From assembly GCA_027310625.1 (NCBI GenBank), contig DAIDAM010000003.1, positions 67,278 to 131,277 on the forward strand: a stretch of 64,000 bases of DNA, in the 5' to 3' direction. The notes below the pieces were generated by a model, which did not search any database, was not told where the DNA came from, and was given only the letters and a program-made list of their open reading frames with translations. Within the stretch, counting starts at the first letter, position 1. Every line of letters begins with the position of its first letter. The translations under genes were made by a program, and so were the position numbers. The DNA is from a bacterium (GTDB lineage: Bacteria; Patescibacteriota; Minisyncoccia; UBA6257; 2-01-FULL-56-20). Shown here one piece after another: positions 1 to 64,000 of this stretch.

Positions 1-76
1 ACCAGTAGCTCACATTTTGCGCATCCATCGTTCTTCCTTCCTTTGTTAATTTGCATTCTTCGCCGCGGATGCGGCT

Positions 77-466
77 TCAGCCGGGGATTTGCCTCCGCCA
101 GAGGCCGAAGGCGTTCTCGGCGATTTCCTTGCCACAGATTTTCTCTACCTCGTTCCACACGAGGCAGTAGAAAACGAGCCCGAAGAAGAACATGACGACC
201 TGAAATGTCAACGCGTCGCCGAAGTTCGTTTCCTTCCAGCTGAAAATGAATGATACGCCTTCGGCAGCTGACCATAGGAAGAAAAGCTCGCCGGCAATCA
301 GGCGGACACACGGGAAGTTGCTCCAGCGCGGCTCACGCGACTCCTTGAGAACTGACCATGTCAGCGCCGTAGCGAGATTCCCGCCTGGATGAAAAAAGAA
401 CAGCCGGAAGGCGTAGACTAAAGCCAGTCCGACGAGCGCGGTCATGAGAAAAAAGTTGGCTATCAT
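77..466 (-). CDS. small hypothetical membrane protein, ~4 TM helices. The long 77..760 ORF is probably an over-extension; internal Met at 466 is preceded by an aaggaag RBS.
   Basis: hydrophobic helices in translation; RBS-like aaggaag upstream of internal ATG. Confidence 0.35.
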   Translation of the reverse strand: MIANFFLMTALVGLALVYAFRLFFFHPGGNLATALTWSVLKESREPRWSNFPCVRLIAGELFFLWSAAEGVSFIFSWKETNFGDALTFQVVMFFFGLVFYCLVWNEVEKICGKEIAENAFGLWRRQIPG

Positions 467-561
467 TTTTCTTCCTTTCAATTTGCAGTTGTCTTCCGCC
501 GAATAGCGGAAGATACCATCTTGCGATAGTACTGAAAAGATAGCAGTACTTCTGCCGCAAA

Positions 562-1254
562 TCAAGGAGATTTTTTGAATGTGCCCGCGAAAATGCGGAC
601 GAGGAAAACGAAAATGATGAAAAGCGAAGCAATAAGCGAGATTGGAATTAAAAGGTACTTGTACGCCTCCGGGTCGGACCAGTCCTTGAAATCCATAACT
701 CCGACATGAAGCAGAACCAAAAAATAGGCGAGATAACCGAAGCGCTGAACCGATTTCCATCGTTCCATTCCCATCTTCTCTTCAATCGCGGGAATGGAGG
801 AGACCGCGACAATCAGAAAAATGGAGAAGGCAAGGATTCCGAAAAGCAGCGTTGTTTCCCCGATGAGATTTATTTTACCCGCGGCGTCGAAAAAATCGGG
901 ATAATACGCGGGTGAAATAATCGAAGAGGAAATAACCGCGTGCACCGCCGCCGTGCCGAATCCGAAAACTCCGAGCGATTTTCGGAGATACAATTTCGGA
1001 ACGAAGGTTTGCGGCCAAAATTTCGCAAGCGGACCGAGAACAAACGACAAACCGATGATGATTACGCTTGAGAGCGCGAAAACTTTGTTGGAAATGAAAA
1101 ACGGAATCTGGTCGTAAGGAACGTTCCGAACGATGTTGTAGCGGACGAAGGCGTAGACGAAAGACAAAATGAAAACGAAAAGGGAAATGTAAGCGCCTTT
1201 CTTCCAGACGCCCGCCTGCGCAGGCAAGCTTGGCTGATTCCGCGCCGTGTCCAT
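562..1254 (-). CDS. polytopic membrane protein with conserved His in TM helices; possible ferric-reductase/MsrQ-like heme-binding membrane protein
   Basis: 6 predicted TM segments; His in helices (AAVHAVIS, LLHVGVM). Confidence 0.4.
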   Translation of the reverse strand: MDTARNQPSLPAQAGVWKKGAYISLFVFILSFVYAFVRYNIVRNVPYDQIPFFISNKVFALSSVIIIGLSFVLGPLAKFWPQTFVPKLYLRKSLGVFGFGTAAVHAVISSSIISPAYYPDFFDAAGKINLIGETTLLFGILAFSIFLIVAVSSIPAIEEKMGMERWKSVQRFGYLAYFLVLLHVGVMDFKDWSDPEAYKYLLIPISLIASLFIIFVFLVRIFAGTFKKSP

Positions 1255-1353
1255 AATTGAATGTATTTTATCATAATCAAAAAAAGAGCCCCGAGGGTGA
1301 TGCCCGCCGGGGTTGAGTTGGTCGCTCGCGTTCTTCGGTTGGTGGCGGCCGGT

Positions 1354-1869
1354 TTAGCTCGCCACGCGCTTGTAGACGAAGAACGGCATTAGTTGCACGA
1401 CGCGCTCGCGCTTGTTCCACGCCTTGGGGGTGCGCGTTCTCTCCTGCTCGGAATCCTTGCAGAACCAGGAGTCGTACAGATAGGGCTCGGGTTCGGGACA
1501 GACGAAAACATCAATCCAGTCGCTGCCGGGCCGCCATGCTTCAACAACCGCCCGCTTCACATCCCGCTCCACGCGCCAGAGATGCGGTCTCGCGGCTGCA
1601 ACCCAGAGCTCGTGGAAATCGTTCTTCTTCGCCCATTGGACTGCGCCGCGCGCGATGCGGAGGGTCGGCGGCGGCTTGCCTGCCTGCTCGCCGACGTACT
1701 CCACCTGAATGCCCGCTCCGATGGGAATAGGCACGTCAAGCTGGGTGTACACAGGTGCGCCGAGCTCCCATGCTTTCTTGGACGCGATTTCGGCAACCTG
1801 CTTGTTGGAACGCAGTGTCCTCGGCACGCCGAACGCAAATGCAACTACGCCCGCCTTATTAGTTTTCAA
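1354..1869 (-). CDS. hypothetical protein encoded in a high-GC (~60%) patch
   Basis: 171-aa ORF; local GC far above the window average. Confidence 0.4.
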   Translation of the reverse strand: MKTNKAGVVAFAFGVPRTLRSNKQVAEIASKKAWELGAPVYTQLDVPIPIGAGIQVEYVGEQAGKPPPTLRIARGAVQWAKKNDFHELWVAAARPHLWRVERDVKRAVVEAWRPGSDWIDVFVCPEPEPYLYDSWFCKDSEQERTRTPKAWNKRERVVQLMPFFVYKRVAS

Positions 1870-1960
1870 GTGTCACCTCCTACAAAAGTTAAAGGTGATT
1901 GCTACAATTATTTCATATCACATTCAACCGATTTTGTAAACAAAATTACGAAAAAAAGAC

Positions 1961-1980
1961 AGGCTCCGTCCGTGGAGCCC
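1961..1980 (-). terminator. GC hairpin (ggctccgtccgtggagcc) followed by a T-run on the minus strand
   Basis: inverted repeat plus poly-T on minus strand. Confidence 0.4.
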
Positions 1981-2229
1981 GTTTGTGGTTCGCGAAGCGC
2001 CGCCGGCGCTAATGCGCGAGCTAAAGTCCCATGACCACCGCCGAGTCCAGCTTGTCCCCGCCGCTCGGGTAGATTACGCCATAGCTGAAGGGCCCGATAT
2101 CAAACTGGACGCGCCCGCTGCCGATGTCGTTCGGCAAAAGGTCGGAGTTGATGGGGTAAGCGCACTTGTCGTATACTTCCCAAGACGATTTAGCCAAAAA
2201 GCGGATATTAATACAACCCCGCGCTTATG

Positions 2230-2325
2230 AAAGCAGAAGGCGGCACAGTCAATAAACCAAGTGTTCAAACAATGGTGGAAATCGTCAAAGCATTTAGCGT
2301 CTCAATTGAGGATTTGTTAAAATAA
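2230..2325 (+). pseudogene. truncated XRE-family HTH remnant; only the C-terminal half of an HTH_3 domain (…SVQTMVEIVKAFSVSIEDLLK*)
   Basis: 32-aa ORF matching helix 4-5 of Cro/C1 HTH; no N-terminal half. Confidence 0.35.
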
Positions 2326-2425
2326 ACATTAGGAGTTAAAATTAATTAAAAGTAGGAACATGGTCGAGTTTCTGCAACGCCTTCAATAGGTCCAATCCCA
2401 ACAGAATTAATATTTAATCAACCTT

Positions 2426-3520
2426 ATGAAAAAAACATTAATTGCGAAAACACTCGGACTATTAGTAAGTTTGTTTGTATTTGCCGGGGGCACGGTTTTT
2501 GCTCAACAAACAACACTTCCCCCAGCCGGCTTAACGCCCGAAAGCCCATTTTATTTTCTGGATAAGTTAGGCGAATCTCTACAGAGATTTTTCGCTTTCA
2601 ACCCAGAAGCAAGGGCCAGATTAGAGATAACTTTTGCCGCCGAGAGAATCGCCGAGATAAAAGTCGTTCTTCTTGATAAGGGTGTTCAGGCCAAGGGCCT
2701 CACTGTAGCGGAAGCGGGGCTGCAAGATAATCTTTCTCGGGCTGTAGAAATTGTTACGGCGGAAAAGACAAAAGGCAACAACGTAAGTCAGCTCGCCAGC
2801 GCCATTAGCGATGAAGTGAATCAAAATAAAACATTGCTAAAGGGGGCTTTCGGTGAACAAAAACAAACATTAGAATCCAAAGAAAATGAACTTAAAGCCG
2901 CTCTCCGTGAGGCGCGGCGAAGCGGAGACACCGCCAAAGCCGATGCGCTCGCTAAAGAGCTCCAAGACCTGAAGCTTCAAAAAGACGCGCTGGACAAAAA
3001 AGAAGGGGACGATGAAGATGCGATTGAAGCAGAAGATGAAAAATTGGGGGAGCAGATGGGGTTAAAAGATGAGGCGGCAAAGAAAATTAGAGAGGCAGAA
3101 CAAGAAAAAGCTGAAATTGTCAGCGAATTACAAAAAGATGGCGTTGATATTCCCGACGGAACTTTCAGCAAGTTTGACGGTCTTCTTGTTCAAGCCAAAA
3201 CCGCTTTTGATGCCGGCAATTACGCCGATGCCAAACAATTCGCCAAGCAAGCAGAAAAAAATCTTGAAGATGTCGATAAAACGCTTAACGAGTTGAAAGA
3301 TGCCAAAGAACAAGAACAAGAACTGAAAGAAGAAAGCGAGGATGTGCAGAAAGGAACAGAGGAAAAGTTAAAAGAAGCCGATAAAGAAAAAGCAGGGCAG
3401 ATTAAAGAAGAAGGTAAGCGAGAAGAAGAAAGAATTAAAGGGGAACAAAAGCAAAACGAAGAAAGTCAAAAAGGTATTGAAGAAAAGTTGCAGGAGAACA
3501 ATCAAGAGGGAGAACGATAG
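2426..3520 (+). CDS. secreted DUF5667-like coiled-coil protein; signal peptide, PESPFYFLDKLGE motif, E/K-rich C-terminal half
   Basis: N-terminal signal peptide; conserved DUF5667 N-terminal motif; low-complexity EK-rich tail. Confidence 0.7.
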   Translation: MKKTLIAKTLGLLVSLFVFAGGTVFAQQTTLPPAGLTPESPFYFLDKLGESLQRFFAFNPEARARLEITFAAERIAEIKVVLLDKGVQAKGLTVAEAGLQDNLSRAVEIVTAEKTKGNNVSQLASAISDEVNQNKTLLKGAFGEQKQTLESKENELKAALREARRSGDTAKADALAKELQDLKLQKDALDKKEGDDEDAIEAEDEKLGEQMGLKDEAAKKIREAEQEKAEIVSELQKDGVDIPDGTFSKFDGLLVQAKTAFDAGNYADAKQFAKQAEKNLEDVDKTLNELKDAKEQEQELKEESEDVQKGTEEKLKEADKEKAGQIKEEGKREEERIKGEQKQNEESQKGIEEKLQENNQEGER

Positions 3521-3698
3521 TATAGGAAAAAGTTTCCAAGAAATTGGAGCAGGGAGAGATTAAAATTTTTGCAGCGCGCCACTGATTTTTTCTTCTAAAA
3601 GGAAAAGAGAATTTTGCTTGGCGGCGAGCGTCAGCGAGCGGCGGCGGGGCGGATTAGTTCCGCTCAAAATAGGTTCGGATTTGGTCATATAATTGACC

Positions 3699-3752
3699 AC
3701 GAAAACAAAAACTCTCAACAAGAGCATTTTGTTTTCGTGTGCGTCGGGTAGG
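3699..3752. repeat. partial duplicate of the terminator hairpin plus the last ~13 nt of tRNA-Tyr (gagcattttgttttcgtgtgcgtcgggtagga)
   Basis: 32-nt identity with 3899-3930. Confidence 0.55.
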
Positions 3753-3876
3753 AATCTCACTATTTTGAAACCAGGCGGTTTCAACGCTTCGCCGAGTAAG
3801 ACTCGGCTTCGCTGCTTCCGCATCAGGAAAACTTCCGTTTTCCCGACCCCTTTCACGTTCGAATCCTATTTGTATG

Positions 3877-3917
3877 AAAAACAAAATGCTCTCAATTGAG
3901 AGCATTTTGTTTTCGTG
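3877..3917 (-). terminator. rho-independent terminator immediately 3' of tRNA-Tyr; 16-bp stem aaaacaaaatgctctc/gagagcattttgtttt followed by a T-run
   Basis: perfect hairpin plus U-tract on minus strand. Confidence 0.6.
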
Positions 3918-4001
3918 TGCGTCGGGTAGGATTCGAACCTACGTAGGCCATAGGCCGCTTGATTTACAGTCAAGTGCGATTGACCACTCCGCCACCGACG
4001 C
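3918..4001 (-). tRNA. tRNA-Tyr (anticodon GTA), bacterial type with long variable arm; CCA not encoded
   Basis: hand-folded cloverleaf: acceptor GCGTCGG/CCGACGC, anticodon loop CTGTAAA, T-loop TTCGAAT. Confidence 0.8.
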
Positions 4002-4015
4002 ATTCATTTACGAAG

Positions 4016-4375
4016 TTAATTATTATCCGTGCCGGCGGTTTTTTCAACTTTTTCGGAATCCGAGGAGGTTGCGCCGTTCAAATCCTTGAAGTCGATTTTC
4101 GGCTTGCCGTTGCCGTTCGCGGAAACTTTTTTCAATTTTTCGTTGATGAAATTGTCAAATTTCATCAAAACCACTTTCGTTTTTCTCAAAAATTTCGCGA
4201 GAAAGCCGTTGAAAATGGTGTCTATTTTTTCGGGAATTTCCGAAGACGAAAGGCGCTCCAGAAAACCCGGCTTGTCGGAAAGCTTTTCATCAAGGCGCGG
4301 AAGCGAGCGCGCAATCAAATAAAGCATCGTCCCGAGCGACGCCATAAGAATTGTCGTGAGGATGAATTGGAACAT
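4016..4375 (-). CDS. hypothetical N-terminally membrane-anchored protein
   Basis: 119-aa ORF with an N-terminal TM helix. Confidence 0.4.
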   Translation of the reverse strand: MFQFILTTILMASLGTMLYLIARSLPRLDEKLSDKPGFLERLSSSEIPEKIDTIFNGFLAKFLRKTKVVLMKFDNFINEKLKKVSANGNGKPKIDFKDLNGATSSDSEKVEKTAGTDNN

Positions 4376-4552
4376 GCCAATGTTGTTAAAATTTATGAGC
4401 CCAATGCGAAGTAAATTTTACCACAACATTGAGCACCGAGCACATAAATTAATCATGAATATTCATAGACAGAAGGTTAATTTATGTGCTCGGTATAATA
4501 AGATTTGCTAATAAAAATACTGCGCTTTCAGCTTGAATTTTTAAATCAAATC

Positions 4553-4999
4553 TTACAACTCCAACCTTGAAAACGCTTTTACTTTTATCACTTCTCCGAC
4601 TTTTGCGCCGGTAAGTTTTATTATTTCGTCGACGGTTTTCGACTCGTCTTTAATATACGGCTGTTTCAGAAGTTCTTCAACATCGGACGGAGCGGCTGCG
4701 GCTATTTGCATGGCAAGTTCGTGCGCGAGTTTCCTGAACGGTTCGGAACGGACAACGAAATCGGTTTCCGCGCGGATATCCAAAATCACGCCTATTCTTT
4801 CGTTATGAACGTATGACTCTATGAGTCCCGCGGCGGTTTCCCTCCCCGCTCTTTTTTCCATTTTTGCAAGGCCGCGCTCGTGAATTATTTTCACGGCCAA
4901 ATCGAAATCGCCTTTGCTTTCGGCGAGCGCCTGCTTGCATTCCATCACGCCCGCGCCGGTGGCGTCGCGGAGTTTTTTAATGCTATCGGTTTGTTTCAT
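4553..4999 (-). CDS. tsf: elongation factor Ts, short (~150 aa) form
   Basis: conserved EF-Ts N-terminal UBA-like motif (IKKLRDATGAGVMECKQAL). Confidence 0.9.
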   Translation of the reverse strand: MKQTDSIKKLRDATGAGVMECKQALAESKGDFDLAVKIIHERGLAKMEKRAGRETAAGLIESYVHNERIGVILDIRAETDFVVRSEPFRKLAHELAMQIAAAAPSDVEELLKQPYIKDESKTVDEIIKLTGAKVGEVIKVKAFSRLEL

Positions 5000-5018
5000 G
5001 CTGGTTTCTAATCTCTGG

Positions 5019-5062
5019 TCACTTGTCGCTTGTCGCTTGTCGCTGGTCGCTGGTCGCTAATT
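5019..5062. repeat. 6x heptanucleotide tandem repeat (TGGTCGC/TTGTCGC) at the 3' end of rpsB
   Basis: direct reading of period-7 repeat. Confidence 0.9.
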
Positions 5063-5864
5063 TTTCTACATTCGTTGCTTCATTTGGGGCAGAAACTATA
5101 ATCTTTCCCTCTTTTATGGCTTCACCGAGCTTTCCCAAAAACCAGGAAACGCTCGCTCTTGCTTTCGTATTCCCGACAACCGGATATTCAACCACCTCCG
5201 GATCGCAGTCCGTGTTCACATAGGCGACAATGGGAATCCCCGCGCGTTTCGCCTCGCGGATTGCAGCCGCATGCTGGCTCGGGTCTATGACGATAAGAAG
5301 TCCGGGCAACTCCGAATAATTTTCCAATCCGCCGAAAAGTTCGTCCAGCCGCTTCAGTTCCTTTTCAAATCCGAGCTGCTCTTTCTTTGTGTACTTCTGC
5401 ATCGCGCCGCTTTTGAATTCGGATTTAAGCTTTTTGTAATAATCTATTCTTTTCGATATCACTTTGAAATTGGTTATAAGCCCGCCGAGCCAGCGAACGT
5501 TGACGTACGGAATGCCGAATTCTTTTGCGAATCCCGCGACAGCTTCGGCGGCGTGCGGCTGCGTTCCAACAATCATGAATTTCCCGCCGCCTGCCTGCCC
5601 GCCTGCGCGGTCAGGCGCAGGCAAGCTTCTCGTTTTTTCTTTCACGAAACCGAGGGCGTTATTTAACCCATCCATCGTTTTCTGGAGATTTATTATCTCA
5701 ACCTCGTTCCTTGTCGCAAGAATATAAGGCCTCATGCGCGGATGGGTCTTTGACTTTTTCCTGCCGATGAAAACGCCAATGTCCGCAAGCTCCTTAAGCG
5801 CCCCCTCGGGATAAACGTCCGTTAAGTTGTCCTGTTTTACCTCGTTCATAATACATAAATACAA
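5019..5864 (-). CDS. rpsB: 30S ribosomal protein S2; the start may be the internal ATG at 5849; the C-terminus (ATSDQRQATSDK) is encoded by a 6x heptamer repeat
   Basis: S2 signature throughout; 3' end consists of tggtcgc/ttgtcgc x6. Confidence 0.9.
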   Translation of the reverse strand: MYLCIMNEVKQDNLTDVYPEGALKELADIGVFIGRKKSKTHPRMRPYILATRNEVEIINLQKTMDGLNNALGFVKEKTRSLPAPDRAGGQAGGGKFMIVGTQPHAAEAVAGFAKEFGIPYVNVRWLGGLITNFKVISKRIDYYKKLKSEFKSGAMQKYTKKEQLGFEKELKRLDELFGGLENYSELPGLLIVIDPSQHAAAIREAKRAGIPIVAYVNTDCDPEVVEYPVVGNTKARASVSWFLGKLGEAIKEGKIIVSAPNEATNVEKLATSDQRQATSDK

Positions 5865-6186
5865 ACATCAGCAATAATCAGCTCCTATCAGCATTTATCA
5901 GCGTTCGTGTCATGAATGAACTTTTTGCGCTGATTTATGCCGATTTTTGCCGATTTATGCTGATGCGGCCGAATAACATTAAAGATTGTAAGCGATGGCG
6001 GTTTTTTTGGCAAATTTAGCATGTTCAAAACTTCACCACTTCACCACCAATTTCCTAAGCCTACCATCGCCACATAAAAAATCTATTCCAATATTCTTAA
6101 GAATACTAGAATAGATTTTCGCAACTGCTTTCCGAAAAATTGCCCGTCAGTAGATTTCTGTATCACCATAGGGTAAACTTAACCAC

Positions 6187-7048
6187 AATGAAAGAAACAG
6201 AAAAAATTACTCCTGCTGAACAAGGTGGTGATGTTTCGGATGTTGATAAAATCGAGCGTTTTATTGAGCAAATCGCATCCGAATATCGCGCGGCGGGCAT
6301 ACCAATTAACAACGATGGACGGTTAGATATGCAAGCATATTCCAAACTTTACCTCGATGTTGAAAAAGACACAGCGCGCACGCGCGAATGGGAAAAAGAA
6401 TGGTTTGGCGACGTCCCTGAAAAAGACATTGGAGAAAAAAGGCGGATGATGGAAGGTGAACAGCTCGAAATGCTGACCTATGCGATTTTCACCAAATACC
6501 TGGGGGAGGATTTCGTTGTGGCTCGCACTTCTCCGCATGACGATAGGGTAAACAAGGTAGACACAATAATTCTCGACAGAAAAACCGGAGCGCTCGTTTG
6601 CGCTTTTGATGAGGTCGGTGACACAACGGGGGTAAATTACGAAAAGAAAATTGCGCTCGTCCGCGAAAACAACCTTAGGGGCGGAGCTTCCCTAAAATAC
6701 GGCTTGGGAGTAAAAGTTGAAGGCGATAAACGAGTTCTCTTGCTCACATCGGGAAGCAACATTCCTGTTTTTTACATTGCTCTCCCTCCTGACCGCATTA
6801 AAAAAGGTGTTAAAGAATTCCTGCCCAACAAAAACATCAAGTCCGAATTTGAAAAAAAGTTGTTTTCTTATTTTGTGGCAACAATCACTGCTCAAATTAA
6901 CGGCTTGGAGCTTTATGAAAAGCGATTAAATCCACAATTAAAAGACAAACTTGCGACATTCAAAAAAATAATGAGGCAACTTAAAGAAATTCAGGAAAAG
7001 AAAGATTCCTCCGCAGAACAACCGCAAAGAATAAAATTGGGCGGCTAG
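6187..7048 (+). CDS. hypothetical protein; the ORF opens at 6140, and ATG at 6187 (MKETEK) is a plausible start
   Basis: long ORF with no recognised family. Confidence 0.5.
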
Positions 7049-7060
7049 CTAAGAGATTTT

Positions 7061-7459
7061 CTAATCAGAAAACAAAAGCTTTTTTATCTCTATTGCAAGC
7101 TCATCATAATTTTTCTTCACCTCAAGGAACTTTCTAAGTTTATCCTCATTTCCTGATAATCTTTCTCTTACTTTTTCTAACATGTTTTTAGTCAGTTCGT
7201 TATACTCTGTTGAATTTTTCCACCTCCAAAATTCTCTAGGCGTATAAGGTGCACTCGGCATGCCACGAGCGTCATCAATGCTTAGTATATATAGTAAGTC
7301 TCTAATTCTTCCTTCATTTATTGCCGCTTGTTCTTTATAATCTTCTTCATCGTCAGAGCCTCTATCTCTAGCTAAGTCAGCATCAATTATCTGGTCAAGT
7401 TCATCAAGAGAAATTTCTCCGCTTTTAATTTCTTGCTTAGCAAACTTTTCAGATTTCAT
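7061..7459 (-). CDS. hypothetical protein, 133 aa; the 7061..7783 ORF appears over-extended into a GC-rich region; ATG at 7459 has an aagggg RBS
   Basis: composition break at ~7460; RBS before internal Met. Confidence 0.45.
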   Translation of the reverse strand: MKSEKFAKQEIKSGEISLDELDQIIDADLARDRGSDDEEDYKEQAAINEGRIRDLLYILSIDDARGMPSAPYTPREFWRWKNSTEYNELTKNMLEKVRERLSGNEDKLRKFLEVKKNYDELAIEIKKLLFSD

Positions 7460-7534
7460 AGTTTTTATAGTAATCCCCTTTATATATTGTGTCAAGTGTA
7501 CATGTATCAAGTGCTCATTTGCAGTATAAAAATG

Positions 7535-7625
7535 CCCTCGTGGCGTTGCACCACGAGGGACTTGTTGGTGAGCCGAGTCCGCAGAACTCGGCCTTTGTCC
7601 GCCGTAGCTTTTAGCATAGGCGGAC
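7535..7625. other. three consecutive GC-rich hairpins (ccctcgtgg…ccacgaggg; gccgagt…actcggc; gtccgcc…ggcggac) between two minus-strand genes
   Basis: three perfect inverted repeats with 7-9 bp stems. Confidence 0.6.
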
Positions 7626-7662
7626 GATTGAGTTGGTTTAACGCGCTGCAGCACGTTTAGAA

Positions 7663-8508
7663 CTAGCCGAGGAGCCGGGCGGCGACCTCGGCGAGCGTCC
7701 GCGGGTTCACCTTGGACAGGTTCTCGGCCGGGGCCTTGCGCGACCCGCGGCAGAAGAGGAACCCGGCCGGGTGAGCGAACCAATCACTCACTTCGCCCGC
7801 GGCCTCGACGACCGCGCGGAGCTCAGTGTGGTCCATCCGGAGTTTCTCTTCCCCGTGCCGGATAATGCCAAGGTTACAGCCGTCCACGTAAACAATCACG
7901 CGGATGTCGCGCTCGTCGAAGAGGACACCATTCGTTCCGAACTCGCGAGAATTCGTTACGATGGCGACCTTGCCGCCGTCGAGCACATCGGCCTTGTCGG
8001 CCTCGGCCGCAGCCCGCTGGCGAGCACGTCCCGCCTGGAGCATGCCTGAGAGAATCTCCGACATCCGCTCACAGACGATGGCGTCGTTGCGCGGGTGCGT
8101 CGCCTGAAGCGCGCGCAGAACGGCGTTGAGGCCGGTCATGGCGAGCGTCTCCTGCGCCTCGCGGTTCACCCCGGGAACGAGGAACTTCACGGTGGAGCCG
8201 TGCGCGTCCTGCGCGTCCACGAAACGGACGATGCTGGCGAGGGCCGACTGGTCGCTCGGCGAGGCGTACTGCGCGACGATCGAAGCGATGCAGGAGTGAA
8301 CGATGCCATTCTCTCCCTTCTCGCCCTTCATGCCGCGGCCGCCGGCCGGGATGTCCACGGCGAGGTCGCCCTCCGCCATGTCGTTGCCGTCCCAGTTGGC
8401 GGGGCGGAACTCGGCGGCGGCGTCCTTCGCGCCGGGGATGAACTGCTTGGCCGCCCAAATTGAACAGGCGGCATCCAAATCCACCACTGTATGCGTGAAG
8501 ATTTTCAC
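7663..8508 (-). CDS. hypothetical protein, high-GC (~62%)
   Basis: 281-aa ORF; composition distinct from the rest of the contig. Confidence 0.5.
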   Translation of the reverse strand: MKIFTHTVVDLDAACSIWAAKQFIPGAKDAAAEFRPANWDGNDMAEGDLAVDIPAGGRGMKGEKGENGIVHSCIASIVAQYASPSDQSALASIVRFVDAQDAHGSTVKFLVPGVNREAQETLAMTGLNAVLRALQATHPRNDAIVCERMSEILSGMLQAGRARQRAAAEADKADVLDGGKVAIVTNSREFGTNGVLFDERDIRVIVYVDGCNLGIIRHGEEKLRMDHTELRAVVEAAGEVSDWFAHPAGFLFCRGSRKAPAENLSKVNPRTLAEVAARLLG

Positions 8509-8635
8509 AATCTTCTCCTTATTCGCTTCTCAATCTGTTTCGGCCTTTTAGGCCATCATCAGGGTAAGTACCATACTTACCGACAGAGAGGGCTTTTGTT
8601 ATTTTTATCCAGTGCCCTCGAACTGGAATTTACTG

Positions 8636-9550
8636 TTACTGCTTCACGCCCACCCGCTTCCATAGGTCGGGGTGGTCGTATTTCTCTGCAAGGTGCAGGA
8701 TTTCCTCTTGCGAGAACTTCCCAGAGTCGAGAACACGGCTCCAGTGCCCACAAGTCCTCCCGATGGCCTCCAGTTGCTCCCTGGTCGCCGCCGCCATGTC
8801 CAAAACATCGAAGATGGCTTGAACGAATGGTGCGTTCCAGCGCGGGTTTTGCCTGATGCCTTCGAGGAAAACTTCTATCCGCTCTTTTTCTTCCAACTTG
8901 CGGAACTCACGGCGCACCTTGTCGCCGTAGAATTTGTAGTCCTCGAAGTCGTGGAAGCCCCCGCTGAAGTTCTGGATCTGAGCGAGCTCCCCAATGGTCA
9001 GGTCAGCACAATGAAGCACCGTCGACCAGGAGATTTTCTTCTCCATTGCCAACCGCCACATCCGTGCTTTCGAGACGTGCCCGATCTCACACAGTGCAGT
9101 CAGCGCAATGCCGTGGTCGCGCTTGAACTGGTCGAGTTCGTTCTCCTTCAAGTTGTATGCTCTGATGAGCGACTTCCAGAAGTGCGTCCAGAGCCAACCG
9201 GTGTGAGCGATTTTGATCGCCTTTGCCCGCGACACACCTTGCCATGTGATTTTTGACCACAGGCGGTACTGCATCGAGCTGTCTTTCACGCGGAGCGCAA
9301 GTCCCAACAGTTCCTCCTGTGTCGGCTCGCAGTGATCAAGCACCGCATGCGCGACAAAGTGCGTATGCTTATGCGCCTTTTCGAGATCGTCGAGAATCCG
9401 CGGCAGATCGGCAAAGCCAATCGTCCGTTGCTTCACCAACTCTTCCCATGCCGTGGAAGAGTTGAGTTCGAGCGCCAGCGCGCACGCCCTCTTGCTTTCA
9501 CCATTTGCAACCGCGAGGCGCAACTGCGCCTCTTTTTTTGCCGTATCCAT
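8636..9550 (-). CDS. hypothetical all-alpha protein, high-GC; probable start MDTAKKEAQ at 9550 (ggag RBS)
   Basis: long ORF; RBS before internal Met; high GC. Confidence 0.5.
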   Translation of the reverse strand: MDTAKKEAQLRLAVANGESKRACALALELNSSTAWEELVKQRTIGFADLPRILDDLEKAHKHTHFVAHAVLDHCEPTQEELLGLALRVKDSSMQYRLWSKITWQGVSRAKAIKIAHTGWLWTHFWKSLIRAYNLKENELDQFKRDHGIALTALCEIGHVSKARMWRLAMEKKISWSTVLHCADLTIGELAQIQNFSGGFHDFEDYKFYGDKVRREFRKLEEKERIEVFLEGIRQNPRWNAPFVQAIFDVLDMAAATREQLEAIGRTCGHWSRVLDSGKFSQEEILHLAEKYDHPDLWKRVGVKQ

Positions 9551-9792
9551 GATTTCTCCTTTTGGAGAACATCGATGTATCACCCGCCCATGAAAACAGG
9601 TGCGATGGGCCGCGAGGCCAAGGATGATATGCGCACAGTTTACGCTGCCAAGATCGTGATACATACACGACGCGCGGTTTTAAAATTACTCGATAATGCT
9701 ATACTATTTTGCTAATTCTGTCAAGCCCAATTTGGCCTCATTTTTCAATATAAAATTCGCATGGGCGTGTTCGTAGCGCGCTATTCGCATGC

Positions 9793-10344
9793 TCAAAATT
9801 CTATCCCCAATTTTGCGAGTTCGCCGTCGTTGAATGGGTGCTTAATTTCCTTCATTTCCGTAACGAGATTGGCCAATTCGATAAATTCTTTGGGCGCGTT
9901 CCGGCCGCTCAAAATCAAAAGTTTATCTTTGGGATAATCTTTCACGACCTCAACCACCTGCTCGGGTTTCAAAAGCTTAAGCGAAACGGCGACATTGATT
10001 TCGTCGAGAACGATCAACTGCCATTTGCCGGAAGCGGCTTCTTTTTTGAAAAGCTCCAGCGCCTTTTCGGCCGCTTTCTCGTGTTCCTCGCGCGGCAGTT
10101 TGTCGCCCAAAATTCCGACGAACCCCAAACCCATTTTTACAATTTTGAATTGGGGCTGTTCAATGTCCGAGGTTCGATGTTCGAAGTTTTTAACGAATTC
10201 GTCTTCTCCGGAACGCCACGGACCCTTGATAAACTGAATCATCAAAGCGTTCTTGCCGCGCCCGAGAACGCGCATCATTTGCCCAAGCGACGCCGTGGTT
10301 TTGCCTTTACCATTACCAGTGAAAACAATAATCATATCAGGCAA
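9793..10344 (-). CDS. cobO: ATP:cob(I)alamin (corrinoid) adenosyltransferase, CobO/BtuR family
   Basis: P-loop TGNGKGKTTAS…QFIKG motif typical of CobO. Confidence 0.85.
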   Translation of the reverse strand: MPDMIIVFTGNGKGKTTASLGQMMRVLGRGKNALMIQFIKGPWRSGEDEFVKNFEHRTSDIEQPQFKIVKMGLGFVGILGDKLPREEHEKAAEKALELFKKEAASGKWQLIVLDEINVAVSLKLLKPEQVVEVVKDYPKDKLLILSGRNAPKEFIELANLVTEMKEIKHPFNDGELAKLGIEF

Positions 10345-10456
10345 TTATATCAGGTAATACCTGCTTGCCGCAGGCAGGGAAATTCGACTTGTTTGGTAAT
10401 TAAACTATTTTGCCGCAACGATTATGCTATTTGGCGGGAATAATAATTCTTTTAAG

Positions 10457-10478
10457 CCACTATGCTATAGCATAGTGG
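10457..10478. promoter_or_regulatory. 22-bp perfect palindrome CCACTATGCTATAGCATAGTGG between mnmA and cobO; shares the GCTATAGC core with the palindromes around 30.2-30.9 kb
   Basis: perfect inverted repeat. Confidence 0.5.
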
Positions 10479-10489
10479 TCAAATTTTCA

Positions 10490-11992
10490 CTATCTGATTG
10501 TGCCCCCGCCGAGCATTTCGTATTTCTCTGGTTTCTGGTCTCTGGTCTCTGGTCTCTTATAGTAGAACACAGCCGACTGACCTGCGGCGACGAACTTCTG
10601 CCCCTGCTCAAAGATGAGCAGCGCGGATTTGCGCGGATTAGACGCTGATTTGCGCGGATTTTTATCTGCGTTTATCTGCATATCGTCTGCGGGCATCAGC
10701 GTTGCAGGCGCGAGCGGTTGTCTGTACCTCACCCGCGCCAACACCTTATACCCCTTATTCGCACGAATTAGGGGTATAGTTTCCGAGTTGATGAAATTCA
10801 CATCGTGGAGTTTAATTTCTTTTCTGTACAACGCCGAATTGTCGCTCCCTTCTGCTACCACAAGCGTATTTGTTTCAACGTTTTTCTCAGCAACATAAAG
10901 CGGCTTGAAATCCGTTTTCTGCATAAGTCCGCGTTCTGTCTGTGTAAGTCCGCGATTGGTCATGCCAATATGTCTCTGCCCAATGGTGTAAAAATGCGCG
11001 CCGGAATGCCTGCCGATTTCTTCTCCGGCGGTATTCAAAACCGCGCCTTCTCTCGCGGGAAGATAACCGCCCAAAAACTCGGCGAGCGTAACTTTGCCGA
11101 GAAAGCAAATTCCCTGCGAATCTTTTTTCTCCGCCGTAGGCAAACCGGCTTTTCTCGCCATCGCCCGCACTTCTGACTTCAAATAATTGCCTATCGGGAA
11201 AAGGCAGTGTTGCAATTGCTCTTGCGTCAACGTCCAGAGAAAATATGACTGGTCTTTTTGCGCGTCACGCGCAGCGTATAGTTTATAACCATAACTCGAA
11301 TCTACGAATGTGCGCGAATTTGGCGAATTTAAAAAACTTTTATATTCGTTATATTCGCGCGAATTCGCGATATTCGAATTACGCATAAGCCGCACGTAGT
11401 GCCCGGTCGCCACGTAAATCCCTGCCTGCCGGCAGGCAGGCGCTCCCACGGACAGCGCTTTTTCCAAAAAGAGCCCGAACTTAATTTCCTTGTTGCACAT
11501 CACGTCCGGGTTGGGAGTAATGCCGCGGCGGTAACCGTCAACCATATAAGCGACGACTTTCTTTTTATATTCCTCCTCGAAATCCCAGATATAAAAAGGG
11601 ATTTCGAGTTTGCCGGCGACGCGGCGTGCGTCCTCGGCGTCTCTTTCCGCCTGACATTCATCGTCAAAATTTCCGCGCCCATCCGCGTTGAAATCCGCGT
11701 TAATCCGCGTGTTGGACGAAGTCCAACATTTCATAAAAACGCCGACGACATCGTAGCCATGGTTTTTAAGAAGCATGGCGGCGACTGAGGAATCAACCCC
11801 TCCACTCATTGCTACGAATACCTTTTTTTTACAAGCAAAGCCGCCAGCCTGCCTGCCATAGCCCTCGCCTTGCCGAAGCCGACGGCGAAGCGCAGGTTGG
11901 CGAAGGCGGGACATCCCCGCAAAAACTTTTTCTTTCCGTTTCTTCATGCGCCTATTTTTACATCGTCTTCTCCAATATATCAAATAAAACAA
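10490..11992 (-). CDS. mnmA: tRNA-specific 2-thiouridylase MnmA, with several in-frame repeat-derived insertions and a repeat-derived N-terminal extension
   Basis: SGGVDSS PP-loop, conserved MnmA core; low-complexity inserts (NPRKSASNPRKSAL, ETRDQKPEKYE). Confidence 0.85.
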   Translation of the reverse strand: MFYLIYWRRRCKNRRMKKRKEKVFAGMSRLRQPALRRRLRQGEGYGRQAGGFACKKKVFVAMSGGVDSSVAAMLLKNHGYDVVGVFMKCWTSSNTRINADFNADGRGNFDDECQAERDAEDARRVAGKLEIPFYIWDFEEEYKKKVVAYMVDGYRRGITPNPDVMCNKEIKFGLFLEKALSVGAPACRQAGIYVATGHYVRLMRNSNIANSREYNEYKSFLNSPNSRTFVDSSYGYKLYAARDAQKDQSYFLWTLTQEQLQHCLFPIGNYLKSEVRAMARKAGLPTAEKKDSQGICFLGKVTLAEFLGGYLPAREGAVLNTAGEEIGRHSGAHFYTIGQRHIGMTNRGLTQTERGLMQKTDFKPLYVAEKNVETNTLVVAEGSDNSALYRKEIKLHDVNFINSETIPLIRANKGYKVLARVRYRQPLAPATLMPADDMQINADKNPRKSASNPRKSALLIFEQGQKFVAAGQSAVFYYKRPETRDQKPEKYEMLGGGTIR

Positions 11993-12199
11993 CCGCTCTC
12001 CAAAAGAAAAAGATTATATCTTAAAGCGGCATCCGCAACATCACACTCAATGAATAAATCCAAACTTTGCAAAGAAAACCGTCTCGCAGGCCGAGCGGGC
12101 ATGGTTGCCCGCAGGGCAGAGCGAGGCCGAGAGCAAGCGCAAATTCCTCGCTGGGGAATTTGACAGCGTGTTTTCGTGCAAAGTTTGGATTGCAAATTT

Positions 12200-13471
12200 C
12201 TACTGTATCCCCTCGTACTCCCTCGCCAAAAGCTGCGAATCAATCTGCCGCATCATGTCCAAAACCACCGCAACGACTATCAGAAGCGCCGTGCCGCTGA
12301 CGTTAAGAACCGATATTTTCGTGAATACCTGAATAACGAGCGGCAAAACGGCTATCAAGCCCAATGCGGTCGCGCCGAGGAAAGTTACTCTGCCCGTCAG
12401 TTTTGAAAAATATTCCGCCGTGTTTTCTCCGGGCCTTATACCGGGTATAAAACCGCCGCTCCGCTGAAGATTCTTTGAGACCTCCTCGGGATTGAAAGTA
12501 ATTGCCGTATAAAAGTAAGTAAAAATAAACACAAGCACGAAGTAAAATATTCCATAGAAAAGTTTGTTGTTCAAAAATCCGGTGACAATGTTATTCAGTT
12601 TGACCGCCAAGTCAACGGAAAAAATAGAAGTCATTTGTGCAATAAATTGCGGGAAGAGAAGAACGGAAATGGCGAAAATGAGCGGTATCATTCCTGCCTG
12701 GTTAACTTTCATCGGAAGGTAGCTCTGAACGCCTCCGTACATTTTCATCCCCCTGACGCGGCGCGCGTAGGCTATCGGAACTTTTCTTTGCCCTTCGTTA
12801 AGATAAACGACGCCGGCGACGAGAAAAAGCGTAACCAAAATGAAACCTACGTAGGTCGGGAGCGCCGAAGCGGTGTAAGAGGCAATCGCCTGCTGCGCGT
12901 CAAGCGGCAGGCGGCTGACTATTCCCGCCAAAATTATCATTGATATCCCGTTCCCTATTTTTTGCTCGCTTATGAGTTCACCGAGCCAAAGAGCAATCAT
13001 GGAACCAGCGGTTATGGCGATGACGTTCGTGATCATTCCGAAAGCGCCCGGTCTGGGAACGACGTTTTGCGAAATCAAGAGTGTAAGAAAACCGTAACCC
13101 TGCAAAAACGCGAGCGGAACGGTGAGTAAGCGCGAGTATCTGTTGAATTTCGCCTGTCCCGCGGCGCCTTCCTCGTAATACATTTCCTTCAAACGCGGGA
13201 AAATTATCGTCAACAGCTGCATGATAATCGTTGCGGTGATGTACGGACCGACGCCGAGCATCGCCACCGACAAGGTGGACAAACCGCCGCCGGAAAAAAT
13301 GTTAAGGAAACCGAGCAGCTGGTTGGAAGAAAAAAATTGCTCGAGGCGCTGCGCGTCTATGCCCGGAATCGGGATTGTCGCCAGCGCCCGGTAAGCGACC
13401 AAAATACCGAGAACGATTAAAATTTTCTTCCGCAGGTCCCTTACTCTGAAAATTTGTAAGAAACGGTTCAT
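12200..13471 (-). CDS. secY: preprotein translocase subunit SecY
   Basis: 10-TM SecY signature. Confidence 0.95.
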   Translation of the reverse strand: MNRFLQIFRVRDLRKKILIVLGILVAYRALATIPIPGIDAQRLEQFFSSNQLLGFLNIFSGGGLSTLSVAMLGVGPYITATIIMQLLTIIFPRLKEMYYEEGAAGQAKFNRYSRLLTVPLAFLQGYGFLTLLISQNVVPRPGAFGMITNVIAITAGSMIALWLGELISEQKIGNGISMIILAGIVSRLPLDAQQAIASYTASALPTYVGFILVTLFLVAGVVYLNEGQRKVPIAYARRVRGMKMYGGVQSYLPMKVNQAGMIPLIFAISVLLFPQFIAQMTSIFSVDLAVKLNNIVTGFLNNKLFYGIFYFVLVFIFTYFYTAITFNPEEVSKNLQRSGGFIPGIRPGENTAEYFSKLTGRVTFLGATALGLIAVLPLVIQVFTKISVLNVSGTALLIVVAVVLDMMRQIDSQLLAREYEGIQ

Positions 13472-13489
13472 GCGTGTTTCGCCCGCGAG

Positions 13490-13660
13490 GGCAAGGTGGT
13501 TATACCGCAGACCGAGCGGTAATCAAAATTGAGCACCCCGCACATTCGCTGCACATCGTCTGATTTGAAATGCATGGCGTAGCGAAGCGGTTCGCCTGCG
13601 GCTTTGGTTTGATTTGTATTCATGAAGTTTGACATAAATGTGCGGGGTCCAAGATATTTG
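13490..13660. repeat. palindromic intergenic element with GCACC(C)CGCACAT…ATGTGCGGGGT termini; variant of the GCACCGAGCACATAAAA family
   Basis: terminal inverted repeats. Confidence 0.5.
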
Positions 13661-13670
13661 CAACGAAAAA

Positions 13671-14147
13671 TCATTCGTCTTGCGACTTTGATTTTTCGGC
13701 AAAATCTAGGACTCTCCCGCCGGCTTTCTCTATTTTTCCTCTCGCCGACCCGGAAACTTTTATTCCTTTTATTGAAACGGGTATGTCTATTTTAACGCTG
13801 TCGCCGAGTATTTTTACATCGCCGCGGTAGTCAGCGGGCAAAATACCCACTTCCTTCAGGAAAACTTTATCAACTTCCACGGCTTTCTTTTCTTTTGAAA
13901 AAACTTTGAGTTTTTCCGCAAGTTCCGAAATGCCGACTATGAAAGGTTTTTCCGAAACGGGTCTGTTTTTGTAGCCGCGCCTTTTGGGAAGACGGAGAAT
14001 CAAATCCCTCACCGCCGGCCTGATTCTGCGCCCGGCTCTTGATTTCTGACCCTTAGTACCGCGACCCGAAGTCGTGCCGCGCTTTCCCCCGCGTCCTATC
14101 CTTCTTTTTAATTTTTCGCCCCTGCGGGCTATGTGGTGAAGCTGCAT
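13671..14147 (-). CDS. rplO: 50S ribosomal protein L15
   Basis: L15 signature; operon position. Confidence 0.93.
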   Translation of the reverse strand: MQLHHIARRGEKLKRRIGRGGKRGTTSGRGTKGQKSRAGRRIRPAVRDLILRLPKRRGYKNRPVSEKPFIVGISELAEKLKVFSKEKKAVEVDKVFLKEVGILPADYRGDVKILGDSVKIDIPVSIKGIKVSGSARGKIEKAGGRVLDFAEKSKSQDE

Positions 14148-14160
14148 ATATTTCTGGTTA

Positions 14161-14640
14161 CTAGTTGCTGGTTTCTGGTTTCTCCGATTTCAACTTTTTC
14201 AGCGCCTCCATTGCAGCAAGGGCGTTGGTAAGTTTGTTCGGTGTCCGGCCGAGACATTTCGCGGTCGCGTCTTTTATTCCAGCCAAAGCAAGCACGGAAC
14301 GCACCGCGCCGCCGGCTTTCAGCCCATGTCCCGCCGCAGCCGGTTTTATTAAAACCCTCGCCGCGCTGTATTTCGCGTAAACTTCGTGGCGAATCGTTCT
14401 GTTATCCTTCAAGTTAAGAGGGAGAATTTTTTTCTTGGCGGCGGACTTTGCTTTGTCCACGGCGTTTTGAACGTCAAGACCCTTCGCAACGCCGACGCCG
14501 ACTCTTCCTTTTTCGTCTCCGACGACAACAGTCGCTCTGAAGCGGAAACGTTTTCCGCCCGCAACGACGCGCGTAACGCGGCGGAGGTCAAGAACTTTCT
14601 CCTTAAATTCCTCTTTTTTGATGTATCTTTTTTCTCTCAT
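14161..14640 (-). CDS. rpsE: 30S ribosomal protein S5; adjacent to rplO with no L30 gene between
   Basis: S5 signature. Confidence 0.93.
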   Translation of the reverse strand: MREKRYIKKEEFKEKVLDLRRVTRVVAGGKRFRFRATVVVGDEKGRVGVGVAKGLDVQNAVDKAKSAAKKKILPLNLKDNRTIRHEVYAKYSAARVLIKPAAAGHGLKAGGAVRSVLALAGIKDATAKCLGRTPNKLTNALAAMEALKKLKSEKPETSN

Positions 14641-14752
14641 GTTTTTGTACTCATCAGTATAAATCAGTTTTAATCCGCATTAATCAGCGTTATGGAACTT
14701 TGAAACGCCGATATATGCTGATTTTGGCTGATCAATGCTGATTTATATCGGT
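14641..14752. repeat. intergenic palindromic element, ATCAGC/GCTGAT family
   Basis: ATCAGC-rich arm followed by GCTGAT-rich arm. Confidence 0.6.
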
Positions 14753-15112
14753 TCATATTTTTAATCCTTCTTTCCTTGATCCTTCAGCGACCGCTTTCAC
14801 TCTTCCGTGATATTTGTACGCGCCGCGGTCAAAAACGGCTTTTTTTATTCCCGACGCCAAGGCCTTTTTCGCAAGTTCAACGCCGATTGCTTCCGAACAT
14901 CCGACTTTTCCCCCGCTCACGGATTTTTTGGAGCCGAGACTTGAAACGCTCACCAAAGTCCTGCCTTTCTCGTCGTCAATAAGCTGGGCGTAAATGTTCC
15001 TGTTGCTTCTGAACACCGAAAGTCGCGGTTTTTCGGCGGTCCCGAAAATTTTCGCCCGCGCGCGCACACCGCGCCTGCTTCTTATTTCATTTAGCTTTTT
15101 TCTCTTTTGCAT
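14753..15112 (-). CDS. rplR: 50S ribosomal protein L18
   Basis: L18 signature. Confidence 0.93.
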   Translation of the reverse strand: MQKRKKLNEIRSRRGVRARAKIFGTAEKPRLSVFRSNRNIYAQLIDDEKGRTLVSVSSLGSKKSVSGGKVGCSEAIGVELAKKALASGIKKAVFDRGAYKYHGRVKAVAEGSRKEGLKI

Positions 15113-15125
15113 TTTTGTTCCGCGT

Positions 15126-15674
15126 TTAAGCGGCAGCGGTGGCGGCGACTTTCTTGCCCGCCTTCCTTCTTATCACCTCGCCTTGATACTTTATTCCTTT
15201 GCCTTTGTACGGCTCCGGTTTCTTGAGATGTCTTATTTTTGCAGCTGTTTCGCCAACGAGATGTTTATTCACGCCGGAAATGGTTACAATGTTTTTTTCC
15301 ACGGCGATAGATATCCCTTCCGGAATCTCAAACTTGACGGGCTTAACATAGCCGAGCGAAAGCATCAAATTTTTCCCTTCAATATTCGCGCGGTAGCCGA
15401 TTCCTTCTATTTCAAGCTTTTTGGAAAATCCCGACGAAACTCCTTCGGCGGCATTTTTCACTAAAGACCACATCGTTCCCGAATTCGCCTTTGCCTGCCT
15501 GATATTCTTGGAAAACGAAATTTTCGCGGAATTGCCCTCAACTTCCACGTTAACGAAAGGAAGAATCTTCACTTTGATTTCCCCCTTTGGTCCTTTGAAA
15601 GCCAAAATTCCGCCTTCTTCGCCTACGGCAACGCCTGCTGGAAACTTTACCGGTTTTTTTGCTAAACGGGACAT
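15126..15674 (-). CDS. rplF: 50S ribosomal protein L6
   Basis: L6 signature. Confidence 0.93.
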   Translation of the reverse strand: MSRLAKKPVKFPAGVAVGEEGGILAFKGPKGEIKVKILPFVNVEVEGNSAKISFSKNIRQAKANSGTMWSLVKNAAEGVSSGFSKKLEIEGIGYRANIEGKNLMLSLGYVKPVKFEIPEGISIAVEKNIVTISGVNKHLVGETAAKIRHLKKPEPYKGKGIKYQGEVIRRKAGKKVAATAAA

Positions 15675-15833
15675 AAATTTGATACTAATCTACAAATCTA
15701 TACGAATACTACTAATGTCGCTAGGGCTCGATAATACAAATATGCGAATGAATTTCATTAGTACATTTGTATTCCTGCGCCAGAGCGCGATTCGTATCAT
15801 TAGCACGCATTAGTATATTAGCATTACGCTGAT

Positions 15834-16214
15834 TTACCATATTTCAAACAGATACTCTCCGCCGACTCTTTTCTTGCGGGCATCGCCGTCGCTCAAAATG
15901 CCTTCTGTCGTTGAAATCACGCCGGTTCCGTATCCCTGTCTGACGCGTCTCACTTTGTCTTTTCTCAGATATACATGCCTGCTTGGTCTGCTGATTATCT
16001 TAAAACCGCTGATTGACGGAGAACTGTTTTTGTAACTCAGTTTTATCTCAATGAATTTTTTATTTCCGCTGGTTTTTTTCTGAACGTCCTTCAAATAGCC
16101 GCGTTCCGCAAGCAGCTTCGCGACATTGTAATCAAAATTGGAAAAAGGAACGACAAGCGTGTCCTTTTTGGCAAGGGCCGCATTTCTTATTTTTGCTAAG
16201 AGATTGTAGTACAT
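15834..16214 (-). CDS. rpsH: 30S ribosomal protein S8
   Basis: S8 signature. Confidence 0.93.
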   Translation of the reverse strand: MYYNLLAKIRNAALAKKDTLVVPFSNFDYNVAKLLAERGYLKDVQKKTSGNKKFIEIKLSYKNSSPSISGFKIISRPSRHVYLRKDKVRRVRQGYGTGVISTTEGILSDGDARKKRVGGEYLFEIW

Positions 16215-16261
16215 GCCAATTTTATTTGAGAAAACAAGTTTATTTTATAAGCGCAGTTTGA

Positions 16262-16440
16262 GCAAGCATAAAATTGAGCACCGAGCACATAAAACCAACG
16301 TCCGCCCACCATAGCTGGTGCTTTCTGTTGTCGCAACTTTCCGTTTTTTTTACTTCCATCATTTTCGTTTTATGTGCTCGGTAAGGTTTGTCATCCAATC
16401 CGCCGGAGCACATAATGCGTTATGTGCTCGGCTCTTGGGA
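16262..16440. repeat. MITE-like element with GCACCGAGCACATAAAA…TTTTATGTGCTCGGT terminal inverted repeats, plus an extra partial inverted repeat
   Basis: terminal inverted repeats shared with 4419-4500, 19985-20110, 21987-22125. Confidence 0.6.
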
Positions 16441-16447
16441 CAAGCCC

Positions 16448-16633
16448 TTACCACGATGCTTTCTTCACGCCCGGTATCTCGCCGCGGCTGGCCATCTCTC
16501 TGAAGCAAATTCTGCAAAGACCGAAAGCTCTGAGATATCCTCTTTTCCGCCCGCACCTAAAACAGCGCCGAACCGCCCTCGTAGAAAATTTAGGGGTTTT
16601 CTTGCTGCGTGCTATTACTGAAGTTTTTGCCAT
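16448..16633 (-). CDS. rpsN: 30S ribosomal protein S14, Zn-binding type Z
   Basis: 61 aa, CxxC…CxxC. Confidence 0.9.
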
Positions 16634-16694
16634 GGAATTTGTAAATTCTAAATCTCAAATTAGAAATTCGAAACAATTGTAATCTGTTATTTGT

Positions 16695-17243
16695 TTAAGA
16701 TTTCGGATTTCGTGCTTCGGATTTACCTTTTAACGGAACGCCGAGTCGGCGATATTCCTTAATTGCTTTCTCTTTATTTTTTCTTTTAGGAACGATATTT
16801 ATGCCGAGCGGAAAAACCACCGGCGATTCCTCCGGATTTATTTCCGGAAACACCATTTGCTCCTGAAATCCTATGTTGAGCGTACCAACGTCATCTATAA
16901 GATTGGGGTCAATGCCTCTGAAATCGCGGACTCTGGGCAACACTATTGTAATCAAGCGTTCAAAAAAATCAACCATTTTTCTGCGGCGCAAAGTGACCTT
17001 CATGCCGACAATCTGGCCTTCTCTTATCTTGAACCCGGAAATGGACTTTTTCGCCTTTCTCGTCTGGGGCATCTGCCCGGCTATCAAAGAGATGTCTCTC
17101 GCTATTTGCTTGAGCGCTTTCTCTTCAAAATTCGGCTGCTGACTCAGGCGTCCGATACCGGCGTTGACGACTATTTTCTCCAAGAATTTGGATATTTCTT
17201 CCTGGCGGGCTGTTTTCGATTTTTTTATCGCTGCTTTGGTCAT
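16695..17243 (-). CDS. rplE: 50S ribosomal protein L5; the ORF track extends to a TTG at 17270, and ATG at 17243 is the likelier start
   Basis: L5 signature. Confidence 0.92.
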   Translation of the reverse strand: MTKAAIKKSKTARQEEISKFLEKIVVNAGIGRLSQQPNFEEKALKQIARDISLIAGQMPQTRKAKKSISGFKIREGQIVGMKVTLRRRKMVDFFERLITIVLPRVRDFRGIDPNLIDDVGTLNIGFQEQMVFPEINPEESPVVFPLGINIVPKRKNKEKAIKEYRRLGVPLKGKSEARNPKS

Positions 17244-17312
17244 GTTTTTGTGACGCGTGTCATGTGTCAAGTGTCAGGATTTTCCCTTCTTGATGCCTGA
17301 TACTTGATACAT

Positions 17313-17630
17313 TTATATTCTTGCGCTGCACTTTTTGCAGTACCTTATTTTTTCTTTTACGCCGCCGGCGCTTTCAATGCGGAAGCCGACACGAACCGCC
17401 CTTTTGCAATTCGGACAAACGAGCATCGCCTTTGAGGCCGAGAACGGCCTCGGAACAAGAACCGTTTCCCCTTTCTGACCCTGCTGTTTGGGGCGAACGC
17501 GCTTCTTGTAAAGGTTAATTCCTTCAACGGCGATCATTGAGTCCCCGCTTAAAACGCGTAGAACCTTGCCGCTTTTGCCGCGGTCCTTGCCGCTCATTAT
17601 TTTCACTTGGTCTCCTTTCTTGATTTTCAT
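17313..17630 (-). CDS. rplX: 50S ribosomal protein L24 with a C-terminal CPNC…CKKC zinc-ribbon extension
   Basis: KOW motif plus C-terminal Cys4. Confidence 0.9.
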   Translation of the reverse strand: MKIKKGDQVKIMSGKDRGKSGKVLRVLSGDSMIAVEGINLYKKRVRPKQQGQKGETVLVPRPFSASKAMLVCPNCKRAVRVGFRIESAGGVKEKIRYCKKCSARI

Positions 17631-17635
17631 CTTTT

Positions 17636-17735
17636 TATTATCGCACGAATTTACGAATCTTTACGAACATACGAATTTACAGTAAGTAAAATTTAATCTA
17701 TTCGTAAGTTCGTAATTTATTCGCTTATTCGTGCG
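17636..17735. repeat. intergenic palindromic element, ACGAATTTACGAA…TTCGTAAGTTCGT family
   Basis: long imperfect inverted repeat. Confidence 0.6.
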
Positions 17736-17739
17736 ATGC

Positions 17740-18108
17740 TCAGACGATTTCTTCCGCCATGGTCATTATTTTTTCAAAACCCATATTTTTAAGTTCACGG
17801 GGCATCGGACCGAAAATTCTCGTCGCTATCGGCTCTTTCTTGGCGTCAACAATCACGGCGGCATTCTCGTCAAAACGCAGGTAGGAACCGTCGGTCCTTC
17901 TGTACGGCTTCCTGCTTCTAACCAAAACTGCTTTCACTATATCCTTCTTTTTAACGCCTTTTCTCGGCTCGGCTTCCTGAACCGAAGCGATAAAAACGTC
18001 GCCGAGATTCGCGTATCTCCGCCTCGTTCCGCCTAAAATCCTGAAACACCTTATCCTTTTTGCGCCGCTATTGTCGGCGACTTTCAGTATTGAACGTTCT
18101 TGAATCAT
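17740..18108 (-). CDS. rplN: 50S ribosomal protein L14
   Basis: L14 signature. Confidence 0.93.
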   Translation of the reverse strand: MIQERSILKVADNSGAKRIRCFRILGGTRRRYANLGDVFIASVQEAEPRKGVKKKDIVKAVLVRSRKPYRRTDGSYLRFDENAAVIVDAKKEPIATRIFGPMPRELKNMGFEKIMTMAEEIV

Positions 18109-18109
18109 G

Positions 18110-18223
18110 GTTTCTTTAATTCAACACTTCGTTTTTTATCACAAGTACCAATAAGTTTCTACCAGTATCAATTAGTTTCGGAAGGATATTTGTAGAAACT
18201 TGCTTCGCGAAACTAATTGATAC
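18110..18223. repeat. intergenic palindromic element, GTTTCTACCAGTATCAATTAGTTTC…TTGCTTCGCGA family
   Basis: inverted repeats; shared core with 24906-25026 and 43985-44063. Confidence 0.6.
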
Positions 18224-18454
18224 TTATTGTCTCGCAATGATTACCCATCTTTTATCTTTCGACAATGGTCTTGTCTCTTCAATAATTACCCTGTCACCCG
18301 TTCGATATTCGTTCTTCTCATCGTGCGCCTTGAATTTTGAAGTTGACTTGAAATATTTCAGGTATTTTCTGTGTTTCTTAAGACGCGTAACGGCTACGAC
18401 GCGCGTTTTTTGCATCTTGTCCGAAACGACCATACCCTTTAATCTCCTTTTCAT
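18224..18454 (-). CDS. rpsQ: 30S ribosomal protein S17
   Basis: S17 signature. Confidence 0.92.
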
Positions 18455-18465
18455 TTTTTTATTGG

Positions 18466-18684
18466 TTACTTTTGTTTCTCGTTTATAAAAGTCAAAGCTC
18501 TCGCTATGTCCTTTTTGAGCGCTTTGATATCTTTCACGTTTTTCACCTTGCCTGCAGCCAAATCAAATTTCATCGCTCTCAATTTTTCGTCCGCATCGCT
18601 TACAAATTTTTTCAGCTCCGCGACCGGCTTCGTTTTAAGTTCGATTATTTCTTTTCTTTTCATTGTTTTGTGTTTTATCCGCAT
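18466..18684 (-). CDS. rpmC: 50S ribosomal protein L29
   Basis: L29 signature. Confidence 0.9.
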
Positions 18685-18765
18685 TAATCAGTTTAAATCA
18701 GCATCTGTCAGCGTTCAGGGCTCTACAAAAGCAATCGCCGCTGATTTATGCCGATTTTTGCGGAT
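18685..18765. repeat. intergenic palindromic element, ATCAGC/GCTGAT family
   Basis: ttaatcagtttaaatcagcatctgtcagcg … cgctgatttatgccgat. Confidence 0.6.
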
Positions 18766-19185
18766 TTATGCCGATGTTTTCATAACAATTGTGCTCTTGA
18801 AAGGAAGTTTGTGCGAAGCCCTGCGCAACGCTTCCTTTGCGTCTTCGCGGCTGATGCCGTCAACCTCAAAAATTATTCTTCCCGCTCTTACGGGAAAAAC
18901 ATAATGGTCAACGCTGCCCTTTCCGCCGCCCATTGTCGTTTCCGGAGGCCGCTGCGTTATCGGCTTGTCGGGGAAAACCCGTATCCAAAGACGGCCCTGA
19001 CGCTTGAGGAAGTGCGTTATTGCGCGGCGCGCGGCTTCTATCTGCCTCGAAGTGAGGCGCGCCGGCTCCGTCGCCTTAAGCCCATATTCTCCGTAGTTCA
19101 GCTCGAGGCCTCTCGTTTCCTTAAGTCGCCCTTTGGAGCGGCCCTTTTGCCATTTGCGATGTTTGACTTTTTTCGGTATCAACAT
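18766..19185 (-). CDS. rplP: 50S ribosomal protein L16
   Basis: L16 signature. Confidence 0.93.
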
Positions 19186-19195
19186 TTTTGATGTA

Positions 19196-19278
19196 TCGCG
19201 CGAATTTACGAATTTTTACGAACATACGAATTTACGGTGAGCATAATAGAAGTTATTCGTAAGTTCGTAATTCATTCG
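19196..19278. repeat. intergenic palindromic element, ACGAATTT family
   Basis: inverted repeat nearly identical to 17636-17735. Confidence 0.6.
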
Positions 19279-19279
19279 C

Positions 19280-19963
19280 TTATTCGTGCGATTTTATTCT
19301 TTTAAACACTTCCCCTTTGTATATCCAGACCTTGATTCCTATCGTCCCGTAAGTCGTAAAAGCAGTGGCTTGGCCGTAATCAATGTCGGCGCGGAGATTT
19401 TGAAGAGGCAGGGCTCCTCTTTTGAGGGACTCTTCTCTTGCTATTTCGGCTCCGTTTAATCTTCCTGACAAAGTTATTTTGACGCCCTTCACTTCTTTAT
19501 TTTGCGCAACCTGCTCCAGATATTTTTTCATTGCTCTTCTGAAAGGAAAACGCTTTTCCAGATCCCAGGCGATTTGCTGGGCAACATAAGGGGCGGCAAT
19601 TTCGGATTTTTTCAACTCCTCCACATTAACACTCAGGCTAACACGGTTTTTAACTTTTCTTTCTTTTCTAATCGTTTCCTCAAGTTCCTTTGTAAAGTCC
19701 TCTATCCCTTTTCCGCCGCGCCCGATTATAAGGCCCGGCCTTGCGGCTTTTATCACGACTTTGAGATTGTTCGTTGTACGCTCTATTTCAATTGACGCAA
19801 TCCCCGCCAACCCGAATTTTTTTCTGATGAGTTTTCTTATAATCTCATCTTCGGCAAGATACTTCGCATACGAACGCCCCCCTTTGCCGTGCAAAAACCA
19901 GCGGACCGGCCAGTCCTTTATTATGCCTATGCGAAGCGATTGTGGATTTATTTTCTGTCCCAT
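19280..19963 (-). CDS. rpsC: 30S ribosomal protein S3; the upstream 22 codons of the ORF lie in a MITE and are probably not translated
   Basis: S3 KH/C-terminal domains; start MGQKINP. Confidence 0.92.
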   Translation of the reverse strand: MGQKINPQSLRIGIIKDWPVRWFLHGKGGRSYAKYLAEDEIIRKLIRKKFGLAGIASIEIERTTNNLKVVIKAARPGLIIGRGGKGIEDFTKELEETIRKERKVKNRVSLSVNVEELKKSEIAAPYVAQQIAWDLEKRFPFRRAMKKYLEQVAQNKEVKGVKITLSGRLNGAEIAREESLKRGALPLQNLRADIDYGQATAFTTYGTIGIKVWIYKGEVFKRIKSHE

Positions 19964-19984
19964 GCTAGTTTTTCTTAATGAACG

Positions 19985-20110
19985 AAGTGAATTTAGAAAC
20001 AACTTGCACCGAGCACATAAAATTATCAACTGAATGATAAAGCGGTTTTACCGCTCGGCTGCAATTCTTTGTTTTTGCTGATTTCATGTTTGTTATTTTA
20101 TGTGCTCGGT
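19985..20110. repeat. MITE-like element (~125 bp) with GCACCGAGCACATAAAAT terminal inverted repeats; ~90% identical to 21987-22125
   Basis: two near-identical copies with terminal inverted repeats. Confidence 0.7.
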
Positions 20111-20145
20111 TAAGAAATTGTAATTCGCCTTGCTCATAACAATTT

Positions 20146-20697
20146 CTAAACCGATTTCCTCCTGAAAATCCTCTTGAAGAATCCGGGCTGTTTGGTGACA
20201 ATGTGTTCCTGTTTTTCCGTTTCCAGCTGCTGCTTTTTCTCTTTCTTCGGCCTTTCCTGAAGTTCTTTTTTAACTTTCTTTTTTACTTCAATTTTGAAGC
20301 GTCCGGATTTCAGTCCCGGTTTCTCCGCGAGAACGAGCGTGACGTGGCTCATTTTTTTCTGTATCGGGGTAGCCATTCCTCTCGCACGGGGCAATATTCT
20401 CTTAAGCATCGGTCCTTTGTCAACGCGGATGTTCTCAATGTAAAGATTTTCGGCGTTCATTTTTTTGTTGCGCACCGCGCCGGCAACCGCCGAACGGAGA
20501 AGTTTCAGAATCGGTTTTGCGGCTCTACGTCCCTGAACAACGAGTTGCGCCTCGGCTTCGTTCACCGAAAGCCCTTTTATTATTCCTGCAATCGCTCTCG
20601 TCTTTCTCGGGGCAATGCGAAGATAGTTAAGCCGCGCGATTTCCTTTTTGGAAGAAACGGGCGCGTTCATTCTTTTGTCGGTTGCTGTTTCCTGCAT
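20146..20697 (-). CDS. rplV: 50S ribosomal protein L22 with a lysine-rich C-terminal extension
   Basis: L22 signature. Confidence 0.92.
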   Translation of the reverse strand: MQETATDKRMNAPVSSKKEIARLNYLRIAPRKTRAIAGIIKGLSVNEAEAQLVVQGRRAAKPILKLLRSAVAGAVRNKKMNAENLYIENIRVDKGPMLKRILPRARGMATPIQKKMSHVTLVLAEKPGLKSGRFKIEVKKKVKKELQERPKKEKKQQLETEKQEHIVTKQPGFFKRIFRRKSV

Positions 20698-20705
20698 GTT
20701 TTCTA

Positions 20706-21059
20706 TTATGCTGTTTTCTTTGTCTCCGCAGGCGCTGCCGGTTGAACAGCGGTTTCGGCTTTTTGCTCAAGCTCCCTTTGTATTCTCCCTCCGTGCTTCA
20801 CGAATTTCCTCGTGGGGGCGAACTCGCCGAGGCGGTATCCAACCATGTCTTCGCTGACTTTCACTTCCACAAAATTCTTTCCGTTGTGCACCGCAAACGT
20901 ATATCCGACCATTTCCGGAGAAATCTCCGAAGAGCGCGACCACGTTTTAATCGGCGTTCCCTCGCCGGGTTTCCCGCGCGATATCTTCTTCAATATGTCA
21001 GGCGCCACATAGGGCGGTTTTTTTGATGATCTGGACATCTCTTTTGCTTTTATCGGCAT
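20706..21059 (-). CDS. rpsS: 30S ribosomal protein S19
   Basis: S19 signature. Confidence 0.92.
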
Positions 21060-21142
21060 AAATCAGCTATCATCCGCATCTATCAGCGTAGTTAAGGTTG
21101 AACGCTGATTTATGCTGATTCTGCCGATAGACGCTGATGTAT
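21060..21142. repeat. intergenic palindromic element, ATCAGC/GCTGAT family
   Basis: inverted ATCAGC…GCTGAT arms. Confidence 0.6.
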
Positions 21143-21967
21143 TTATTTTTTACGCCGCTGGATAATCATCTTATTCGACCACTTCTTTTTGTTCCTCGTT
21201 TTTCTGCCGCCGGTTATCTTCCCCCAAAGGGTTTTGGGACGGCGCGTGCCGCGCGGCTGTCTTCCCTCGCCTCCTCCGTAGGGGTGGTCAACGGGATTCA
21301 TCGCCGTGCCGCGGACCGTCGGTCTTATTCCGAGCCATCGCGAACGACCGGCTTTTCCGATAGTGGTCAGGTTGTGCTCCGGATTGGAAACCTGTCCGAG
21401 TGAAGCGTAACCTTCCCACTGCGCGCGCCTGATTTCTCCCGAAGAAAGTTTGAGGTCAGTGTAGCCGTTGGCGTTTGCCAAAATCTCGGCGTAGGAGCCG
21501 GCAGAACGCGCCAACTGCCCGCCGCGTCCGGGGTTGAGTTCAATGTTGTGCACCTGATATCCGACGGGAATATTTTTGAGTTTCATCCTGTTTCCCGCAT
21601 TGAGCGGAGCGGACTCGGCGGAAATTATTTCAGAACCAACTTTCAAACCGTCGGGCGCAAGAATGTAGCGGCGCTCGCCGTCGCCGTATTTCAAGAGGGC
21701 TATGAAGGCGGTTCTGTAAGGATCGTATTCTATGGTTTCAACTTTCGCGGGTTGATTGAATTTGTTCTGCAGAAAATCAACCATGCGGTAAAGTTTCTTG
21801 TGGCCGCCGGATTGATGCCGCACGGTTATTCTGCCGCTGTTCCCTCTGCCGGCATGCGCTTTAAGTTTTTTTGTCAGCGGCTTGTGCGGTTCAACTTTTG
21901 AAAGCGGCGAATAATCAGGGCGAACGGCGTGCCGTTTTGACGGAGTTGTGGGTGTGTATGTTTTCAT
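21143..21967 (-). CDS. rplB: 50S ribosomal protein L2
   Basis: L2 signature. Confidence 0.95.
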   Translation of the reverse strand: MKTYTPTTPSKRHAVRPDYSPLSKVEPHKPLTKKLKAHAGRGNSGRITVRHQSGGHKKLYRMVDFLQNKFNQPAKVETIEYDPYRTAFIALLKYGDGERRYILAPDGLKVGSEIISAESAPLNAGNRMKLKNIPVGYQVHNIELNPGRGGQLARSAGSYAEILANANGYTDLKLSSGEIRRAQWEGYASLGQVSNPEHNLTTIGKAGRSRWLGIRPTVRGTAMNPVDHPYGGGEGRQPRGTRRPKTLWGKITGGRKTRNKKKWSNKMIIQRRKK

Positions 21968-21986
21968 GCTAGTTTTTCTTAATGAG

Positions 21987-22125
21987 CGTATGCGAATTTA
22001 GAAACAACTTGCACCGAGCACATAAAATTACCGACTGAATGATGAAGTGGTTTTGCTGCTCGATTGCAATTTTCTGTTTTTGCTGATTTCATGATTGTTA
22101 TTTTATGTGCTCGGTAGATATTGCA
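21987..22125. repeat. MITE-like element, second near-identical copy of the GCACCGAGCACATAAAAT element
   Basis: ~90% identity to 19985-20110. Confidence 0.7.
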
Positions 22126-22141
22126 CATCTAAATTTTACGT

Positions 22142-22414
22142 TTAGGTAATATCTATCTTTTGCCCTTTTTTCAGCGTTACAACCGTTTTCTTGTAACCTT
22201 CTTTCGCGCCCGTCTTTCCGCGAAAAATTTTAGTCCTCGGCTTGTTTGTAATCGTTGCAACTTTCAAAACATCAACTCCATAAAGTTTCTTTATGTGTTT
22301 TTTTATTTCGTTTTTGGTCGCGTCCGGCTGGACAATAAAAACATATTTTCCCTCCTTGCTCAAGTCGGTTGCCTTCTCGGTGACATGCGGTTTTTTGATA
22401 ATAAATTTATTCAT
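22142..22414 (-). CDS. rplW: 50S ribosomal protein L23
   Basis: L23 signature. Confidence 0.92.
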   Translation of the reverse strand: MNKFIIKKPHVTEKATDLSKEGKYVFIVQPDATKNEIKKHIKKLYGVDVLKVATITNKPRTKIFRGKTGAKEGYKKTVVTLKKGQKIDIT

Positions 22415-22480
22415 CTCGAATACTTGTTCCCGAACGGCTTTCGCGAATATTCGCGAATCAATTCGAGATTAATTTGTGAT

Positions 22481-23128
22481 TTACTTTATTCTGTAATGTT
22501 TTTCTATTGTCGGTATAGCCTTTTGGTCAATGAAAACGTTTTTATGTCTCATTATTTCGTAAACATTGAGAGATTCAGGATTCAGAACTTCAGTTTTCTG
22601 AAGATTGGAAGAAGCTCTCGAAATTTTTTTGTTTCCCGAGTTTGGGACAAAAAGAACATCGTATTTTTTGGAATTCTTTTTCATCTCCGTAAGATTTCTC
22701 AAAAGTCCTGCAAGCACTTTTGTTTTCGGCGCTTCTATTTCAAGCGTGTCAAAAAATCTCATTTCTCCGTCCTTAAGTTTCTTTGAAAGAACGCTGAAGA
22801 GAGCTGTCCTTTTCATTTTTTTGTTTATTTTCTGCGAATAATTTCTCTCTTTTGTCGGCCCATGCGCCTTCCCGCCTCCTTTCCAAAGCGGAGAACGGAT
22901 GGAACCGTGCCGCGCGCGCCCGGTTCCTTTTTGTCTCCACGGCTTTCTCCCTCCGCCCCGAACTTCGCCGCGGCTCTTCGCGTGCGCCCAAGGTATCCTT
23001 TTGTTCGCAAGATAAGCATTGACCACCTGCGAAACGAGCGCTTCTCTCCAAGGCGCGCCGAAAACCGCGTCAGGCAAATCGATTTCTCCAACCTTCTCGT
23101 TTTTTAAATTAAATAATTCTTTTTTCAT
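22481..23128 (-). CDS. rplD: 50S ribosomal protein L4
   Basis: L4 signature. Confidence 0.93.
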   Translation of the reverse strand: MKKELFNLKNEKVGEIDLPDAVFGAPWREALVSQVVNAYLANKRIPWAHAKSRGEVRGGGRKPWRQKGTGRARHGSIRSPLWKGGGKAHGPTKERNYSQKINKKMKRTALFSVLSKKLKDGEMRFFDTLEIEAPKTKVLAGLLRNLTEMKKNSKKYDVLFVPNSGNKKISRASSNLQKTEVLNPESLNVYEIMRHKNVFIDQKAIPTIEKHYRIK

Positions 23129-23257
23129 CTAACTTTAAATTCTAAATACGAAATTCGAAATTCTAAACAATATCTAAATTCTAAATTTCAAACGGGTTTG
23201 TAATTTGTGATTTGTTGTTTAGGATTTGTTTCAAATTTAGTGCTTCGTGCTTCGGAT
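23129..23257. repeat. intergenic palindromic element, AAATTCTAAAT…ATTTAGAATTT family; also at 16634-16694 and 63113-63233
   Basis: inverted AAATTCTAAA/TTTAGAATTT arms. Confidence 0.6.
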
Positions 23258-23821
23258 TTATATTTTAGATATCTGTAAAAGTCCTCCGCGCGCGCCGGGA
23301 ACCGCGCCTTTAATCATCAAGATGTTTTTATCCGCGTCCACGCCGGCGATTTTCAGATTTTTTACAGTCACTCTCTCGCCACCCATGCGTCCCGCCATTT
23401 TTCTTCCCGGAAAAACTTTCTGCGGCGCCGTGGGACCGATTGAGCCCGGTGCGCGCCAGCGATTTTTCTGCCCGTGCGTTTTCGGTCCGCCGGCGAACCC
23501 GTGTCTCTTGACTACTCCCTGAAACCCTCGCCCCTTGGAAACACCGATTACCTTCACCATGTCGCCTTCTTTGAAAACCGAAATGTCAATGACATCGCCG
23601 ACTTTGAGGTTTTCCTTGTCACTGGTCACTGGTCGCTGGTCGCTCAATCGGAACTCGCGCCGTTTCTTCCCGTCAGTGATTTGAACTGCTTCATATCCGT
23701 CTTTTTCCTTTGTTCGTAGCAAAGCGACTTTATTTTTGGAAACTTCAACGAGCGTCACAGGAGTGACCTTGCCGTCTTTCCAAACCTGGCTCATGTTCAG
23801 TTTTCTGCCTAAAATAAACAT
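23258..23821 (-). CDS. rplC: 50S ribosomal protein L3, with an in-frame heptamer-repeat insertion (…SDQRPVTSDKE…)
   Basis: L3 signature; CTGGTCA/CTGGTCG tract at 23616-23650. Confidence 0.93.
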   Translation of the reverse strand: MFILGRKLNMSQVWKDGKVTPVTLVEVSKNKVALLRTKEKDGYEAVQITDGKKRREFRLSDQRPVTSDKENLKVGDVIDISVFKEGDMVKVIGVSKGRGFQGVVKRHGFAGGPKTHGQKNRWRAPGSIGPTAPQKVFPGRKMAGRMGGERVTVKNLKIAGVDADKNILMIKGAVPGARGGLLQISKI

Positions 23822-23900
23822 CTTTTTTATCGCTCGAATAAGCGAATATTACGAATTTACGAATTCGTATGTTCGTAAAAATTCGTAAATTCGCGCGATA
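23822..23900. repeat. intergenic palindromic element, ACGAATTT family
   Basis: cgaataagcgaatattacgaatttacgaattcgtatgttcgtaaaaattcgtaaattcg. Confidence 0.6.
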
Positions 23901-24163
23901 CCTAACAAAAACGCCGCCAAGGCATAGCCCCGCGGCCATATCCTTGTGGAATCCGCCCTGGGCGGACCATTAAAGAGACGGACAAAGTGTATATTAAACA
24001 AAGCAAGGTTGTCAACCAGGCAGTAGAAATGCGATTTGGATTAAAAAACTCAATCGCCGCAGGCGATTTTGGTCGCATTTTCGTTACCTGATCAATCGCA
24101 ACAAAAAAACCCGCGGTCAGGTTGACCCGGGTGGGCAGTAGGTCTGCCCGGTCCTTGCTGGAT

Positions 24164-24472
24164 TCAGCTGGCACGTTGCTGGCGAAGTTTCTCCGATGCT
24201 TCCATCAGCCCTTTCTTTATCTTTCGGCGCTCGGCGGCGACGCGGGCTTTCTCGCTAGCGATGTGGGCGAGAAGTCCGTCTATGGGCATACGCCACGCCC
24301 AAAGGTTATATTTTTCACGGAAAGCCGCTTCGATGGCGTCATGGTTCGCGACAATCTCCGACGCGTTTACAAGTCTCACCAAAACGTACAAAGCTAAATC
24401 TTCTCCGGGAGCATTCCCGATCGTCCTGACGACATCCACGATCGCCTCGTGGAAAGGCTTCGGTCCTGTCAT
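24164..24472 (-). CDS. hypothetical protein (102 aa) in a high-GC patch inserted between rpsJ and rplC
   Basis: ORF in ~58% GC segment; interrupts the conserved rpsJ-rplC adjacency. Confidence 0.45.
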   Translation of the reverse strand: MTGPKPFHEAIVDVVRTIGNAPGEDLALYVLVRLVNASEIVANHDAIEAAFREKYNLWAWRMPIDGLLAHIASEKARVAAERRKIKKGLMEASEKLRQQRAS

Positions 24473-24547
24473 GTTCTTTCTCCTATTCGGTTAGTAATTA
24501 GCACATAGAAATCCAAACACAAAATTGGACTACGTGCAATAGCAACC

Positions 24548-24573
24548 AAAAACCGCCTCGAGGCGGTTTTTGG
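24548..24573. terminator. bidirectional rho-independent terminator-like hairpin aaaaaccgcctcgaggcggttttt directly 3' of rpsJ
   Basis: perfect 8-bp GC stem flanked by A/T runs. Confidence 0.65.
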
Positions 24574-24575
24574 TT

Positions 24576-24905
24576 TCAAGCCATCTTAATTTCAACATCC
24601 ACCCCTGCCGGCAAATTCAGATTGGAAAGCGATTCGATTATTTTTTGACTGGGGTTGGTGATGTCTATCAGGCGTTTGTGGATGCGGAGTTCAAACTGTT
24701 CGCGGGAATCCTTGTCAACGAAAGTGGAGCGGTTGACGGTGTATCTTTTTATTTCCGTCGGCAAAGGAATCGGGCCGATGATTTTCGCGTCGTTTCTTTC
24801 CGCCGCCTCGATTATCTGCTTTGCGGAATTGTCTATAAGCTTGTGGTCGTACGCCTTCAAGCGCAGGCGCAGTTTTTGCGGCAGTTCGGTTTCCTTCTTG
24901 GCCAT
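24576..24905 (-). CDS. rpsJ: 30S ribosomal protein S10
   Basis: S10 signature. Confidence 0.93.
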
Positions 24906-25026
24906 ACCTTTTATTGATTCACACTAGATTTCTCACAATAAGTATCTACTAGTTTCTATTAGTATCAATTAGTTTCAGTGTGATACTTGTAGAAATTTGC
25001 TTCGCGATACTGATTGAAACTAATTG
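24906..25026. repeat. intergenic palindromic element, GTTTCTA…ATTAGTTTC/TTGCTTCGCGATACTGATTG family
   Basis: inverted repeats; shared core TTGCTTCGCGA. Confidence 0.6.
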
Positions 25027-26226
25027 TTACTTGATTATCTTGGTAACCACTCCGGCTCCCACCGTTTTGCCTCCTTCACGGATGGCGAACCTCTGCTTTT
25101 CTTCAAGAGCGACGGGTGAAATAAGTTTCACGCTGACGTTGACGGTGTCTCCCGGCATAACCATCTCCGTTCCCTGCGGCAAAGCGACGTCACCCGTAAC
25201 ATCCGTCGTTCTGATATAAAATTGCGGTTTGTAACCGGTGAAGAACGGCGTATGTCTTCCGCCTTCCTCCTTGGAAAGCACGTAGACCTCCGCTTCAAAG
25301 TCCGTGTGAGGAGTAACGCTCCCCGGTTTTGCGACAACCTGTCCCCTTTCAACGTCCTCTTTCTTAAGACCGCGGAGGAGAACTCCGATGTTGTCGCCAG
25401 CAAGACCCTCGTCAAGAATTTTATTGAACATTTCAATTCCGGTGACGACGGTTTTCTGCGTCGGCTTCAAGCCGATTATCTCAACTTCTTCGTTGACTTT
25501 CACTTTCCCGCGCTCCGCCCTGCCGGTAACAACCGTGCCGCGCCCTTCTATGGAGAAAACATCTTCAACGGGCATAAGAAAAGGTTTATCAAGCTCTCTC
25601 ACCGGCTCCGGAATGTAATCGTCGAGCGCTTTGACGAGGTCGAGAACCGGCTTGGCGTCCGGGTCGTCGGCTGATTTCACGTTGAGCGCTTTCAAAGCCG
25701 AGCCGCGGATGACCGGGGTGTTGTCGCCGTCAAAATTGTATTTCTTCAAAAGTTCGCGCACTTCCGACTCCACAAGGTCAATAAGTTCCTTGTCGTCCAC
25801 CATATCGCATTTGTTGAGAAACACGACGATTCTCGGAACGCCGACTTGGTATGCAAGAAGAATGTGCTCCCGCGTCTGGGGCATCGGGCCGTCGGTGGCG
25901 GCGACGACAAGAATCGCGCCGTCCATCTGCGCCGCGCCGGTAATCATGTTCTTGATGTAGTCCGCGTGACCGGGCGCGTCAATGTGCGCGTAGTGCCTTT
26001 TGTCCGATTCGTATTCCGAGTGGTGAAGAGCAATGGTTATGCCGCGCGCTTTTTCCTCCGGCGCGTTGTCAATCTGATCAACGCCTTCCTCCTTTTTCGC
26101 AAGCCCCTTCATGAAAAGGACGTGCGTCATCGCCGCGGTCAAAGTCGTCTTGCCGTGGTCAACGTGACCGATTGTTCCGACGTTTACGTGCGGCTTGCCT
26201 CTTACGAATTTTTCTTTTTCAGCCAT
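25027..26226 (-). CDS. tuf: elongation factor Tu
   Basis: [19 protein letters not shown] GTPase motifs. Confidence 0.97.
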
Positions 26227-26401
26227 TTTTTACTTACTAGACATTAGTCATCAGACATCAGTTAACAGAAGTTTTTGCAATTTTCCGTATTCCTGATTTC
26301 TGATTACTGATTACTGATTTCTGTTTATTTTTACGACCTGTTTTTAAACGGTTCGATAATTCTACTCCTGAACCATACTTTGTCAAGGAGATCTGTGGAT
26401 A
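26227..26401. repeat. intergenic element rich in CATCAG/CTGATT repeats
   Basis: acatcagacatcagttaacag … ctgatttctgattactgattactgatttctg. Confidence 0.55.
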
Positions 26402-28528
26402 TCACTTCTTTTTGCCCTCGATAATCAGCTGCGCCACGTTTTGCGGCGCTTGCTCATATCTATCAAACTCCATATTGAATGAACCCCTGCCCTGCGTCAG
26501 CGAGCGGAGCGAAGTCGCATAGCCGAACATTTCCGAAAGCGGAACTTTGGCGTCTATAATTTTCACGTTTGTCCTGTCGCCTATCGTTTCTATCTTTCCT
26601 CTCCTTGAGTTTATATCTCCCGTGACTTCGCCGAGGAAGTTTTGCGGAATTATCACTTGCACTTTCATTATCGGTTCGAGAATCACCGGTTTCGCGCGCT
26701 TCGCCGCCTCCTGAAAAGCGATTGAGCCGGCGATTTTGAAAGCCGCTTCCGAAGAGTCAACTTCGTGAAAAGAACCGTCGTAGAGGGCGACTTCCGCGTC
26801 AACCATCGGATAATGCGCAAGCACTCCTTTATCAAGCGCCTCTCTCACGCCTTTCTCAACGGCGGGAATGAACTCGTTCGGGATTATCCCTCCCCTTATT
26901 TCGTTCTCAAAAACGAATCCCTTTCCTCTTTCAAGCGGCTTCACGCGCAGCCATACGTGACCGTATTGCCCGCGTCCGCCCGATTGTCTGATGTATTTTC
27001 CTTCCGCCTCCGCTTCGCCGGTTATCGTTTCCTTGTAAGCGACCTGCGGACGCCCGACGTTCGCTTCCACGCTGAATTCTCTTTTCATTCTGTCAACGAT
27101 TATTTCAAGGTGAAGCTCGCCCATTCCGGAAATAATCGTTTCGCCGGTTTCGGGGTCGCCGGCAACGCGGAAAGTCGGGTCTTCGTCGGCGAGCCGGCGA
27201 AGCGCGATGCCCATTTTTTCCTGGTCGGCTTTCGTCTTCGGCTCAATTCTTATGCCGATGACCGGCTCGGGGAAAACAATCTTTTCAAGAACAACCGGGG
27301 AGTCGGGACTGCAAAGCGTGTCGCCGGTGCCGGTGTTTTTGAGACCGACTATCGCGGCTATCTCGCCCGCGTAAACCTCTTCCACTTCTTCCCGCTGGTT
27401 GGCGTGCATCCGCACAATTCTTCCGACGCGCTCCTGCTCGCCTTTCGTCGCGTTCAGAACGTAAGAACCGCGTTTCAGAACGCCCGCGTAATTTCTGAAA
27501 TAAGTCAAACTGCCCACGTAAGGGTCGTTGGCGATTTTGAAAGCAAGCGCCGTAAACGGTTCGGCGTCGTCGGGTTTTCTTGAAATTTCCTCTCCTGTTT
27601 TCGGATTACTTCCCTTAACCGGAGGCAAATCGAGCGGCGAAGGAAGATAATCAACGACCGCGTCCAGAACCAGCTGCACTCCTTTGTTTTTGAGCGCCGA
27701 GCCCGTGAACACCGGAACAATTTTGTTCGCTATCACGGCCTTTCGAAGCGCGCGCCGCAATTCATCGAGCGTGATTTCTTTTTCGGCGAGATATTTTTCC
27801 ATTACGGCATTGTCGGAGTCCGCAATCGCTTCGATAAGTTCGTGACGATACTTTTTAACATCCGCTTTCATCTCTTCGGGAACGGGGATTTCAACGATGC
27901 GTTCCCCTTTATCGCCGTGGAATTCAAAAGCTTTTTCCTGCAGTAAATCAACGACGCCGCGGAAAGTCGATTCAATTCCGAGCGGCAACTGCACGCGATA
28001 AGCGTGCGGCGTAAGGCGTTCCCTTATTGAGGCAAAGCTGCGTTCAAAGCTCGCGCCCATGCGGTCAAGCTTGTTGATGAAGCAAATTCGCGGAACATTG
28101 TATTCGTCGGCGTAGCGCCAGTTTGTCTCGGACTGCGGCTCGACGCCGGCGACGCCGTCAAAAACGACGACCGCGCCGTCAAGAACGCGGAGCGAGCGCT
28201 TGACCTCCACGGTGAAATCAATGTGTCCGGGAGTGTCAATGAGATTTATCCTGTGCTCGTATTCTTTCCTGGTGCCTGGTGCCTGGTTCCTGGTCACTGC
28301 ATAGGTCGGCGTCCAGAAGGCCGTCGTCGCCGCGGCCGTAATCGTTATGCCGCGCTCTCTTTCCTGCTCCATCCAGTCCATCACCGTGTCGCCCTCGTGA
28401 ACCTCGCCGATTTTATACGAAACGCCGGTGTAAAAAAGCACGCGCTCGGAAACGGTAGTTTTCCCAGCATCTATATGAGCAATAATTCCTATATTACGAG
28501 TTTTTTCGATCGGATAAGTTCGCGGCAT
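26402..28528 (-). CDS. fusA: elongation factor G, with a short in-frame heptamer-repeat insertion near the N-terminus ([12 protein letters not shown])
   Basis: EF-G GTPase and domains II-V; CTGGTGC x4 tract at 28268-28300. Confidence 0.96.
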
Positions 28529-29003
28529 TGATTTATCGCACGAATTTACGAATCTTTACGAACATACGAATTATTATTAACAATTCTCTTAAAAATAACA
28601 CCTTTAGACGTAAAATTTGCTAGGATGGCGAGTGGCAAATTGCTTGCTTTGAGATAGTTAAAAATCTGCTCCGCGTTATGACGAGAAAACGCCACACCCT
28701 TTTTAATCTCAATTATTACTTTTTCTTCAACTAAAAAATCGCATCTTTGTCTGCCAACTGCTTTACCATGAAACATAACGGGCAACAAAACTTCTCGCCT
28801 AAATTTTAATCCTGCATCCTCGAATGCTAATGCCACTGCGCGTTGATAATAATTTTCCGAGTAACCAGAGCCGAGTGCATTGCTGACATCGAATAGCGTT
28901 CCAACAATTTTGTAGCTCAGCTCGGGCTCAATAATGTCGCTCCTTCGCAACTTTCTCTCGCTCATAATGATTCGTAAGTTCGTAATATTCGCTTATTCGC
29001 GCG
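28529..29003. repeat. ACGAATTT-family palindromic element whose two arms (28529-28560 and 28966-29003) are separated by an inserted GxxExxY gene
   Basis: left arm atcgcacgaatttacgaatctttacgaacatacgaatt; right arm attcgtaagttcgtaatattcgcttattcgcgcgat. Confidence 0.6.
28546..28965 (-). CDS. GxxExxY family protein (PD-(D/E)xK-like; the family is associated with 23S rRNA intervening sequences)
   Basis: [21 protein letters not shown]…[13 protein letters not shown] motif pattern of the GxxExxY family. Confidence 0.75.
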
Positions 29004-29004
29004 A

Positions 29005-29472
29005 TCAGCGGGCAAAGTGCGCGAACGCCCTGTTGGCTTCCGCCTGCCGGTGCATATCCAGCTTCTTTTTCACCGCGTCTCCTTCATTTTTGGCGGCGGC
29101 AATTATTTCAGCGGCAAGTTTTTCATGCATCGGTTTTCCTTTTTTCGAGCGCGCGGCGTTGACAATCCAGCGCACACCGAGGATGAAACGGCGTTCGGGA
29201 CGCACCTCGCGCGGAATCTGGTAGTTCGCGCCTCCGACACGCTTTGAAAAAACTTCCAGCATCGGCGATGCGTTTGTAAGCGCCTGCTCAAAAACGCTGA
29301 CTGGCTCTTTTTTTGTTTCTTTTTTTATTTTCTCAAAAGCGCCGTAAACCGCCTTTCGCGCCGCGCTTCTCTTCCCTTCCCTCATCACATAATTTATCAG
29401 GCGCCCCACATCAACTCGCCCGTAAAGCGAATCCGGCTGATGATGTTTTTTGTAAACTCGTTTCTTTCTCAT
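29005..29472 (-). CDS. rpsG: 30S ribosomal protein S7
   Basis: S7 signature. Confidence 0.93.
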   Translation of the reverse strand: MRKKRVYKKHHQPDSLYGRVDVGRLINYVMREGKRSAARKAVYGAFEKIKKETKKEPVSVFEQALTNASPMLEVFSKRVGGANYQIPREVRPERRFILGVRWIVNAARSKKGKPMHEKLAAEIIAAAKNEGDAVKKKLDMHRQAEANRAFAHFAR

Positions 29473-29550
29473 TTAAGTATCGCACGAATTTACGAATTTT
29501 TACGAACATACGAATTCGTAAGTTCGTAATATTCGCTTATTCGAGCGATT
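29473..29550. repeat. intergenic palindromic element, ACGAATTT family
   Basis: cgcacgaatttacgaatttttacgaacatacgaattcgtaagttcgtaatattcgcttattcgagcg. Confidence 0.6.
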
Positions 29551-29985
29551 TTATCCTTTCGGTCTTTTTGCCCCATATTTCGACCGCTGCTGCTTCCTGT
29601 TTTCCACTCCGGTCGTATCCAAAACGCCGCGGACGATGTGATATCTGATTCCCGGCAGGTCCTTCACGCGTCCGCCGCGAATCATCACAATCGAGTGTTC
29701 CTGAAGCGTGTGCCCCTCGCCCGGAATGTAAGCGGTGACTTCCATGCCGTTGGTCAGCCGCACGCGGGCTACTTTCCGAAGAGCGGAGTTCGGTTTCTTG
29801 GGCGTGGTCGTGAAGACCTTCAAACAAACGCCGCGCTTGAACGGCGAACCGGAATAAACCGGACGATTTTCAAGCGTGTTGAAATAGTACGACAAAGCCG
29901 GCGATTTTGTTTTCGCTTTTATTTTCTTCCTTCCTTTTTTTATGAGTTGTCTGATTGTGGGCATGATAATAAGTAAATTAGACAT
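29551..29985 (-). CDS. rpsL: 30S ribosomal protein S12; probable start MPTIRQL at 29962
   Basis: S12 signature (PNSALRKV…). Confidence 0.93.
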
Positions 29986-30182
29986 CAGTCATTAGTAATC
30001 AGGGTTTATTAAACCCACAAACTAACTTCTGATGTTTGATAACTGATGACTAAATTTCAGTCGCTCAAAATTCTAAATCAAAATCCAACCTTGTGTCAAT
30101 GTTTGCTTCGCAAACCGTGGACTAACACTGGTGCGGAGCAACACTAACGCGGACTAACACCGATTTGTGATTTGTCGGGCCA

Positions 30183-30206
30183 GGCGTTGTGCTATAGCAC
30201 AACGCC
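30183..30206. promoter_or_regulatory. 24-bp perfect palindrome GGCGTTGTGCTATAGCACAACGCC at the 3' side of the yerC-like gene
   Basis: perfect inverted repeat; one of four TTGTGCTATAGCACAA boxes. Confidence 0.55.
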
Positions 30207-30283
30207 TACCGCGCCTTATTCTCTCAATCGCCTATACGCCTATAATTGCTTACACTCTTTAATATACACGCTTTTATACACGC

Positions 30284-30726
30284 CTATAAATGGTCGGGGA
30301 TATGCAACGTTCCGTATTTCGTACGAATGGGCCTGCCTTTGTGTTTCTTTTTCCTCGGCGTGTGATTATAGCTGTATTCTCTTTTTCTCCGCTCTTTTTT
30401 GCTTCTTTCTAGATAGCTCTTGTAATTGTTTTCAGTCATCGCCTTTTTAACAGCATTAATGGTTTGTGTGGAAAGCAATAATTCTCTGCTTAATTGCCTC
30501 GGCCCTTTACCGGAAACAAGTCCTTCCAGAGCCGCCGCGCGCATTACCAAATTGTGACGTTCATGCGACGTAATCAATGATGATAGCATTTCACCGGATT
30601 CCAAGATTTTCCGCCATGCCGCTTCTTCCCATTTTTCACGCGAGGGGTAATCATCTATCGGCGGAATTATACCTACCTTCCTACTAAAAATGTCTTTTTT
30701 GCCGACACTAGTTTGTTTTTCGCTCA
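30284..30726 (-). CDS. TrpR-like YerC/YecD family HTH protein; start uncertain (GTG ~30726 or ATG 30589); the upstream part of the long ORF is made of operator palindromes and is non-coding
   Basis: EKWEEAAWRKIL…ERHNLVMRAAALEGLVSGKGPRQLSRELLLSTQTINAVKKA matches the TrpR-like YerC family pattern. Confidence 0.6.
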
Positions 30727-30744
30727 CGTCAGCAGTATAGCACG

Positions 30745-30955
30745 CTGTTATGCTATAGCACAACAATTTTAAAAAAGCTGTCCGCACAAAAACCTTCCAT
30801 ATTAAACTAATCGTAGTGTATAGTGTTATGCTGTAGCACAACACTATACACTGCAACGAGCTTATTGTATTTTTTGCGAACTTTTACGCAAACATCTTTT
30901 ACGCAAAAACAGCTTTTCTAAAAAATTCCTGCCTGTTGTGCTATAGCACAACAGG
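30745..30955. promoter_or_regulatory. three more copies of the T(T/A)TGCTATAGCACAA palindrome (30745-30766, 30814-30851, 30932-30955) upstream of the yerC-like gene; putative operator array
   Basis: repeated 16-24 bp palindromes sharing one core. Confidence 0.55.
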
Positions 30956-31078
30956 CATCGAATGCCAAAGGGGAAAAGTTGAATTTTCCGGAAATTCTAC
31001 AGACATAAATCAAAACGGCGCATATAGTCAATCCCCGCATAAATACTTATGTGGGAGATCAATTAAACAAAGCGGGAA

Positions 31079-31726
31079 TCAGAAAGGGAGCGTGGGTCCC
31101 GCCAAAATTCTGTAAATCGCATTGATTATCGGAATTATCAAACCGAACCCGAAAAATATGAAAATCAAAATCAAAAACATCCCGTAGCGCTCGAGGAACA
31201 TCGCTATTTGAAAACTTGTCTCGCCCGGCGGCAAAAGCGAAAAGAGAACTTTCGAGCCGTCAAGCGGCGGCAAAGGGACGAGATTGAAAACGGCGAGCAG
31301 GACGTTTATGTAAACGATGAACGCGAAGAAAATCATCAGCGGGGAACCTGTGGCGTATCCGGACGAAGACAACAGACGAAGAAGAATTCCGAAAACGGCG
31401 GCGAGGAGAAGATTGCTCGCCGGTCCTGCAAGCGCGATTTTCCCCGAACCGCTTTTCGGGTTCTTGAGATAAACGGGATTGTAGGGCACCGGCTTTGCCC
31501 AGCCGAAAACGAAAGCCCCTTGAGTCGCGAAAAAAAGCAACACCGGCAAAAGAAACGAGCCGAAAAAATCCAAATGTTTCAACGGATTCAAGGTCAGCCG
31601 TCCCGCGAGCCGCGCCGTCGGGTCGCCCAAACTTTCAGCGACGTAGCCGTGAGAAATTTCGTGAATCATCACGGAGAAAATCAAAACCGCGAGCTGAAAA
31701 ATTAAAAACAAAATGTTTGCTTCCAT
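31079..31726 (-). CDS. site-2 protease family (M50) intramembrane zinc metalloprotease
   Basis: HEISHG (HExxH) in a TM helix and the LDG motif (NLVPLPPLDGSKVL). Confidence 0.8.
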   Translation of the reverse strand: MEANILFLIFQLAVLIFSVMIHEISHGYVAESLGDPTARLAGRLTLNPLKHLDFFGSFLLPVLLFFATQGAFVFGWAKPVPYNPVYLKNPKSGSGKIALAGPASNLLLAAVFGILLRLLSSSGYATGSPLMIFFAFIVYINVLLAVFNLVPLPPLDGSKVLFSLLPPGETSFQIAMFLERYGMFLILIFIFFGFGLIIPIINAIYRILAGPTLPF

Positions 31727-31761
31727 TTCTGCTAAAAATCCATATAATATTAGCACCTCCT

Positions 31762-31941
31762 GCCTCTGTGGTGAAACGGATATCATGACTGCCTTCCCTG
31801 CCCGCCGCAATTTGCCCTCGTGGTGAAATGGATATCACGTCAGGCTTCGAACCTGAAGTTCTAGGTTCAAATCCCGGCGAGGGCACGCGGCAAAGGCAGG
31901 CGGGGAAGCAGTCGTTGGGGGTTCGAATCCCTCCGGAGGCG
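31762..31941 (+). tRNA. interrupted tRNA-like gene. 5' part at 31762-31797 (acceptor, D-arm, 5' anticodon stem); 3' part at 31906-31941 (3' anticodon stem, T-arm TTCGAAT, acceptor, G73, no CCA). An ~110-nt insert lies in the anticodon loop. If spliced after C36, the loop would read CTTCCAA (Gly-UCC); identity unresolved.
   Basis: hand-folded: acceptor gcctctg/cggaggc, D-stem gtga/tcat, anticodon stem actgc/gcagt, T-stem ggggg/ccctc; insert forms a 9-bp helix ttccctgcc/ggcggggaa plus gccgc/gcggc. Confidence 0.5.
31814..31885 (+). tRNA. tRNA-Arg (anticodon TCG), complete 72-nt cloverleaf, nested inside the insert of the 31762-31941 tRNA-like gene
   Basis: acceptor gccctcg/cgagggc, D-arm tggtgaaatggatatcacg, anticodon stem tcagg/cctga with loop cttcgaa, T-loop ttcaaat, A73. 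Confidence 0.7.
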
Positions 31942-31961
31942 CAAACGCAATCGACTCTTTA

Positions 31962-32750
31962 TTGATTGTGGATAAGTTCTTTCAGTTCGGCTATTCTGTG
32001 CCGTATAGTTGGAAGTGTATGGATTATTCCCAACTAAAAAAGAAGGCGATTGCCCTCAGAAAGCAAGGGTTAAGCTACAGTGAAATACAGGGGAGATTGG
32101 ACAGCGCTGTTTCGAAAAGCACGCTTAGCTTATGGTTGAAATCCGTACTCCTCAAACCCGAGCATCGAAAACGGCTTTACACCAAGCAAATTCAAATCCT
32201 TTCCCTTGGATCTCAATCACAGAGAGAGCGAAGACAAAGAGAAATAAACGAAATAATTGAGCGGGCGAAGAAAGAAATCCATACTCCACTTTCTCAAGAA
32301 ACCTATCGTTTCTTCGGAGCCGCGCTTTATTGGGCGGAGGGCGGCAAAACAAAAAACTTTGAAATCACTAATTCTGATCCTTCGTTAATTGCCTTTATAG
32401 TAAAATGGTTTAATGATATTTTCGGCGTGGCGCCGAATAATTTAAAAGCTCATCTTAATCTTTACCCGCAACAGAACGAAAATGATATTAAAAGGTTTTG
32501 GTCAGACATTACGGGAATACCTAAGAAAAATTTTGGCAAAAGTTTTATAAAGCCGCCGAATAAGGGCTATAAGAAAAATAATCTCTATTATGGAACGATA
32601 AGAATAAGAGTTATGAAAGGAACTGACATGAAGCATAGATTATTTGGGTGGATTCAAGCCGCTTTACAAGACATAAATACAAAGGCAGAATTAGTACAGA
32701 GAAAGTGGATACGACTCAGCAAAGTAGCGCGCCCGCCTGTAAATCTATAA
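31962..32750 (+). CDS. HTH-containing protein with a possible LAGLIDADG-like endonuclease motif (FFGAALYWAEGGK); hypothetical
   Basis: N-terminal HTH-like segment (LSYSEIQGRL); LAGLIDADG-like glycine-rich motif; located between tRNA loci. Confidence 0.45.
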   Translation: MIVDKFFQFGYSVPYSWKCMDYSQLKKKAIALRKQGLSYSEIQGRLDSAVSKSTLSLWLKSVLLKPEHRKRLYTKQIQILSLGSQSQRERRQREINEIIERAKKEIHTPLSQETYRFFGAALYWAEGGKTKNFEITNSDPSLIAFIVKWFNDIFGVAPNNLKAHLNLYPQQNENDIKRFWSDITGIPKKNFGKSFIKPPNKGYKKNNLYYGTIRIRVMKGTDMKHRLFGWIQAALQDINTKAELVQRKWIRLSKVARPPVNL

Positions 32751-32751
32751 C

Positions 32752-32823
32752 CCCCCATAGCTCAATTGGCAGAGCAGCGCCCTCTTAAGGCGAGTGTTTC
32801 AGGTTCAAGTCCTGATGGGGGGA
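32752..32823 (+). tRNA. tRNA-Lys (anticodon CTT), probable; C1-G72 start and a 3-bp D-stem make the fold slightly atypical
   Basis: acceptor cccccca/tgggggg, anticodon loop ctcttaa, T-loop ttcaagt, A73. Confidence 0.6.
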
Positions 32824-32830
32824 CAAAATC

Positions 32831-35053
32831 TCACTCCAAATGAAGTTTCCTTTCGAATTCCGCAAGCTTTTCCGCGAGTAAGGGACGGGCTTTGAGATTT
32901 TTGTCTTTCTCTAAAATTTTCACCGCCGCATCTCTCGCCGCTTTCACCATTTCGAAATCCTGCAAGCCGCGCATAGCGACGTCGGGCAAACCGGTTTGCT
33001 TTTGTCCGATGAACTCTCCCGGTCCGCGGATTTTCAAATCTTTTTCTGCGAGTTCGAACCCGTTTTTCGCTTCAACTATCGCTTTTAGACGGTCACTCGT
33101 GGTTTTTGCGGGTGAGTCCGTGAAAAGAAAACAAAACGACTGATGTTCGCCGCGCCCCACGCGTCCGCGGAACTGGTAAAGCTGGGCGAGTCCAAACCTG
33201 TCCGCGCCTTCGATGAGCATTATCGTCGCGTTCGGAACGTCAACGCCGACTTCTATCACCGAGGTGGAAACGAGAACGTCTATTTTGCCTTCCCGAAACG
33301 CTTTCATTACCGCTTCTTTTGAAGGTTTTCCGTCCGAGGCGAGACCTCGCCCGCGTTTAGCGCGTGCGGGCATTTGCCCGTGAAGCATGCCGACTTTCAA
33401 ATCGGGAAAAACGTTCTTGGAAAGTTTTTCGTATTCTTCCTTTACTGCCTTGGTTTCCCAAGGCAACGCGGATTTACGCTGATTGTTATCAGCGCGGATC
33501 TGCGCGGATGTATCCGCGTCTGTCCGCGTGTCCGAGGATTCTATCCTCGGACAAATGACGAACGCCTGCCTTCCTTTTTTTATCTGGCCGCGGATGAACT
33601 GATACGCTTTGTCGCGGTTCGCGGGCGCGACGATTTTTGTGATTATCGGTTTTCTTCCCAAGGGCAATTCGGTGATAGTGGAAATATCCAGGTCGCCGAA
33701 AACCGTGAGCATCAGCGTGCGCGGTATCGGCGTCGCGCTCATCGACAACAGGTGTGGAATCAATTTAGTTTCGCGGTTTTTGTGTAATTCAGCGCGCTGC
33801 CTAACTCCAAAGCGATGCTGCTCATCAATTATCACAAGAGCAAGTTTGTCGAAGCGGACATCTTTTTGGATTAAAGCATGAGTTCCGGCAATTACTTTTA
33901 TTTTTCCGGCGATAACTCCTTTTTTAAACTCGTTCTTCGAAACTAAACTCTCCAAATCATTCTCAAAAAATACTTTTGCTTCTTTGGAAACGAGGAGTCC
34001 CACTTCCGGCTGTTTCCGAAGCGGCAGACGGGCGAAAATTTTTTTGAGCGTCCCGAAATGCTGGCGCGCGAGAATTTCCGTCGGCGCCATGAAAGCGCTT
34101 TGAAAGCCGTTTTCGGCGGCGACGATGGCGGCAACGGCGGCGACAACGGTTTTTCCCGAACCGACGTCGCCCTGCAACAGGCGGTTCATCGGTTTCGGCT
34201 TCCCGATGTCCTGAATGATTTCCCAAAGCGATTTTTTCTGCGACAAAGTAAGTTTGAATGGCAGTGCCTCCGTTATTTCTTTCAGATGTTCAATTTCAAT
34301 TTGAATCGGCTGCGCTTTTTCCTCCGCGAGTTTCATTTTTTGTCTGATGTTGAAAAGCTGGAGAAGAAAAAGGTTCTCGAACGAAAATCTTTTCTTGGCG
34401 GCGAGCGCCGCTTCGAGAGTTTTCGGGAAATGAACGTCGCGGAGCGCCTCGTTTATTTCCGGAACGCCGGCGGAGTCGAGAATTTCTTCCGGAATCCACT
34501 CGGAAATTTCGCCGACGCTTTTCAGAATCGGTTGAATCAAAAACCTGATGCCCCTTGAAGTAAGTCCTCTCGTCTCGGGATAAACGGGCACGAGCCGCCC
34601 GGTATGCCTCATTTCTTGTCCCCGGTCTCTGGTCGCTGGTCGCAAACCGATGAGTTCGTACGCCGGATGCGAAAGATAAATTTCGCGTTCGCCGAGCGAA
34701 ACCTTGCCGGAGAAATTCGCTTCCCGTCCGGGTCGAAGCGTGTTCAAAAGATACGGCTGGTTGAACCACACCGCTTTTATTTCGCCGGTGTCGTCGGCAA
34801 TTATCGCGTCAACTATAACAAAACGCCGCCGGAAAGTGCGGCGGATTTTTATGTCGCGGACGACGCCATGCACCGTCGCCTGCATGCCGGGTTCGAGGTT
34901 CGCTATCGGAACGATTTCCGAAAAATCCTCGTAGCGTGACGGAAAATGAAAAAGCAAATCTCTTATCGTAAAAATCTCGAGTTTCTCCAGTCGTTTCAAA
35001 AATCTCGGCGGAATTCCTCTTATTCCCGAAAGCGGCGTCAAAAGGTCAATCAC
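32831..35053 (-). CDS. recG: ATP-dependent DNA helicase RecG, with repeat-derived in-frame insertions
   Basis: helicase motifs (GDVGSGKT, DEQHRFG, SATPIPRT), wedge domain; inserts RPATRDRGQEM and DTRTDADTSAQIRADNNQRKSAL. Confidence 0.92.
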   Translation of the reverse strand: MIDLLTPLSGIRGIPPRFLKRLEKLEIFTIRDLLFHFPSRYEDFSEIVPIANLEPGMQATVHGVVRDIKIRRTFRRRFVIVDAIIADDTGEIKAVWFNQPYLLNTLRPGREANFSGKVSLGEREIYLSHPAYELIGLRPATRDRGQEMRHTGRLVPVYPETRGLTSRGIRFLIQPILKSVGEISEWIPEEILDSAGVPEINEALRDVHFPKTLEAALAAKKRFSFENLFLLQLFNIRQKMKLAEEKAQPIQIEIEHLKEITEALPFKLTLSQKKSLWEIIQDIGKPKPMNRLLQGDVGSGKTVVAAVAAIVAAENGFQSAFMAPTEILARQHFGTLKKIFARLPLRKQPEVGLLVSKEAKVFFENDLESLVSKNEFKKGVIAGKIKVIAGTHALIQKDVRFDKLALVIIDEQHRFGVRQRAELHKNRETKLIPHLLSMSATPIPRTLMLTVFGDLDISTITELPLGRKPIITKIVAPANRDKAYQFIRGQIKKGRQAFVICPRIESSDTRTDADTSAQIRADNNQRKSALPWETKAVKEEYEKLSKNVFPDLKVGMLHGQMPARAKRGRGLASDGKPSKEAVMKAFREGKIDVLVSTSVIEVGVDVPNATIMLIEGADRFGLAQLYQFRGRVGRGEHQSFCFLFTDSPAKTTSDRLKAIVEAKNGFELAEKDLKIRGPGEFIGQKQTGLPDVAMRGLQDFEMVKAARDAAVKILEKDKNLKARPLLAEKLAEFERKLHLE

Positions 35054-35165
35054 AGCCGCCGCATTATACGCGGTTTCATCGCAAACTTCAACTTTACTCG
35101 CTCATCTGATAAAATTCCCTGAATGCCGGGAAGTGGAAATTCTGCTGCCGTGTTTCAGCACGGCA

Positions 35166-35181
35166 CTATGATATAGCATAG
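35166..35181. promoter_or_regulatory. CTATGATATAGCATAG near-palindrome in the recG/DUF5674 divergent intergenic region; same GCTATAGC-type core
   Basis: near-perfect inverted repeat next to a GC hairpin (35139-35158). Confidence 0.4.
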
Positions 35182-35271
35182 CGACGTTCCATTTGTTATC
35201 TGCGTTAATTGATGCACTAACACGGTTAAGAAGTCTTTCATTAAACAAAACAGAATTTTTACCACCTGAAA

Positions 35272-35622
35272 ATGGAAATAAAAATAGTGAAAGAGCCAAT
35301 CAGCCGGAAGGAACTTGTTGAGATGGCGAGCGAGCAATTCGGGGACGTCGTGAAAGTGGTTGTTGACGTCGCGCAGGGGATTATGGCGGTCGGCGGCGAG
35401 CTTCACTCCGACGAAGAAGTTCTGCTGATGGAAAAAGAAAATTCCAAGAGAGAAAACACGTGGGGAATCAACATTTACCCCAAAAAACCCGTGAATGAAT
35501 GGATTGAATTTGATTCCATGATTAACATCAAGCCGTCGCTCGGCAATCGCTCGCGAATAGTGGAAAACGAAAGCGCGCGGGAAACGATAAAAAAAATAGT
35601 CGCTAAACTCGTCATTGACTGA
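35272..35622 (+). CDS. DUF5674-like hypothetical protein
   Basis: 116-aa ORF; family recognised only weakly. Confidence 0.5.
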   Translation: MEIKIVKEPISRKELVEMASEQFGDVVKVVVDVAQGIMAVGGELHSDEEVLLMEKENSKRENTWGINIYPKKPVNEWIEFDSMINIKPSLGNRSRIVENESARETIKKIVAKLVID

Positions 35623-35950
35623 AATGCCGATACACGAAGAACTGGCCGCGGGAAAATGGCGGGAGTTGTCGCTTGCCGAACAGCTCGGAAACGTCGGCAG
35701 CGAAGTTTTCCGCGCCTCGCGCTGGAAAGACAAGGACGAAAAATTGTTCCAAAGCGCGGTTGAAAAAGCGCTGGAACTTTTTGACTTGACGCTCGCCGAC
35801 CCGCGCTGGAAAGGGCGCTACCGGGAAATCGCCCGCGCGAGGGAGATCTTTTGCGACGCTTTTCTCGGCGATAATCTCTACGGGGGCTCGATAAGAGGTT
35901 TATTGAATTATTTCGACGTGTTCGCGGCGGCGGGAAGAAAGCAGGTTTGA
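35615..35950 (+). CDS. hypothetical protein; weak MazG-like NTP-pyrophosphohydrolase resemblance
   Basis: ORF overlapping the previous gene by 8 nt (operon-like). Confidence 0.4.
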   Translation: MTEMPIHEELAAGKWRELSLAEQLGNVGSEVFRASRWKDKDEKLFQSAVEKALELFDLTLADPRWKGRYREIARAREIFCDAFLGDNLYGGSIRGLLNYFDVFAAAGRKQV

Positions 35951-36111
35951 CTTACTGCGAAATAGTCGCAATCACGATTTAATGATAGTGAATCAGTTAT
36001 TAGTTATAAGTTACTAGTTATCAAAAATTGGCGACCGGCGCCAAAGCGAACGGAAACGGACAATCGGGGATAAAAAATTTTGCTTCAGCGGTTGGCGACG
36101 ACTGCATCAAA

Positions 36112-36321
36112 TTATAAATCATCCGGCATGAGCCCGGTGTGCTTTGCAATCCTGCTTAACATGCGGGGTCCGATTTCCTCGCGTTCGTGAAAAGCGAAAG
36201 TTACATTCGGCCAACCCGGTTTTGCCAATATTCTATGCGAACCGCGCTGCCGCTTTATCCGCCAGCCGATAGACGCCAAAGCTTTCAACACGCGCGATGC
36301 CTTAACGGCCCGCCACTCCAT
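36112..36321 (-). CDS. hicA: HicA family toxin (YcfA-like mRNA interferase); the ORF extends to 36378 but probably starts at MEWRAVKA
   Basis: KASRVLKALASIGWRIKRQRGSHRIL matches the HicA core. Confidence 0.7.
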   Translation of the reverse strand: MEWRAVKASRVLKALASIGWRIKRQRGSHRILAKPGWPNVTFAFHEREEIGPRMLSRIAKHTGLMPDDL

Positions 36322-36535
36322 GAGAAAATATTTTTGAAACTGGGAAAGGAAACTTTCCTTGCTCCGCGCTGTCGGCAAGGGTTCTCAAAGCCACGGCGTA
36401 AAGTTTACGAAGCGCTTCTTTTTTGGTCCTGCCGTAAGCCATGACGCCGGGCATCTTCGGAATTTCGGCGATCCAACGTCCGTCATTCTCGCGGTCAAAT
36501 TCAACTTTTAAGTTTTTGCTATTTGTCAAAGCCAT
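36302..36535 (-). CDS. hicB: HicB family antitoxin
   Basis: WIAEIPKMPGVMAYGRTKKEALRKL matches the HicB/UPF0150 fold pattern; directly upstream of hicA. Confidence 0.7.
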   Translation of the reverse strand: MALTNSKNLKVEFDRENDGRWIAEIPKMPGVMAYGRTKKEALRKLYAVALRTLADSAEQGKFPFPVSKIFSHGVAGR

Positions 36536-36813
36536 GTTTCCGATTACGTAATTAAAAGCATTCTGTTGGTTTCCAAAACCAAAAAAAGCGCATCCTTGAG
36601 GTTTTCTTTAATTTCCTTCTCTTTTATATACTCTATATACTCCAGTAAACTGAACGTTAGACATAATTTGATGCTAACAACCCGCGAAAAAAAGTCAACT
36701 ATGCGCATTGCGGAATCTCTCAAACAACTTTAGCGGACTACCTCGGGGCGGAGAAAGTTGTCGGCGCGGGGACGGGAGTGGTTGGGGTCGGAGCCGCCGC
36801 CACTCCTACACAA

Positions 36814-37434
36814 CTATATTCTTCCCGCTTCGTTGCTGAAAAACGATTTAACTTCTTTCCAATCCAAGGGTTTGAGCATCTTCGGCATCGGCTCCGCATC
36901 GGCATCATCGAAATATGTCAAACTCTTTTTTATATGCAGCAAGTTGAATTCAAGCGAAGAGTATTTTTTTCGGAACAGCGCGAGAACGTCGTCCAGCGAC
37001 GCCGTTTCCTTGATGATGAAATACAAGTCAATGAAGTCGCGCTTGGCTCCCCTTGCGGAAATGGCGTCTATTTTCATGCAGGCGATGTCGCGGATATCGG
37101 CAAGCCGAACGCCGCCGAAATGCGCCGATGAGAAAAGAAGCGGATAATGATAGCCGATAAAAGACACTTTTGTTTTTTCGAAAACGCCGATTACCGTTTG
37201 CTCGGCGCGTTTCTCCAGCCGGAAACTTCCCAACTCGGAAAGCCGCGAAATCAACAAGGAATCGTTGAAATCGCGTTCCGCAAAGAAATCCAGGTCGCCG
37301 GAAATTCTGTGCCCGAGATAAAGCGCAACCGCCGTTCCGCCGGCGAGATAAAATTCATTTATGCCGATTAAATTTCTAAGCAGAGAAATCGCCTTCTGCG
37401 AATTGCTCGGCAAAACCTCCGGGTGAAAAGTCAT
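36814..37434 (-). CDS. nucleotidyltransferase AbiEii/AbiGii toxin family (type IV TA)
   Basis: LAGGTAVALYLGHRISGDLDFF motif. Confidence 0.75.
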   Translation of the reverse strand: MTFHPEVLPSNSQKAISLLRNLIGINEFYLAGGTAVALYLGHRISGDLDFFAERDFNDSLLISRLSELGSFRLEKRAEQTVIGVFEKTKVSFIGYHYPLLFSSAHFGGVRLADIRDIACMKIDAISARGAKRDFIDLYFIIKETASLDDVLALFRKKYSSLEFNLLHIKKSLTYFDDADAEPMPKMLKPLDWKEVKSFFSNEAGRI

Positions 37435-37458
37435 CTTGCGGTGCTGTGAAAAATCGTA

Positions 37459-37701
37459 TTATTGACGGCTCAAAACCAACTCCCAAAACTTGCGGCTTTT
37501 GGGAGAAATGTTCTTTCCGGCTTTCAGCGCCGAAATAATGTCGTCTTTGGAAAAATTTTTTATCAGCCATTTGCCGGCTTTCTCGTCGCCCAATTCCAAC
37601 AGCCGTTCCAAAACGTACCTTTTGTGCTTGCGAACGTTTATTTTTTTGAAATCGGCGTCCCAAAAATATTTTTCAACGGCTTCCCTTCCCGCTATGTCCA
37701 T
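37459..37701 (-). CDS. small protein upstream of AbiEii; putative cognate antitoxin/partner (DUF6922-like)
   Basis: 80-aa ORF 24 nt upstream of the toxin gene. Confidence 0.4.
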   Translation of the reverse strand: MDIAGREAVEKYFWDADFKKINVRKHKRYVLERLLELGDEKAGKWLIKNFSKDDIISALKAGKNISPKSRKFWELVLSRQ

Positions 37702-37838
37702 AACGATAAAATTATACCAACCTTTCGAAGGAAAAACAAGCGCGCGTGCCTCATCGGGAAGTCGGATTCCTTAGGCCGATTTCCTTCGTCAAATCGGCCG
37801 CTGGCCGTTAGTGGAATTATTTATGGCTTAAGGAAGGA

Positions 37839-37860
37839 CTAAGGAAGTCCGACTTCCTAA
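37839..37860. repeat. REP-like palindrome (ctaaggaagtccgacttcctaa)
   Basis: member of the TTAGGAAGTCGGACTTCCTAA family. Confidence 0.7.
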
Positions 37861-37876
37861 ATGTTATAATTACAGC

Positions 37877-38578
37877 ATGACGAGACCGCGAATAATTCGG
37901 AACGAAATTTACCATGTCCTTAACCGTGGCGTAGATAAGCGAGCAATTTTCTCAGACGATAACGACCGCCTGCGGTTTATTCATAACCTCTTTGAGTTTA
38001 ACGACACCGCACCTGCACCCAATCTCGCCTACCATCTCGGCAAAAAACAATCTAAGGAAGTCGGACTTCCTAAGATTGAGAGGAGACGGCGGGAACTTTT
38101 GGTGGAAATTCTCGCGTTTTGCATGATGAAAAATCACTATCATCTTTTGGTCAGGCCGAAGGCTGATAATTTTCTAACGTTATTTATGAGAAAACTGGGA
38201 ACAGGGTACACCAATTATTTTAATCAAAAATATAAGCGGAGCGGAGCGCTTTTCCAAGGGAAATACAAAGTGGTGCACATTAACAATGATAGACATTTTA
38301 TTCATCTCCCCTACTACATTCACTTTAATCCATTAGACGGCTTTGCTCCGAGTTGGAGAGAAAAGGAAATAAAGGACCACAAAAAAGCAATGGAATTTTT
38401 GGAGAACTATCGCTGGAGCAGTTTTCCGGACTATATCGGCAGGAAAAATTTTCCTTCAATCACGCAAAGAGAATTTTTACTAAAGTTTTTCGGCGGCCCG
38501 GAGGAATACAAACGCAAAACGACAGAATGGCTAAAAGCAATCGATTTCGAGGCAATACACGACGTTGCACTAGAATAA
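37877..38578 (+). CDS. REP-associated tyrosine transposase (RAYT, IS200-like Y1 transposase); contains an internal REP copy at 38052-38074
   Basis: HxH motif (NHYHLLV) and catalytic Tyr region (LPYYIHFNP); flanked by REP palindromes. Confidence 0.8.
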   Translation: MTRPRIIRNEIYHVLNRGVDKRAIFSDDNDRLRFIHNLFEFNDTAPAPNLAYHLGKKQSKEVGLPKIERRRRELLVEILAFCMMKNHYHLLVRPKADNFLTLFMRKLGTGYTNYFNQKYKRSGALFQGKYKVVHINNDRHFIHLPYYIHFNPLDGFAPSWREKEIKDHKKAMEFLENYRWSSFPDYIGRKNFPSITQREFLLKFFGGPEEYKRKTTEWLKAIDFEAIHDVALE

Positions 38579-38585
38579 TTAATAA

Positions 38586-38606
38586 TTAGGAAGTCGGACT
38601 TCCTAA
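38586..38606. repeat. REP palindrome TTAGGAAGTCGGACTTCCTAA (perfect)
   Basis: perfect 21-bp palindrome. Confidence 0.8.
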
Positions 38607-38623
38607 GAAAAAAACAAGCGGCG

Positions 38624-38878
38624 TTAGTCGTAAATGTCTTTGCGATGGCCAATGGCAAAAAATACCGCTTTATCGTCTCTAAAATAAAAAAGCGCCCGAT
38701 AGCGGCGTGTGATACGAAAAGAAAACACGCCGGGAAGTTCTTTGTTCCTTTTGGTGTGCAATCTTGGGTCGAGCCAATTTTTCTTGAAGATGTTTTCCTG
38801 CCGATTGAAAAGTTTCCTTATTTCCGAGGGTAATTTACCTAAATCACTGACAAAATCCGGTGTCTTATGGACAACCAT
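38624..38878 (-). CDS. RelE/ParE family toxin
   Basis: …FRITRRYRALFYFRDDKAVFFAIGHRKDIY fits the RelE/ParE C-terminal pattern. Confidence 0.7.
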   Translation of the reverse strand: MVVHKTPDFVSDLGKLPSEIRKLFNRQENIFKKNWLDPRLHTKRNKELPGVFSFRITRRYRALFYFRDDKAVFFAIGHRKDIYD

Positions 38879-38900
38879 TTTTGGTTTTTTAATGCCTGAC

Positions 38901-39089
38901 TCAGGAAGATTTTACGCTCTTGAGATAATTTTTCCTGATTTGAGAAGAGTTCTTATATTCTTTCAAACTTTCTTCAGGAATCAAAAGCAAAAACTTTCCG
39001 AGCTGGTCGCGGATAGCCCTGATTTCAACCAAAAGGTTCTTCAAGACAATGCCCTGCTCTCTATTTTCAGTTGTAGTTTTAGTGGTCAT
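38901..39089 (-). CDS. putative antitoxin for the downstream RelE/ParE toxin
   Basis: 62-aa ORF immediately upstream of the toxin. Confidence 0.4.
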   Translation of the reverse strand: MTTKTTTENREQGIVLKNLLVEIRAIRDQLGKFLLLIPEESLKEYKNSSQIRKNYLKSVKSS

Positions 39090-39184
39090 AGTGATATGGT
39101 AGCAAAACTACAAACGTACAGCAAGTTTTTCTGCTACCATTATATCACAATTGTTGCTTAATGGTAACGGGTAATTATTTGTGG

Positions 39185-39206
39185 CTTAGGAAGTCGGACT
39201 TCCTGA
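39185..39206. repeat. REP palindrome copy
   Basis: cttaggaagtcggacttcctga. Confidence 0.75.
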
Positions 39207-39209
39207 ATA

Positions 39210-39458
39210 TCATCTCGGATGTTTCATTATCGTTAAAATTCTGTAAGCGTCTTTCTCGATTGTAAAATAAAATCTATAGCTCCTGCTGATTCGCGCCTGC
39301 CAAACATTTTCTGCTTCATCGTATTTCTTGGCGCGTAGCGAGGGATGCATAAAATTCTTTGAAAGCAAGGAGAACTGCTTATCGGCTGCTTTCTGCAGAT
39401 TTTTGGGCAAGCCGTTGTAATCGCGAACAGCCCTTTCTGAAAAACTTAACCTCATCAT
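39210..39458 (-). CDS. RelE/ParE family toxin
   Basis: …WQARISRSYRFYFTIEKDAYRILTIMKHPR. Confidence 0.7.
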   Translation of the reverse strand: MMRLSFSERAVRDYNGLPKNLQKAADKQFSLLSKNFMHPSLRAKKYDEAENVWQARISRSYRFYFTIEKDAYRILTIMKHPR

Positions 39459-39472
39459 CGGCTGGAACTACT

Positions 39473-39694
39473 TTATTCAGCATCCAGTTTAGCCAATGAT
39501 TTCTTGAATTCCCTGACAGTTTTGAACGGGCCCGAAAAACGGCCGGCCGCGAAATCCGCCAGTCCTTCATTAATTGCTTTATTAATCAAATTTTGTCCCT
39601 TACTCGATATCTCTGCCTTTTTCGCCTTGAAAGCTCGGAGGGGGATTTTCACAATCAGATATTTCAAAGTTTTTTCTACCGTCACCTGCGGCAT
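39473..39694 (-). CDS. ParD/RHH-like antitoxin
   Basis: 73-aa ORF upstream of the toxin; C-terminal segment (…INEGLADFAAGRFSGP…) resembles ParD. Confidence 0.5.
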   Translation of the reverse strand: MPQVTVEKTLKYLIVKIPLRAFKAKKAEISSKGQNLINKAINEGLADFAAGRFSGPFKTVREFKKSLAKLDAE

Positions 39695-39745
39695 ATTTCA
39701 ATGTTAACAAGGACGCTGCTCTACGTCAACAATAATGCTTTATGG

Positions 39746-39767
39746 CTTAGGAAGTCGGACTTCCTTA
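39746..39767. repeat. REP palindrome copy
   Basis: cttaggaagtcggacttccttag. Confidence 0.75.
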
Positions 39768-39993
39768 GAGCGCTTCACTAGTTATGTTCCTTGAAATTAC
39801 GGTTTAGTCGGAGGCGGCGTGTTCACAATCGGAGCCGGAACGGGACCGGCAACCGGAGCGACCGCGGGATTCGGAGATGTTGATATCGCGAGCATTGGTA
39901 TTACGGAAGTTCCTCACGGAGTTGTCGGCGGCGGAACGTTGCCCCTGTGGCTGCCCAATCAGCTTTGTTAATAATATGTTGCAAAAGACCCTA

Positions 39994-41952
39994 TTATCTG
40001 TAGCACTGGTATATCACGTGCGTGGCTATATCTTGCGTGTTATATGACAACACGGCAGAAGAAAAACCAGACGGGCAGGAGCACCCCGACGTGAGCGGAT
40101 TGGCTCGCGTGCAACCGCCGCCCGTATTAGTTTCGTACAAGCCCCCGAAGCCGCCCTGTACGGACGTCGGCGGGTTGCTTGCGGAGTAAACTCGGTTGCC
40201 GGCGTCGTAAACTCCCGTTGATCCATTGATATTGCCTGTAACATCAAGTTTATATCCCGGCCCCGTCGTCCCGATGCCGACGTTGCCGTTATTATCTATC
40301 CAAAGTCGGCTAGTATACGTACCGGTTCCGCTCATTGCGTCAGTAGTGCCAATGGAAAAGCCGTATCCTGGCGATGCAGTTCTACCGTAAACAATTCTCA
40401 TGACTGCATCTGCACCGTACGCAAGATATCCCCAATTTCCTGTGTCTACTCCTGTGCCTCCGTAAACGATAATTCTCGCTTGCGTGTATGGGCTCGAGTC
40501 CGCGGGTGCGCTATTACGAATCAGCCCCAGCGAACCAGTAGTGGCGCTTTGAGCGCCTCCGACTGGACCAACATCTAATTTGTATTGCGGCCCCGTCGTC
40601 CCTATCCCGACGTTGCCGCCTTGGATAACTGTTTTTGTAGTGTTGGTTCCACCCATATACACAGGCACTGCTGGGCTAGTTGCTCCACTAGCAAAGTAAA
40701 ATCCGCCAGCATCAGCGCCCGCTAATATTTCGCTGTTAGCTCCTGTATATAGATAATTTCCGATTTTAACGTTTCCGTTCACTTCCAATTTCTGGCTCGG
40801 TCCCGTCGTCCCGATGCCGACGTTGCCGCCGTTTGTAATTGCAAACAACGTTGAGAATGTCCCATTTGACGTCGGGGCACGTCTAATATAGAAACTGTCA
40901 GGACCCGCACCTTCACCTAAGATGCCGCCCAAAGCCATGTGCCATGATGGCAGAGAAGTATTCGCAGTGTTCACATATAAACTTAGGTTGTTGTAATTAC
41001 TTACCGAGCCGGCATTTGTTGTTATCTCTGAATAAGAATTGTTATATCCTCGTAACCAAATAGTGTTATCGGCGCCGTTAATGCCAAAGTATGAGTTGCT
41101 ACCTCTTACATCTATAATCCCTGCAGGCCCTGTCGTCCCGATGCCGACGTTGCCGCCGTTTTTGAAGGTTATTGCGCCGCCATCGAATCGCAAATCGCCG
41201 CCGCTATTTTCAATCGAATATGCCTTTATGCCCGGCAAATCCAATGTAATGCGCGGACCACTACTATCAACTGCAAATATATTTGCATTGTACCAGGTAT
41301 CTTTTCCTCCCGCAGAAACATAACCGCTCGCTGAAACGTTCGCGGGAAAGCTGTAATTCCCTCCGCCGGTGTTCGCCCCGAAACTGCCCGCGGAGACGTT
41401 GGCGGCGCTGACACTGCCGGAGTAATTGGAGCCGGAGATTGTGCCGCCGGCGGTGATGCTTCCAGTAACGTAGACGTTGCCTCCCCCTTGCGCCGTGGTC
41501 GTTCCGACGGCAATGCCGTTCGCCTTGAGGTCAAGAGTGGTGAATATCGGTCCATTGACAAAGAGGGAGCCAACGGATGGAGCTACTCCCACGTTCGGAA
41601 TCGTGGTCGTTGAACCCGTCTGGTTGCTCGCGGTTATCGCGCCGCCGATGGAGACCGAACCGTCGCTTCTCACCGTGAATAAGGGGCCGGTGTTGAGGTT
41701 GAGAACTTTTATCGCGAAATAGCTCGAACCGGTGGAGGTGCCGACGATGAGAAGTTTCGTGTCCGATTGCGTCGTGGTCGTTCCTATGGAAAGGTTTTTT
41801 GAGGCGTCAAGACCTATCGCGCCCTGCCCGATGCCGGCGGACTGAGAGGGGCCGATGAAGTTTTGGGCACGCGCCGAAGGCGCGGCCAAGAAACTGGTGG
41901 AAACTGTGAAACTAATGGAAATTATTAGCAGAAATTTATGGAAATTTTTCAT
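39994..41952 (-). CDS. large secreted beta-helix/fibre-like protein with repeated GGNVGIGTTGP(x)KL(D/E)V motifs (tail-fibre-like)
   Basis: signal peptide; Gly/Thr/Asn-rich repeats; four copies of the NVGIGTTGP motif. Confidence 0.65.
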   Translation of the reverse strand: MKNFHKFLLIISISFTVSTSFLAAPSARAQNFIGPSQSAGIGQGAIGLDASKNLSIGTTTTQSDTKLLIVGTSTGSSYFAIKVLNLNTGPLFTVRSDGSVSIGGAITASNQTGSTTTIPNVGVAPSVGSLFVNGPIFTTLDLKANGIAVGTTTAQGGGNVYVTGSITAGGTISGSNYSGSVSAANVSAGSFGANTGGGNYSFPANVSASGYVSAGGKDTWYNANIFAVDSSGPRITLDLPGIKAYSIENSGGDLRFDGGAITFKNGGNVGIGTTGPAGIIDVRGSNSYFGINGADNTIWLRGYNNSYSEITTNAGSVSNYNNLSLYVNTANTSLPSWHMALGGILGEGAGPDSFYIRRAPTSNGTFSTLFAITNGGNVGIGTTGPSQKLEVNGNVKIGNYLYTGANSEILAGADAGGFYFASGATSPAVPVYMGGTNTTKTVIQGGNVGIGTTGPQYKLDVGPVGGAQSATTGSLGLIRNSAPADSSPYTQARIIVYGGTGVDTGNWGYLAYGADAVMRIVYGRTASPGYGFSIGTTDAMSGTGTYTSRLWIDNNGNVGIGTTGPGYKLDVTGNINGSTGVYDAGNRVYSASNPPTSVQGGFGGLYETNTGGGCTRANPLTSGCSCPSGFSSAVLSYNTQDIATHVIYQCYR

Positions 41953-41971
41953 TTTAGTTTCTAAAAGTTTC

Positions 41972-42415
41972 TTAGTTTCTACGAGTTTCCTTATCCTTTA
42001 TTACCCTATAGGTTGACGATATAAAGTTCTGTAATTTCAGCGACGCCTTTTCGGCAATCACCTTATATTCGGAGTAAGATTTCTTGTCGGCAATTTTGTT
42101 TCTTTCATTCATAAGCTCAAGCCAATAATCATTTGCCTCCATTAAAGAACCGCGGGCATTGTAAAAAAACTTTATCTTGTCCAAGTAATGAAATCTTCCA
42201 TAACCCTCCGCCACATTAGCACCGAAAGAATCTGTTGCTGTAATAAATTGGTCACCCATCGTTTTTTTATCCTGCCAATTTAATCTCTCGTATATTTTCC
42301 ATCCAACCTTTGATAATTCTCTGGCTAATTTATAAATTTCCAAATCCTGTAACTTGATGTAATTCCTTTTAGTTTCCACGAGTTTCTTAGTTTCAATCAG
42401 TATCCTAATTTCCAT
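41972..42415 (-). CDS. four-helix-bundle protein (TIGR02436-type, associated with 23S rRNA intervening sequences)
   Basis: …FGANVAEGYGRF…LMEANDYWLEL…; flanked by GTTTCTTAGTTTC direct repeats. Confidence 0.8.
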   Translation of the reverse strand: MEIRILIETKKLVETKRNYIKLQDLEIYKLARELSKVGWKIYERLNWQDKKTMGDQFITATDSFGANVAEGYGRFHYLDKIKFFYNARGSLMEANDYWLELMNERNKIADKKSYSEYKVIAEKASLKLQNFISSTYRVIKDKETRRN

Positions 42416-42463
42416 CAGTTTCCATCAGTATCTATCAGTATCTATAAGTTTCTATGAGTATTT

Positions 42464-42637
42464 TTTACGTAGACCGACTTTCTTTTCCAGACGCTCAACC
42501 CTCTCTTGAATACCCTTAAATTTACCGGCAAGCTTCACGATTTCGCTCTTCCTAGCCAATTGCCGGTCTAATTCCCGCGCCGCCTCCCTAAACTTGCGCA
42601 TTCTTTTTCTAAAAGCGGCATCGAACATTAAGATAGA
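42464..42637 (-). CDS. small coiled-coil protein (57 aa) ending …RVERLEKKVGL; paralogue of 42641-42901 and 43668-44000
   Basis: shared C-terminal peptide and a shared 3'-proximal DNA motif CCGACTTTCTTTTCCA. Confidence 0.35.
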
Positions 42638-42640
42638 AAT

Positions 42641-42901
42641 TTAAATTTTCTTTTCAATCCCGACGATTCGCTGTGACAGGTCGCCGACCTCAGATTTTAA
42701 CGCATCAAAATCATGCCGCTTGACTTCAATCCCCTTAATTGCATCCAGTAAGTGTTCTTCTGTTTCTTGGAGATCTTTTTTTGTTGCGAAGTTCTTTAGC
42801 TGCTTTTCAATGTTTGCAAAGCGTTCATCAACGCCCAGAAAACCGCGCTGCGTCATTTGGGCAAGTTCATCAAGCGTCATTATTTGTTTCGCCTTGGTCA
42901 T
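42641..42901 (-). CDS. small coiled-coil protein (MTKAKQIMTLDELAQMTQ…); paralogue family; the longer 42641..43102 ORF is probably over-extended
   Basis: similarity to 43668-44000 (MTKAKPKMTLEKLAAMSQ…). Confidence 0.4.
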   Translation of the reverse strand: MTKAKQIMTLDELAQMTQRGFLGVDERFANIEKQLKNFATKKDLQETEEHLLDAIKGIEVKRHDFDALKSEVGDLSQRIVGIEKKI

Positions 42902-42950
42902 TTTTTCAAGTATATCGTCAAGGCTGTCTTCGACGCGCCGCAACCGAGCT

Positions 42951-43418
42951 TCAGCGAGGGGGCTGGCCTGACGGTCCCCTAAAAGTGCTTGTCGCTTGCT
43001 GTTGTTGCTGGTTGCCGGTCGCCGGCTGCTGCTGGACGGACGAAGGATTCTCAATCGCTTTTGCGAGCTGGCTGTCGCTTCTGATGCGCGACCACCAGAC
43101 AATTTCCTTGCTGTTGAGGTTCAGTTCGTCCATCGGACCCCAGAACGCTTTGTTGAATTGCCCAACGCCGAGCTGCTGCTGATTATTTTGGTCAACGGTT
43201 CTCTGCAAAACCCAGACATTGGTCAGGCGCGGAGCCGGAAACCAGGAAAGTTTGCCGAAATACATATCGCCGTTCGAGAGAAGAACTGCCGAATACGGCG
43301 AAGGACCTGCCGTTCCTCCGCCTCTCAAAACCGAACCGAGCCAAACTCCGAGCGCCACCAAAACGACGACGGCAACAACTAAAAGGACTACGCCTGTGAT
43401 TATTGTTTTTCTGGACAT
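42951..43418 (-). CDS. membrane-anchored hypothetical protein with a Q-rich tail
   Basis: N-terminal TM helix. Confidence 0.45.
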   Translation of the reverse strand: MSRKTIITGVVLLVVAVVVLVALGVWLGSVLRGGGTAGPSPYSAVLLSNGDMYFGKLSWFPAPRLTNVWVLQRTVDQNNQQQLGVGQFNKAFWGPMDELNLNSKEIVWWSRIRSDSQLAKAIENPSSVQQQPATGNQQQQQATSTFRGPSGQPPR

Positions 43419-43440
43419 TATTTTTTGATTTGTTTTTATT

Positions 43441-43671
43441 TTATTTGTAGATGCCGACTTTTTCTACTAAAAATTTCTTCGGAAAAACTTCCCGCTCAAT
43501 TAAGCCGCGTTTTTTAAGAAACAAGGTTACGGGTTTTGAGCATTTACCGCACAAAGAAATTCTATTAAGGCCGCGCTCAAAATGCAAAATCTCGTTTCTG
43601 TCTTTTATTCTCTTTTTGCAAACATCACAAGTAAAAATAATCATAGCATTAGTCAATATAACGAAAGTCAA
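43441..43671 (-). CDS. small zinc-ribbon protein (CDVC…CGKC)
   Basis: two CxxC pairs. Confidence 0.4.
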   Translation of the reverse strand: MTFVILTNAMIIFTCDVCKKRIKDRNEILHFERGLNRISLCGKCSKPVTLFLKKRGLIEREVFPKKFLVEKVGIYK

Positions 43672-44000
43672 TGAGGAAGGCCGACTTTCTTTTCCAACCG
43701 CTCAACTCTGCTTCTCAAGTCGTGGATTTCAATGACATCTTTCTGGATATCGTTAAGCTTATCCATAACGGCTTTCATCCCGGAACTCAAGGCACCGAAA
43801 CCGGCTTCCACGTCGCGACGCAGGAGATGCATTTCCTCTTTCATACCAGCCATTTCTCCTTTCATGCCGCTCATCTCGTCACGAATCTGCAAGAACTGCC
43901 TCTGGCTCATCGCCGCCAATTTCTCAAGCGTCATTTTGGGTTTCGCTTTCGTCATAAGTTTCTCAGTTTCATGGTTTCTATGAATTTCCATCAGTTTCAA
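43668..44000 (-). CDS. small coiled-coil protein of the paralogue family (…RSRVERLEKKVGLPH)
   Basis: paralogy as above. Confidence 0.45.
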   Translation of the reverse strand: MKLMEIHRNHETEKLMTKAKPKMTLEKLAAMSQRQFLQIRDEMSGMKGEMAGMKEEMHLLRRDVEAGFGALSSGMKAVMDKLNDIQKDVIEIHDLRSRVERLEKKVGLPH

Positions 44001-44063
44001 CTAGTTTCAGCATGAAATTTGCAGATACTTGCTTCGCGATATTGATTGATATCTTTATTGTTA

Positions 44064-44621
44064 TTATTTCGGCACCACGACTACGTAACCAACCGGACCT
44101 TTAGCCGGACCGCCGCAGGATTTGCAGTAGAAGGTGTACTTGCCGGCAGCCGTCACCTGGAATTCAACAAGCGCAGCCACGCCTTTAGGAAGCTGCTTGC
44201 TCAATCCGTAATCCGGCTGATAGAAATCGTAATCCTTGTCTTTGGCGGTGATGTTCAAACGAACCGTGTCGCCGATGTAGGCGATGACATTACTCGGACT
44301 AAACTCATTACTGGAGACGCTCAAAGAGAAGCTGCGGAAGTTTGACACACTCCCCGGGGCGGCCTGCGCAACTATAGCGGGCTTAGCCACATCGCCTGAG
44401 ACGGTTGAGGTTGCTCCCGGAACGACCGTATTGGGACTGACGGGCTGAACGGTGGCTGATTTTTGTTGAGCCGCTTGCGGTACCGCTGCCGGACCCTGAG
44501 AGACCCCGCCTCTTTGCGAACCTAACCTCGTTCTCCCGCCAAAATACAACGCAGCAAGAACAACTACTACGACCGCGACCCCCGCCCAAATTATTAATTT
44601 TTTGTTGTTTGTCCAATCCAT
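44064..44621 (-). CDS. membrane-anchored cupredoxin-fold-like protein lacking the canonical Cu ligands
   Basis: N-terminal TM; C-terminal …KYTFYCKSCGGPAKGPVGYVVVV resembling plastocyanin-like strands. Confidence 0.45.
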   Translation of the reverse strand: MDWTNNKKLIIWAGVAVVVVVLAALYFGGRTRLGSQRGGVSQGPAAVPQAAQQKSATVQPVSPNTVVPGATSTVSGDVAKPAIVAQAAPGSVSNFRSFSLSVSSNEFSPSNVIAYIGDTVRLNITAKDKDYDFYQPDYGLSKQLPKGVAALVEFQVTAAGKYTFYCKSCGGPAKGPVGYVVVVPK

Positions 44622-44744
44622 ATTTTAATTTTTTTATAAGCCCGTTATGCGAACCTTTAAGGGTAATTTTACAATATGGAGCGGGAAAGAGATAAAGGGA
44701 GTTATTCACAACCGCCGAAGAACTTAGAACTTGGAGCTTGGAGC

Positions 44745-45170
44745 TTAGGGCTTGGAATTCGGTGTTTTTTTATGGAGCTTGGCGCGGAGAGCTTGAATTT
44801 GTCTCATCAAAACAAGATAGCGGTTTCGCAAATTGTCATGTTCCTGTTCTGTGACATACTCTAATTTAAATGCCAAAGTAAGCGCGGTCAGCACTTCGTT
44901 AATCGAAGTTGCCGCCATCATAAGAAAATGCAGAAACTCTCTTGTTCCCCTCCCGCTTCCCTCCGCTATGTTGAAAGACACAGAAGATGCGGCTCTTCGC
45001 AGTTGGCTCGTCAACCCAAAAAGTTCGCCTTTCGGAAATTTCGAAGTAGTTTTATAAACCTCCAGCGCCAATTCCATACTTTCTTGCCAAATTCGCAATT
45101 TTTCATAATTTGGAGCAGAGTCCTTTAGACTCAAGCTTGGGTCTTGGTTCTTGGAACTTAGTTCACTCAT
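44745..45170 (-). CDS. four-helix-bundle protein (TIGR02436-type)
   Basis: LRIWQESMELALEVYK…NIAEGSGRGTREFLHFLMMAATSINEV; flanked by CTTGGAA-type heptamer repeats. Confidence 0.8.
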   Translation of the reverse strand: MSELSSKNQDPSLSLKDSAPNYEKLRIWQESMELALEVYKTTSKFPKGELFGLTSQLRRAASSVSFNIAEGSGRGTREFLHFLMMAATSINEVLTALTLAFKLEYVTEQEHDNLRNRYLVLMRQIQALRAKLHKKTPNSKP

Positions 45171-45271
45171 TATTTAATTATTTAATTTTTAGTGTTGCAT
45201 TTGGACAAGTTTCAACTTCAAAAACAAATTTCCAAGTTCCAAGCTCTAAGTTCCAAGTTCCAAGCTCCGCT

Positions 45272-46123
45272 TCAGTAAATCGTTCTCCAAGAGTAAGCGT
45301 TGGATGAGTCCTTGGCGCAAACCGTTACGGCATCTTTTGTTCCGGAAGCCGACTGCGTGACCCAGAAGGCACCCCTTTGCGAGGTGTCGCAAGTCGGCTG
45401 AGCGACCGTAGTATTGAGCCGCAAGCCGCCGTTCACCTCCAGAGTTTGTCCGGGACTGGAAACGCCGATGCCCACGTTCGAACCGCTGAAGTAAATTATG
45501 TCGTTTATTGACTGCCATATTTGCGACGAAGCGCCGATTTTGTAGGTGTTGGAAGTCGCGGGGACGACGTTGGAGTCAAAGGTTGCCGCGCCCACGCGCG
45601 CGACAGAAATGCTGAGCGACTGGAGGAACGACTGCTTAATATTCGTCGCGTTGTAGGACATCGTGAAATTGACGTTCACGCTGTCACGCCCGCCGGGGTT
45701 CACGCGCTTCGTGAAAGAAAGGTCGGAGACAATCACTTTGTTTGACGTCAGCGGCTGTTCCGTTCCGCTGTCGGTTTGCTTGAGATAAACCGTTCCGCCA
45801 GTCATATAAATGTATGTCGGGTCAACTGTGGAGGAAGACATCCGGAGTTTTAGTGTCGTTGACGCGGCGTCCGAAGCCATTTCAATCAGCGCCGAGGAAT
45901 TGACGTAGTATTGTATCGTGTCCAAAAGAAGCTGGCTTTGCTGGTTGACTTCGGCAGCGGCGTTTTGCCTCGTCTGCACCTGCACGGAGGAAACAAGCAG
46001 CGTGAGAAAAGTAATCGCGACGATGGAAAAAATGGCGGAGAAAATCAGGAGCTCAATGATGGTGAATCCGCGGGCAGAACTTAGGACTTGGAACTTGGAA
46101 CTTAGCGAATTTCTGAAGTGCAT
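45272..46123 (-). CDS. type IV pilin-like protein (prepilin N-terminal methylation motif GFTIIELLI) with a C-terminal NVGIGVSSPGQTLEV motif shared with the 39994-41952 protein
   Basis: class III signal peptide; shared fibre motif. Confidence 0.65.
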   Translation of the reverse strand: MHFRNSLSSKFQVLSSARGFTIIELLIFSAIFSIVAITFLTLLVSSVQVQTRQNAAAEVNQQSQLLLDTIQYYVNSSALIEMASDAASTTLKLRMSSSTVDPTYIYMTGGTVYLKQTDSGTEQPLTSNKVIVSDLSFTKRVNPGGRDSVNVNFTMSYNATNIKQSFLQSLSISVARVGAATFDSNVVPATSNTYKIGASSQIWQSINDIIYFSGSNVGIGVSSPGQTLEVNGGLRLNTTVAQPTCDTSQRGAFWVTQSASGTKDAVTVCAKDSSNAYSWRTIY

Positions 46124-46191
46124 TTGCGCTTAATTATAACAAAATGTGGTTTGAAAATATGCTTCTCAAGATGTAACATAACAAAATCTTT

Positions 46192-46384
46192 GGCCCCATC
46201 GTCTAACGGTCAGGACATCGGCTTTTTTCACCCCGCACCAAATCCTAGGGCCCTGTCGTCTAGTCTGGTCTAGGACACGAGCTTTTCAAGCTCGGTACAC
46301 GGGTTCGAATCCCGTCGGGGCTGCACAAAATTTGGTGCGGGGCAAGAGCCGGTAACCGGGGTTCGACTCCCCGTGGGGCTGCCA
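46192..46384 (+). tRNA. interrupted tRNA-like gene. 5' part at 46192-46230; 3' part at 46343-46384 (T-arm TTCGACT, acceptor, G73, CCA encoded). A ~112-nt insert lies in the anticodon loop. D-arm is Glu/Gln-like; anticodon unresolved.
   Basis: acceptor ggcccca/tggggct, D-stem gtc/gac, anticodon stem tcggc/gccgg, T-stem cgggg/ccccg; insert contains a 9-bp helix ccccgcacc/ggtgcgggg. Confidence 0.5.
46249..46323 (+). tRNA. tRNA-Glu (anticodon TTC), complete, nested within the insert of the 46192-46384 tRNA-like gene
   Basis: cloverleaf closely parallel to E. coli tRNA-Glu (gtc tag…gac D-arm; stem cgagc/gctcg with loop ttttcaa; T-loop ttcgaat; G73). Confidence 0.7.
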
Positions 46385-46385
46385 A

Positions 46386-48944
46386 ATGTATCGCTTTTTA
46401 GAAATTTTTCCCGGAGCGCTTTCGTGGCTGACTCTTATCTTACTTGTTTCTCTTTCCCGCTACGCGCCGGCGTTCGTCGCCGTTTTCATCATACTTTTTG
46501 ACATCTACTGGCTTTTGAAAACGATTTATCTCTCGCTGCATCTCCGCTCAACTTTTTCGGTTATGAAAAAAAACCTGAAGGTGAACTGGCTCAATGAGCT
46601 GAAGGCACTGCCGCATAATCCCAATGGCCCGAATAGAATCCAAATGCCCCGAATTATAGAAAAGGATCTCTCTTATAAACTAAGCGGGGTTTTCTTCAAA
46701 GTTCATAACCAACTCGGCAGGTTCTGCAGAGAGCGTCAATATGGCGATGCCGTCGCAAAGGAACTTGAATCCCTCGGCGTAAATTTTCAGCGCGAAGTTG
46801 CCGTTGCGGTCGCCGGGCGAAAATCCAATTTCGTAGATTTTGTCGTTGAAAGCAAAATCGCAATAGAACTGAAGACGAAAGACATAATTGACAAAGAAGA
46901 TTATTTCCAACTTCAAAGATACCTTAAAGCGCTGGGATTGGAATTGGGCATAATAGTCAACTTTAGAAGAAAACACTTGAATCCCAAACGCGTTCTCAAT
47001 TCTGACTTCCTTTACAAGTATTCGGCTGATTCAGATACATTCGGCAATTCGGATTATGTGGTCAATAGATATTCGGACAATTCGGATTCATTCGGATATT
47101 CGGATTATGTGAAATCCTGGGAAGACATTTATCATTTGGTGATATTGCCGATGTACCGCGAGCCGTACGAGGTCGTGAAAGGAAGTTTTGAAAGCATATC
47201 TAAAGGAAACTATCCGCTGGAAAAGTTAATTGTCGTCCTGGCGACGGAAGAACGCGCCGGCGCCGAAGCGAGGAAAACGGCTGAGAAAATCAGGCGCGAG
47301 TTCGGCGGCAAATTTTTCAAGTTTTTGATTACCACGCACCCCGCGAATCTCCCCGGCGAAATTCCCGGCAAGGGTTCCAACGAAACCTGGGCGGCGAAAG
47401 AGGCGAAAAGATTAATCATTGACCCACTGGTCAATGCGCAGACCTACGCAGACAACACGCAGACCGACGCAGAAAACGATTTTCTGTATCCAGACCTGAC
47501 ATATGAAATCAGAGGTGCGATATTTTCCATTAAGAAAAAGCTCGGCCTCGGACACAAAGAAGTTGTTTATCAAAAAGCACTGGAAGAGGAATTTAATCGA
47601 CTAGGTTTGAATTTCGAAAAAGAAAAAACGGTGGATATTGCATATAATAACAAAAAAGTTGGTGTCTACCGCCCAGATTTTGTAATTGAGGATAAAATTA
47701 TTTTGGAACTGAAGGCATTACCATTTATGGGCAAATATGAAAAAAGGCAAGTTTGGCAGTATTTAAAAGGAACGGAATATAAACTAGCTATGTTGGTAAA
47801 CTTCGGCGGTAGCGATATTCGCATAGATAGAATAGTTTACGACACAGCTCGCGCAAGTCAGCGTAAGTCTGCGTTAAGTCAGCGAGAGTCAGCGCTGAAA
47901 TATGAAAATGTTTTAGTGTCGGTTTTCGACATTGACACACAGATATTTCCGGAGTATTTCGGGCGCCTCACATATGTCTTTTTGAAATCCGAAGACAAAT
48001 TGCAGGCGATTTACCAGCCGATACCGCTTTTCATAAATAACATCTACGACGCGCCGGCGCTCGCGCGCGTGATTTCCTTTTCAAGCACCTTCTGGCAGAT
48101 GATGCAGCAGTCGCGGCCGGAACGGCTGACGTCTTTTTCGTCGCAGTCAATCCCCTTGCGGGCGCTCATTGACATCGGCTACTGGCACAAAAACGTCGTC
48201 TCCGAGGACTCGCGGATTTTCTGGCAGTGCTATCTCCGCTATCACGGGAACTTCCGCGTCGAACCGCTTTTTTACCCGGTTTCGATGGACGCCAACGCCG
48301 CGCCGACATTTTGGAGAACGCTCAAAAATAATTACTTGCAGCACCGCCGCTGGGCCTGGGGCTGCGAAAACATTCCCTACTTGCTCTGCGGCAAACATAA
48401 TCCGAATCCACGAATGCATCCGAATAACACGAATAGGAGTCCAGATAATAAATTAGATTCGGAACATTCGGATAGATTCGGGGATTCGGATTATGCGGAG
48501 GGTTTCCTCCACAACAAAAAAATCCCTCTCCGCAAAAAGCTCTACTGGTCGTTCAATGTAATTGAAGGATTCCATTCCTGGGCGACGAACGCGCTGATAA
48601 TTTTCGCTCTCGGCTGGCTGCCCGTTCTTTTGGGCGGAGAAGGTTTCGGGATTTCCATTTTGTCGCGGAGCCTGCCTTCGATTACAAGATTCATCATTCA
48701 ACTCTCGATGGTCGGAGTCGCCACCGCCGCTTTCTTCAGCATTCTTCTTCTGCCGCCGCGAAAAGAACCTCTCGAATGGCATCAGTATATTTGGTATCTC
48801 CTCCAATGGCTTCTTCTGCCCGCGACACTCATAATTTTCGGGTCCATCCCCGCGCTCGAGGCGCAAACGCGGCTGATGGTCGGCGGAAAATGGCGGCTCG
48901 GATTCTGGCCGACGCCGAAAACGAGAACCAATAATAGAAGCTAG
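46386..48944 (+). CDS. processive family-2 glycosyltransferase (cellulose-synthase-like; GKGxN, DxD, Q(H)RRW motifs) carrying two in-frame GxxExxY domain insertions (~46644-47000 and ~47481-47840) plus heptamer-repeat tracts
   Basis: GT2 motifs VILPMYREP, GKGSNETWAAKEA, VFDIDTQ, QHRRWAWG; inserted segments each align with the free-standing GxxExxY gene at 28546. Confidence 0.8.
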   Translation: MYRFLEIFPGALSWLTLILLVSLSRYAPAFVAVFIILFDIYWLLKTIYLSLHLRSTFSVMKKNLKVNWLNELKALPHNPNGPNRIQMPRIIEKDLSYKLSGVFFKVHNQLGRFCRERQYGDAVAKELESLGVNFQREVAVAVAGRKSNFVDFVVESKIAIELKTKDIIDKEDYFQLQRYLKALGLELGIIVNFRRKHLNPKRVLNSDFLYKYSADSDTFGNSDYVVNRYSDNSDSFGYSDYVKSWEDIYHLVILPMYREPYEVVKGSFESISKGNYPLEKLIVVLATEERAGAEARKTAEKIRREFGGKFFKFLITTHPANLPGEIPGKGSNETWAAKEAKRLIIDPLVNAQTYADNTQTDAENDFLYPDLTYEIRGAIFSIKKKLGLGHKEVVYQKALEEEFNRLGLNFEKEKTVDIAYNNKKVGVYRPDFVIEDKIILELKALPFMGKYEKRQVWQYLKGTEYKLAMLVNFGGSDIRIDRIVYDTARASQRKSALSQRESALKYENVLVSVFDIDTQIFPEYFGRLTYVFLKSEDKLQAIYQPIPLFINNIYDAPALARVISFSSTFWQMMQQSRPERLTSFSSQSIPLRALIDIGYWHKNVVSEDSRIFWQCYLRYHGNFRVEPLFYPVSMDANAAPTFWRTLKNNYLQHRRWAWGCENIPYLLCGKHNPNPRMHPNNTNRSPDNKLDSEHSDRFGDSDYAEGFLHNKKIPLRKKLYWSFNVIEGFHSWATNALIIFALGWLPVLLGGEGFGISILSRSLPSITRFIIQLSMVGVATAAFFSILLLPPRKEPLEWHQYIWYLLQWLLLPATLIIFGSIPALEAQTRLMVGGKWRLGFWPTPKTRTNNRS
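47000..47115. repeat. ATTCGGA/ATTCGGC heptamer-type repeat tract encoding …DSDTFGNSDYVVNRYSDNSDSFGYSDY… inside the GT2 gene; a similar tract at ~48405-48490
   Basis: period-7 direct repeats. Confidence 0.7.
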
Positions 48945-48959
48945 AATATAGAATTTAGA

Positions 48960-50172
48960 ATGAAAAAAATAAAAACGATTCTCGCGATTGAAACAAGTTG
49001 CGACGAAACGGGGATTGCTCTTGTTGAAGCGAAAGGTGGTTTTGCTTCGCCGAAATTCAGAGTCCTGAAAAACCTCGTGAGTTCACAGATAAAAATTCAC
49101 CGTCCTTTCGGCGGCGTCGTGCCGGGACTCGCCAAGCGCGAACACATCAAGAATCTTCCGAAACTTTTTCGGAAGATTCTTGTAAATTCTAAATCCGGAA
49201 TCCGGAATCCGAAACAAATTTCAAATTTCAAATTTCAAACATTGATTTAATTGCCGTCACCGTCGGTCCCGGGCTTGAACCGGCGCTGTGGACGGGAATA
49301 ACTTTTGCGCAAGAATTGCGCAAGCGACTAGCAACCAGAGACCAGAGACAAGAAAAGAAAATAAAAATTATCGGAGTGAACCATTTAGAAGGACATCTCT
49401 ACAGTTTTCTTTTGCGGCAGCAAAAGAAAACTGCAAATCAGAAATCAGAAATCAGAAACGTAAAAATTTGGGATTTCATGCTTCAAATTTGAGATTTCCA
49501 GCTATTGTTTTGCTGGTGAGCGGCGGACATACGGCTCTTCTCTTGATGAAAAATTTAAGAAAATGGAAAAAACTCGGGGAAACGCGGGATGACGCGGCGG
49601 GCGAAGCATTCGATAAAGTCGCAAGAATGCTCGGCCTCCCCTATCCCGGCGGTCCGGAAATCGAAAAACTGGCGAAAGAAGGTGACGCAGACGCGATAAA
49701 TTTTCCGCGCCCGATGCTCAACCAGAAAAATTACGATTTCAGTTTTTCGGGAATAAAAACGGCGGTATTTTACTATCTTAGAGACCGAATCTCTTACGAA
49801 AATACGAAAACATACGAAAGTACCAAAACGAAAAATAAATTTCGTAATTTCGCGCCGTTTCGTACTTTCGTAAGTAAGGCCGATATCGCCGCTTCGTTTC
49901 AAAAGGCGGTCGTTGAAACACTTGTCAAAAAAGTGGAACGGGCGGCGAAAGAATACGGGGCGTGCTCGCTCATTCTCTGCGGCGGAGTTGCGGCGAACAA
50001 GGTGTTGCGCGAAAATATGCGAAAAGCTGCTCACAAAATAAACGCGGAATTCATCGCGCCGCCGATGGAATACAACAACGATAACGCTGCGATGATTGCG
50101 GCCGCGGGATATTTCGCCTCGCTCCGGAGCAGAAAATTGCCGCTCAAGGCCGACGGCGATTTGAATATATAG
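48960..50172 (+). pseudogene. tsaD: tsaD (tRNA N6-threonylcarbamoyladenosine synthesis, Kae1/YgjD family) split into three reading frames by two -1 frameshifts, each inside a heptamer-repeat tract (49186-49240; 49425-49492)
   Basis: N-terminal ([11 protein letters not shown]…[16 protein letters not shown]) in frame 0; middle ([12 protein letters not shown]…VNHLEGHL) in frame 2; C-terminal (FPAIVLLVSGGHT…DDAAGEAFDKVARMLGLPYPGGP…) in frame 1. Confidence 0.75.
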
Positions 50173-50214
50173 TCATGTTAATCTTAAATTCTCAACAATC
50201 TCAAATTCTCAACT

Positions 50215-50250
50215 TGTTAACATTTTACGCGATCGCGTAAAATGTTAACA
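50215..50250. promoter_or_regulatory. 36-bp perfect palindrome TGTTAACATTTTACGCGATCGCGTAAAATGTTAACA
   Basis: perfect inverted repeat; a second near-identical copy at 50819-50853. Confidence 0.6.
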
Positions 50251-50304
50251 AAATAATAAAACAGCGGCGGTTGACGGACAGCGACGGTTAACGGTGAAAA
50301 AAAG

Positions 50305-50811
50305 TTAAATTATCTCGGCTTCTTTTGCCTCAAAAAATTTAATATATGGGAAAAGTTGAAGTTTTCTCAAAGATTCGACAAATTGTTCCGGCAATGGCGC
50401 CGGTCCAAGCCATAAACTCTTTTGAAGCATCTCGAATCCAAGACATAAAAGCTCGGCTCTCAACCAATCGCGTTTTTTCTTATGTATCTCTGGGACATCA
50501 AAAGAAATGACAATACTTTTGGGATTTCGCTTGGCAGTTTTTTCGCTGTGGGTCGGGAAAAGAGAAATTTTGTTTGCAAAGTATCCGCGCCCGGCTTTTG
50601 TAAGCCGCCATATACCCTTTTTATTTTCTACAAATCCCCTCTTTTTGAGACGTGAAAGTGTAACACGTATCGCAGAATCAGAAGCATCCTCAAAACCGCG
50701 ATAAATTCTACCATCAGAAAAAGGACTTGCACCGCTTAATTTTCTGCGCATCAAACGATAGCCGTCGTGATAACTGAATAAAATAGTCAAGATGTCATCC
50801 GTTAATCCCAT
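50305..50811 (-). CDS. winged-helix regulator-like protein (PaaX-like N-terminal HTH: RVTLSRLKKRGFVENKKGIWRLTKAGRGYF); function unknown
   Basis: wHTH-like segment; gene bracketed by two copies of a 34-36 bp palindrome. Confidence 0.45.
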   Translation of the reverse strand: MGLTDDILTILFSYHDGYRLMRRKLSGASPFSDGRIYRGFEDASDSAIRVTLSRLKKRGFVENKKGIWRLTKAGRGYFANKISLFPTHSEKTAKRNPKSIVISFDVPEIHKKKRDWLRAELLCLGFEMLQKSLWLGPAPLPEQFVESLRKLQLFPYIKFFEAKEAEII

Positions 50812-50818
50812 TTCAAAA

Positions 50819-50853
50819 TATTAACATTTTCAGCGATCGCGTAAAATGTTAAT
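50819..50853. promoter_or_regulatory. second copy of the TTAACATTTT(C/A)(A/C)GCGATCGCGTAAAATGTTAA palindrome
   Basis: near-perfect inverted repeat. Confidence 0.6.
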
Positions 50854-50864
50854 AAAAATTTTCA

Positions 50865-53800
50865 TTGAAAAGATTGAACAGGTTGAGACAATCCCTTAAA
50901 ATAAAATCAATGTCGGAGATTTTGGAACCGCGATACGACCACCAAAAGCACGAAAAGGAAATTTACGAACTCTGGGAAAAGAGCGGGTATTTTAATCCGG
51001 ATAATTTGCCTACGGCAAGTTCGGAGTTCGGAGTTCGAAGTTCGAAGAATAAAAAAATATCTCAAACGAAACCTCGAACCTCGAACCTCGAACCGTTTTC
51101 CATTATCATGCCTCCGCCGAACGCGAACGGCTCGCTACATCTCGGGCACGCCGTGTTCGTCGCGTTGCAGGACATACTCATAAGATTCTGGCGCATGCGC
51201 GGCAAAAAAGCGCTCTGGCTTCCGGGGGCGGACCACGCCGGCTTTGAAACGCAGGTTGTCTTCGACAAAAAACTTGAAAAGGAAGGGCGGAATAGATTCA
51301 CCATTCCGCGCGAGGAACTTTTCAAAGAAATCTGGGACTTCACCCAGCACAATAAAAAAATAATGGAAGAGCAGTTGCGTAAACTCGGAGCGTCGTGCGA
51401 CTGGAGCCGCGAAAAATTCACGCTTGACCCGGCAATCATTAGAATCGTCTATGAAACTTTTGAAAAACTTTACAAGGACGGACTTCTTTACCGCGATTTG
51501 CGCGTCGTCAACTGGTGTCCGAAACACAAAACCGCGCTCTCCGACCTGGAAGTGAAGCACGAAGAGCGTCTGGACCAGCTCTACTACATAAAGTATGGGC
51601 CACTAACATTAGCGACAGTGAGACCGGAAACGAAATTCGGCGACACGGCGCTTGCCGTGAACCCGAAGGACAAACGCTATTCAAAATACATCGGAAAAGA
51701 AATACGCGCCTTGGGCCTGCTCGGCAAACTCACATTCAAAGTCATCGCCGACGAAGCCGTTGACCCGAAATTCGGGACGGGGGTCATTAAGGTCACGCCC
51801 GCGCATGACCCCGCGGACTTTGAAATCTGGCAAAGGCACAAAAAAGAAATTCCCGGTCCGAAAATAATCATTGACGAAAACGGGCGGCTTACCGGCGAAA
51901 CAGGAAAATTCGCAGGGATGAAAGTCGCGGAAGCGAGAATAAAAGTCGCCGAAGCGATGAAAGAAATCGGCATTCTTGAAAAAGTTGAGAACGATTACAA
52001 ACACTCCGTTGCCGTCTGCTACAAGTGCGGCAACGTGCTCGAGCCGATTCCGAAGATGCAATGGTTCATCGCCATGACGGCGAAACCGCATCAATCAAGA
52101 GACCGGAGACCGGAGACTGGAGACCGGAAAAAATCGTTGCGCGATTTGGGAATCGAGGCAGTTGAAAAGAAAAAAATAAAATTTTATCCGGCGCATTCCA
52201 AAAAAGTCATTCTTCATTGGCTGAAAAATATCCGCGACTGGAACATTTCGCGGCAAATCGTCTGGGGCATAAGAATCCCCGTCTGGTACTGCCTCGCCTG
52301 CTCCGCCCGCCCCGAGAGCAATCGAGGGGAGCCGAAGATAAACATTAATCAGGAAGTGAAATCGCGCTGGTTTCTCGTAAGGCACGGGGAAACGGATTGG
52401 AACAAGGAAGGACGCATAATGGGACAATCCGACATTCCACTCAATAAAACTGGGATGGCGCAGGCGGAAGAAGCCGCGCGGGAATTAAAGCCGCACAAGG
52501 TAGATCTTATTATAAGTTCTGACTCGGCGCGCTGTCGCCAAACTGCGGAAATAATTAAAAAAGAGACGGGCGCGGAAATAATCCTCGAAAAAAAATTAAG
52601 AGAGCGCCACCACGGAGACATCGAGGGATTGCTACGAAAGGATGTTTTTGAACAATATCCCCGTATTTACGAATACAGCTACGAAGGCAAATATATGAAT
52701 GCCGAAAGCTATCGCGAATTGGAAGAGCGCGCATGGGAAGTTTTCTCGTCGCACCATTCAAGGCACGGCCATAAAAACGTCGTTTTGATTACGCACGGTG
52801 GGACGATTAGGATGCTTATAAAAAGAATAAAAAATCTTACTCCGGAAGCGGCTCTCTCAATACCTTCCAGAAAAAACGCGGAGATAATCCAGCTTGACGT
52901 TTTGGATAAATGCGAAAATTGCGGCGGACATTTTTACGAGCAGGACCCCGACGTTTTTGACACCTGGTTCTCGTCCGGGCAATGGCCGTTTGCGACGCTG
53001 ATGACGAGCGACAAAAAAATGGGTTTCCATGAAGAAGTTGTCCCGCAGGTTTTGGACGGCAAAACCAAGACATACCGCTTGCGCGACCACGGATTCAAGG
53101 TCGGCGACAAGGTTTTGTTTGAAAACTCCGCTACCAAAAAAATCTTCGGATATGGAATTATCACGGAAGCAAAAAAAACCACGATAGACAAAATAGATTA
53201 CACAGACAAAAGCCATTACAAAACCTATAAAAATCTGGACGAGTTGATGACGGCGTTCAAACACAAGAACCCAGAAAAAACTTTTACTTCCAAATCTCCT
53301 GCTTATCTTTACGCTTACGATTTTTACCCGGCGAAAAATTTGGAGACCGACTTCGAAACTTTTTATCCGACCGATGTGATGGAAACCGGATACGACATAC
53401 TTTTCTTCTGGGTGGCGAGGATGGTCATGCTCGGAATTTACACGACGGGAAAAATTCCTTTCAGAACTGTTTATCTCCACGGCTTGGTTCTCGACAAAGA
53501 CAAAAAGAAAATGTCCAAGTCCAAAGGCAACGTTATTGACCCGCTCGGCGTCGCCGAAATTTACGGAAGCGACGCGCTCCGCATGGCGCTGGTCGCCGGC
53601 AACACCGCCGGCAAGGATATCGTCATCTCCGAAGACAAAATCCGCGGCTACAGGAATTTTGCGACGAAAGTGTGGAACATCAGCCGATTCATTTTAATGA
53701 ATAAAATGAAAGACATCAGACATCAGACATCAGACATCAGGGTAAAATTAACGGCTTCAGACAAAAAAAATATTGCGGAAGCCGAAAAAATCAAAGATAA

Positions 53801-54176
53801 AGTCGGAAAACACATTGAAAAATTCGAGTTTCATCTCGCGGCGGAAACGGCATACCATTACATCTGGCATACCTTCGCCGACAAAATAATTGAAGAATAT
53901 AAGCCGCGACTAAAAGCCGAAACGGGTTCCGAGGAAGCTCTCGGAGGCGCGGCGAGCTCGGCATCCGGAGGATTCGCCGCGCCGAGAGCGCAGGCGGGCG
54001 CTCGCCGCAGGAGCGAGCGAACCGCCGATTCCGAGGGGCCCGTTGCGGCTTATCAAACACTGGAAGCAATTCTTCTGGAATGCTTGAAAATGCTCCATCC
54101 GTTTATGCCGTTCATAACGGAGGCGATATTTCAGAAGCTAAACAAAGGAGAAATGCTGATGATAGAAAGATGGTAA
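50865..54176 (+). CDS. valS: valine-tRNA ligase with an embedded histidine-phosphatase (PGAM-like) domain (~52360-52910), a second ~100-aa insertion, heptamer tracts and a GC-rich C-terminal insertion
   Basis: HIGH (PPPNANGSLHLGH) and KMSKS motifs, editing domain; insert has RHGETDWN, RERHHGD and ITHGG motifs of the histidine phosphatase superfamily. Confidence 0.9.
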   Translation: MKRLNRLRQSLKIKSMSEILEPRYDHQKHEKEIYELWEKSGYFNPDNLPTASSEFGVRSSKNKKISQTKPRTSNLEPFSIIMPPPNANGSLHLGHAVFVALQDILIRFWRMRGKKALWLPGADHAGFETQVVFDKKLEKEGRNRFTIPREELFKEIWDFTQHNKKIMEEQLRKLGASCDWSREKFTLDPAIIRIVYETFEKLYKDGLLYRDLRVVNWCPKHKTALSDLEVKHEERLDQLYYIKYGPLTLATVRPETKFGDTALAVNPKDKRYSKYIGKEIRALGLLGKLTFKVIADEAVDPKFGTGVIKVTPAHDPADFEIWQRHKKEIPGPKIIIDENGRLTGETGKFAGMKVAEARIKVAEAMKEIGILEKVENDYKHSVAVCYKCGNVLEPIPKMQWFIAMTAKPHQSRDRRPETGDRKKSLRDLGIEAVEKKKIKFYPAHSKKVILHWLKNIRDWNISRQIVWGIRIPVWYCLACSARPESNRGEPKININQEVKSRWFLVRHGETDWNKEGRIMGQSDIPLNKTGMAQAEEAARELKPHKVDLIISSDSARCRQTAEIIKKETGAEIILEKKLRERHHGDIEGLLRKDVFEQYPRIYEYSYEGKYMNAESYRELEERAWEVFSSHHSRHGHKNVVLITHGGTIRMLIKRIKNLTPEAALSIPSRKNAEIIQLDVLDKCENCGGHFYEQDPDVFDTWFSSGQWPFATLMTSDKKMGFHEEVVPQVLDGKTKTYRLRDHGFKVGDKVLFENSATKKIFGYGIITEAKKTTIDKIDYTDKSHYKTYKNLDELMTAFKHKNPEKTFTSKSPAYLYAYDFYPAKNLETDFETFYPTDVMETGYDILFFWVARMVMLGIYTTGKIPFRTVYLHGLVLDKDKKKMSKSKGNVIDPLGVAEIYGSDALRMALVAGNTAGKDIVISEDKIRGYRNFATKVWNISRFILMNKMKDIRHQTSDIRVKLTASDKKNIAEAEKIKDKVGKHIEKFEFHLAAETAYHYIWHTFADKIIEEYKPRLKAETGSEEALGGAASSASGGFAAPRAQAGARRRSERTADSEGPVAAYQTLEAILLECLKMLHPFMPFITEAIFQKLNKGEMLMIERW

Positions 54177-54273
54177 GGGCTACGAAATTACGAATCAGTA
54201 CGAATATACGAATTCGTACATTCGCCTGCCTGCCGCAGGCAGGTAAAAATCTATAAATTAGTAACCTGACTTA

Positions 54274-54972
54274 ATGAATATTTTAATCATAATTCTCGGT
54301 CTCCTGCCCGGATTTGCCTGGCTCCTTTTTTATCTGCAGGAGGAAACTCACCCCGAGCCGAAGAGGATGATAGCGCTCGCCTTTTTCGTCGGCGCTATTG
54401 CGGCAATCGTGTCGCTCTTTTTGGAATTTTTCGTAAATTGTTTCCAATCGCAACCCGTTTCAATCTGCATTAAAAATCCGGCGGCAGAGGTGGAACTCAC
54501 GTTCTTCTCCATCGTCGCGTTTTCCCTCATAGAAGAAGTCACGAAATTTTTAGCCGTTTACTTCGCCGTCTCCAAAACAAAATATTTCAGCGAACCGGTG
54601 GACGCGATGTTCTACATGGCGGTCGCCGCCCTCGGATTCGCCACCCTTGAAAATCTCGGAGCGCTCTCCGGCTCGGGCAAGCCGGTCCTCTTGAACGGAC
54701 TTTTCGAAATCGCTATTTTCCGAATGGTCGGAACAACGCTCCTTCACACTCTCACGGCTTCAATAACGGGGTACTTTTGGGCGCTCGGGATAAGAGAGTT
54801 CAAAAGGACAAGGTTGATAATTTACGGGCTCTTGGTTGCGACCGTCTTGCACGCCATTTTCAATTATCTTATAATCGCAGGTGAAAACCTCGTGTACCCG
54901 ATAATTTTTGTAACGCTTGTCGGCTTTTTCGTCTTGAACGATTTTGAAAAGCTGAAGGGCAGGAAGGTTTAA
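54274..54972 (+). CDS. PrsW-family intramembrane metalloprotease
   Basis: EExxK (LIEEVTKF), FxxxH and HxxxN motifs in a polytopic membrane protein. Confidence 0.7.
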   Translation: MNILIIILGLLPGFAWLLFYLQEETHPEPKRMIALAFFVGAIAAIVSLFLEFFVNCFQSQPVSICIKNPAAEVELTFFSIVAFSLIEEVTKFLAVYFAVSKTKYFSEPVDAMFYMAVAALGFATLENLGALSGSGKPVLLNGLFEIAIFRMVGTTLLHTLTASITGYFWALGIREFKRTRLIIYGLLVATVLHAIFNYLIIAGENLVYPIIFVTLVGFFVLNDFEKLKGRKV

Positions 54973-54973
54973 T

Positions 54974-55426
54974 ATGGCCGAATCAGAAAACAAATTCTTT
55001 GAAAACCTCGTAAGCGGGAACGGGCACGGCAAAAAATCCCGCACAAGAGAAGAAATGGAAGAAAAATCGCAAATAATAAAATCAAACGGATTCGGCGACG
55101 CCGAAGGCAAGCTCACGATAGACGTTTACCAGACGCCGGCGGAGATAGTCGTGGAATCGGCGATAGCGGGGGTAAAACCCGAGGATTTGGATATAAACGT
55201 TTCCAACGATTCCATAACAATCAAAGGCGAAAGATATCGCGAAGAAAAAATAAGCGATGAAAATTATTTCTATCAGGAATGCTATTGGGGAAGATTTTCG
55301 CGCTCCGTCATTCTGCCCGAGGAAGTTGACCCTGACGGCGCGAAAGTCAGCTTCAAAAACGGAATTCTGACGGTCAAAATGCCGAAAGCGAGCAGAAGGA
55401 AAACAAAGAAACTAAAAGTCGAGTAA
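54974..55426 (+). CDS. Hsp20/alpha-crystallin family small heat-shock protein
   Basis: alpha-crystallin domain (…SFKNGILTVKMPKA). Confidence 0.8.
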   Translation: MAESENKFFENLVSGNGHGKKSRTREEMEEKSQIIKSNGFGDAEGKLTIDVYQTPAEIVVESAIAGVKPEDLDINVSNDSITIKGERYREEKISDENYFYQECYWGRFSRSVILPEEVDPDGAKVSFKNGILTVKMPKASRRKTKKLKVE

Positions 55427-55430
55427 CAAA

Positions 55431-55490
55431 ATAGTGACCAGAGAGCGGAGACCAGAATTCAGGACTTGGTTACTGGTTTCTGGTCTCTAA
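55431..55490. repeat. inverted heptamer arrays (GAGACCAGAA … TTCTGGTCTC) forming a hairpin between hsp20 and rpmB
   Basis: 10-bp perfect inverted repeat built from AGACCAG/CTGGTCT units. Confidence 0.6.
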
Positions 55491-55506
55491 ATTCTAACCA
55501 ACAGCC

Positions 55507-55794
55507 ATGCGACATTGCGCAATTTGCGGAAAAGGTTCAATAATCGGAGGTAGAAGGAAGCTCCTGCGCGGGCATTACAATCCCGTTTCGAAATCGAGAA
55601 AATACCCCAATCTTCAGTGGGCCCGCCTGCCATCGCCTGCGGCTCAGTCCTCTGGCGGGCAGGCGAGAATCCCCGCCAAAGGCGGGTCCCTGCCCGACGG
55701 CGGGCGCGGCGCCTCGGGTGGAAATGGCGTACGAAAACTTATCTGCGCTCAATGCTTAAAAACGTTGAACCGCAAAGCCAAGACGAAAAAATGA
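55507..55794 (+). CDS. rpmB: 50S ribosomal protein L28 carrying a ~33-aa GC-rich in-frame insertion (55620-55720)
   Basis: L28 N- and C-terminal conserved segments (MRHCAICGKG…; …RKLICAQCLKTLNRK) separated by a Gly/Pro/Ala-rich segment of ~70% GC. Confidence 0.75.
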   Translation: MRHCAICGKGSIIGGRRKLLRGHYNPVSKSRKYPNLQWARLPSPAAQSSGGQARIPAKGGSLPDGGRGASGGNGVRKLICAQCLKTLNRKAKTKK

Positions 55795-55842
55795 CTTTGC
55801 GGACGGCGGGCCATAGTATATCCCGCAACTTTTGTATCCAAT

Positions 55843-55913
55843 CGGGCTGTAGTATAACGGCAGTACGCATGCATGGGGTGCATGTAGCCCGGGTTCGATT
55901 CCCGGCAGCCCGA
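55843..55913 (+). tRNA. tRNA-Pro (anticodon GGG), with C1-G72 as in bacterial tRNA-Pro
   Basis: acceptor cgggctg/cagcccg, anticodon stem catgc/gcatg with loop atggggt, T-loop ttcgatt. Confidence 0.65.
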
Positions 55914-56228
55914 CAAATTACAATAAAGGTTCGATTCTCCCGCCATTGTTCGAGCGAAGCGAGTTTACAATGGCGTGGATCCCGTACTCTCTCAATCCCA
56001 AAAAAAACACAAAATATAAAAATAGCGGCGGGATCGCGCCAACTCTAACTTCGCTTTCGCTCAGAGAGTTGCGGGACGCCTGGCCCGACACTAGAAATCG
56101 CTTGGCGAGTATTCGAGCTTAGCGTTTCTTGTGCCCCGCCGCAGGCGGGGCCGCCATATGCACCTTCCTTCGCTCCCGTCTTCACAAGGGCTACGGCGGG
56201 CAAGAAAGCTTCGGAAGAGTTATCAACA

Positions 56229-56270
56229 ATATGCAATGTCAAAGGTTGATAAAACAAAAACTGTATGGTA
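56229..56270. repeat. direct repeat ATGCAATGTC(A/G)AAGGTTGATAAAACAAAAACTG; second copy at 57600-57640; the pair brackets the dehydrogenase gene
   Basis: ~40-nt near-identical direct repeats. Confidence 0.6.
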
Positions 56271-56339
56271 TTTCGCTCGGCATACCGGAATATCAAGTAG
56301 ATTTTGCGCCCGATGATAAAGTTTGGGAAAGATAAATTT

Positions 56340-57365
56340 ATGAAAGCAGTATTTTTTGAAAAACCGGGCGGGCTAGAAGTTCTCCAATACGGAGAATTTC
56401 CAACCCCAAAACCGCAAAAGGGCGAGGCCCTTGTGCGAGTTCGTGCGGCTGGATTAAATCGTCTTGATATTTGGCTTCACGAGGATAAAGAGAACGCTCG
56501 CAATATCCCCATGCCGCATATTCCTGGATCTGATGCCGCCGGAATAATTGAGGAAATAAACGGAGAAAGCTCGCTCAAGGTTGGTCAAGAAGTGGTTTTG
56601 AATCCGTCTATTCCTTGCGGTACTTGTCCGCGCTGCAAAAAAAGCGAGGCGTGCGAACTTGTTAAAATTTTTGGTGTCAAGAATCAGGGCAGTTATGCCG
56701 AGTATATTACTGCGCCAATCTCGCAATTCTATCCTAAGCCACAAAACATTTCTTTTGTTGAAGCGGCGGCGTTTCCGCTAACTTTTCTAACTGCTTGGCA
56801 TATGCTTGTCGGACGAGCCAATCTCCAAAAGGGAGAATCTGTTTTTATTTGGGGCGCGTCCGGCGGATTGGGTTCTTCAGCTATTCAAGTGGCAAAATAT
56901 CTTGGCGCGAAAGTTATCGCCGCTGCAAAATCAGAGGAAGACGCAAAACAAATCCGCGAGATTGGCGCGGACGAAACTGTAATTTATACAAAAGGAAATA
57001 TTGAAAGCGAAGTAAAGAATCTGACGAATGGCCTAGGTGTTGACGTCGTGTTTGAAAGTGTTGGCGAAAAAACATGGAACACAACGCTTGCTATGCTTCG
57101 ACCTTTTGGTCGCGTTGTCATCGCTGGGACAACGAGTGGCGATATGGGAACGCAAGATTTAAGCGATATCTATGTTCGCCAACTTTCGATTTTTGGAGCG
57201 AGAATGGGAATCAGAGAAGAATTTGAGAAGGTTTTGGAGCTCGTCGCCGCAGGAAAATTAAAACCGATTATTGATAAGACATTCTCGCTCCAAGACGCTG
57301 CCGAAGCACAAAAACGAATGATTGAAGCTAAACAATTAGGTAAAATTGTGTTAGAGATATTATAA
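56340..57365 (+). CDS. zinc-binding alcohol dehydrogenase / quinone-oxidoreductase (MDR family)
   Basis: GHE-like and Cys4 structural zinc (CGTCPRCKKSEAC), GxGxxG-like GASGGLGS. Confidence 0.8.
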   Translation: MKAVFFEKPGGLEVLQYGEFPTPKPQKGEALVRVRAAGLNRLDIWLHEDKENARNIPMPHIPGSDAAGIIEEINGESSLKVGQEVVLNPSIPCGTCPRCKKSEACELVKIFGVKNQGSYAEYITAPISQFYPKPQNISFVEAAAFPLTFLTAWHMLVGRANLQKGESVFIWGASGGLGSSAIQVAKYLGAKVIAAAKSEEDAKQIREIGADETVIYTKGNIESEVKNLTNGLGVDVVFESVGEKTWNTTLAMLRPFGRVVIAGTTSGDMGTQDLSDIYVRQLSIFGARMGIREEFEKVLELVAAGKLKPIIDKTFSLQDAAEAQKRMIEAKQLGKIVLEIL

Positions 57366-57878
57366 GCGGCGTGCCAATTTCATTGGCACAAATTTTGGCG
57401 GCAGCGAAAGCGATGGCGGGGCGGGCATTCATCCCCCTTCACCCCCCTTTTTCTGCCAGCCCCGCCCGAGCGGTTTGGTTTTTGCCGCACCGCAGGCACG
57501 GCATCATTCAGGATTTCGTTCAAATCAAAAAAGGTTCGTTCAGCATTCAGTAATTGCGACATAAAAAAGGCGCGGGGTGAAGGGTGGGTATGTTACAAAA
57601 AATGCAATGTCGAAGGTTGATAAAACAAAAACTGCCCTAAAAGACAGCTTTTGAAGTCCCGCCTAGATTTTGCCCGGTTGTTTAACCAAGTGGGTGAGCT
57701 CAACTCCGTCCCGGAGGACGGAGGGATATTGCCCTCCCTGACAAAATTATTTGATCCGAACTCTAAAGCGGGACCACACTTATTATACCATATCAAAACG
57801 GCAAACGGCACAACGCAAACAGCAAACAGCTAAAACGATTTGCCGTAAGCTGTAAGCCGTGAGCAATAAGCCAAAACT

Positions 57879-59186
57879 ATGGATAGAAAAATAAGGAGAA
57901 AACTCTTTTATTCTCTTTTTGCCGCATTCATAGTTCTCGGCATAATTGTTGTCCTCTACGCAAACGGCTGGAGAATTGACCTTGAAAATTTCAAGGTGGA
58001 GAAAGTGGGAGGAATTTATGTGAGGAGTTTCCCGTCGGATGCACGGCTTTTTTTGAACGGGAAACAGCAAAATAAAAATCCGGGGCTCTTTGACTATGGA
58101 AGATTCATAGGAAATCTTCTGCCGAAAAACTATGAACTCAAGCTCGCAAGCGAGGGTTATCTGGATTGGATTGAAAGCGTCTCTGTAAATCCGTCTCTAA
58201 TATCGGAAATCAAATATGCGGTTCTAATTCCCAAAAATTCCATTTCGGCTGCGAGCGGAACCATTGATGGATTTTGGATTGAAAACGACCAACTGATAAC
58301 CCGGAAGGGCGGGACTCTCTTTTATGGGAAAGGAAAATTGAGCGGTGATACCGTTTTATGGCAGAACAACAACGACAGAACAACTGTCACAAAAAGTTCC
58401 GCATCAAAAATTTATTTCATAAATCGTCTGCTGAACGGCGCGTCCTCTCCAACTTCAACGAGCATTAACGCAATGCTTTCAAAAAATGGAATCGCGCCGT
58501 CAAGCGTCAGAGAAATCACTGAAGACGGGGGTGGAACAATTTTTGCGACAACAAAAAGAATTTTCGGCTTGAATCTTGCCGACGGAAAAATAGAAGAACT
58601 TGCGTCGTCAAGCGATGCGGTTTCAAATCTTGCGGTTTCACGGTCGCTTGCGGCATGGACGACAAGAGAACAAAAAACCGGGAATTATGCGCTTTCGCTT
58701 TACAGCCGTTCCTCACGGTCGGTTGAAAAAGTGTCCCTCGACGGAGAGCCGATAAAGCTTGAATTTACAAGCGAAAACCGACTGGGAATCCTTCAAAAAA
58801 ACGGGGGGTTTTACATAATCAACGGGAAAAAAGAACCTAGGAAAACCGCCAGCGACGCCAAAGATTTTTATTTTTCACCAAGCGGCAGCAAAGTTGCGGT
58901 CCTTGAAAACGGGGCAGTGGAAATATTCTCAATTGACGGAAGCAGCAATTACTGGAGATTCCGCCTTCCCGATACTGAGAATATAAAAAAGTTGGAATGG
59001 TATGCCGACGAAAACAATCTTTTCGTTATTTACCCAAGTGAGGCGAGATTTTTTAATCTTGACGACAGGGAAATAAGAAACTTCCTTCTCGTAACCGACG
59101 GCGAGCAATTTCAATACGACGAGAAGTCAAACTCTTTTTACTTCATAAAAAACAAAGAGTTGAGGAAAATTGTTTTTCCGAGATGA
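57879..59186 (+). CDS. membrane-anchored PEGA-domain protein with a C-terminal beta-rich region; hypothetical
   Basis: N-terminal TM helix; PEGA-like IYVRSFPSDARLFLNG…YELKLASEGY. Confidence 0.5.
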   Translation: MDRKIRRKLFYSLFAAFIVLGIIVVLYANGWRIDLENFKVEKVGGIYVRSFPSDARLFLNGKQQNKNPGLFDYGRFIGNLLPKNYELKLASEGYLDWIESVSVNPSLISEIKYAVLIPKNSISAASGTIDGFWIENDQLITRKGGTLFYGKGKLSGDTVLWQNNNDRTTVTKSSASKIYFINRLLNGASSPTSTSINAMLSKNGIAPSSVREITEDGGGTIFATTKRIFGLNLADGKIEELASSSDAVSNLAVSRSLAAWTTREQKTGNYALSLYSRSSRSVEKVSLDGEPIKLEFTSENRLGILQKNGGFYIINGKKEPRKTASDAKDFYFSPSGSKVAVLENGAVEIFSIDGSSNYWRFRLPDTENIKKLEWYADENNLFVIYPSEARFFNLDDREIRNFLLVTDGEQFQYDEKSNSFYFIKNKELRKIVFPR

Positions 59187-59450
59187 TAAGCAACAATAAA
59201 GCAGTTCTTTTTGCGGCCTCGCAGCTGATTGGCATGGTGTCACCTGCCAAATGTCGGGGAGCAATCAGCGAGGACAAAGCAAGCGAGTTGCTGGACGAGC
59301 GAAGCAGGCAAGAAAAGGAATCGCTTTTATTTTTATCTCTTTTGCCAATGAGGCATCAAATTTCCCCCGAACCCCTGTCTTGGAAACCTCTCGGTTTCCA
59401 ACGGCCTTCGGCCTGCCTTCCTACACGGGGGAAATTTCCCCGCAATGTCA

Positions 59451-59876
59451 TTAGCGTTTCTGCCATTGCGGGGCCCTCCTCGCTTTCTTGAGTCCGTACT
59501 TCTTCCTTTCCACCATTCGCGGGTCGCGAGTCAAAAATCCGAAGGCGCGGAGTTTGTTTTTTAGTCCGCTGTCAAACATAACAAGCGCGCGGGCAAGACC
59601 GAGGCGAACCGCCTCCGCCTGCGCATTCATTCCCCCGCCTGAAACCTTCGCGCTAACGTCAAATTTCTCCGAGAGAGCGAGTTTATCCAAGGGAGACGAA
59701 GCGACAGCGCTTGAAAAACCCGTGTTGAAATACTCCCCTGAAACTTCGCTGTTTATAAGAAAATTTCCTGTTCCTTTCGTTATCCGGACGCGCGCGACGG
59801 CTGTTTTTCTCCTTCCCACGCCCTCAAAATATCGTATAGGTTTTACGGATTGCTGTTTTTCTTGTTTTTTAGCCAT
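59451..59876 (-). CDS. rpsI: 30S ribosomal protein S9
   Basis: S9 signature. Confidence 0.93.
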   Translation of the reverse strand: MAKKQEKQQSVKPIRYFEGVGRRKTAVARVRITKGTGNFLINSEVSGEYFNTGFSSAVASSPLDKLALSEKFDVSAKVSGGGMNAQAEAVRLGLARALVMFDSGLKNKLRAFGFLTRDPRMVERKKYGLKKARRAPQWQKR

Positions 59877-59990
59877 TGTTTTATCAGCGAATAACGAATC
59901 TTTTTCTAATTTATCCCGATTGCATCGAGGACTCTCGACGGCGTCGGAGCGAATTCGTTTATTCGCAATTGATTAGTTATTCGTTGATTA

Positions 59991-60353
59991 TCATTTTTCA
60001 AAAACAAGATTTTTCAGGCGGCGACTGCTCAAAAAATTCTTGGGAAGCATTCTTCTTATCGCCTCTCTTATTACGCCCTTCGGATTTCTTTCAAACGCCT
60101 GCTCAAAAGTAAGCTTTTTCAAGTGTCCCTGATATCCCGTGTGCCTGTAATAAACTTTGTTTTTGAATTTCCTCCCGGTAAGCGTTATGTCGCGGTAATT
60201 TTTCAAAAGAACTTTGTCCGCGCCGATAAGCCGCGGATTGTAATTCGCCGATTTCTTGCCCTGCAGAATCGTCGCGATTTCGGAGGCCAGTCGTCCCAAT
60301 CTTTTATTTTTGGCGTCAATTATATAGTCCATCTTTTTCGTAATCAGCATCAA
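59991..60353 (-). CDS. rplM: 50S ribosomal protein L13
   Basis: L13 signature. Confidence 0.92.
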   Translation of the reverse strand: MMLITKKMDYIIDAKNKRLGRLASEIATILQGKKSANYNPRLIGADKVLLKNYRDITLTGRKFKNKVYYRHTGYQGHLKKLTFEQAFERNPKGVIREAIRRMLPKNFLSSRRLKNLVFEK

Positions 60354-60354
60354 T

Positions 60355-60545
60355 CAGTCGTCATCCGCACCCGCCTGCCAACGCCTGCCAGTGAAGTTAT
60401 GATATAGTTTCAAAGTAAATGTCATCTTTTTGTTATTGCCGAGTTTCATTGGATGGCTATGGCGGGCAGGTAAATCAGCGTCAAAAGTATTCCCCGCAGC
60501 GATGAACGCTGATAAATGCTGATTTTGGGCGGATTAACGCTGATG
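60355..60545. repeat. intergenic palindromic element, ATCAGC/GCTGAT family
   Basis: catcaatcagtcgtcatccgc … cgctgataaatgctgattttg. Confidence 0.55.
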
Positions 60546-60557
60546 CGCAAGATTTTA

Positions 60558-60911
60558 TTACACAAACTCGATTGTCGCAACCCGCGCGCTGTCTCTTTTT
60601 CTAGTTTTCCCTCCTTTCATTATCCGAAGGAAGCCGCCGTTTCTGTCCTTGTAGCGCGGAGCTATGTCTTCCATCAGTTTCCCGACAAGGTTTTTATCGT
60701 GAAGCCGGCTCAAGAGGATGCGTCGCGAAGCCAAATCGCCCTTTTTTGCTATGGAAACCATTCTTTCGGTAATCGGCCGCATCTCTTTCGCTCTGATTTC
60801 CGTGGTCTCAATTTTCTCGTCGCGTATGAGATTGTTGACGAGATTTCTCAAAAACGATTTTCTCCTGCCGGTCAGGCGATGAAATTTTCTTCCTTTTTTT
60901 CTGTGGCGCAT
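60558..60911 (-). CDS. rplQ: 50S ribosomal protein L17
   Basis: L17 signature. Confidence 0.92.
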   Translation of the reverse strand: MRHRKKGRKFHRLTGRRKSFLRNLVNNLIRDEKIETTEIRAKEMRPITERMVSIAKKGDLASRRILLSRLHDKNLVGKLMEDIAPRYKDRNGGFLRIMKGGKTRKRDSARVATIEFV

Positions 60912-60998
60912 AGGAGTATTCGCGAATGATGCTAATTGTTTCTAAATAATGCGAATTTATTAGCGTTATTCTGTCAAGATTCGCGTTATTGGCGATTA

Positions 60999-61778
60999 CT
61001 ATTGTTTCTTCGGTCTTCCCCTTTTCTTCGGCGCCTTCTCTCCGCCTTCCTCTTTCACGCCGCCGTGACCCATCTCAAACTCCTGAACGCCGACATCGGA
61101 AACTTTCTTGAAGTGGTCGTTGAGAATGTTCGCCGTTTTGTGAAGCGCCGATGAAGGACTGATGGTGCCGTCGGTTTCTATTTCAATCCGCAGACGGTTG
61201 TAGTCGGTGCGCTCGCCGACACGCATGTTTTCAACCGTGTAATTCACTCTTCTGACCGGAGAGAAAAACGCATCCACTCCTATGAGCCCCACGGTCAATT
61301 TTTTTTCCTTTCTTGATTCCACCGGCGAATAGCCGAGTCCTTTCTCAACCGTTATTTCCACGTCCAACTCGGCGTTTTTTGAAGTAAGGGAGGCAATGTG
61401 CTCGTCGGGATTGATAATTTCTACATCGGCGTTTTTCTTTATGTCCGCCGCCGTGACTTCGCCCTCGCCCTTCGCTTTCAGCGTCAAGGTTTGCGTTTCA
61501 TCAGTGTGCATTCTGAAACGAATCTTTTTGAAATTCAGGGTCAGTTCCACCAAGTCCTCTTTAACGCCGGGCAGGGTGGAAAATTCATGCTGGGCGTTCT
61601 TTACCTTTATGTAGGTGACGGCGGCTCCTGGAAGAGACGAAAGAAGAGCACGCCGAAGAGCGTTCCCTATCGTAAGGCCGTAGCCGGCGTAGAGTCCTTC
61701 TACTTCAAAAACTCCTTTTTTGCCGTTTTCCGAAACGGTTTTTATCCCGACTGTTTCGCTTAAGTATGTGTAATTCAT
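60999..61778 (-). CDS. rpoA: DNA-directed RNA polymerase alpha subunit lacking the C-terminal domain; ends in a basic AT-hook-like tail (KAPKKRGRPKKQ)
   Basis: alpha N-terminal dimerisation/assembly domain conserved; only 259 aa; next gene starts 88 nt downstream. Confidence 0.88.
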   Translation of the reverse strand: MNYTYLSETVGIKTVSENGKKGVFEVEGLYAGYGLTIGNALRRALLSSLPGAAVTYIKVKNAQHEFSTLPGVKEDLVELTLNFKKIRFRMHTDETQTLTLKAKGEGEVTAADIKKNADVEIINPDEHIASLTSKNAELDVEITVEKGLGYSPVESRKEKKLTVGLIGVDAFFSPVRRVNYTVENMRVGERTDYNRLRIEIETDGTISPSSALHKTANILNDHFKKVSDVGVQEFEMGHGGVKEEGGEKAPKKRGRPKKQ

Positions 61779-61882
61779 GAATTTAAGAGATTAGATATCA
61801 GTTAACAGACATTAGGGCGTTTTACTCTGATTACTGATGTTTGACTTTTGATGTCTAATATCTGATGTCTAATTACTATGTC

Positions 61883-62491
61883 CTATTTATTAAATGATTC
61901 GACCAATAAGTTTATTTCCACCGGTATCTCTGCCTGACGCGGCAATTCAATCACTTTTCCTTCCATTTTGTCGGCGTCAAACGCCAACCAAGCAGGCATT
62001 TCGTAGTTTTTGAGATTCTCCTTCAGGTTCTTGAAAGTCTGCTTGGCTTTGGATTCCTCCCTCACGCTGACGGTGTCGTTCATTTTTACGAGAAAACCGG
62101 GAGAACGCACCCGCTTTTTATTCACGAAAATGTGCCCGTGAATTATAATCTGTCTTGCCTGCGAACGAGAAGGCGCGATGCCCATTCTGAAAACGACGTT
62201 GTCCAATCTGCGCTCAACAAGTTCCGTAATTTTTTCGATAGTGGAGGTGCGACTCCTTTCCGCATCTTTGAAGATTTTCCGCAGATTGTTTTCGTCTATG
62301 CCGTAAGTCAGTTTGAATTTCTGTTTTTCTTTCAGTTGCTTTCCGAAATCCGAAACGGAATGACGCTTCTGCCCGTGAGGGCCAGGTCTGTAGGGACGCC
62401 TGACCACCGCGCACTTCGGCGACTGACAGCGATAGCCCTTCAGGTGAAGGTGCTCGCCAAGCGAACGTTCCTTTTTTTCTTTTACTTTCAT
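61883..62491 (-). CDS. rpsD: 30S ribosomal protein S4
   Basis: S4 signature with N-terminal zinc-finger Cys. Confidence 0.93.
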   Translation of the reverse strand: MKVKEKKERSLGEHLHLKGYRCQSPKCAVVRRPYRPGPHGQKRHSVSDFGKQLKEKQKFKLTYGIDENNLRKIFKDAERSRTSTIEKITELVERRLDNVVFRMGIAPSRSQARQIIIHGHIFVNKKRVRSPGFLVKMNDTVSVREESKAKQTFKNLKENLKNYEMPAWLAFDADKMEGKVIELPRQAEIPVEINLLVESFNK

Positions 62492-62494
62492 GTT

Positions 62495-62660
62495 TTTATG
62501 GTATCCGCATTAATCAGCTGTCATCCGCATTTATCAGCGTTCTTGCTGTGAAAAAGTTTTTGACGCTGATTTACCTGCCCGCCGAAGCCCTCGCCTTGCC
62601 GAAGCCGACGGCGAAGCGCAGGTCGGCGCAGGCGGGTGCCGATTTTGACGGATTTATGCT
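62495..62660. repeat. intergenic element: ATCAGC/GCTGAT arms plus a GC-rich segment (GCCCTCGCCTTGCCGAAGCCGACGGCGAAGCGCAGGT) that is also found inside the mnmA 5' region (11858-11895)
   Basis: 38-nt near-identity between 62582-62620 and 11858-11895. Confidence 0.65.
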
Positions 62661-62671
62661 GATATTCCATT

Positions 62672-63109
62672 TCATATCCTTCTTGTTTTCGGCGGACGAG
62701 GGCCGTTATGGGGAACCGGAGTCACGTCTCTTATCGCCGTTATGTTTATTCCTCTATTTATAAGAGAGCGGAGGGCGGAATCTCTCCCGCTGCCGACCCC
62801 TTTCACAAAAACTTCCGCATCCTTCATTCCGTAAGGAGCGATTTTCTCCGCGATTATCGAAACGACCTTGGAAGCGGCGAAGGGTGTCGCTTTTTTCGGC
62901 CCCGAAAATCCCGATGAGCCCGACGAAGCCCAGGCAAGAACGCTTCCTTTCGTGTCGGTCACCGTTATCATCGTATTGTTATAGGTCGCGTTTATGTAAA
63001 TCTTTCCCTTCTCAACCGACTTGGATTTCTTCGAGCTTGCTTTCGGGGCAGCTTCCTGTTTTTCTTTTGCCGCCTCCGCGGCTTTTTCGACAACTTTTTT
63101 CTTGCCCAT
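62672..63109 (-). CDS. rpsK: 30S ribosomal protein S11; upstream ORF extension lies in a repeat element
   Basis: S11 signature; start MGKKKV. Confidence 0.92.
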   Translation of the reverse strand: MGKKKVVEKAAEAAKEKQEAAPKASSKKSKSVEKGKIYINATYNNTMITVTDTKGSVLAWASSGSSGFSGPKKATPFAASKVVSIIAEKIAPYGMKDAEVFVKGVGSGRDSALRSLINRGINITAIRDVTPVPHNGPRPPKTRRI

Positions 63110-63233
63110 GATTTTGATAAATCCTAAATTCGAAATCCGAAATTCTAAACAAATTCGAAATTCTAAATTCAAAACGTGTTTGAAATTTGTGATTTGGGAT
63201 TTGTTTAGTATTTAGAATTTAGTGCTTCGAATT

Positions 63234-63617
63234 TTACTTTAATTCCACCTTGCGTTTCCCGCTGCCGGCGGTCTTTCTCACATTGCCCCTGACGGTTCTT
63301 GAATTTGTTTTTGTCCTCTGGCCGCGGGTCGGCAGATGCTTGACATGCCTCGCTCCGCGGTACGTCTGGAGTTCTTTCAATCGCTGAATATTCCTCCTGA
63401 TTACCTGCCTGAGTTCCCCCTCAATGCGGAAATTCTTTTCTACAAACGTTTTTATGCGGTTTATCTCGTCGGGATTCAAATCCTTGACGCGCTTGTCGGG
63501 ACTGATTTTTGAAGAACCAAGTATGCGCCTGCTGCTCGGCAAACCGATGCCGTAAATATACGTCAGAGATGTTTCGATTCTTTTGTTGTCCGGTATGTTT
63601 ACTCCGAGCAATCTCAT
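63234..63617 (-). CDS. rpsM: 30S ribosomal protein S13
   Basis: S13 signature. Confidence 0.93.
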   Translation of the reverse strand: MRLLGVNIPDNKRIETSLTYIYGIGLPSSRRILGSSKISPDKRVKDLNPDEINRIKTFVEKNFRIEGELRQVIRRNIQRLKELQTYRGARHVKHLPTRGQRTKTNSRTVRGNVRKTAGSGKRKVELK

Positions 63618-63715
63618 GGTTTTATATTGTTCGTCGTTCGATCGCTTCGCTCGTTCAATTTGTTCGAATTGTTTTTACTTTGAACATTTCGAACTTCGAA
63701 CTTTTAACTGATAAT

Positions 63716-63829
63716 TTATCCCTGTCGCTGTTTATGTTTTGGATTCCTGCAGAGAATATAAAGGCGACCGCGACGCTTCGTTACCCTGCAATCCTTGCAC
63801 ATTTTTTTTATTGAACTTCGCACCTTCAT
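63716..63829 (-). CDS. rpmJ: 50S ribosomal protein L36 (37 aa; too short for the ORF track)
   Basis: hand translation [37 protein letters not shown] with the L36 zinc-ribbon pattern. Confidence 0.85.
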
Positions 63830-63839
63830 TGGTGTAAAT

Positions 63840-63960
63840 AAATTTCGCGAGCCGCAGGCGAGCAATAGTATCTACCAGTATCAACAAGTATCAAACGATA
63901 CTGATAGATACTCGGTTTTGCCGATACTTGCTCGGCATAAATGCCTCGCGATACCGATCG
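63840..63960. repeat. intergenic palindromic element, GTATCTACCAGTATCAA … family
   Basis: inverted repeats agtatctaccagtatcaacaagtatcaaacgatactgatagatact. Confidence 0.55.
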
Positions 63961-63970
63961 TATTACATCT

Positions 63971-64000
63971 TACAACCTCCTGATTATCCTCCCGCGCAAC
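63971..64000 (-). CDS. infA: possible 3' end of infA (…LRGRIIRRL*), partial at the window edge
   Basis: C-terminal peptide resembles IF-1; expected operon position upstream of rpmJ. Confidence 0.3.

Follow-up and report, generated by a model that had tools for sequence, protein, structure and literature searches.

Period-7 tandem arrays in a Patescibacterium: translated loops in conserved genes and inverted arms around 23S_rRNA_IVP genes

Tandem repeats with a 7-nt unit have reportedly been known in cyanobacteria since 1990, when Mazel is said to have described the STRR heptamers, and their over-representation in bacteria was reportedly flagged in 2007 by Mrazek et al.; we know of no accepted origin or function for them. 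What, then, are such repeats doing inside conserved genes of a bacterium with a reduced genome? We studied a 64,000-nt stretch (the window) of a metagenome-assembled contig from a Patescibacteria bacterium, a member of the CPR, a group in whose genomes split genes and unusual inserts are common. An initial annotation of the window, made from the sequence alone, had pointed to heptamer tracts within essential genes, likened them to cyanobacterial STRRs and proposed a potential for regulation or phase variation.

Exact runs of at least 11 matched positions were sought at periods 2–24 and compared with 20 dinucleotide shuffles. The window contained 13 period-7 runs versus 0.0 in the shuffles, two runs at period 6 and none at every other period, confirming that the tracts are real and that period 7 is enriched. 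Period 7 was also commonest in 1.3 Mb of related fusA loci (31 runs versus 24 at period 6 and at most 3 elsewhere), and the genome studied here has sibling array families of periods 8 and 10. When mismatches were allowed, about 35 period-7 arrays were found in the window, 15–41 nt long but mostly within the narrow range of 27–29 nt (about 4 units) and short overall (3–6 units). The unit families (GACCAGN, GAACTTN, AAATTCN and AATCAGN, all lacking G-runs) bear out the earlier view that unit sequence varies while the period is constant. The array lengths contradict the suggestion that in-frame copies come in multiples of 21 nt, and the 'ATTCGGA tracts' once read as period 7 in a GT2 gene have spacings of 8–10 nt. 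Rfam returned five tRNAs only over the window, with no rRNA and no known RNA family over any array.

Because the contig is metagenome-assembled and its tsaD gene looks broken, an assembly or sequencing artefact could be suspected. Logan assemblies of three runs, however, match the window at 99.9–100% without indels across about 16 kb of overlap that includes at least 10 arrays, which shows that the arrays are not assembly artefacts where the assemblies overlap, and equivalent arrays occur in complete plasmid records from cultured cyanobacteria. For the regions covered, artefact is effectively refuted, and we regard it as extremely improbable.

The description of the arrays as intragenic held in part: 19 of the 35 lie within coding sequence and are translated (rpsB tail, rplC, fusA, mnmA, recG, tsaD, valS and others), but arrays are about fivefold denser between genes (16 in about 14% of bases versus 19 in about 86%). 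Apart from tsaD, the arrays that overlap genes include the following.

5000–5062, minus strand: AGCGACC/AGCGACA/AGTGACC array that fills the rpsB–tsf spacer, its 5' part being the rpsB C-terminal tail
10525–10557, minus strand: solo array of AGAGACC, 4.4 copies, in mnmA (amino acids 479–489, KRPETRDQKPE)
14151–14183, minus strand: AGAAACC/AGCAACT array across the rpsE stop codon and the rpsE–rplO spacer
23618–23644, minus strand: solo array of AGCGACC/AGTGACC, 3.9 copies, in a variable loop of rplC (SDQRPVTSD)
28268–28294, minus strand: solo array of ACCAGGC, 3.9 copies, in the fusA G-domain loop before DTPGH (TRNQAPGTR)
34624–34643, minus strand: weak solo array of GCGACCA in recG, 2.9 units
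43004–43029, minus strand: solo array of GCGACCG/GCAACCA in a hypothetical ORF (42951–43418)
46077–46103, minus strand: array of the GAACTTN family that encodes the N-terminal leader of a pilin-like protein
51018–51094, plus strand: in-frame hairpin of two inverted arrays (AGTTCGR and AACCTCG) at the valS N terminus, −29.6 kcal/mol, z −3.1
52099–52128, plus strand: solo array of GAGACCG, 4.3 copies, in valS (RDRRPETGD)
53711–53740, plus strand: perfect solo array of AGACATC, 4.3 copies, in valS (KDIRHQTSDIR)

The tracts first listed in rplC, fusA, mnmA, valS and tsaD are thus present, together with the additional valS pair at 51018–51094 and a total of four arrays in tsaD. At the rpsB 3' end, the reported array is real (core 5018–5058, for which Tandem Repeats Finder gives 5.9 units of 7 nt at 94% matches) but extends across the whole spacer to tsf. 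Its sense (minus) strand reads AGCGACC/AGCGACA and encodes the C-terminal tail LATSDQRQATSDK, with the TGA stop codon falling inside a GTGACCA unit. Several arrays, including those of rpsB and rpsE, straddle stop codons. The recG tract also exists, but it has only 2.9 units, and RecG here exceeds the solved T. maritima protein by only about 4 residues. In mnmA, the array corresponds to an 11-aa excess in the C-terminal beta-barrel domain (PF20258 spans 45 aa versus 34 profile positions).

Alignment of orthologues of fusA, rplC, valS and tsaD placed the coding arrays in frame and in variable loops, in keeping with the proposal that in-frame copies are tolerated there. Many relatives are shorter at the fusA site by exactly 7 aa (21 nt, 3 units), differences that fit in-place expansion as well as insertion, and L009, a relative from the Yanofskybacteria, carries a different array of heptamers in the same loop. 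Compared with valS in the window, the N-terminal hairpin is missing from relatives L087 and L089, the loop bearing the 52099–52128 array is deleted in L087, and L087 has a period-10-type insert at the site of the 53711–53740 array. Neither target-site duplications nor presence/absence polymorphisms came to light; the relatives compared share at most 66% protein identity, too divergent to define empty sites or duplications.

Among the 19 coding arrays, 17 have majority units that are stop-free in all frames, none brings a stop codon into the frame that is actually read, and the purine-rich strand is the sense strand in all nine solo GACCAGN arrays. The encoded peptides are rich in T/S/D/R/Q/P/E, with a sense strand nearly free of T and a constant orientation. 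Such features might be expected if the repeats were favoured at the protein level for making hydrophilic disordered loops, and the TsaD insert sites are conserved and translated in many relatives. Borg elements offer a precedent for which this was proposed; there, tandem repeats create disordered protein regions (PMC9879509). Like Borg repeats, the arrays are nucleotide tandem repeats translated into low-complexity hydrophilic segments; unlike them, they have a 7-nt unit and form, for the most part, arms of non-coding hairpins. Unit lengths of Borg repeats in genes are divisible by 3. Selection for the peptides gives no rationale for a 7-nt period; the same unit families are about five times denser intergenically and also occur as non-coding hairpins, and the repeats that relatives have at the same protein site are of unrelated types. 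We therefore consider protein-level selection improbable as the main explanation.

Evidence on how arrays change comes from tsaD, in which the four arrays (49192–49458, plus strand) are as follows.

49192–49211, plus strand: array 1, AATCCGG
49215–49239, plus strand: array 2, CAAATTT
49334–49353, plus strand: array 3, ACCAGAG
49435–49458, plus strand: array 4, AAATCAG

Arrays 2 and 4 are each one unit short, leaving the gene in three reading frames, and adding one unit at each gives a 409-aa ORF with a gap-free alignment to orthologues; this region (47.4–50.2 kb) lies outside the coverage of the independent contigs. Disruption of tsaD by two exact one-unit deletions indicates that arrays change in whole-unit steps and upholds the earlier statement that out-of-frame copy numbers break genes. 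Programmed −1 frameshifting was rejected as the main explanation for tsaD. The CAAATTT array does contain a slippery site, A_AAT_TTC, that is in frame and would lead into the correct frame, but the second shift has no slippery site, and the unit-restored product fits the orthologue length better than the frameshift product. The site-3 insert of tsaD and the valS N-terminal insert are hairpins with both arms translated.

A unit that is not a multiple of 3, placed within an ORF where whole-unit slippage shifts the frame, is also a mark of a contingency locus: a simple-sequence repeat that arises by slippage and is kept because its copy number switches or tunes expression. The two frame-breaking deletions in tsaD and the many fusA relatives that differ by exactly 3 units would fit this explanation, as would the variation of equivalent heptamers in copy number between Coxiella strains. 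Contingency loci are known from host-adapted pathogens, in surface, restriction-modification and environment-facing genes. The hosts here (rpsB, rplC, fusA, valS, mnmA, tsaD and recG) belong to none of these classes; they are single-copy housekeeping genes in which an off state should be harmful. Copy numbers are low (3–6 units), and no differences were found across assemblies of 2–3 runs (rplC, four valS arrays and the arrays at 44.7–46.1 kb), a comparison of consensus contigs from one study; the rplC array, for example, is the same in Logan contig L083. Exact-protein look-ups and cluster listings returned identical copies or singletons only, and 5.8 billion protein clusters yielded no intact allele of tsaD, which has been seen only in the OFF state. 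Switching would also leave inverted pairing, cargo genes and a constant period across phyla unaccounted for. The suggested regulatory or phase-variation potential was thus not borne out: adaptive phase variation is not supported, and we consider it unlikely that the arrays are contingency loci.

An explanation has to accommodate the pairing of arrays. About 20 of the 35 have an inverted array partner nearby, and the resulting hairpins fold better than shuffles. The hairpins include the following.

17257–17311, unstranded: hairpin of two inverted heptamer arrays in the rplX–rplE spacer (plus strand −28.4 kcal/mol, z −6.0)
23128–23254, unstranded: long hairpin of AAATTCN heptamers in the rplC–rplD spacer
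26238–26323, unstranded: hairpin of inverted AATCAGN arrays in the fusA–tuf spacer (z −3.5 and −3.7)
55432–55488, plus strand: ORF-less hairpin of GACCAGN units downstream of hsp20 (−27.0 kcal/mol, z −5.5)
57796–57873, unstranded: hairpin of inverted AAACGGC and GCCGTAA arrays between two plus-strand genes
63118–63234, unstranded: long hairpin of AAATTCN and AAATCCN heptamers in the rpsM–rpsK spacer

The left arm of the hairpin at 63118–63234 and tsaD insert site 1 belong to one family. In five of eight hairpins the better-folding strand is antisense to the genes, which is awkward for a function at the mRNA level. The idea that solo coding arrays are hidden hairpins was rejected: when those of rpsB, rplC, fusA, mnmA and valS (52099 and 53711) were folded, z ranged from −1.2 to +0.95, and the best 'partner' that each had within 700 nt was an unrelated stretch of GC-rich sequence. 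The initial annotation had missed both the inverted pairing of about half of the arrays into hairpins and the enclosure of IVP genes by the same structure.

Two such elements with cargo are present in the window.

44719–45268, minus strand: stem-loop with a 23S_rRNA_IVP gene (44745–45170; IVP1) and inverted heptamer arms at 44719–44767 and 45220–45268
41890–42461, minus strand: sibling element with a second 23S_rRNA_IVP gene (41972–42415; IVP2) between inverted period-10 arrays

IVP1 is an S23p-type, four-helix-bundle gene (PF05635, E = 1.2e-32; TIGR02436, 3.6e-31). Its 48-nt arms consist of GAACTTN units and are 77–89% complementary; arm duplexes reach −45 to −59 kcal/mol, and those at 44719–45268 reach −56 to −59 kcal/mol. 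Additionally, two PDDEXK_3 domains lie in frame within a GT2 ORF, between inverted arms.

The same layout is found in other genomes. Across 54 IVP loci from metagenomes, the density of period-7 arrays is 9.7 per 10 kb beside the gene versus 1.3 elsewhere (7.5-fold), and 47 of the 60 flank arrays are of period 7. By local alignment, inverted flank matches with z > 4 were present in 37 of 41 non-redundant IVP loci versus 5 with direct matches; z-scores of flank duplexes are uninformative for GC-rich contigs. The syntenic relative L087 has the same layout, and in soil contigs (for example, L111, L109 and L118) IVP genes are flanked by the CAGCGACC units that make up the arrays of rpsB and rplC. 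Among 17 plasmid IVP loci (14 cyanobacterial; mainly Nostocales), inverted flanks reach a z above about 4 in 15, and 10–11 carry a period-7 array to one or both sides of the gene. On plasmids of Nostoc, Calothrix and Anabaena, IVP genes are bordered by inverted heptamer arrays, which substantiates the likeness to cyanobacterial STRRs. Three plasmid matches to PDDEXK_3 had inverted flanks or nearby repeats and no clear tandem arrays. Inverted heptamer arrays are thus associated with IVP genes both in metagenomes and on cyanobacterial plasmids. For solo arrays, the relation to cargo is less direct. An IVP gene adjoins only 4 of the window's roughly 35 arrays, relatives that are rich in arrays (L009, for instance) show no IVP gene within 22 kb, and a search of 80 fusA loci by tblastn and a custom HMM found no IVP gene near arrays. 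Given the few arrays beside IVP genes and an L009 without one, the link between solo arrays and cargo rests on shared unit families and architecture.

The flanking of IVP genes in many phyla could alternatively mean that arrays are cis-acting, operator-like or packaging-like sites in RNA or DNA. An oligomeric protein that binds nucleic acid would then read one 7-nt unit per subunit, the obvious candidate being the IVP/Avd-like protein, a toroidal pentamer. Consistent with this, array size is narrow, the period is conserved while sequence drifts, and S23p forms a homopentameric ring (a Xanthomonas structure, as summarised in PMC4990558). However, the modal number of units is about 4 rather than 5, unit sequences differ greatly even within one genome with just two IVP genes in 64 kb, and common descent, too, would lead one to expect co-variation of unit sequence and protein. 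This explanation seems to us a doubtful one, with a low probability.

Repeats, S23p and a stem also come together in rRNA. Intervening sequences of 23S rRNA with an S23p ORF occur in Leptospira and Coxiella burnetii. In Coxiella, 2–3 GACAGAT heptamers lie upstream of S23p in the stem region, vary in number between strains, and are cut by RNase III at the first repeat (PMC4990558). The elements described here resemble rRNA intervening sequences in having complementary termini that form a stem around a PF05635 ORF (48-nt arms in IVP1; 37 of 41 related loci) and in their PF05635/TIGR02436 cargo, with two copies in the window. They differ in location, as neither the window nor any of 20 related IVP loci tested has rRNA and the elements occupy spacers and protein genes instead, and in that copies here are mostly ORF-less or single arms.

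Xanthomonas and Nostoc have heptameric simple-sequence repeats with several unit sequences per genome and a preference for about 4 units; these cluster near gene ends, are intergenic and under-represented in coding sequence, and include GGGNATC heptamers reported to form G-quadruplexes (Rehm et al. 2015, PMC4692102). The arrays share with these and with STRRs the tandem 7-nt structure, several unit sequences and about 4 units, and the Nostocales plasmid arrays are inverted flanks of IVP genes, as in the window. In placement the picture is mixed: arrays are about fivefold denser between genes and several straddle stop codons, yet 19 of the 35 are translated. Unlike GGGNATC, units in the window are not rich in G, and the host here belongs to the Patescibacteria.

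In-frame selfish repeats in essential protein genes were reportedly described by Ogata et al. in 2000 as Rickettsia palindromic elements (RPEs). RPEs are dispersed, about 100–150 bp long, have a conserved consensus and sit where an extra surface loop is tolerated. As with RPEs, the arrays are in frame at permissive sites of conserved proteins (fusA, rplC, valS and tsaD), and in two cases, at the valS N terminus and at tsaD site 3, the insert is a hairpin of which both arms are translated. Unlike RPEs, solo arrays in the window are non-palindromic tandem heptamers that share only 7-nt unit families. The inverted arms are, in addition, reminiscent of MITEs and transposons.

The explanation that we favour, at slightly better than even probability, is that the tracts are arms or orphan half-arms of intervening-sequence-like stem-loops that evolve by slippage and are kept in genes only where a translated loop is harmless. 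Period-7 enrichment, the anatomy of paired and solo arrays, the elements with cargo, the placement of coding arrays in loops as judged from orthologues, the two single-unit deletions in tsaD and the association of inverted heptamer arrays with IVP genes in other DNA are direct observations. The basic form would be an inverted array pair that folds into a stem-loop, mostly with period 7; a loop with cargo would hold a 23S_rRNA_IVP (S23p, Avd-like four-helix-bundle) gene, or a PD-(D/E)XK_3 gene with arms of period 9–10. This architecture would be that of an rRNA intervening sequence, here in operon spacers and within protein genes, and the majority of copies would be ORF-less, many of them orphan single arms. 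Replication slippage would add or remove whole 7-nt units. Arrays would persist within genes only in a structurally permissive loop or tail, when free of stops in all three frames that a heptamer cycles through, and with the purine-rich, hydrophilic-coding strand as sense; those that persist would be translated as low-complexity loops, and a change in units that is not a multiple of three would break the gene, as in tsaD. Solo coding arrays probably derive from, or were seeded by, hairpin elements, and the elements appear to be selfish or neutral rather than adaptive switches. By analogy with rRNA intervening sequences, paired arms may act as RNA, as RNase III substrates. The element model leaves the period of 7 unaccounted for, which counts against it.

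More broadly, and only tentatively, since we place it somewhat below an even chance, inverted heptamer arrays could be the cis-acting arms of a widespread class of non-rRNA stem-loop elements that carry IVP or PD-(D/E)XK_3 genes, spawn far commoner ORF-less and single-arm copies, and underlie much of the bacterial heptamer excess, including STRRs. In Patescibacteria, such elements would have colonised essential genes in frame, adding bulk to the proteins of a small-genome proteome and inactivating the occasional gene when one unit slips. To judge from the searchable literature, this non-rRNA class is undescribed: searches for heptamers in Patescibacteria, or for GxxExxY, PDDEXK_3 or S23p together with repeats, returned nothing beyond PMC4990558 and PMC4692102.

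These findings tie heptamers to a concrete structure, namely stems that enclose 23S_rRNA_IVP/S23p genes, outside rRNA and in several phyla, and so recast a long-standing descriptive problem as questions that can be tested: whether RNase III processes the elements, whether IVP binds them and whether they move. They bear on the annotation of CPR genomes and on why CPR proteins carry lineage-specific loops. A CPR bacterium with a reduced genome translates these repeats within ribosomal proteins, EF-G and enzymes of tRNA modification and tRNA charging, and slippage by one unit can knock out a near-universal gene, tsaD.

Exact tandem runs of period 7 with at least 11 matched positions occurred 13 times in the window vs 0.0 times in 20 dinucleotide-preserving shuffles; the other exact periods from 2 to 24 each gave none, save period 6 (two runs). 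A mismatch-tolerant scan of the window yielded 35 period-7 arrays of 2.1–5.9 units, belonging to a few unit families (GACCAGN, GAACTTN, AAATTCN and AATCAGN). Sixteen were intergenic or straddled a gene end and 19 lay in coding sequence, and array density was ~5 times greater in intergenic than in coding DNA (the window is ~86% coding). The initial annotation had reported in-frame period-7 repeats in essential genes. That observation stood, and its tracts in rplC, fusA, mnmA, valS and tsaD were all recovered; its interpretation was supported in part. The recG tract it listed has just 2.9 units and a net insertion near zero, its 'ATTCGGA tracts' in GT2 are spaced 8–10 nt apart, and measured array lengths do not fit the multiples of 21 nt it proposed. 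Because Logan contigs (independent assemblies) from three sequencing runs matched the window at 99.9–100% with zero indels over ~16 kb that included more than 10 arrays, an assembly artefact is ruled out as their source for the regions covered.

EF-G assigns the window to the Parcubacteria group of the Patescibacteria, with 73–75% identity to the closest species representatives; at 90% identity the window proteins form singleton clusters, and they come from an NCBI contig of 136.9 kb. In the fusA loci of 80 species (1.33 Mb), period 7 was the top exact tandem period (31 runs vs 24 at period 6), with every remaining period giving at most 3 runs. These runs were clustered in certain Patescibacteria, a Yanofskybacteria contig carrying 16 arrays in 22 kb, and the nearest relatives in this 80-species set had zero period-7 arrays. 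Between genomes the unit sequence varies and the period stays 7. Within the window, the sign of both GC skew and AT skew changes at ~32000–46000, where genes also turn from mainly − to mainly + orientation, a pattern suggestive of a nearby replication origin or terminus.

The rpsB tract (5018–5058; 5.9 copies, 94% matches; AGCGACC/AGCGACA on the sense (−) strand) encodes the final 13 residues of ribosomal protein S2 and occupies the entire rpsB–tsf spacer, with the stop codon inside a GTGACCA unit; the rpsE array likewise runs across the gene end, stop codon included. Orthologue alignment, the check set for coding arrays, placed the internal arrays of fusA, rplC, valS and tsaD in variable loops, as the initial annotation had expected. 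The fusA array falls in a G-domain loop, located after FWTPTY and before DTPGH, that is missing from most bacteria and from solved EF-G structures and varies in length among Patescibacteria, being exactly 7 residues (21 nt, 3 units) shorter in many relatives; in a Yanofskybacteria relative the same loop holds a different heptamer array (AGCCATC, translated as SHQPSVISHQ). The rplC array lies in a variable segment of uL3. The syntenic relative L087 (GCA_030650255.1) and a second relative, L089, either lack an insert or carry something unrelated at three valS array sites, the L087 insert at the 53711 site being a repeat of period-10 type in place of the heptamer array. Three tsaD insert sites are common to many Patescibacteria TsaD proteins (57–66% identity), where related repeat-encoded peptides are translated in frame. 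Solo GACCAGN coding arrays (those without an inverted partner) have their purine-rich, nearly T-free strand as sense in 9 of 9 cases (two-sided binomial p ~0.004). Majority units are stop-free in all three frames in 17 of 19 coding arrays, a property of consequence, since successive units of such an array are read in every frame. Protein-level selection for disordered loops is a lesser rival explanation for such arrays.

Period-10 repeats (GCGCGGATTT / ATCAGCGCGG) occur in mnmA (10621–10679, 11305–11376 and 11681–11710) and recG (33466–33509), where they encode in-frame NPRKSA and QIRADNNQRKSA motifs, and similar peptides (NADxxADERR, QRKSA) occupy the EF-G, TsaD and ValS insert sites of relatives. 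ValS (1103 aa) contains a complete His_Phos_1 (cobC-like) domain in frame within the synthetase core (52371–52904, aa 503–680), present in L087 (914 aa) and absent from L089 (724 aa). Two further ValS inserts, of 74 aa (region aa ~726–835) and of 34 aa (GC-rich, near the C-terminus), were found only in the window.

The tsaD gene bears out the claim that out-of-frame copy numbers break genes. It is split over three frames, with the N-terminal part to 49250 in frame 0, the conserved ...VNHLEGH core in frame 2 and the rest from ~49460 in frame 1. Adding one CAAATTT in 49215–49239 and one AAATCAG in 49435–49458 gives a single 409-aa ORF whose junctions, one of them KTANQKSEIRNQKRKNLGFHASNLRFPAI, align to orthologues without gaps. 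Each of these two tsaD arrays has thus lost exactly one unit, in deletions independent of each other, which is direct evidence of whole-unit slippage. A protein database search returned no intact allele (best match 66% identical). Wherever independent contigs overlap arrays, an overlap that lies outside the tsaD region, copy number does not differ between assemblies. We regard adaptive phase variation as a lesser rival reading of the arrays. Some strain-level variation exists although the repeat arrays are identical: in one of three samples (SRR5161788, contig L084), C>T at 44366 splits the cupredoxin gene (44064–44621, 185 aa) into ORFs of 85 and 94 aa.

Roughly 20 of the 35 arrays are accompanied by a nearby array in inverted orientation, with which they form hairpins:

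17257–17311, rplX–rplE spacer
23128–23254, rplC–rplD spacer
26238–26323, fusA–tuf spacer
51018–51094, in-frame hairpin at the valS N-terminus
55432–55488, hairpin
57796–57873, hairpin
63118–63234, rpsM–rpsK spacer

Folding z-scores for the better strand of each ranged from −2.7 to −6.0, and the same test detected no folding of solo arrays in the window. In five of eight array hairpins (17250–17318, 23126–23258, 49425–49500, 57790–57878 and 63112–63238), folding is markedly better, by 5–11 kcal/mol, for the strand antisense to the genes on either side; it follows that the mismatches take the form A.C in the mRNA and G.U on the antisense strand. A dispersed period-8 element (TATCGCACGAATTTACGAATYTTTACGAACATACGAATT) also forms half or full hairpins in ribosomal-operon spacers (~17640, 19196, 23835, 28535, 29479 and 54181); its copies are break points of independent Logan contigs.

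Inverted arms also enclose genes for the intervening-sequence protein (IVP; 23S_rRNA_IVP, S23p, PF05635) and PD-(D/E)XK_3 (GxxExxY) domains:

44745–45170 (−), first IVP gene, enclosed by inverted heptamer arms of 48 nt (44719–44767 and 45220–45268; GAACTTN units, 77–89% complementary)
41972–42415, second IVP gene, enclosed by inverted period-10 arrays
46386–48944 (+), glycosyltransferase-like ORF of 852 aa, in frame through two complete PD-(D/E)XK_3 domains
46656–47015 and 47481–47855, these two domains, each between inverted arms of period 9–10

A separate PDDEXK_3 gene (28546–28965, −) lies in the str operon, flanked by rpsG and fusA, and a period-8 repeat encodes its final codons.

The L087 orthologue of the glycosyltransferase-like ORF (646 aa) has a single PD-(D/E)XK_3 domain, and both L087 IVP genes lie in the same inverted-arm layout as IVP genes elsewhere. 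No rRNA was found within the window.

Searching metagenomes with the IVP protein as query gave 57 loci (GC content 29 to 67%), of which 54 were analysed. Tandem arrays flanking their IVP ORFs had period 7 (n = 47), 8 (n = 8), 10 (n = 4) or 9 (n = 1), and period-7 density was 9.7 per 10 kb by the IVP gene vs 1.3 per 10 kb elsewhere on the same contigs. The 5' and 3' flanks matched in inverted orientation (z > 4) at 37 of 41 non-redundant loci, direct matches numbering 5, and rRNA was absent from all 20 loci checked. Arms typically read GTCGTTGGTCGTTAGTCGTT on the upstream side and AACGACCAACGACTAACGAC on the downstream side; CAGCGACC units of the window rpsB and rplC arrays recur in some of them. 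Among PLSDB plasmids, tblastn for IVP gave 25 records, 22 cyanobacterial (Nostoc 10, Calothrix 4). In the 17 analysed (14 cyanobacterial), inverted flanks with z above ~4 were present in 15, and period-7 arrays lay on one or both sides in 10–11, with arms such as:

Nostoc punctiforme, GGGTGTG/ACACCCT
Trichormus variabilis, TCAGAAT/ATTCTGA
Anabaena sp. 90, ACAGGTG x37 / CTGTCAC x4
Nostoc C052, AGGGAAC/CTGTTCC

Plasmid elements were often placed inside single operons, between member genes. IVP genes with repeat arms lie between cas6 and cas4 (Anabaena sp. 90, Pseudanabaena), cas10 and cmr3 (Picosynechococcus) and ribonucleotide reductase subunits (Nostoc edaphicum) in plasmid records L152, L162, L166 and L154, with flanking arrays of up to ~15 units in Pseudanabaena and ~37 in Anabaena sp. 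90. Binding of a ring-shaped IVP protein to the arrays would be a lesser rival explanation of the arrays.

In Coxiella burnetii, the intervening sequence of the 23S rRNA has 2–3 GACAGAT heptamers, their number strain-dependent, ahead of the S23p start codon, and its 28-bp stem is cleaved by RNase III at the first repeat (PMC4990558). Heptameric repeats are over-represented in bacteria, with ~4 units near gene ends favoured in Xanthomonas and Nostoc, where they are called uncharacterised, a G-quadruplex proposal aside (PMC4692102). In literature accessible without subscription, we found nothing that ties heptamer repeats to IVP genes, the Coxiella element aside, and nothing on such repeats in Patescibacteria.

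Array anatomy, the tie to IVP genes, the loop positions and the slippage events are direct observations. They are explained most economically if the heptamer tracts represent arms, or orphan half-arms, of intervening-sequence-type stem-loop elements, most of them ORF-less and evolving by slippage. Several points stand against this account: most arrays do not adjoin an IVP gene, expansion in place fits fusA just as well, neither empty sites nor target-site duplications turned up against relatives sharing 66% protein identity or less, the antisense strand is the better folder in 5 of 8 hairpins, and the 7-nt period is left unexplained. Under the stem-loop account, solo coding arrays would derive from hairpin elements, and a filter within genes would leave as survivors stop-free, hydrophilic-coding copies in permissive loops; paired arms may be processed by RNase III, and the elements may be selfish or neutral. 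The kin of the window arrays are intervening-sequence elements, STRR-type heptamer repeats and in-frame selfish repeats. The interest of these findings lies in the connection of heptamer arrays with IVP genes across phyla, and in arrays that colonise, and at times break, essential genes in a CPR genome.

Follow-up and report, generated by a model that had tools for sequence, protein, structure and literature searches.

What fills the gaps between the genes of a str-S10-spc ribosomal operon when almost none of them is left free, and why are these sequences there? The question is raised by a 64,000-nt stretch of contig (hereafter, the window) that carries such an operon, whose gene order was established from translations and from tblastn searches for these genes in relatives; on this basis, the L30 gene is absent from 12200-29985. 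The host is a CPR/Patescibacteria-type bacterium with a small genome. Spacers account for ~2.8 kb of the 17.8 kb operon. Twenty of its 26 junctions are 61-342 nt long, with an inverted-repeat element in each, a further two (39 and 17 nt) represent both arms of a single element with an ORF inserted between them, and four are tight and empty (S19>L22, 8 nt; L29>S17, 11 nt; L6>L18, 13 nt; S5>L15, 13 nt). A preliminary description of this DNA had every spacer occupied, which is correct for the 20 long junctions and the two arms but not for the four tight ones; "every spacer" therefore means every one with room for an element. The hairpins of the operon begin 0-12 nt past a stop codon and finish 5-19 nt ahead of the start codon that follows, so that an A-rich leader remains. 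Across the whole window, a palindrome scan gave 165 raw hits, compared with 17-25 in shuffled sequences. Assembly artefacts had been named as a concern, but the families are reproduced exactly in two independent assemblies: positions 19996-22023 and 28543-29514 are matched at 100% by Logan assemblies of two other sequencing runs, so the spacers are not an artefact of one assembly.

All five repeat families proposed earlier (A-E) were recovered, with other copies elsewhere in the window (Table 1). Beyond the operon, family A occurs at 5866-5965, 60342-60524 and 62513-62565, B-type copies at 54190-54212 and 59894-59979, and family D at 4435-4494. Most elements are long imperfect hairpins in which a core of 6-8 nt recurs 3-5 times along an arm, at a spacing of 7-11 nt, and is then mirrored, whereas families C and D have plain stems of 16-23 bp. 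The family B hairpin between S12 and S7 starts 1 nt past the stop codon and ends 6 nt ahead of the start codon, while the inverted copy 5' of L3 has an orientation score of 71 for the opposite against 41 for the same direction. The two long family D copies (L23>L2, and L22>S3 at 19989-20110) are 91% identical over 122 nt, in agreement with the ~90% first estimated, and the former has a shared 45-nt tail that reaches the start of L2. In the composite element between S14 and S8, P1 is GGGCTT...AAACCTTACC and P3 is GTGCTCAATTTT...AAAATTGGC; this three-part architecture recurs in Liptonbacteria locus L003 (2493-2718). A promoter-like site (26386-26359) lies upstream of the EF-G>EF-Tu hairpin. Several unusually long ORFs had been attributed to these elements, and each does run into hairpin or palindrome sequence: the true start of S3 is at 19963, with 22 false codons where a TTG-initiated ORF continues into the adjoining family D element; hairpin E contributes 21 false codons to S11 (62672-63172); and the TrpR/YerC-like ORF (30284-30856) overruns into palindromes at 30745-30954.

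Table 1. Operon, palindromic elements and ORF-carrying relatives in the window (TIR, terminal inverted repeat; X>Y, junction between genes X and Y).
Feature	Position	Strand	Details
str-S10-spc operon	12200-29985	minus	S12, S7, [GxxExxY], EF-G, EF-Tu, S10, [orf102], L3, L4, L23, L2, S19, L22, S3, L16, L29, S17, L14, L24, L5, S14, S8, L6, L18, S5, L15, SecY
Family A in operon	14648-14747, 18677-18765, 21052-21138		ATCAGC units
A hairpin, L18>S5	14648-14747	minus	z -6.3
A hairpin, L16>L29	18677-18765	minus	z -5.7
A hairpin, L2>S19	21052-21138	minus	ATCAGC/ATCGGC units, period 10; identical copy in Logan contig L001
Family B	17640-17737, 19195-19292, 23829-23899, 29479-29549; split copy 28535-29005		ACGAAT units
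B hairpin without ORF, S12>S7	29479-29549	minus	MFE -33.2, z -8.2; orthologous copy in L163
B element with ORF in loop, S7>EF-G	28535-29005	minus	GxxExxY / PD-(D/E)XK ORF 28546-28965
B hairpin, 5' of L3	23829-23899	plus	Inverted relative to other B copies; 96% complementary to 29473-29549
B hairpin, S3>L16	19195-19292	minus	Left terminus is last four codons and stop of S3
B hairpin, L14>L24	17640-17737	minus	z -7.7
C element, EF-Tu>S10	24923-25024	minus	107 nt, 78% identity to 18124-18230; same orientation
C element, S17>L14	18109-18223	minus	Main hairpin 18165-18223
Family D	16280-16382, 20008-20110, 22013-22115		TIR ACCGAGCACAT
D element, L23>L2	21968-22115	minus	19-bp TIR 22013-22031 / 22097-22115
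D element, L22>S3	19964-20110	minus	
Composite D-type element, S14>S8	16215-16447	minus	P1 hairpin, TIR hairpin 16280-16382, P3 hairpin
D-like hairpin, L15>secY	13535-13648	minus	ACCCCGCACAT TIR, then GGTGCTCAATTTT
Family E	16639-16676, 23141-23256, 63119-63234 (last beyond operon)		TTCTAAAT units
E element, L3>L4	23141-23256	minus	Period 7; antisense fold (-25.4) better than sense (-15.2)
Weak E remnant, L5>S14	16639-16676	minus	z only -1.1
Single-copy long hairpin, S8>L6	15682-15824	minus	71-nt arms, CTAAT units
Single-copy periodic hairpin, L24>L5	17262-17312	minus	ATCAAG/ATCAGG units, period 7
Single-copy short palindrome, L4>L23	22428-22468	minus	Core TCGCGAATATTCGCGA
Single-copy periodic hairpin, EF-G>EF-Tu	26239-26315	minus	AATCAGT units, period 7
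Four-helix-bundle "23S rRNA IVS protein" element, beyond operon	41889-42443	minus	ORF 41972-42415, mirrored GAAACT-unit arms
Second four-helix-bundle element, beyond operon	44720-45267	minus	ORF 44745-45170, mirrored CTTGGAA-unit arms
Three in-frame insertions in GT2-like (glycosyltransferase) ORF 46386-48944	46617-48495	plus	GxxExxY elements 46617-47088, 47437-47895; ORF-less hairpin 48396-48495

Three points had been missed: the elements are not just intergenic, their arms are periodic and they are tied to GxxExxY and four-helix-bundle genes. Two small-ORF families are flanked by arms of the operon type, namely the "IVS protein" of intervening sequences (IVSs) in 23S rRNA, a four-helix bundle, and the GxxExxY PD-(D/E)XK nuclease, and full-size elements carry one or the other in the loop. 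The GxxExxY ORF between S7 and EF-G (TIGR04256, E 1.9e-30; also matching PF13366) lies between complementary arms at 28966-29005 and 28535-28577 (z 14), and the A in the stop codon of S7 also belongs to the left terminus of the cassette. The two four-helix-bundle ORFs match PF05635, the first with E 1.3e-17 (also TIGR02436; arms z 7.6) and the second with E 1.2e-32 (arms z 13.8); homologues of the second in loci L182 and L184 have the unit type in common with it. Complementary flanking arms with z of at least 3.4 were found at 11 of 13 GxxExxY or four-helix-bundle loci, in the window and on unrelated contigs, and thus ORF and arms form a unit. The D..ExK site of the GxxExxY ORFs is intact, and the conserved D/E/K residues and fold suggest that their products are nucleases that bind the motif. 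Core motif and ORF clade go together from one organism and genomic setting to another, unrelated CPR contigs included: ACGAAT accompanies the S7-type GxxExxY gene in the window, L163, L167, L175 and L177, and CTTGGAA/ACTTAGA accompanies the 4HB_b clade in the window and L182, with a related unit, AACTCAGA, in L184.

The operon hairpins are the ORF-less form of such elements, and family B is represented there by both forms. Termini are common to ORF-less and ORF-carrying copies in family B and for CATAATCC...GGATTATG; the ORF-less hairpin in the GT2-like ORF has termini in common with the first GxxExxY element there. Further in-frame copies are present in mnmA (11305-11367) and tsaD (49793-49874), and a related element lies in frame within lepA of another organism (L179). 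Four of 32 GxxExxY homologues were fused to a translational GTPase domain, which is lepA in the one locus examined, L179.

We therefore consider it probable that the spacers are occupied by selfish palindromic cassettes of the IVS type and by ORF-less forms derived from them, which together make up a genome-wide population. The preliminary description had offered selfish MITE-like elements, RNase III-type processing sites or attenuators, of which the selfish option is sustained by the copies outside the operon and in coding genes, by the clustering of copies by genome, by the operons of relatives and by the ORF-carrying, parent-like versions. Copy identity is 0.89-0.97 within a genome and 0.79-0.90 within a locus (0.89 for the orthologous S12>S7 pair); this clustering by genome, less by locus, indicates ongoing intragenomic spread or gene conversion. 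When spacers were compared among related genomes, as had been suggested, operons were either compact (L004, L005 and L010, from related CPR) or had hairpins with sequences peculiar to them, in part at other junctions (L002, L003 and L007), with S3 identity of only 67-72% for the closest genomes. Against this reading stand the lack of any visible target-site duplication at five B and five D copies and of a recognised transposase linked to families A-E, together with the junctions shared with L163 and the orientation bias described below. Within the genome, the cassettes would multiply either through transposition or through copying and gene conversion triggered by the nuclease. The core motifs and conserved mismatches would be what is recognised, most likely by the nuclease that the elements encode. 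They would persist only at sites that spare the gene, the tolerated ones presumably being exactly the stop-to-start gaps of co-transcribed operons and, in frame, tolerant protein loops. Once co-transcribed, they would place long hairpins in the polycistronic mRNA, where, by analogy with 23S rRNA IVSs and Correia elements, processing by RNase III is plausible; such cutting, if true, would be a consequence of the presence of the elements, not its reason.

The reverse, that hairpins benefit the host as RNase III sites or exonuclease barriers dividing the ribosomal-protein transcript into separately stable pieces and tuning stoichiometry, with repeat families secondary, seems unlikely. Precedents exist in REP, Correia and rRNA intervening sequences (PMC10969869, PMC2649163, PMC4990558), the hairpins fit the stop-to-start gaps with their A-rich leader, and 13 of the 20 long spacers fold at z ≤ -3.5 against 100 dinucleotide shuffles per spacer, while three others, although they belong to repeat families, fold weakly in the sense direction (z about -1.2). 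The folds nevertheless show no advantage of sense RNA, either in summed MFE (-611 sense, -657 antisense) or in G-U pairs (39 and 61, respectively). In locus L163, from a relative, the S12>S7 hairpin and the S7>EF-G GxxExxY cassette occupy the same junctions as in the window, although four-fold degenerate sites are only 41-49% identical (saturated), compared with 83-93% for the family B arms; host function would also fit this, as would very stable inheritance. Across these two genomes, seven of eight family B copies have the same orientation relative to transcription, which could reflect RNA-level selection or a replication-linked insertion bias, but one copy is inverted. Moreover, the outer 16 pairs of the family B stem are invariant in six copies and compensatory pairs number 1 of 31; near-identical arms with almost no covariation point to conservation at the sequence level, beyond structure. 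The same families also occur in divergent intergenic regions and, in frame, within coding genes, and the compact CPR operons function without hairpins.

A REP/BIME-type origin, in which the product of an IS200-like Y1 (RAYT-like) transposase gene at 37877-38578 (PF01797, E 6.8e-9; NF047646, REP-associated tyrosine transposase, 39 bits, under the 80-bit cutoff) mobilises the elements, is very unlikely. Inverted palindrome copies do flank this gene in RAYT fashion, and conserved hairpin mismatches without target-site duplications are typical of single-strand DNA transposition; however, the flanking palindrome, AGGAAGTCGGACTTCCT (37839, 38055, 38582, 39185 and 39749), is unrelated to A-E and not found in the operon, a single Y1 enzyme would hardly recognise ten or more different core motifs, and the operon hairpins are 70-140 nt rather than 20-40 nt. 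Arrays of binding sites for a nucleoid or replication-related host protein, with incidental palindromy, are highly improbable: the 7-11 nt spacing (about one helical turn in family A) and the conservation of sequence instead of covariation would suit them, but at least ten different core motifs occur in 64 kb, every array is mirrored, and differences in the motif track the ORF carried by the element instead of the host. Transcription terminators, attenuators or known ribosomal-protein autoregulatory leaders are scarcely credible, even for hairpins between the genes of an operon in which leader structures are the classical regulators. Terminator-like sites are not enriched (33, compared with 30.5 ± 6.1), the family hairpins are followed by A-rich sequence instead of a U-tract, and Rfam gave nothing at the gathering threshold and only spurious microRNA precursors under relaxed settings; the attenuator option finds no support. 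The sole terminator-like hairpin (24544-24575) lies 3' of S10.

The selfish cassettes favoured here resemble several known systems without coinciding with any. As with REP/BIME, they are extragenic palindromes at gene ends in operons, with conserved mismatches and no target-site duplications, and a RAYT-like gene with palindromes of its own on either side is present in the window; the palindrome at that gene is not matched by the operon families, which are much longer and fall into many groups unrelated in sequence. Homing endonuclease genes, whether free-standing or embedded, likewise place a small nuclease gene in conserved housekeeping loci, at the same site in different organisms (S7/EF-G in two species), but here there is no intron or intein by which the insert could be removed, the gene lies between hairpin arms, and copies without the ORF are scattered over many non-homologous sites. 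The Correia elements (CREE) of Neisseria, ERIC, RUP and BOX are also short, non-autonomous, multi-copy inverted repeats that lie within operons and fold in the transcript, and Correia hairpins are RNase III substrates (PMC2649163, PMC10969869). The window elements, by contrast, are palindromic throughout, not just at the termini, have ORF-carrying kin encoding a PD-(D/E)XK nuclease or helical-bundle protein, and lack the classical MITE hallmarks of target-site duplication and a parent IS with a known transposase.

IVSs of 23S rRNA are known in Coxiella, Leptospira and Salmonella and have been reported from CPR rRNA genes too. In common with the window elements, they have complementary termini that form a long stem, an optional loop ORF of the S23p / PF05635 family adjoined by short tandem repeats, no self-splicing fold and a sporadic distribution that suggests mobility (PMC4990558, PMC11270868); the Coxiella IVS has a stem formed by inverted repeats and tandem heptamers next to its four-helix-bundle ORF, and it is excised by RNase III (PMC4990558). 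IVSs, however, occupy rRNA helices 25/45, whereas the window elements lie in mRNA spacers and coding sequences and have a second cargo (the GxxExxY nuclease), many ORF-less copies and multi-unit periodic arms. Rickettsia palindromic elements share the reduced genome and the occurrence both in frame in unrelated protein genes and in intergenic DNA (PMC10969869). They differ in taxon and sequence from the window elements, which have periodic arms and, in some copies, whole ORFs, and they are not known to be packed as densely into a ribosomal-protein operon. If the reading proposed here is true, nearly every gap between ribosomal-protein genes in this operon is filled by IVS-like selfish palindromes, and elements of the same kind sit in frame in ordinary protein genes.

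The str-S10-spc ribosomal-protein operon lies on the minus strand (12200–29985) and encodes, from 29985 down to 12200, S12, S7, EF-G, EF-Tu, S10, L3, L4, L23, L2, S19, L22, S3, L16, L29, S17, L14, L24, L5, S14, S8, L6, L18, S5, L15 and SecY, without an L30 gene. Two extra ORFs are present, one of 139 aa at the S7/EF-G junction and one of 102 aa 3' of S10. Among the 26 junctions, 4 are tight (8–13 nt), 2 (39 and 17 nt) correspond to the two arms of a single element, and 20 span 61–342 nt. The preliminary description had every spacer occupied by a palindromic or MITE-like element, which holds for the 20 long junctions, all of them with hairpins, and not for the tight ones. In the long spacers, the main hairpin is placed 0–12 nt past the upstream stop codon and 5–19 nt short of the next start codon. 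Most ribosomal-protein gene starts between 13000 and 30000 lack a Shine-Dalgarno-like sequence, and the short stretch from hairpin to start is A-rich, as in AATAAAAAG-ATG and ACATCAAAA-ATG.

All five repeat families proposed earlier, A to E, were recovered at the positions described, and single-copy hairpins occupy four further operon spacers. RNA folding gave z <= -3.5 relative to dinucleotide shuffles in 13 of the 20 long spacers, and a gapless palindrome scan of the whole window returned 165 raw matches, against 17–25 in shuffled sequence. An assembly artefact is ruled out, given that Logan assemblies (independent sequencing-run assemblies) from two other runs reproduce operon stretches of 2,028 and 972 nt, with their hairpins, at 100% identity. 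The longer contig (2,028 nt) stops within family-D copies, as expected, because repeats break short-read assembly. The elements also explain why the ORFs of S3, S11 and a TrpR/YerC-like gene are falsely extended, as had been suspected.

The S10-L3 region (23822–24575) has several features of its own. A terminator-like hairpin (24544–24575) lies right behind S10, followed by an orphan 102-aa ORF (24164–24472) without a family match and a strongly structured 342-nt stretch (MFE -126.6), with a promoter-like site (24015–23986) 5' of L3. Gaps of 225–400 nt are found between S10 and L3 in relatives too.

Families A to E comprise short, non-coding elements present in 2–5 copies each within 64 kb, with 78–97% identity between copies. 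In most elements, a 6–8-nt core recurs every 7–11 nt and is mirrored in the opposite arm; short helices separated by small internal loops make up the fold. The cores are ATCAGC/ATCGGC at 10-nt spacing in family A and CGAAT at 8–9-nt spacing in family B, and family E and the hairpin between EF-G and EF-Tu are built of 7-nt units. The periodicity exceeded that of all shuffles in A, E, the EF-G/EF-Tu hairpin and several non-operon elements, and was weaker in B, the spacing of which is variable. Families C and D are plain stems of 16–23 bp, to which D adds a 65–71-nt loop and a shared tail. The terminal inverted repeats are invariant in B (ATCGC...GCGAT) and D (ACCGAGCACAT...ATGTGCTCGGT), and no flanking direct repeats indicative of target-site duplication were detected at five B and five D copies. 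One family-B copy is inverted. Family B shows an orientation bias of 7:1.

The families and their architecture recur across the window, and some copies carry an ORF or lie inside one (see the table).

ORF-carrying elements and in-frame insertions in the window
Feature	Position	Strand	Protein family	Remarks
GxxExxY ORF between S7 and EF-G, 139 aa	element 28535–29005	-	PF13366, PD-(D/E)XK, E 1.9e-30	
Four-helix-bundle ORF	41972–42415		PF05635, TIGR02436	GAAACT-unit arms, outside operon
Four-helix-bundle ORF	44745–45170		PF05635, TIGR02436	CTTGGAA-unit arms, outside operon
mnmA in-frame hairpin	11305–11367 (gene 10490–11992)	-		aa 209–230; GCGAAT units
tsaD in-frame hairpin	ORF 49288–50172	+		aa 169–196; frame stays open
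GT2-like ORF, 852 aa	46386–48944	+		three in-frame inserts: two GxxExxY domains and an ORF-less hairpin

The GxxExxY ORF of the operon is placed exactly in the loop of its family-B element, and four ORF-less family-B hairpins have the same termini as this cassette. The predicted structure of the protein (pLDDT 89.9) has a PD-(D/E)XK fold in which D76, E86 and K88 are invariant, and the structural neighbours of the model are generic nucleases only; fold and active-site conservation suggest that GxxExxY is a nuclease. Complementary flanks at z >= 3.4 were found in 11 of 13 loci with a GxxExxY or four-helix-bundle ORF, in the window and on other contigs, so that ORF and arms form a unit. No GxxExxY relatives were found in viral contigs, and a tblastn search of the first 80 ribosomal operons retrieved (L002–L081) detected neither GxxExxY nor four-helix-bundle genes.

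A different arrangement surrounds a 168-aa ORF with a PaaX_M/Cas2-like domain (50305–50811). It is bracketed, within 50214–50855, by 35-nt inverted repeats that are 91% identical, each palindromic around GCGATCGC, and that are the strongest inverted repeats of the window.

Inside the GT2-like ORF, complete GxxExxY domains with an intact D..ExK occupy aa about 95–200 and 370–484, each bounded by its own arms, and the ORF-less hairpin (48396–48495, aa 671–704) has termini (CATAATCC...GGATTATG) identical to the arms of the first cassette. The elements are multi-copy and spread genome-wide, including inside ORFs. Further low-complexity stretches of mnmA resemble element-derived in-frame inserts, one of them of the ATCAGC type near the C-terminus. 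The tsaD region (48942–50172, plus strand) is readable in three frames and contains two low-complexity inserts of 7-nt units, each causing a +2 shift: the first (about 49185–49243) consists of three AATCCGG followed by three AAATTTC units, and the second (about 49440–49500) of three AAATCAG units and a partner arm. Both inserts would return to frame with one more 7-nt unit, and they adjoin perfect palindromes of 16 bp (49148–49182) and 14 bp (49402–49433) in the coding sequence. These frame shifts could reflect a pseudogene, a collapsed assembly repeat, phase variation or bypass. Another in-frame insertion was observed in a 1,103-aa ORF for a class I aminoacyl-tRNA synthetase (50865–54176, plus strand), where a whole histidine-phosphatase domain (PF00300, aa 503–680) lies between the two zinc-knuckle motifs without flanking hairpin arms and is followed by a segment of ~100 aa.

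The closest S3 proteins among 185,579 GTDB species genomes, from Candidatus Paceibacterota and Liptonbacteria MAGs, are 72% identical, which places the organism in the CPR/Patescibacteria, and the best in JGI metagenomes are 67% identical; no relatives close enough to define empty sites or insertion boundaries were found in either set, and exact-protein look-ups matched nothing beyond short Logan contigs from the same strain. The expectation that operons of this kind are normally compact was borne out in part. Three related operons (L004, L005 and L010) are compact, and three others (L002, L003 and L007) carry hairpin sequences of their own, partly at other junctions. A three-part spacer element (16215–16447) is common to the window and the Liptonbacteria MAG L003, with S3 identity of 72%, where it is found at 2493–2718, 7018–7213 and 7595–7800. 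It comprises three hairpins: P1, in which the ends (GGGCTT...AAACCTTTACC) are conserved and the stem has compensatory changes; a long one that is variable; and P3 (GTGCTCAATTTT...AAAATTGGC). It has no Rfam match and may be a distinct structured element.

One relative, the ENA contig L163, has a GxxExxY gene 75% identical to that of the window, at the same S7/EF-G junction and within family-B arms; family-B hairpins are also present in its S12-S7 and EF-Tu-S10 spacers. Between the two genomes, four-fold degenerate sites are 41–49% identical, near saturation, whereas the arms are 83–93% identical and their termini (ATCGC-N-CGAATAAGCGAAT ... ATTCGTAAATTCG-N-GCGATA) are invariant, mismatched positions included. 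In six aligned family-B copies, the outer 16 pairs of the stem are the same throughout, and compensatory change is confined to 1 of 31 pairs. The arms are thus conserved at the sequence level, far above neutral expectation. Family-B copies are 0.89–0.97 identical within a genome and 0.79–0.90 between genomes, with 0.89 at the orthologous junction, and they group by genome rather than by locus. L163 also has a 331-aa ORF inserted between EF-G and EF-Tu (8717–9712) and, 3' of S10 (11574–12417), LAGLIDADG-like, HTH and Fic genes in place of L3.

Across hosts, the core motif correlates with the cargo clade. Distant GxxExxY homologues (50–57% identical), located beside epimerase, ABC-transporter or glycosyltransferase genes, are flanked by ACGAAT/ATTCGT arrays, and homologues of the second four-helix-bundle protein have CTTGGAA/ACTTAGA units (60% identity) or the related unit AACTCAGA (59% identity). 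Among 32 homologues of the GT2-type GxxExxY, 4 are fused to a GTP_EFTU domain (GTP_EFTU plus PF13366). In the one of these four examined (L179 3001–5238; ENA ERZ28563803 scaffold_2986), lepA is broken in the G domain after 'RMIYH' by GCGGACA-unit arms and a GxxExxY ORF, which is in frame with the LepA N-terminus; LepA resumes in the same frame behind a single TAA.

We consider it probable that the operon elements are selfish, a population made up of palindromic cassettes and of derivatives of these without an ORF. How they spread can be outlined more tentatively. The GxxExxY nuclease would recognise the core motifs and drive copying, the four-helix-bundle protein would do so in some way too, and ORF-less copies would be either deletion derivatives or mobilised in trans; that the nuclease recognises its own arms is a possibility to which we give somewhat less than even weight. 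The transcribed hairpins may be cut by RNase III, by analogy with the Coxiella 23S rRNA intervening sequence (IVS), for which such cleavage has been shown (PMC4990558), and with Correia elements, for which it has been reported (PMC2649163; PMC10969869).

The main rival, in which the elements primarily serve the host in mRNA processing, appears unlikely. Three observations speak against a purely selfish reading: the lack of target-site duplications, the long occupation of two junctions in two species and the orientation bias of family B. At the RNA level, no preference for sense-strand optimisation was found (summed MFE -611 sense vs -657 antisense), and G-U pairs are fewer in the sense (39) than in the antisense strand (61). 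The suggestion that the hairpins act as attenuators fared poorly, as a scan showed no excess of terminator-like sites and the sequence 3' of the hairpins is rich in A rather than U, the hairpin behind S10 being the sole exception in the operon. A known cis-regulatory RNA or ribosomal-protein leader was rejected for lack of an Rfam family match: the gathering threshold returned only tRNAs, and a relaxed threshold added only spurious sub-threshold matches to microRNA precursors.

If the operon elements are selfish cassettes, this streamlined CPR genome puts up with selfish spacer DNA amounting to about 16% of its most conserved operon, along with in-frame inserts in housekeeping genes. Such elements affect gene calling, through false ORF extensions and fused or split genes, and assembly, since short-read contigs break at them. 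MITEs in operons, in-frame palindromic elements and rRNA IVSs are already known. In the literature searched, we found no description of a CPR genome whose mRNA spacers and ORFs hold IVS-type cargo genes and periodic arms, of a single family that pairs copies with and without an ORF, of co-variation between motif and cargo clade, or of a ribosomal-protein operon saturated with such elements. As ORF-carrying and ORF-less copies occur side by side and the motif tracks the cargo clade, whether the nuclease binds or cuts its own flanking arrays is testable. We tentatively suggest, as a broader hypothesis with the odds somewhat against it, that rRNA IVSs, ORF-less operon hairpins and in-frame inserts together form a single, hitherto unrecognised class of mobile elements. 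Each would be a palindromic cassette with periodic core-motif arms that its own cargo protein, a GxxExxY PD-(D/E)XK nuclease or a four-helix-bundle protein, recognises, and nuclease-driven copying would carry it into transcription units of reduced genomes. More boldly, frame-breaking inserts may be neutralised by hairpin-guided RNA excision or ribosomal bypass, for which tsaD in the window and lepA in L179, with its single in-frame stop codon, may be candidates.

Among known systems, tandem TIGR-Tas arrays consist of 36-nt dual-spacer units beside a Nop-domain Tas gene; they were rejected as a model, since the units here are 7–11 nt long and belong to single hairpins scattered along the DNA, and the scanned ORFs included no Tas-like gene. 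The likeness to MITEs that had been proposed stands as regards short multi-copy elements with terminal inverted repeats and fails as regards target-site duplication and a parent insertion sequence with a transposase, given that the ORF-carrying copy with B ends encodes the GxxExxY PD-(D/E)XK protein instead of a known transposase. REPs are imperfect palindromes of 20–40 nt with a conserved 5' tetranucleotide, whereas the operon elements are 40–170 nt long with ends that differ per family. In REP/BIME systems, the RAYT gene is flanked by REP palindromes; the window has an IS200-like Y1/RAYT-like gene (37877–38578) with AGGAAGTCGGACTTCCT palindromes at 37839, 38055, 38582, 39185 and 39749, but this palindrome is absent from the operon, and the gene and its palindromes (37839–39768) are a separate REP-like system. 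An AbiEii toxin gene (36814–37434) adjoins it.

The in-frame inserts in mnmA, tsaD and the GT2-like ORF are reminiscent of Rickettsia palindromic elements (RPEs) in their insertion pattern. A nuclease gene at the S7/EF-G junction in both the window and L163, and a lepA interrupted at the G domain in the one locus examined of four fusions, might fit a homing endonuclease gene, on the few loci covered. Cargo genes and stem-plus-tandem-unit anatomy are shared with the 23S rRNA IVS; how such IVSs arose and spread is still described as unclear (PMC4990558). In the IVS of Coxiella, a four-helix-bundle ORF and tandem heptamers accompany the inverted-repeat stem (PMC4990558). The elements described here likewise have complementary termini, a long stem around the insert and an optional loop ORF, which in two non-operon elements is of the S23p/four-helix-bundle type and in the operon is GxxExxY instead. 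Whereas 23S rRNA IVSs lie in helix 25 or 45, these elements lie outside rRNA, in mRNA spacers and ORFs of a window without rRNA genes.

Follow-up and report, generated by a model that had tools for sequence, protein, structure and literature searches.

The str operon of the uncultivated ultrasmall bacterium described here carries rpsL, rpsG, fusA and tuf on the minus strand, identified from their translations and by tblastn to relatives, and a small open reading frame (ORF) of the GxxExxY family lies between rpsG and fusA (Table 1), which agrees with the original prediction that such a gene sits inside this operon between S7 and EF-G. A search with ribosomal protein S7 returned only metagenome-assembled genomes of Patescibacteria (Parcubacteria/Paceibacterota-type), the best of them 81% identical. 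The ORF is enclosed by two inverted arms, with which it makes up a cassette of roughly 470 bp that fills the spacer: the outer base of the upstream arm overlaps the rpsG stop codon (29005-29007), the ATG of the ORF is 4 nt past that arm, and 6 nt separate the end of the downstream arm from the fusA start codon (28526-28528). Inspection of the sequence places the final 8 codons of the ORF (NSYVRKDS) and its TAA stop (28546-28572) in the downstream arm, an overlap of 27 nt that bears out an earlier reading of this gene.

The two arms are jointly a 97% copy of the 71-bp intact palindrome in the next spacer, split centrally, and hence the gene does separate the halves of a palindrome, as had been proposed. 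The similarity might have proved weak on alignment and did not, since the downstream arm matches the left half of the intact palindrome at 38/39 positions and the upstream arm the right half at 35/36. The split point is the exact palindrome centre (ACGAATT, 397 bp, ATTCGT vs ACGAATTCGT), and arm-to-arm complementarity is ~83%, with mismatches identical to those in the intact copy. The arms had been thought to be 420 bp apart, but 420 bp is the length of the ORF, which overlaps one arm, and the actual separation is 397 bp.

Table 1. Coordinates of the str operon genes, the cassette and related elements in the 64-kb window (the whole stretch of DNA that was analysed).
Feature	Position	Strand	Details
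rpsL	29551-29985	-	
Intact gene-less palindrome	29479-29549	.	Zero-length loop, centre ACGAA/TTCGT; fills rpsL-rpsG spacer
rpsG	29005-29472	-	
Upstream arm (gene orientation), ATCGCGCGAATAAGCGAATATTACGAACTTACGAAT	28970-29005	-	Four CGAAT-core units
GxxExxY / PD-(D/E)xK nuclease ORF (predicted)	28546-28965	-	139 aa; profile matches, AlphaFold2 model, homologue alignment
Downstream arm (plus-strand text), ATCGCACGAATTTACGAATCTTTACGAACATACGAATT	28535-28572	-	Units spaced 8, 10, 8 nt
fusA	26402-28528	-	
tuf	25027-26226	-	
Gene-less copy	23829-23899	.	Zero-length loop; orientation opposite to other four; end-motif pair
Gene-less copy, S3-L16 spacer	19195-19292	.	22-nt loop; end-motif pair
Gene-less copy, L14-L24 spacer	17640-17737	.	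22-nt loop; end-motif pair
In-frame GxxExxY element in GT2 glycosyltransferase	46614-47109	+	Arms CATAATCC...GGATTATG, CCGAAT units, right arm twice
Second in-frame GxxExxY element, same gene	47436-47895	+	ACGCAGA-unit arms
In-frame gene-less hairpin, same gene	48396-48495	+	CATAATCC family; orthologues carry a GxxExxY domain there

The palindrome belongs to a family of which the window contains five copies, all but one of them gene-less. Exactly five occurrences each of the end motifs ATCGCNCGAAT and ATTCGNGCGAT were counted in the 64 kb, always as pairs, and the core word ACGAATTTACGAA (≤2 mismatches) occurs 27 times against 4.5 expected, a number reached in 0/100 shuffles. The DNA hairpin of the rpsL-rpsG copy has z = -6.7 against shuffles. 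Recurrence of the family had been recognised correctly, but the list of intact copies missed the one at 23829-23899, and the copy listed from 19196 runs to 19292. Two of the spacers that contain solo hairpins in the window hold a GxxExxY gene in other genomes, namely the L14-L24 spacer (L091, L152) and the S3-L16 spacer (L167), and the solo copies retain the arm asymmetry that encodes the C-terminus of the ORF. In the window all five copies are near-identical; the two examined in L082 (rpsL-rpsG and rpsG-fusA spacers) differ more. Within-genome copies are homogenised. Comparison by eye of the 22-nt solo loops with the ORF ends gave only an unconvincing 6-nt ATTATG match.

Other unit-built hairpin families are present at 5866-5965, 14658-14747, 18677-18765, 21052-21119 and 63119-63234, in ribosomal-protein operon spacers and elsewhere, with units of ATCAGC/GCTGAT or AAATTCGAAAT, and no gene-bearing copy of these was found in the window. 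Nothing relevant on Patescibacteria palindromes or in-frame hairpins was found in the literature searched. Several further genes in the window are linked to repeats. Four TTAGGAAGTCGGACTTCCTAA palindromes flank a RAYT-like Y1 (IS200-type) transposase gene (37877-38578) together with a 150-aa ORF (38709-39161), a separate REP-like system that spans 37839-39210. A four-helix-bundle/23S_rRNA_IVP (Avd-like) gene of 141 aa (PF05635; minus-strand ORF 44745-45170) is contained in an element (44720-45267) with the same architecture as the GxxExxY cassette and outside any rRNA gene, with 55-nt inverted arms (44720-44781 and 45213-45267) of GAACTTGGA/GCTTGGA units; a third arm copy of this type (46077-46103) brackets the neighbouring pilin-like gene (45272-46123). 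Finally, a PaaX/Cas2-like-domain gene (50305-50811, minus) lies between two copies of the 35-nt palindrome TTAACATTTTACGCGATCGCGTAAAATGTTAA (50214-50855).

The GxxExxY nuclease and its arms among relatives

The protein encoded by the ORF matches the profiles TIGR04256 (GxxExxY; 1.9e-30, 105.6 bits, cutoff 35) and PF13366 (PDDEXK_3; 1.9e-29, 102.8 bits, cutoff 22). Its motif residues are G34-E37-Y40, D76 and E86-x-K88, of which E37, Y40, D76, E86 and K88 are invariant in 30 homologues, including both in-frame glycosyltransferase copies, and at least 90% of these homologues share G34. The AlphaFold2 model (pLDDT 91.4) has a PD-(D/E)xK fold with the predicted alpha-beta-beta-beta-alpha-beta core of such nucleases, and its Foldseek matches, to Cas4 SSO0001, lambda exonuclease, a restriction-endonuclease-like protein, Hjc and tRNA splicing endonuclease, are distant (probability 0.97-1.0, TM-score up to 0.52). 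Searches found no PDB relative by sequence and no defence-family match, and in the portions of the literature searched the GxxExxY name occurs only in passing, with no function given. The dN/dS of the ORF is 0.03-0.08 in four family pairs, which points to strong purifying selection with the putative catalytic residues kept.

The arms are a regular companion of the gene. In a metagenome-wide sample, where the gene might have been met without its palindrome, flanking inverted repeats are significant, that is, score above every shuffle, in 60/76 testable homologues. Almost all of the 46 distinct arm pairs consist of (A/T)AC(G/T/A)AAT units, with exactly four units in 72 of the 102 arms of a 51-element set and commonest spacings of 7-8, 10-11 and 7-8 nt. 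Arm similarity rises with protein identity (Spearman 0.42; Mantel 0/999), a correlation that would also arise from simple co-descent, and it is not due to orthologous loci because 206/224 pairs with ≥60% protein identity have unrelated flanks. At the variable unit position, changes on both arms were observed 17 times against 3.4 expected from a shuffle that ignores relatedness.

The clearest single comparison is that of loci L097 and L130, whose proteins are 92% identical in different contexts and whose DNA similarity is bounded by the outer arm ends, ATCA(A/G)CGAAT...ATTCGTTGAT. At a dS of 0.52 their arms are still ~91-98% identical, and the arms are therefore conserved far more than synonymous sites. 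Taken together with the dN/dS values, this indicates that the nuclease and the arm sequence are both under purifying selection, and the constraint on the arms acts on their sequence, beyond pairing alone. These comparisons also show that arms and ORF move as one unit between unrelated sites, and the proposal that the gene module is mobile is upheld by its occurrence with arms in unrelated contexts. Neither at L097/L130 nor at the str site was a consistent target-site duplication found, and no insertion consensus was definable at the sites compared; an overlap of 3 bp (ATT) where the palindrome is split may or may not be a target-site duplication, because the insert itself begins with ATT. Three plasmid GxxExxY genes from outside the Patescibacteria, in Persicobacter (L169), Treponema (L170) and Gemmatirosa (L171), have no clear unit-built inverted arms: the Treponema gene has only an 11-bp inverted repeat, and the Persicobacter gene is flanked on either side by runs of AATCC units in direct orientation. 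The association with arms may be specific to one clade, and we therefore limit our claim to the Patescibacteria clade sampled.

Comparison of the rpsG-fusA spacer across relatives finds it short and empty in most, 6-30 nt without a hairpin, and occupied by a GxxExxY gene with arms in several. The gene is present in 5 of ~78 genome loci, at exactly this position (L002, L014, L028, L045/L050), and in more than 10 metagenome or other loci; the closest protein homologues are also at this site (P0002, 75% identical, L082/L083; P0005, 66%, L084), as are the genes of L106, L114, L119-L121, L124-L126 and L151. In the eight site copies examined at the sequence level (L002, L014, L028, L045/L050, L082, L084) the gene is co-directional with the operon and has inverted arms on both sides. 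The metagenome loci were scored for arms only by a systematic inverted-repeat scan, in which L106 has no significant inverted repeat and the score of L114 is weak. Arm units at the site are ACGAAT (window, L002, L082), ACAAAT (L014, L028) or ACGAAA (L045). Placed among GxxExxY proteins of other contexts, the occupants belong to at least five separate protein clusters, and that of the closest genome (L002) is 75% identical to a protein encoded elsewhere (L096) and only 50% to the window protein. The occupants are thus polyphyletic, and therefore the site has been repeatedly colonised or overwritten. The gene's sporadic presence among relatives at one conserved intergenic position is of the kind expected of free-standing homing endonuclease genes.

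Not every unusual feature near fusA in these genomes belongs to this family. Long rpsG-fusA spacers (0.7-1.25 kb; L004, L035, L053, L060, L073, L074) contain unrelated ORFs instead, and the apparent interruption of fusA in many relatives is an artefact, the second tblastn match being to the GTPase domain of tuf further downstream. In four loci (L021 4469-4700, L031 4560-4753, L037 3355-3533, L055 4932-5195) a short ORF upstream of fusA duplicates the first ~20 fusA codons (MPRQYP..IIAH), followed by ~45 conserved codons (SDASLRSLKPSGFNASATGKLPFPRPLSRIN), and the true fusA start comes after it; this looks like the footprint of another insertion type with a replacement 5' end. In locus L085 (2890-3610) a GxxExxY gene has two tandem left arms on its upstream side, and its downstream side carries an intact hairpin as well as several further left arms and additional right arms, an array that looks like nested or repeated hairpin-into-hairpin insertion.

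Both neighbours are co-directional with the ORF in 21/24 non-redundant loci with clear neighbours, and in none are both opposite. The strongest promoter-like sites in the window precede rpsL and tuf, and no strong promoter match was found directly upstream of the window ORF, with only weak consensus matches near or inside it. Given this co-direction and promoter pattern, the ORF probably depends on host transcription. RNA folding predicts pairing of the two arms over the intervening ORF, in the centroid as well as in the minimum-energy structure. When 30 hairpins were folded as sense and as antisense strands, their energies revealed no consistent bias of the kind that G:U asymmetry produces, and most mismatches between arm units are of kinds other than wobble pairs; neither result supports selection on RNA alone. 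RNA may have a role, though the conservation pattern points elsewhere.

In-frame relatives inside coding genes

An 852-aa ORF in the window (46386-48944, plus strand) contains two GxxExxY domains, and it scores 26.3 bits against the GT2 family PF13632, just under the Pfam cutoff of 27. Removal of three segments leaves 499 aa that align end-to-end with orthologues of ~495 aa at 65-78% identity. All three insertions, two with the gene and one gene-less (Table 1), are in frame, and what would be annotated as an 852-aa GxxExxY protein is a 495-aa glycosyltransferase with three insertions. Cassettes of this type inflate and split gene calls in metagenome-assembled genomes. A second T-arm/acceptor-like stretch (ggggttcgactccccgtggggctgcca, 46324-46385), which adjoins the tRNA at 46249-46323 and precedes the glycosyltransferase ATG, may be a tRNA fragment or duplication.

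Alignment of the glycosyltransferase orthologues reveals three insertion sites in four states: empty, hairpin only, hairpin with GxxExxY, and deletion remnant. The remnants keep the first GxxExxY codons; at site 1 of P0134, MPRIVEKEL is followed directly by the right arm, and P0132 has MRIPRIVEREL at site 3. Gene-less palindromes therefore arise, at least partly, through internal deletion. The RFCRERQYGD subtype with CATAATCC...GGATTATG arms is found at site 1 or at site 3, depending on the orthologue. At site 3 the flanks co-vary with occupancy (CGK...EGFLYDKKIP vs EGFRKDPLIP), even in the close pair P0138/P0139, which may be a hint of co-conversion after cleavage of a gene-less allele.

Unit-built in-frame hairpins are also found at 11296-11367 in a minus-strand ORF (10490-11992; translated ANSREYNEYKSFLNSPNSRTFVDSS) and at 49793-49874 in a plus-strand ORF (49288-50172; translated SYENTKTYESTKTKNKFRNFAPFRTFVS). 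Together with the glycosyltransferase hairpin, these coding-gene solos are open in the host frame and have stops in at least one other frame, whereas most intergenic solos contain stops in every frame. Coding-resident arms are not, as might be supposed, free of stops whatever the frame; most are open in only one or two of three, with the host frame always included. The coding-resident lineages are kept open in the host frame and appear to be translated through.

Comparison with known systems

The 23S rRNA intervening sequence is the closest known counterpart of the cassette. In Coxiella, this sequence combines a 28-bp terminal-repeat stem with tandem GACAGAT heptamers and a loop that encloses an S23p ORF, and it is excised by RNase III; 23S rRNA intervening sequences, which are sporadic in distribution, are regarded as selfish (PMC4990558). 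The cassette resembles those of Leptospira, Coxiella and Salmonella (S23p/four-helix-bundle ORF) in size (~0.4-0.5 kb), in terminal inverted repeats (here 36-38 nt) predicted to form a stem around a small ORF, in the co-orientation of that loop ORF with the host transcript, and in arms made of repeated units, which compare with tandem 7-nt repeats. It differs in residing in an mRNA operon spacer or, for its relatives, a protein-coding frame, rather than in an rRNA helix (there is no rRNA gene in the window), and in its cargo, a PD-(D/E)xK nuclease (PF13366) instead of S23p (PF05635); cutting of the RNase III type would, moreover, harm the in-frame copies here. A survey of Patescibacteria rRNA insertions lists LAGLIDADG, GIY-YIG and 23S_rRNA_IVP, and PDDEXK_3 is absent from it.

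Free-standing homing endonuclease genes are exemplified by the phage T4 seg and mob genes, and a homing endonuclease of the PD-(D/E)xK type exists in I-Ssp6803I. The cassette is like them a small nuclease gene between conserved genes with presence or absence at the site and turnover of occupants, but we know of no such genes with terminal inverted arms or solo derivatives, and cleavage of the empty allele has been demonstrated for them, whereas for the cassette it is a prediction. MITEs and transposons with terminal inverted repeats and subterminal repeated binding sites, for example the Ac/Ds hexamers and Tn7 ends, share with it inverted ends in which a short motif is repeated, the combination of one autonomous copy with many short derivatives that lack the gene, and the coexistence of several families in a genome. 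Unlike such transposons, the cassette has no DDE, serine or tyrosine transposase, only a nuclease of 125-140 aa, and no target-site duplication was found.

The Rickettsia palindromic elements are palindromic repeats in frame in protein-coding genes and are translated through, and the three coding-gene solos of the window resemble them by description; to our knowledge they carry no ORF and have no cognate nuclease. REP/BIME elements with their RAYT are likewise intergenic palindromes multiplied within a genome, but the ACGAAT hairpins are longer, built of units, and do not flank the RAYT-like gene of the window. The element, then, combines traits that are intervening-sequence-like, MITE-like and homing-like.

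Competing explanations and a proposed mechanism

We propose, with somewhat better than even confidence, that the insertion is a selfish nuclease cassette whose ends are two inverted arms of four (A/T)ACGAAT hexamers and whose sole gene is the minimal GxxExxY nuclease. The nuclease would recognise the hexamer arrays, or a cruciform formed by them, and would cut cognate hairpins or empty sites, whereupon recombinational repair with a gene-bearing copy as template and the arms as homology would copy the ORF in. Such repair-copying would spread and homogenise the copies within a genome and turn over the occupants of a spacer. In RNA, the arms would form a ~36-bp stem enclosing the ORF, comparable with that of 23S rRNA intervening sequences. 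The ORF stop codon is located within the distal arm, at a distance of 17 nt from the start of fusA, and ribosomes that translate the ORF would therefore open that stem, keeping rpsG-fusA translation coupled. The most economical mechanism would be nuclease-triggered gene conversion between cognate hairpins, in effect homing into solo copies, and a separate further step would be needed for the cassette to reach new sites. We know of no transposase that consists of a 125-aa nuclease alone, and of no biochemical activity for any GxxExxY protein.

The split palindrome had been taken as direct evidence that the module targets palindromes, which is not supported, given that the arms travel and co-diverge with the gene and some solos are deletion derivatives; it is at least as likely that the palindrome is the cassette's own ends and the solo copies its MITE-like descendants. 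In the corresponding alternative, the palindromes are an independent, pre-existing repeat family and GxxExxY is a homing-type invader that cut the palindrome centre and was copied in. We regard this as unlikely, if deserving of attention: the split exactly at the centre, the solo hairpins in the same three ribosomal-protein spacers that hold the gene in other genomes, the polyphyletic occupants of single spacers and the homogenised within-genome copies, which show recombination between copies, are all as an invader would leave them, but the arms accompany the gene to unrelated sites with similarity ending at the outer arm ends, the solo hairpins with ORF remnants record the opposite direction of change, solos keep the asymmetry encoding the ORF C-terminus, and there is no account of how hairpins reach new sites, coding genes included. 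In a weaker form of the targeting idea, resident solo hairpins may be re-invaded by gene conversion through arm homology, which fits because same-spacer GxxExxY genes are polyphyletic and the five window copies are near-identical, the L082 copies less so.

That the unrelated four-helix-bundle gene uses the same arm design is the reason to consider that the arms may be served by a host or other factor and not by the cargo protein. Carried further, the element would be intervening-sequence-like, with the hairpin essential, either as an RNase III-processed stem or as a DNA hairpin moved by another enzyme (e.g., a Y1/RAYT-type transposase), and the GxxExxY and four-helix-bundle ORFs would be interchangeable cargo without a role in mobility. 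In its favour, RNase III cuts the similarly built Coxiella element (PMC4990558), the window contains a RAYT-like Y1 transposase gene, and the predicted RNA fold has the arms paired. Nevertheless, we consider such an element improbable, as there is no G:U wobble signature favouring the transcribed strand, the hexamer sequence is conserved beyond pairing, a different palindrome flanks the RAYT-like gene, RNase III would destroy the in-frame coding copies, which yet stay open with catalytic residues, and strong purifying selection on the nuclease needs a function. That selection, and the occupation of the site in many genomes, would also suit an ordinary host gene, a small nuclease serving the cell (e.g., in defence or RNA processing) and inherited vertically in the str operon with regulatory hairpins alongside; the empty 6-30 nt spacer of most relatives, the polyphyletic occupants, the same cassette in many unrelated contexts and in frame inside genes, and the absence of a defence-family match make this very hard to credit.

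If the selfish nuclease cassette is the correct explanation, its significance could extend beyond the str operon. Tentatively, and well short of even confidence, we suggest that the GxxExxY cassettes with their hairpin ends, together with, by extension, the four-helix-bundle cassettes of rRNA intervening sequences, may constitute an unrecognised class of bacterial mobile element whose sole enzyme is a minimal PD-(D/E)xK nuclease that recognises the hexamer arrays of its own hairpin ends. Gene conversion set off by the nuclease would be their means of spread; they would settle in operon spacers and, in frame and without splicing (unlike inteins), in protein interiors, and would decay to the palindromic repeats of Patescibacteria. 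PF13366/TIGR04256 is a large family without an assigned function, for which the data propose a concrete role as the enzyme of a tiny hairpin-ended cassette, with the (A/T)ACGAAT array as the predicted DNA substrate of the GxxExxY protein. The data thereby link three puzzles, namely the origin and mobility of rRNA intervening sequences, where the in-frame palindromic repeats of reduced genomes come from and the abundant unit-built palindromes of Patescibacteria. If true, the broader proposal would provide both a function for a large uncharacterised family and an origin for intervening sequences.
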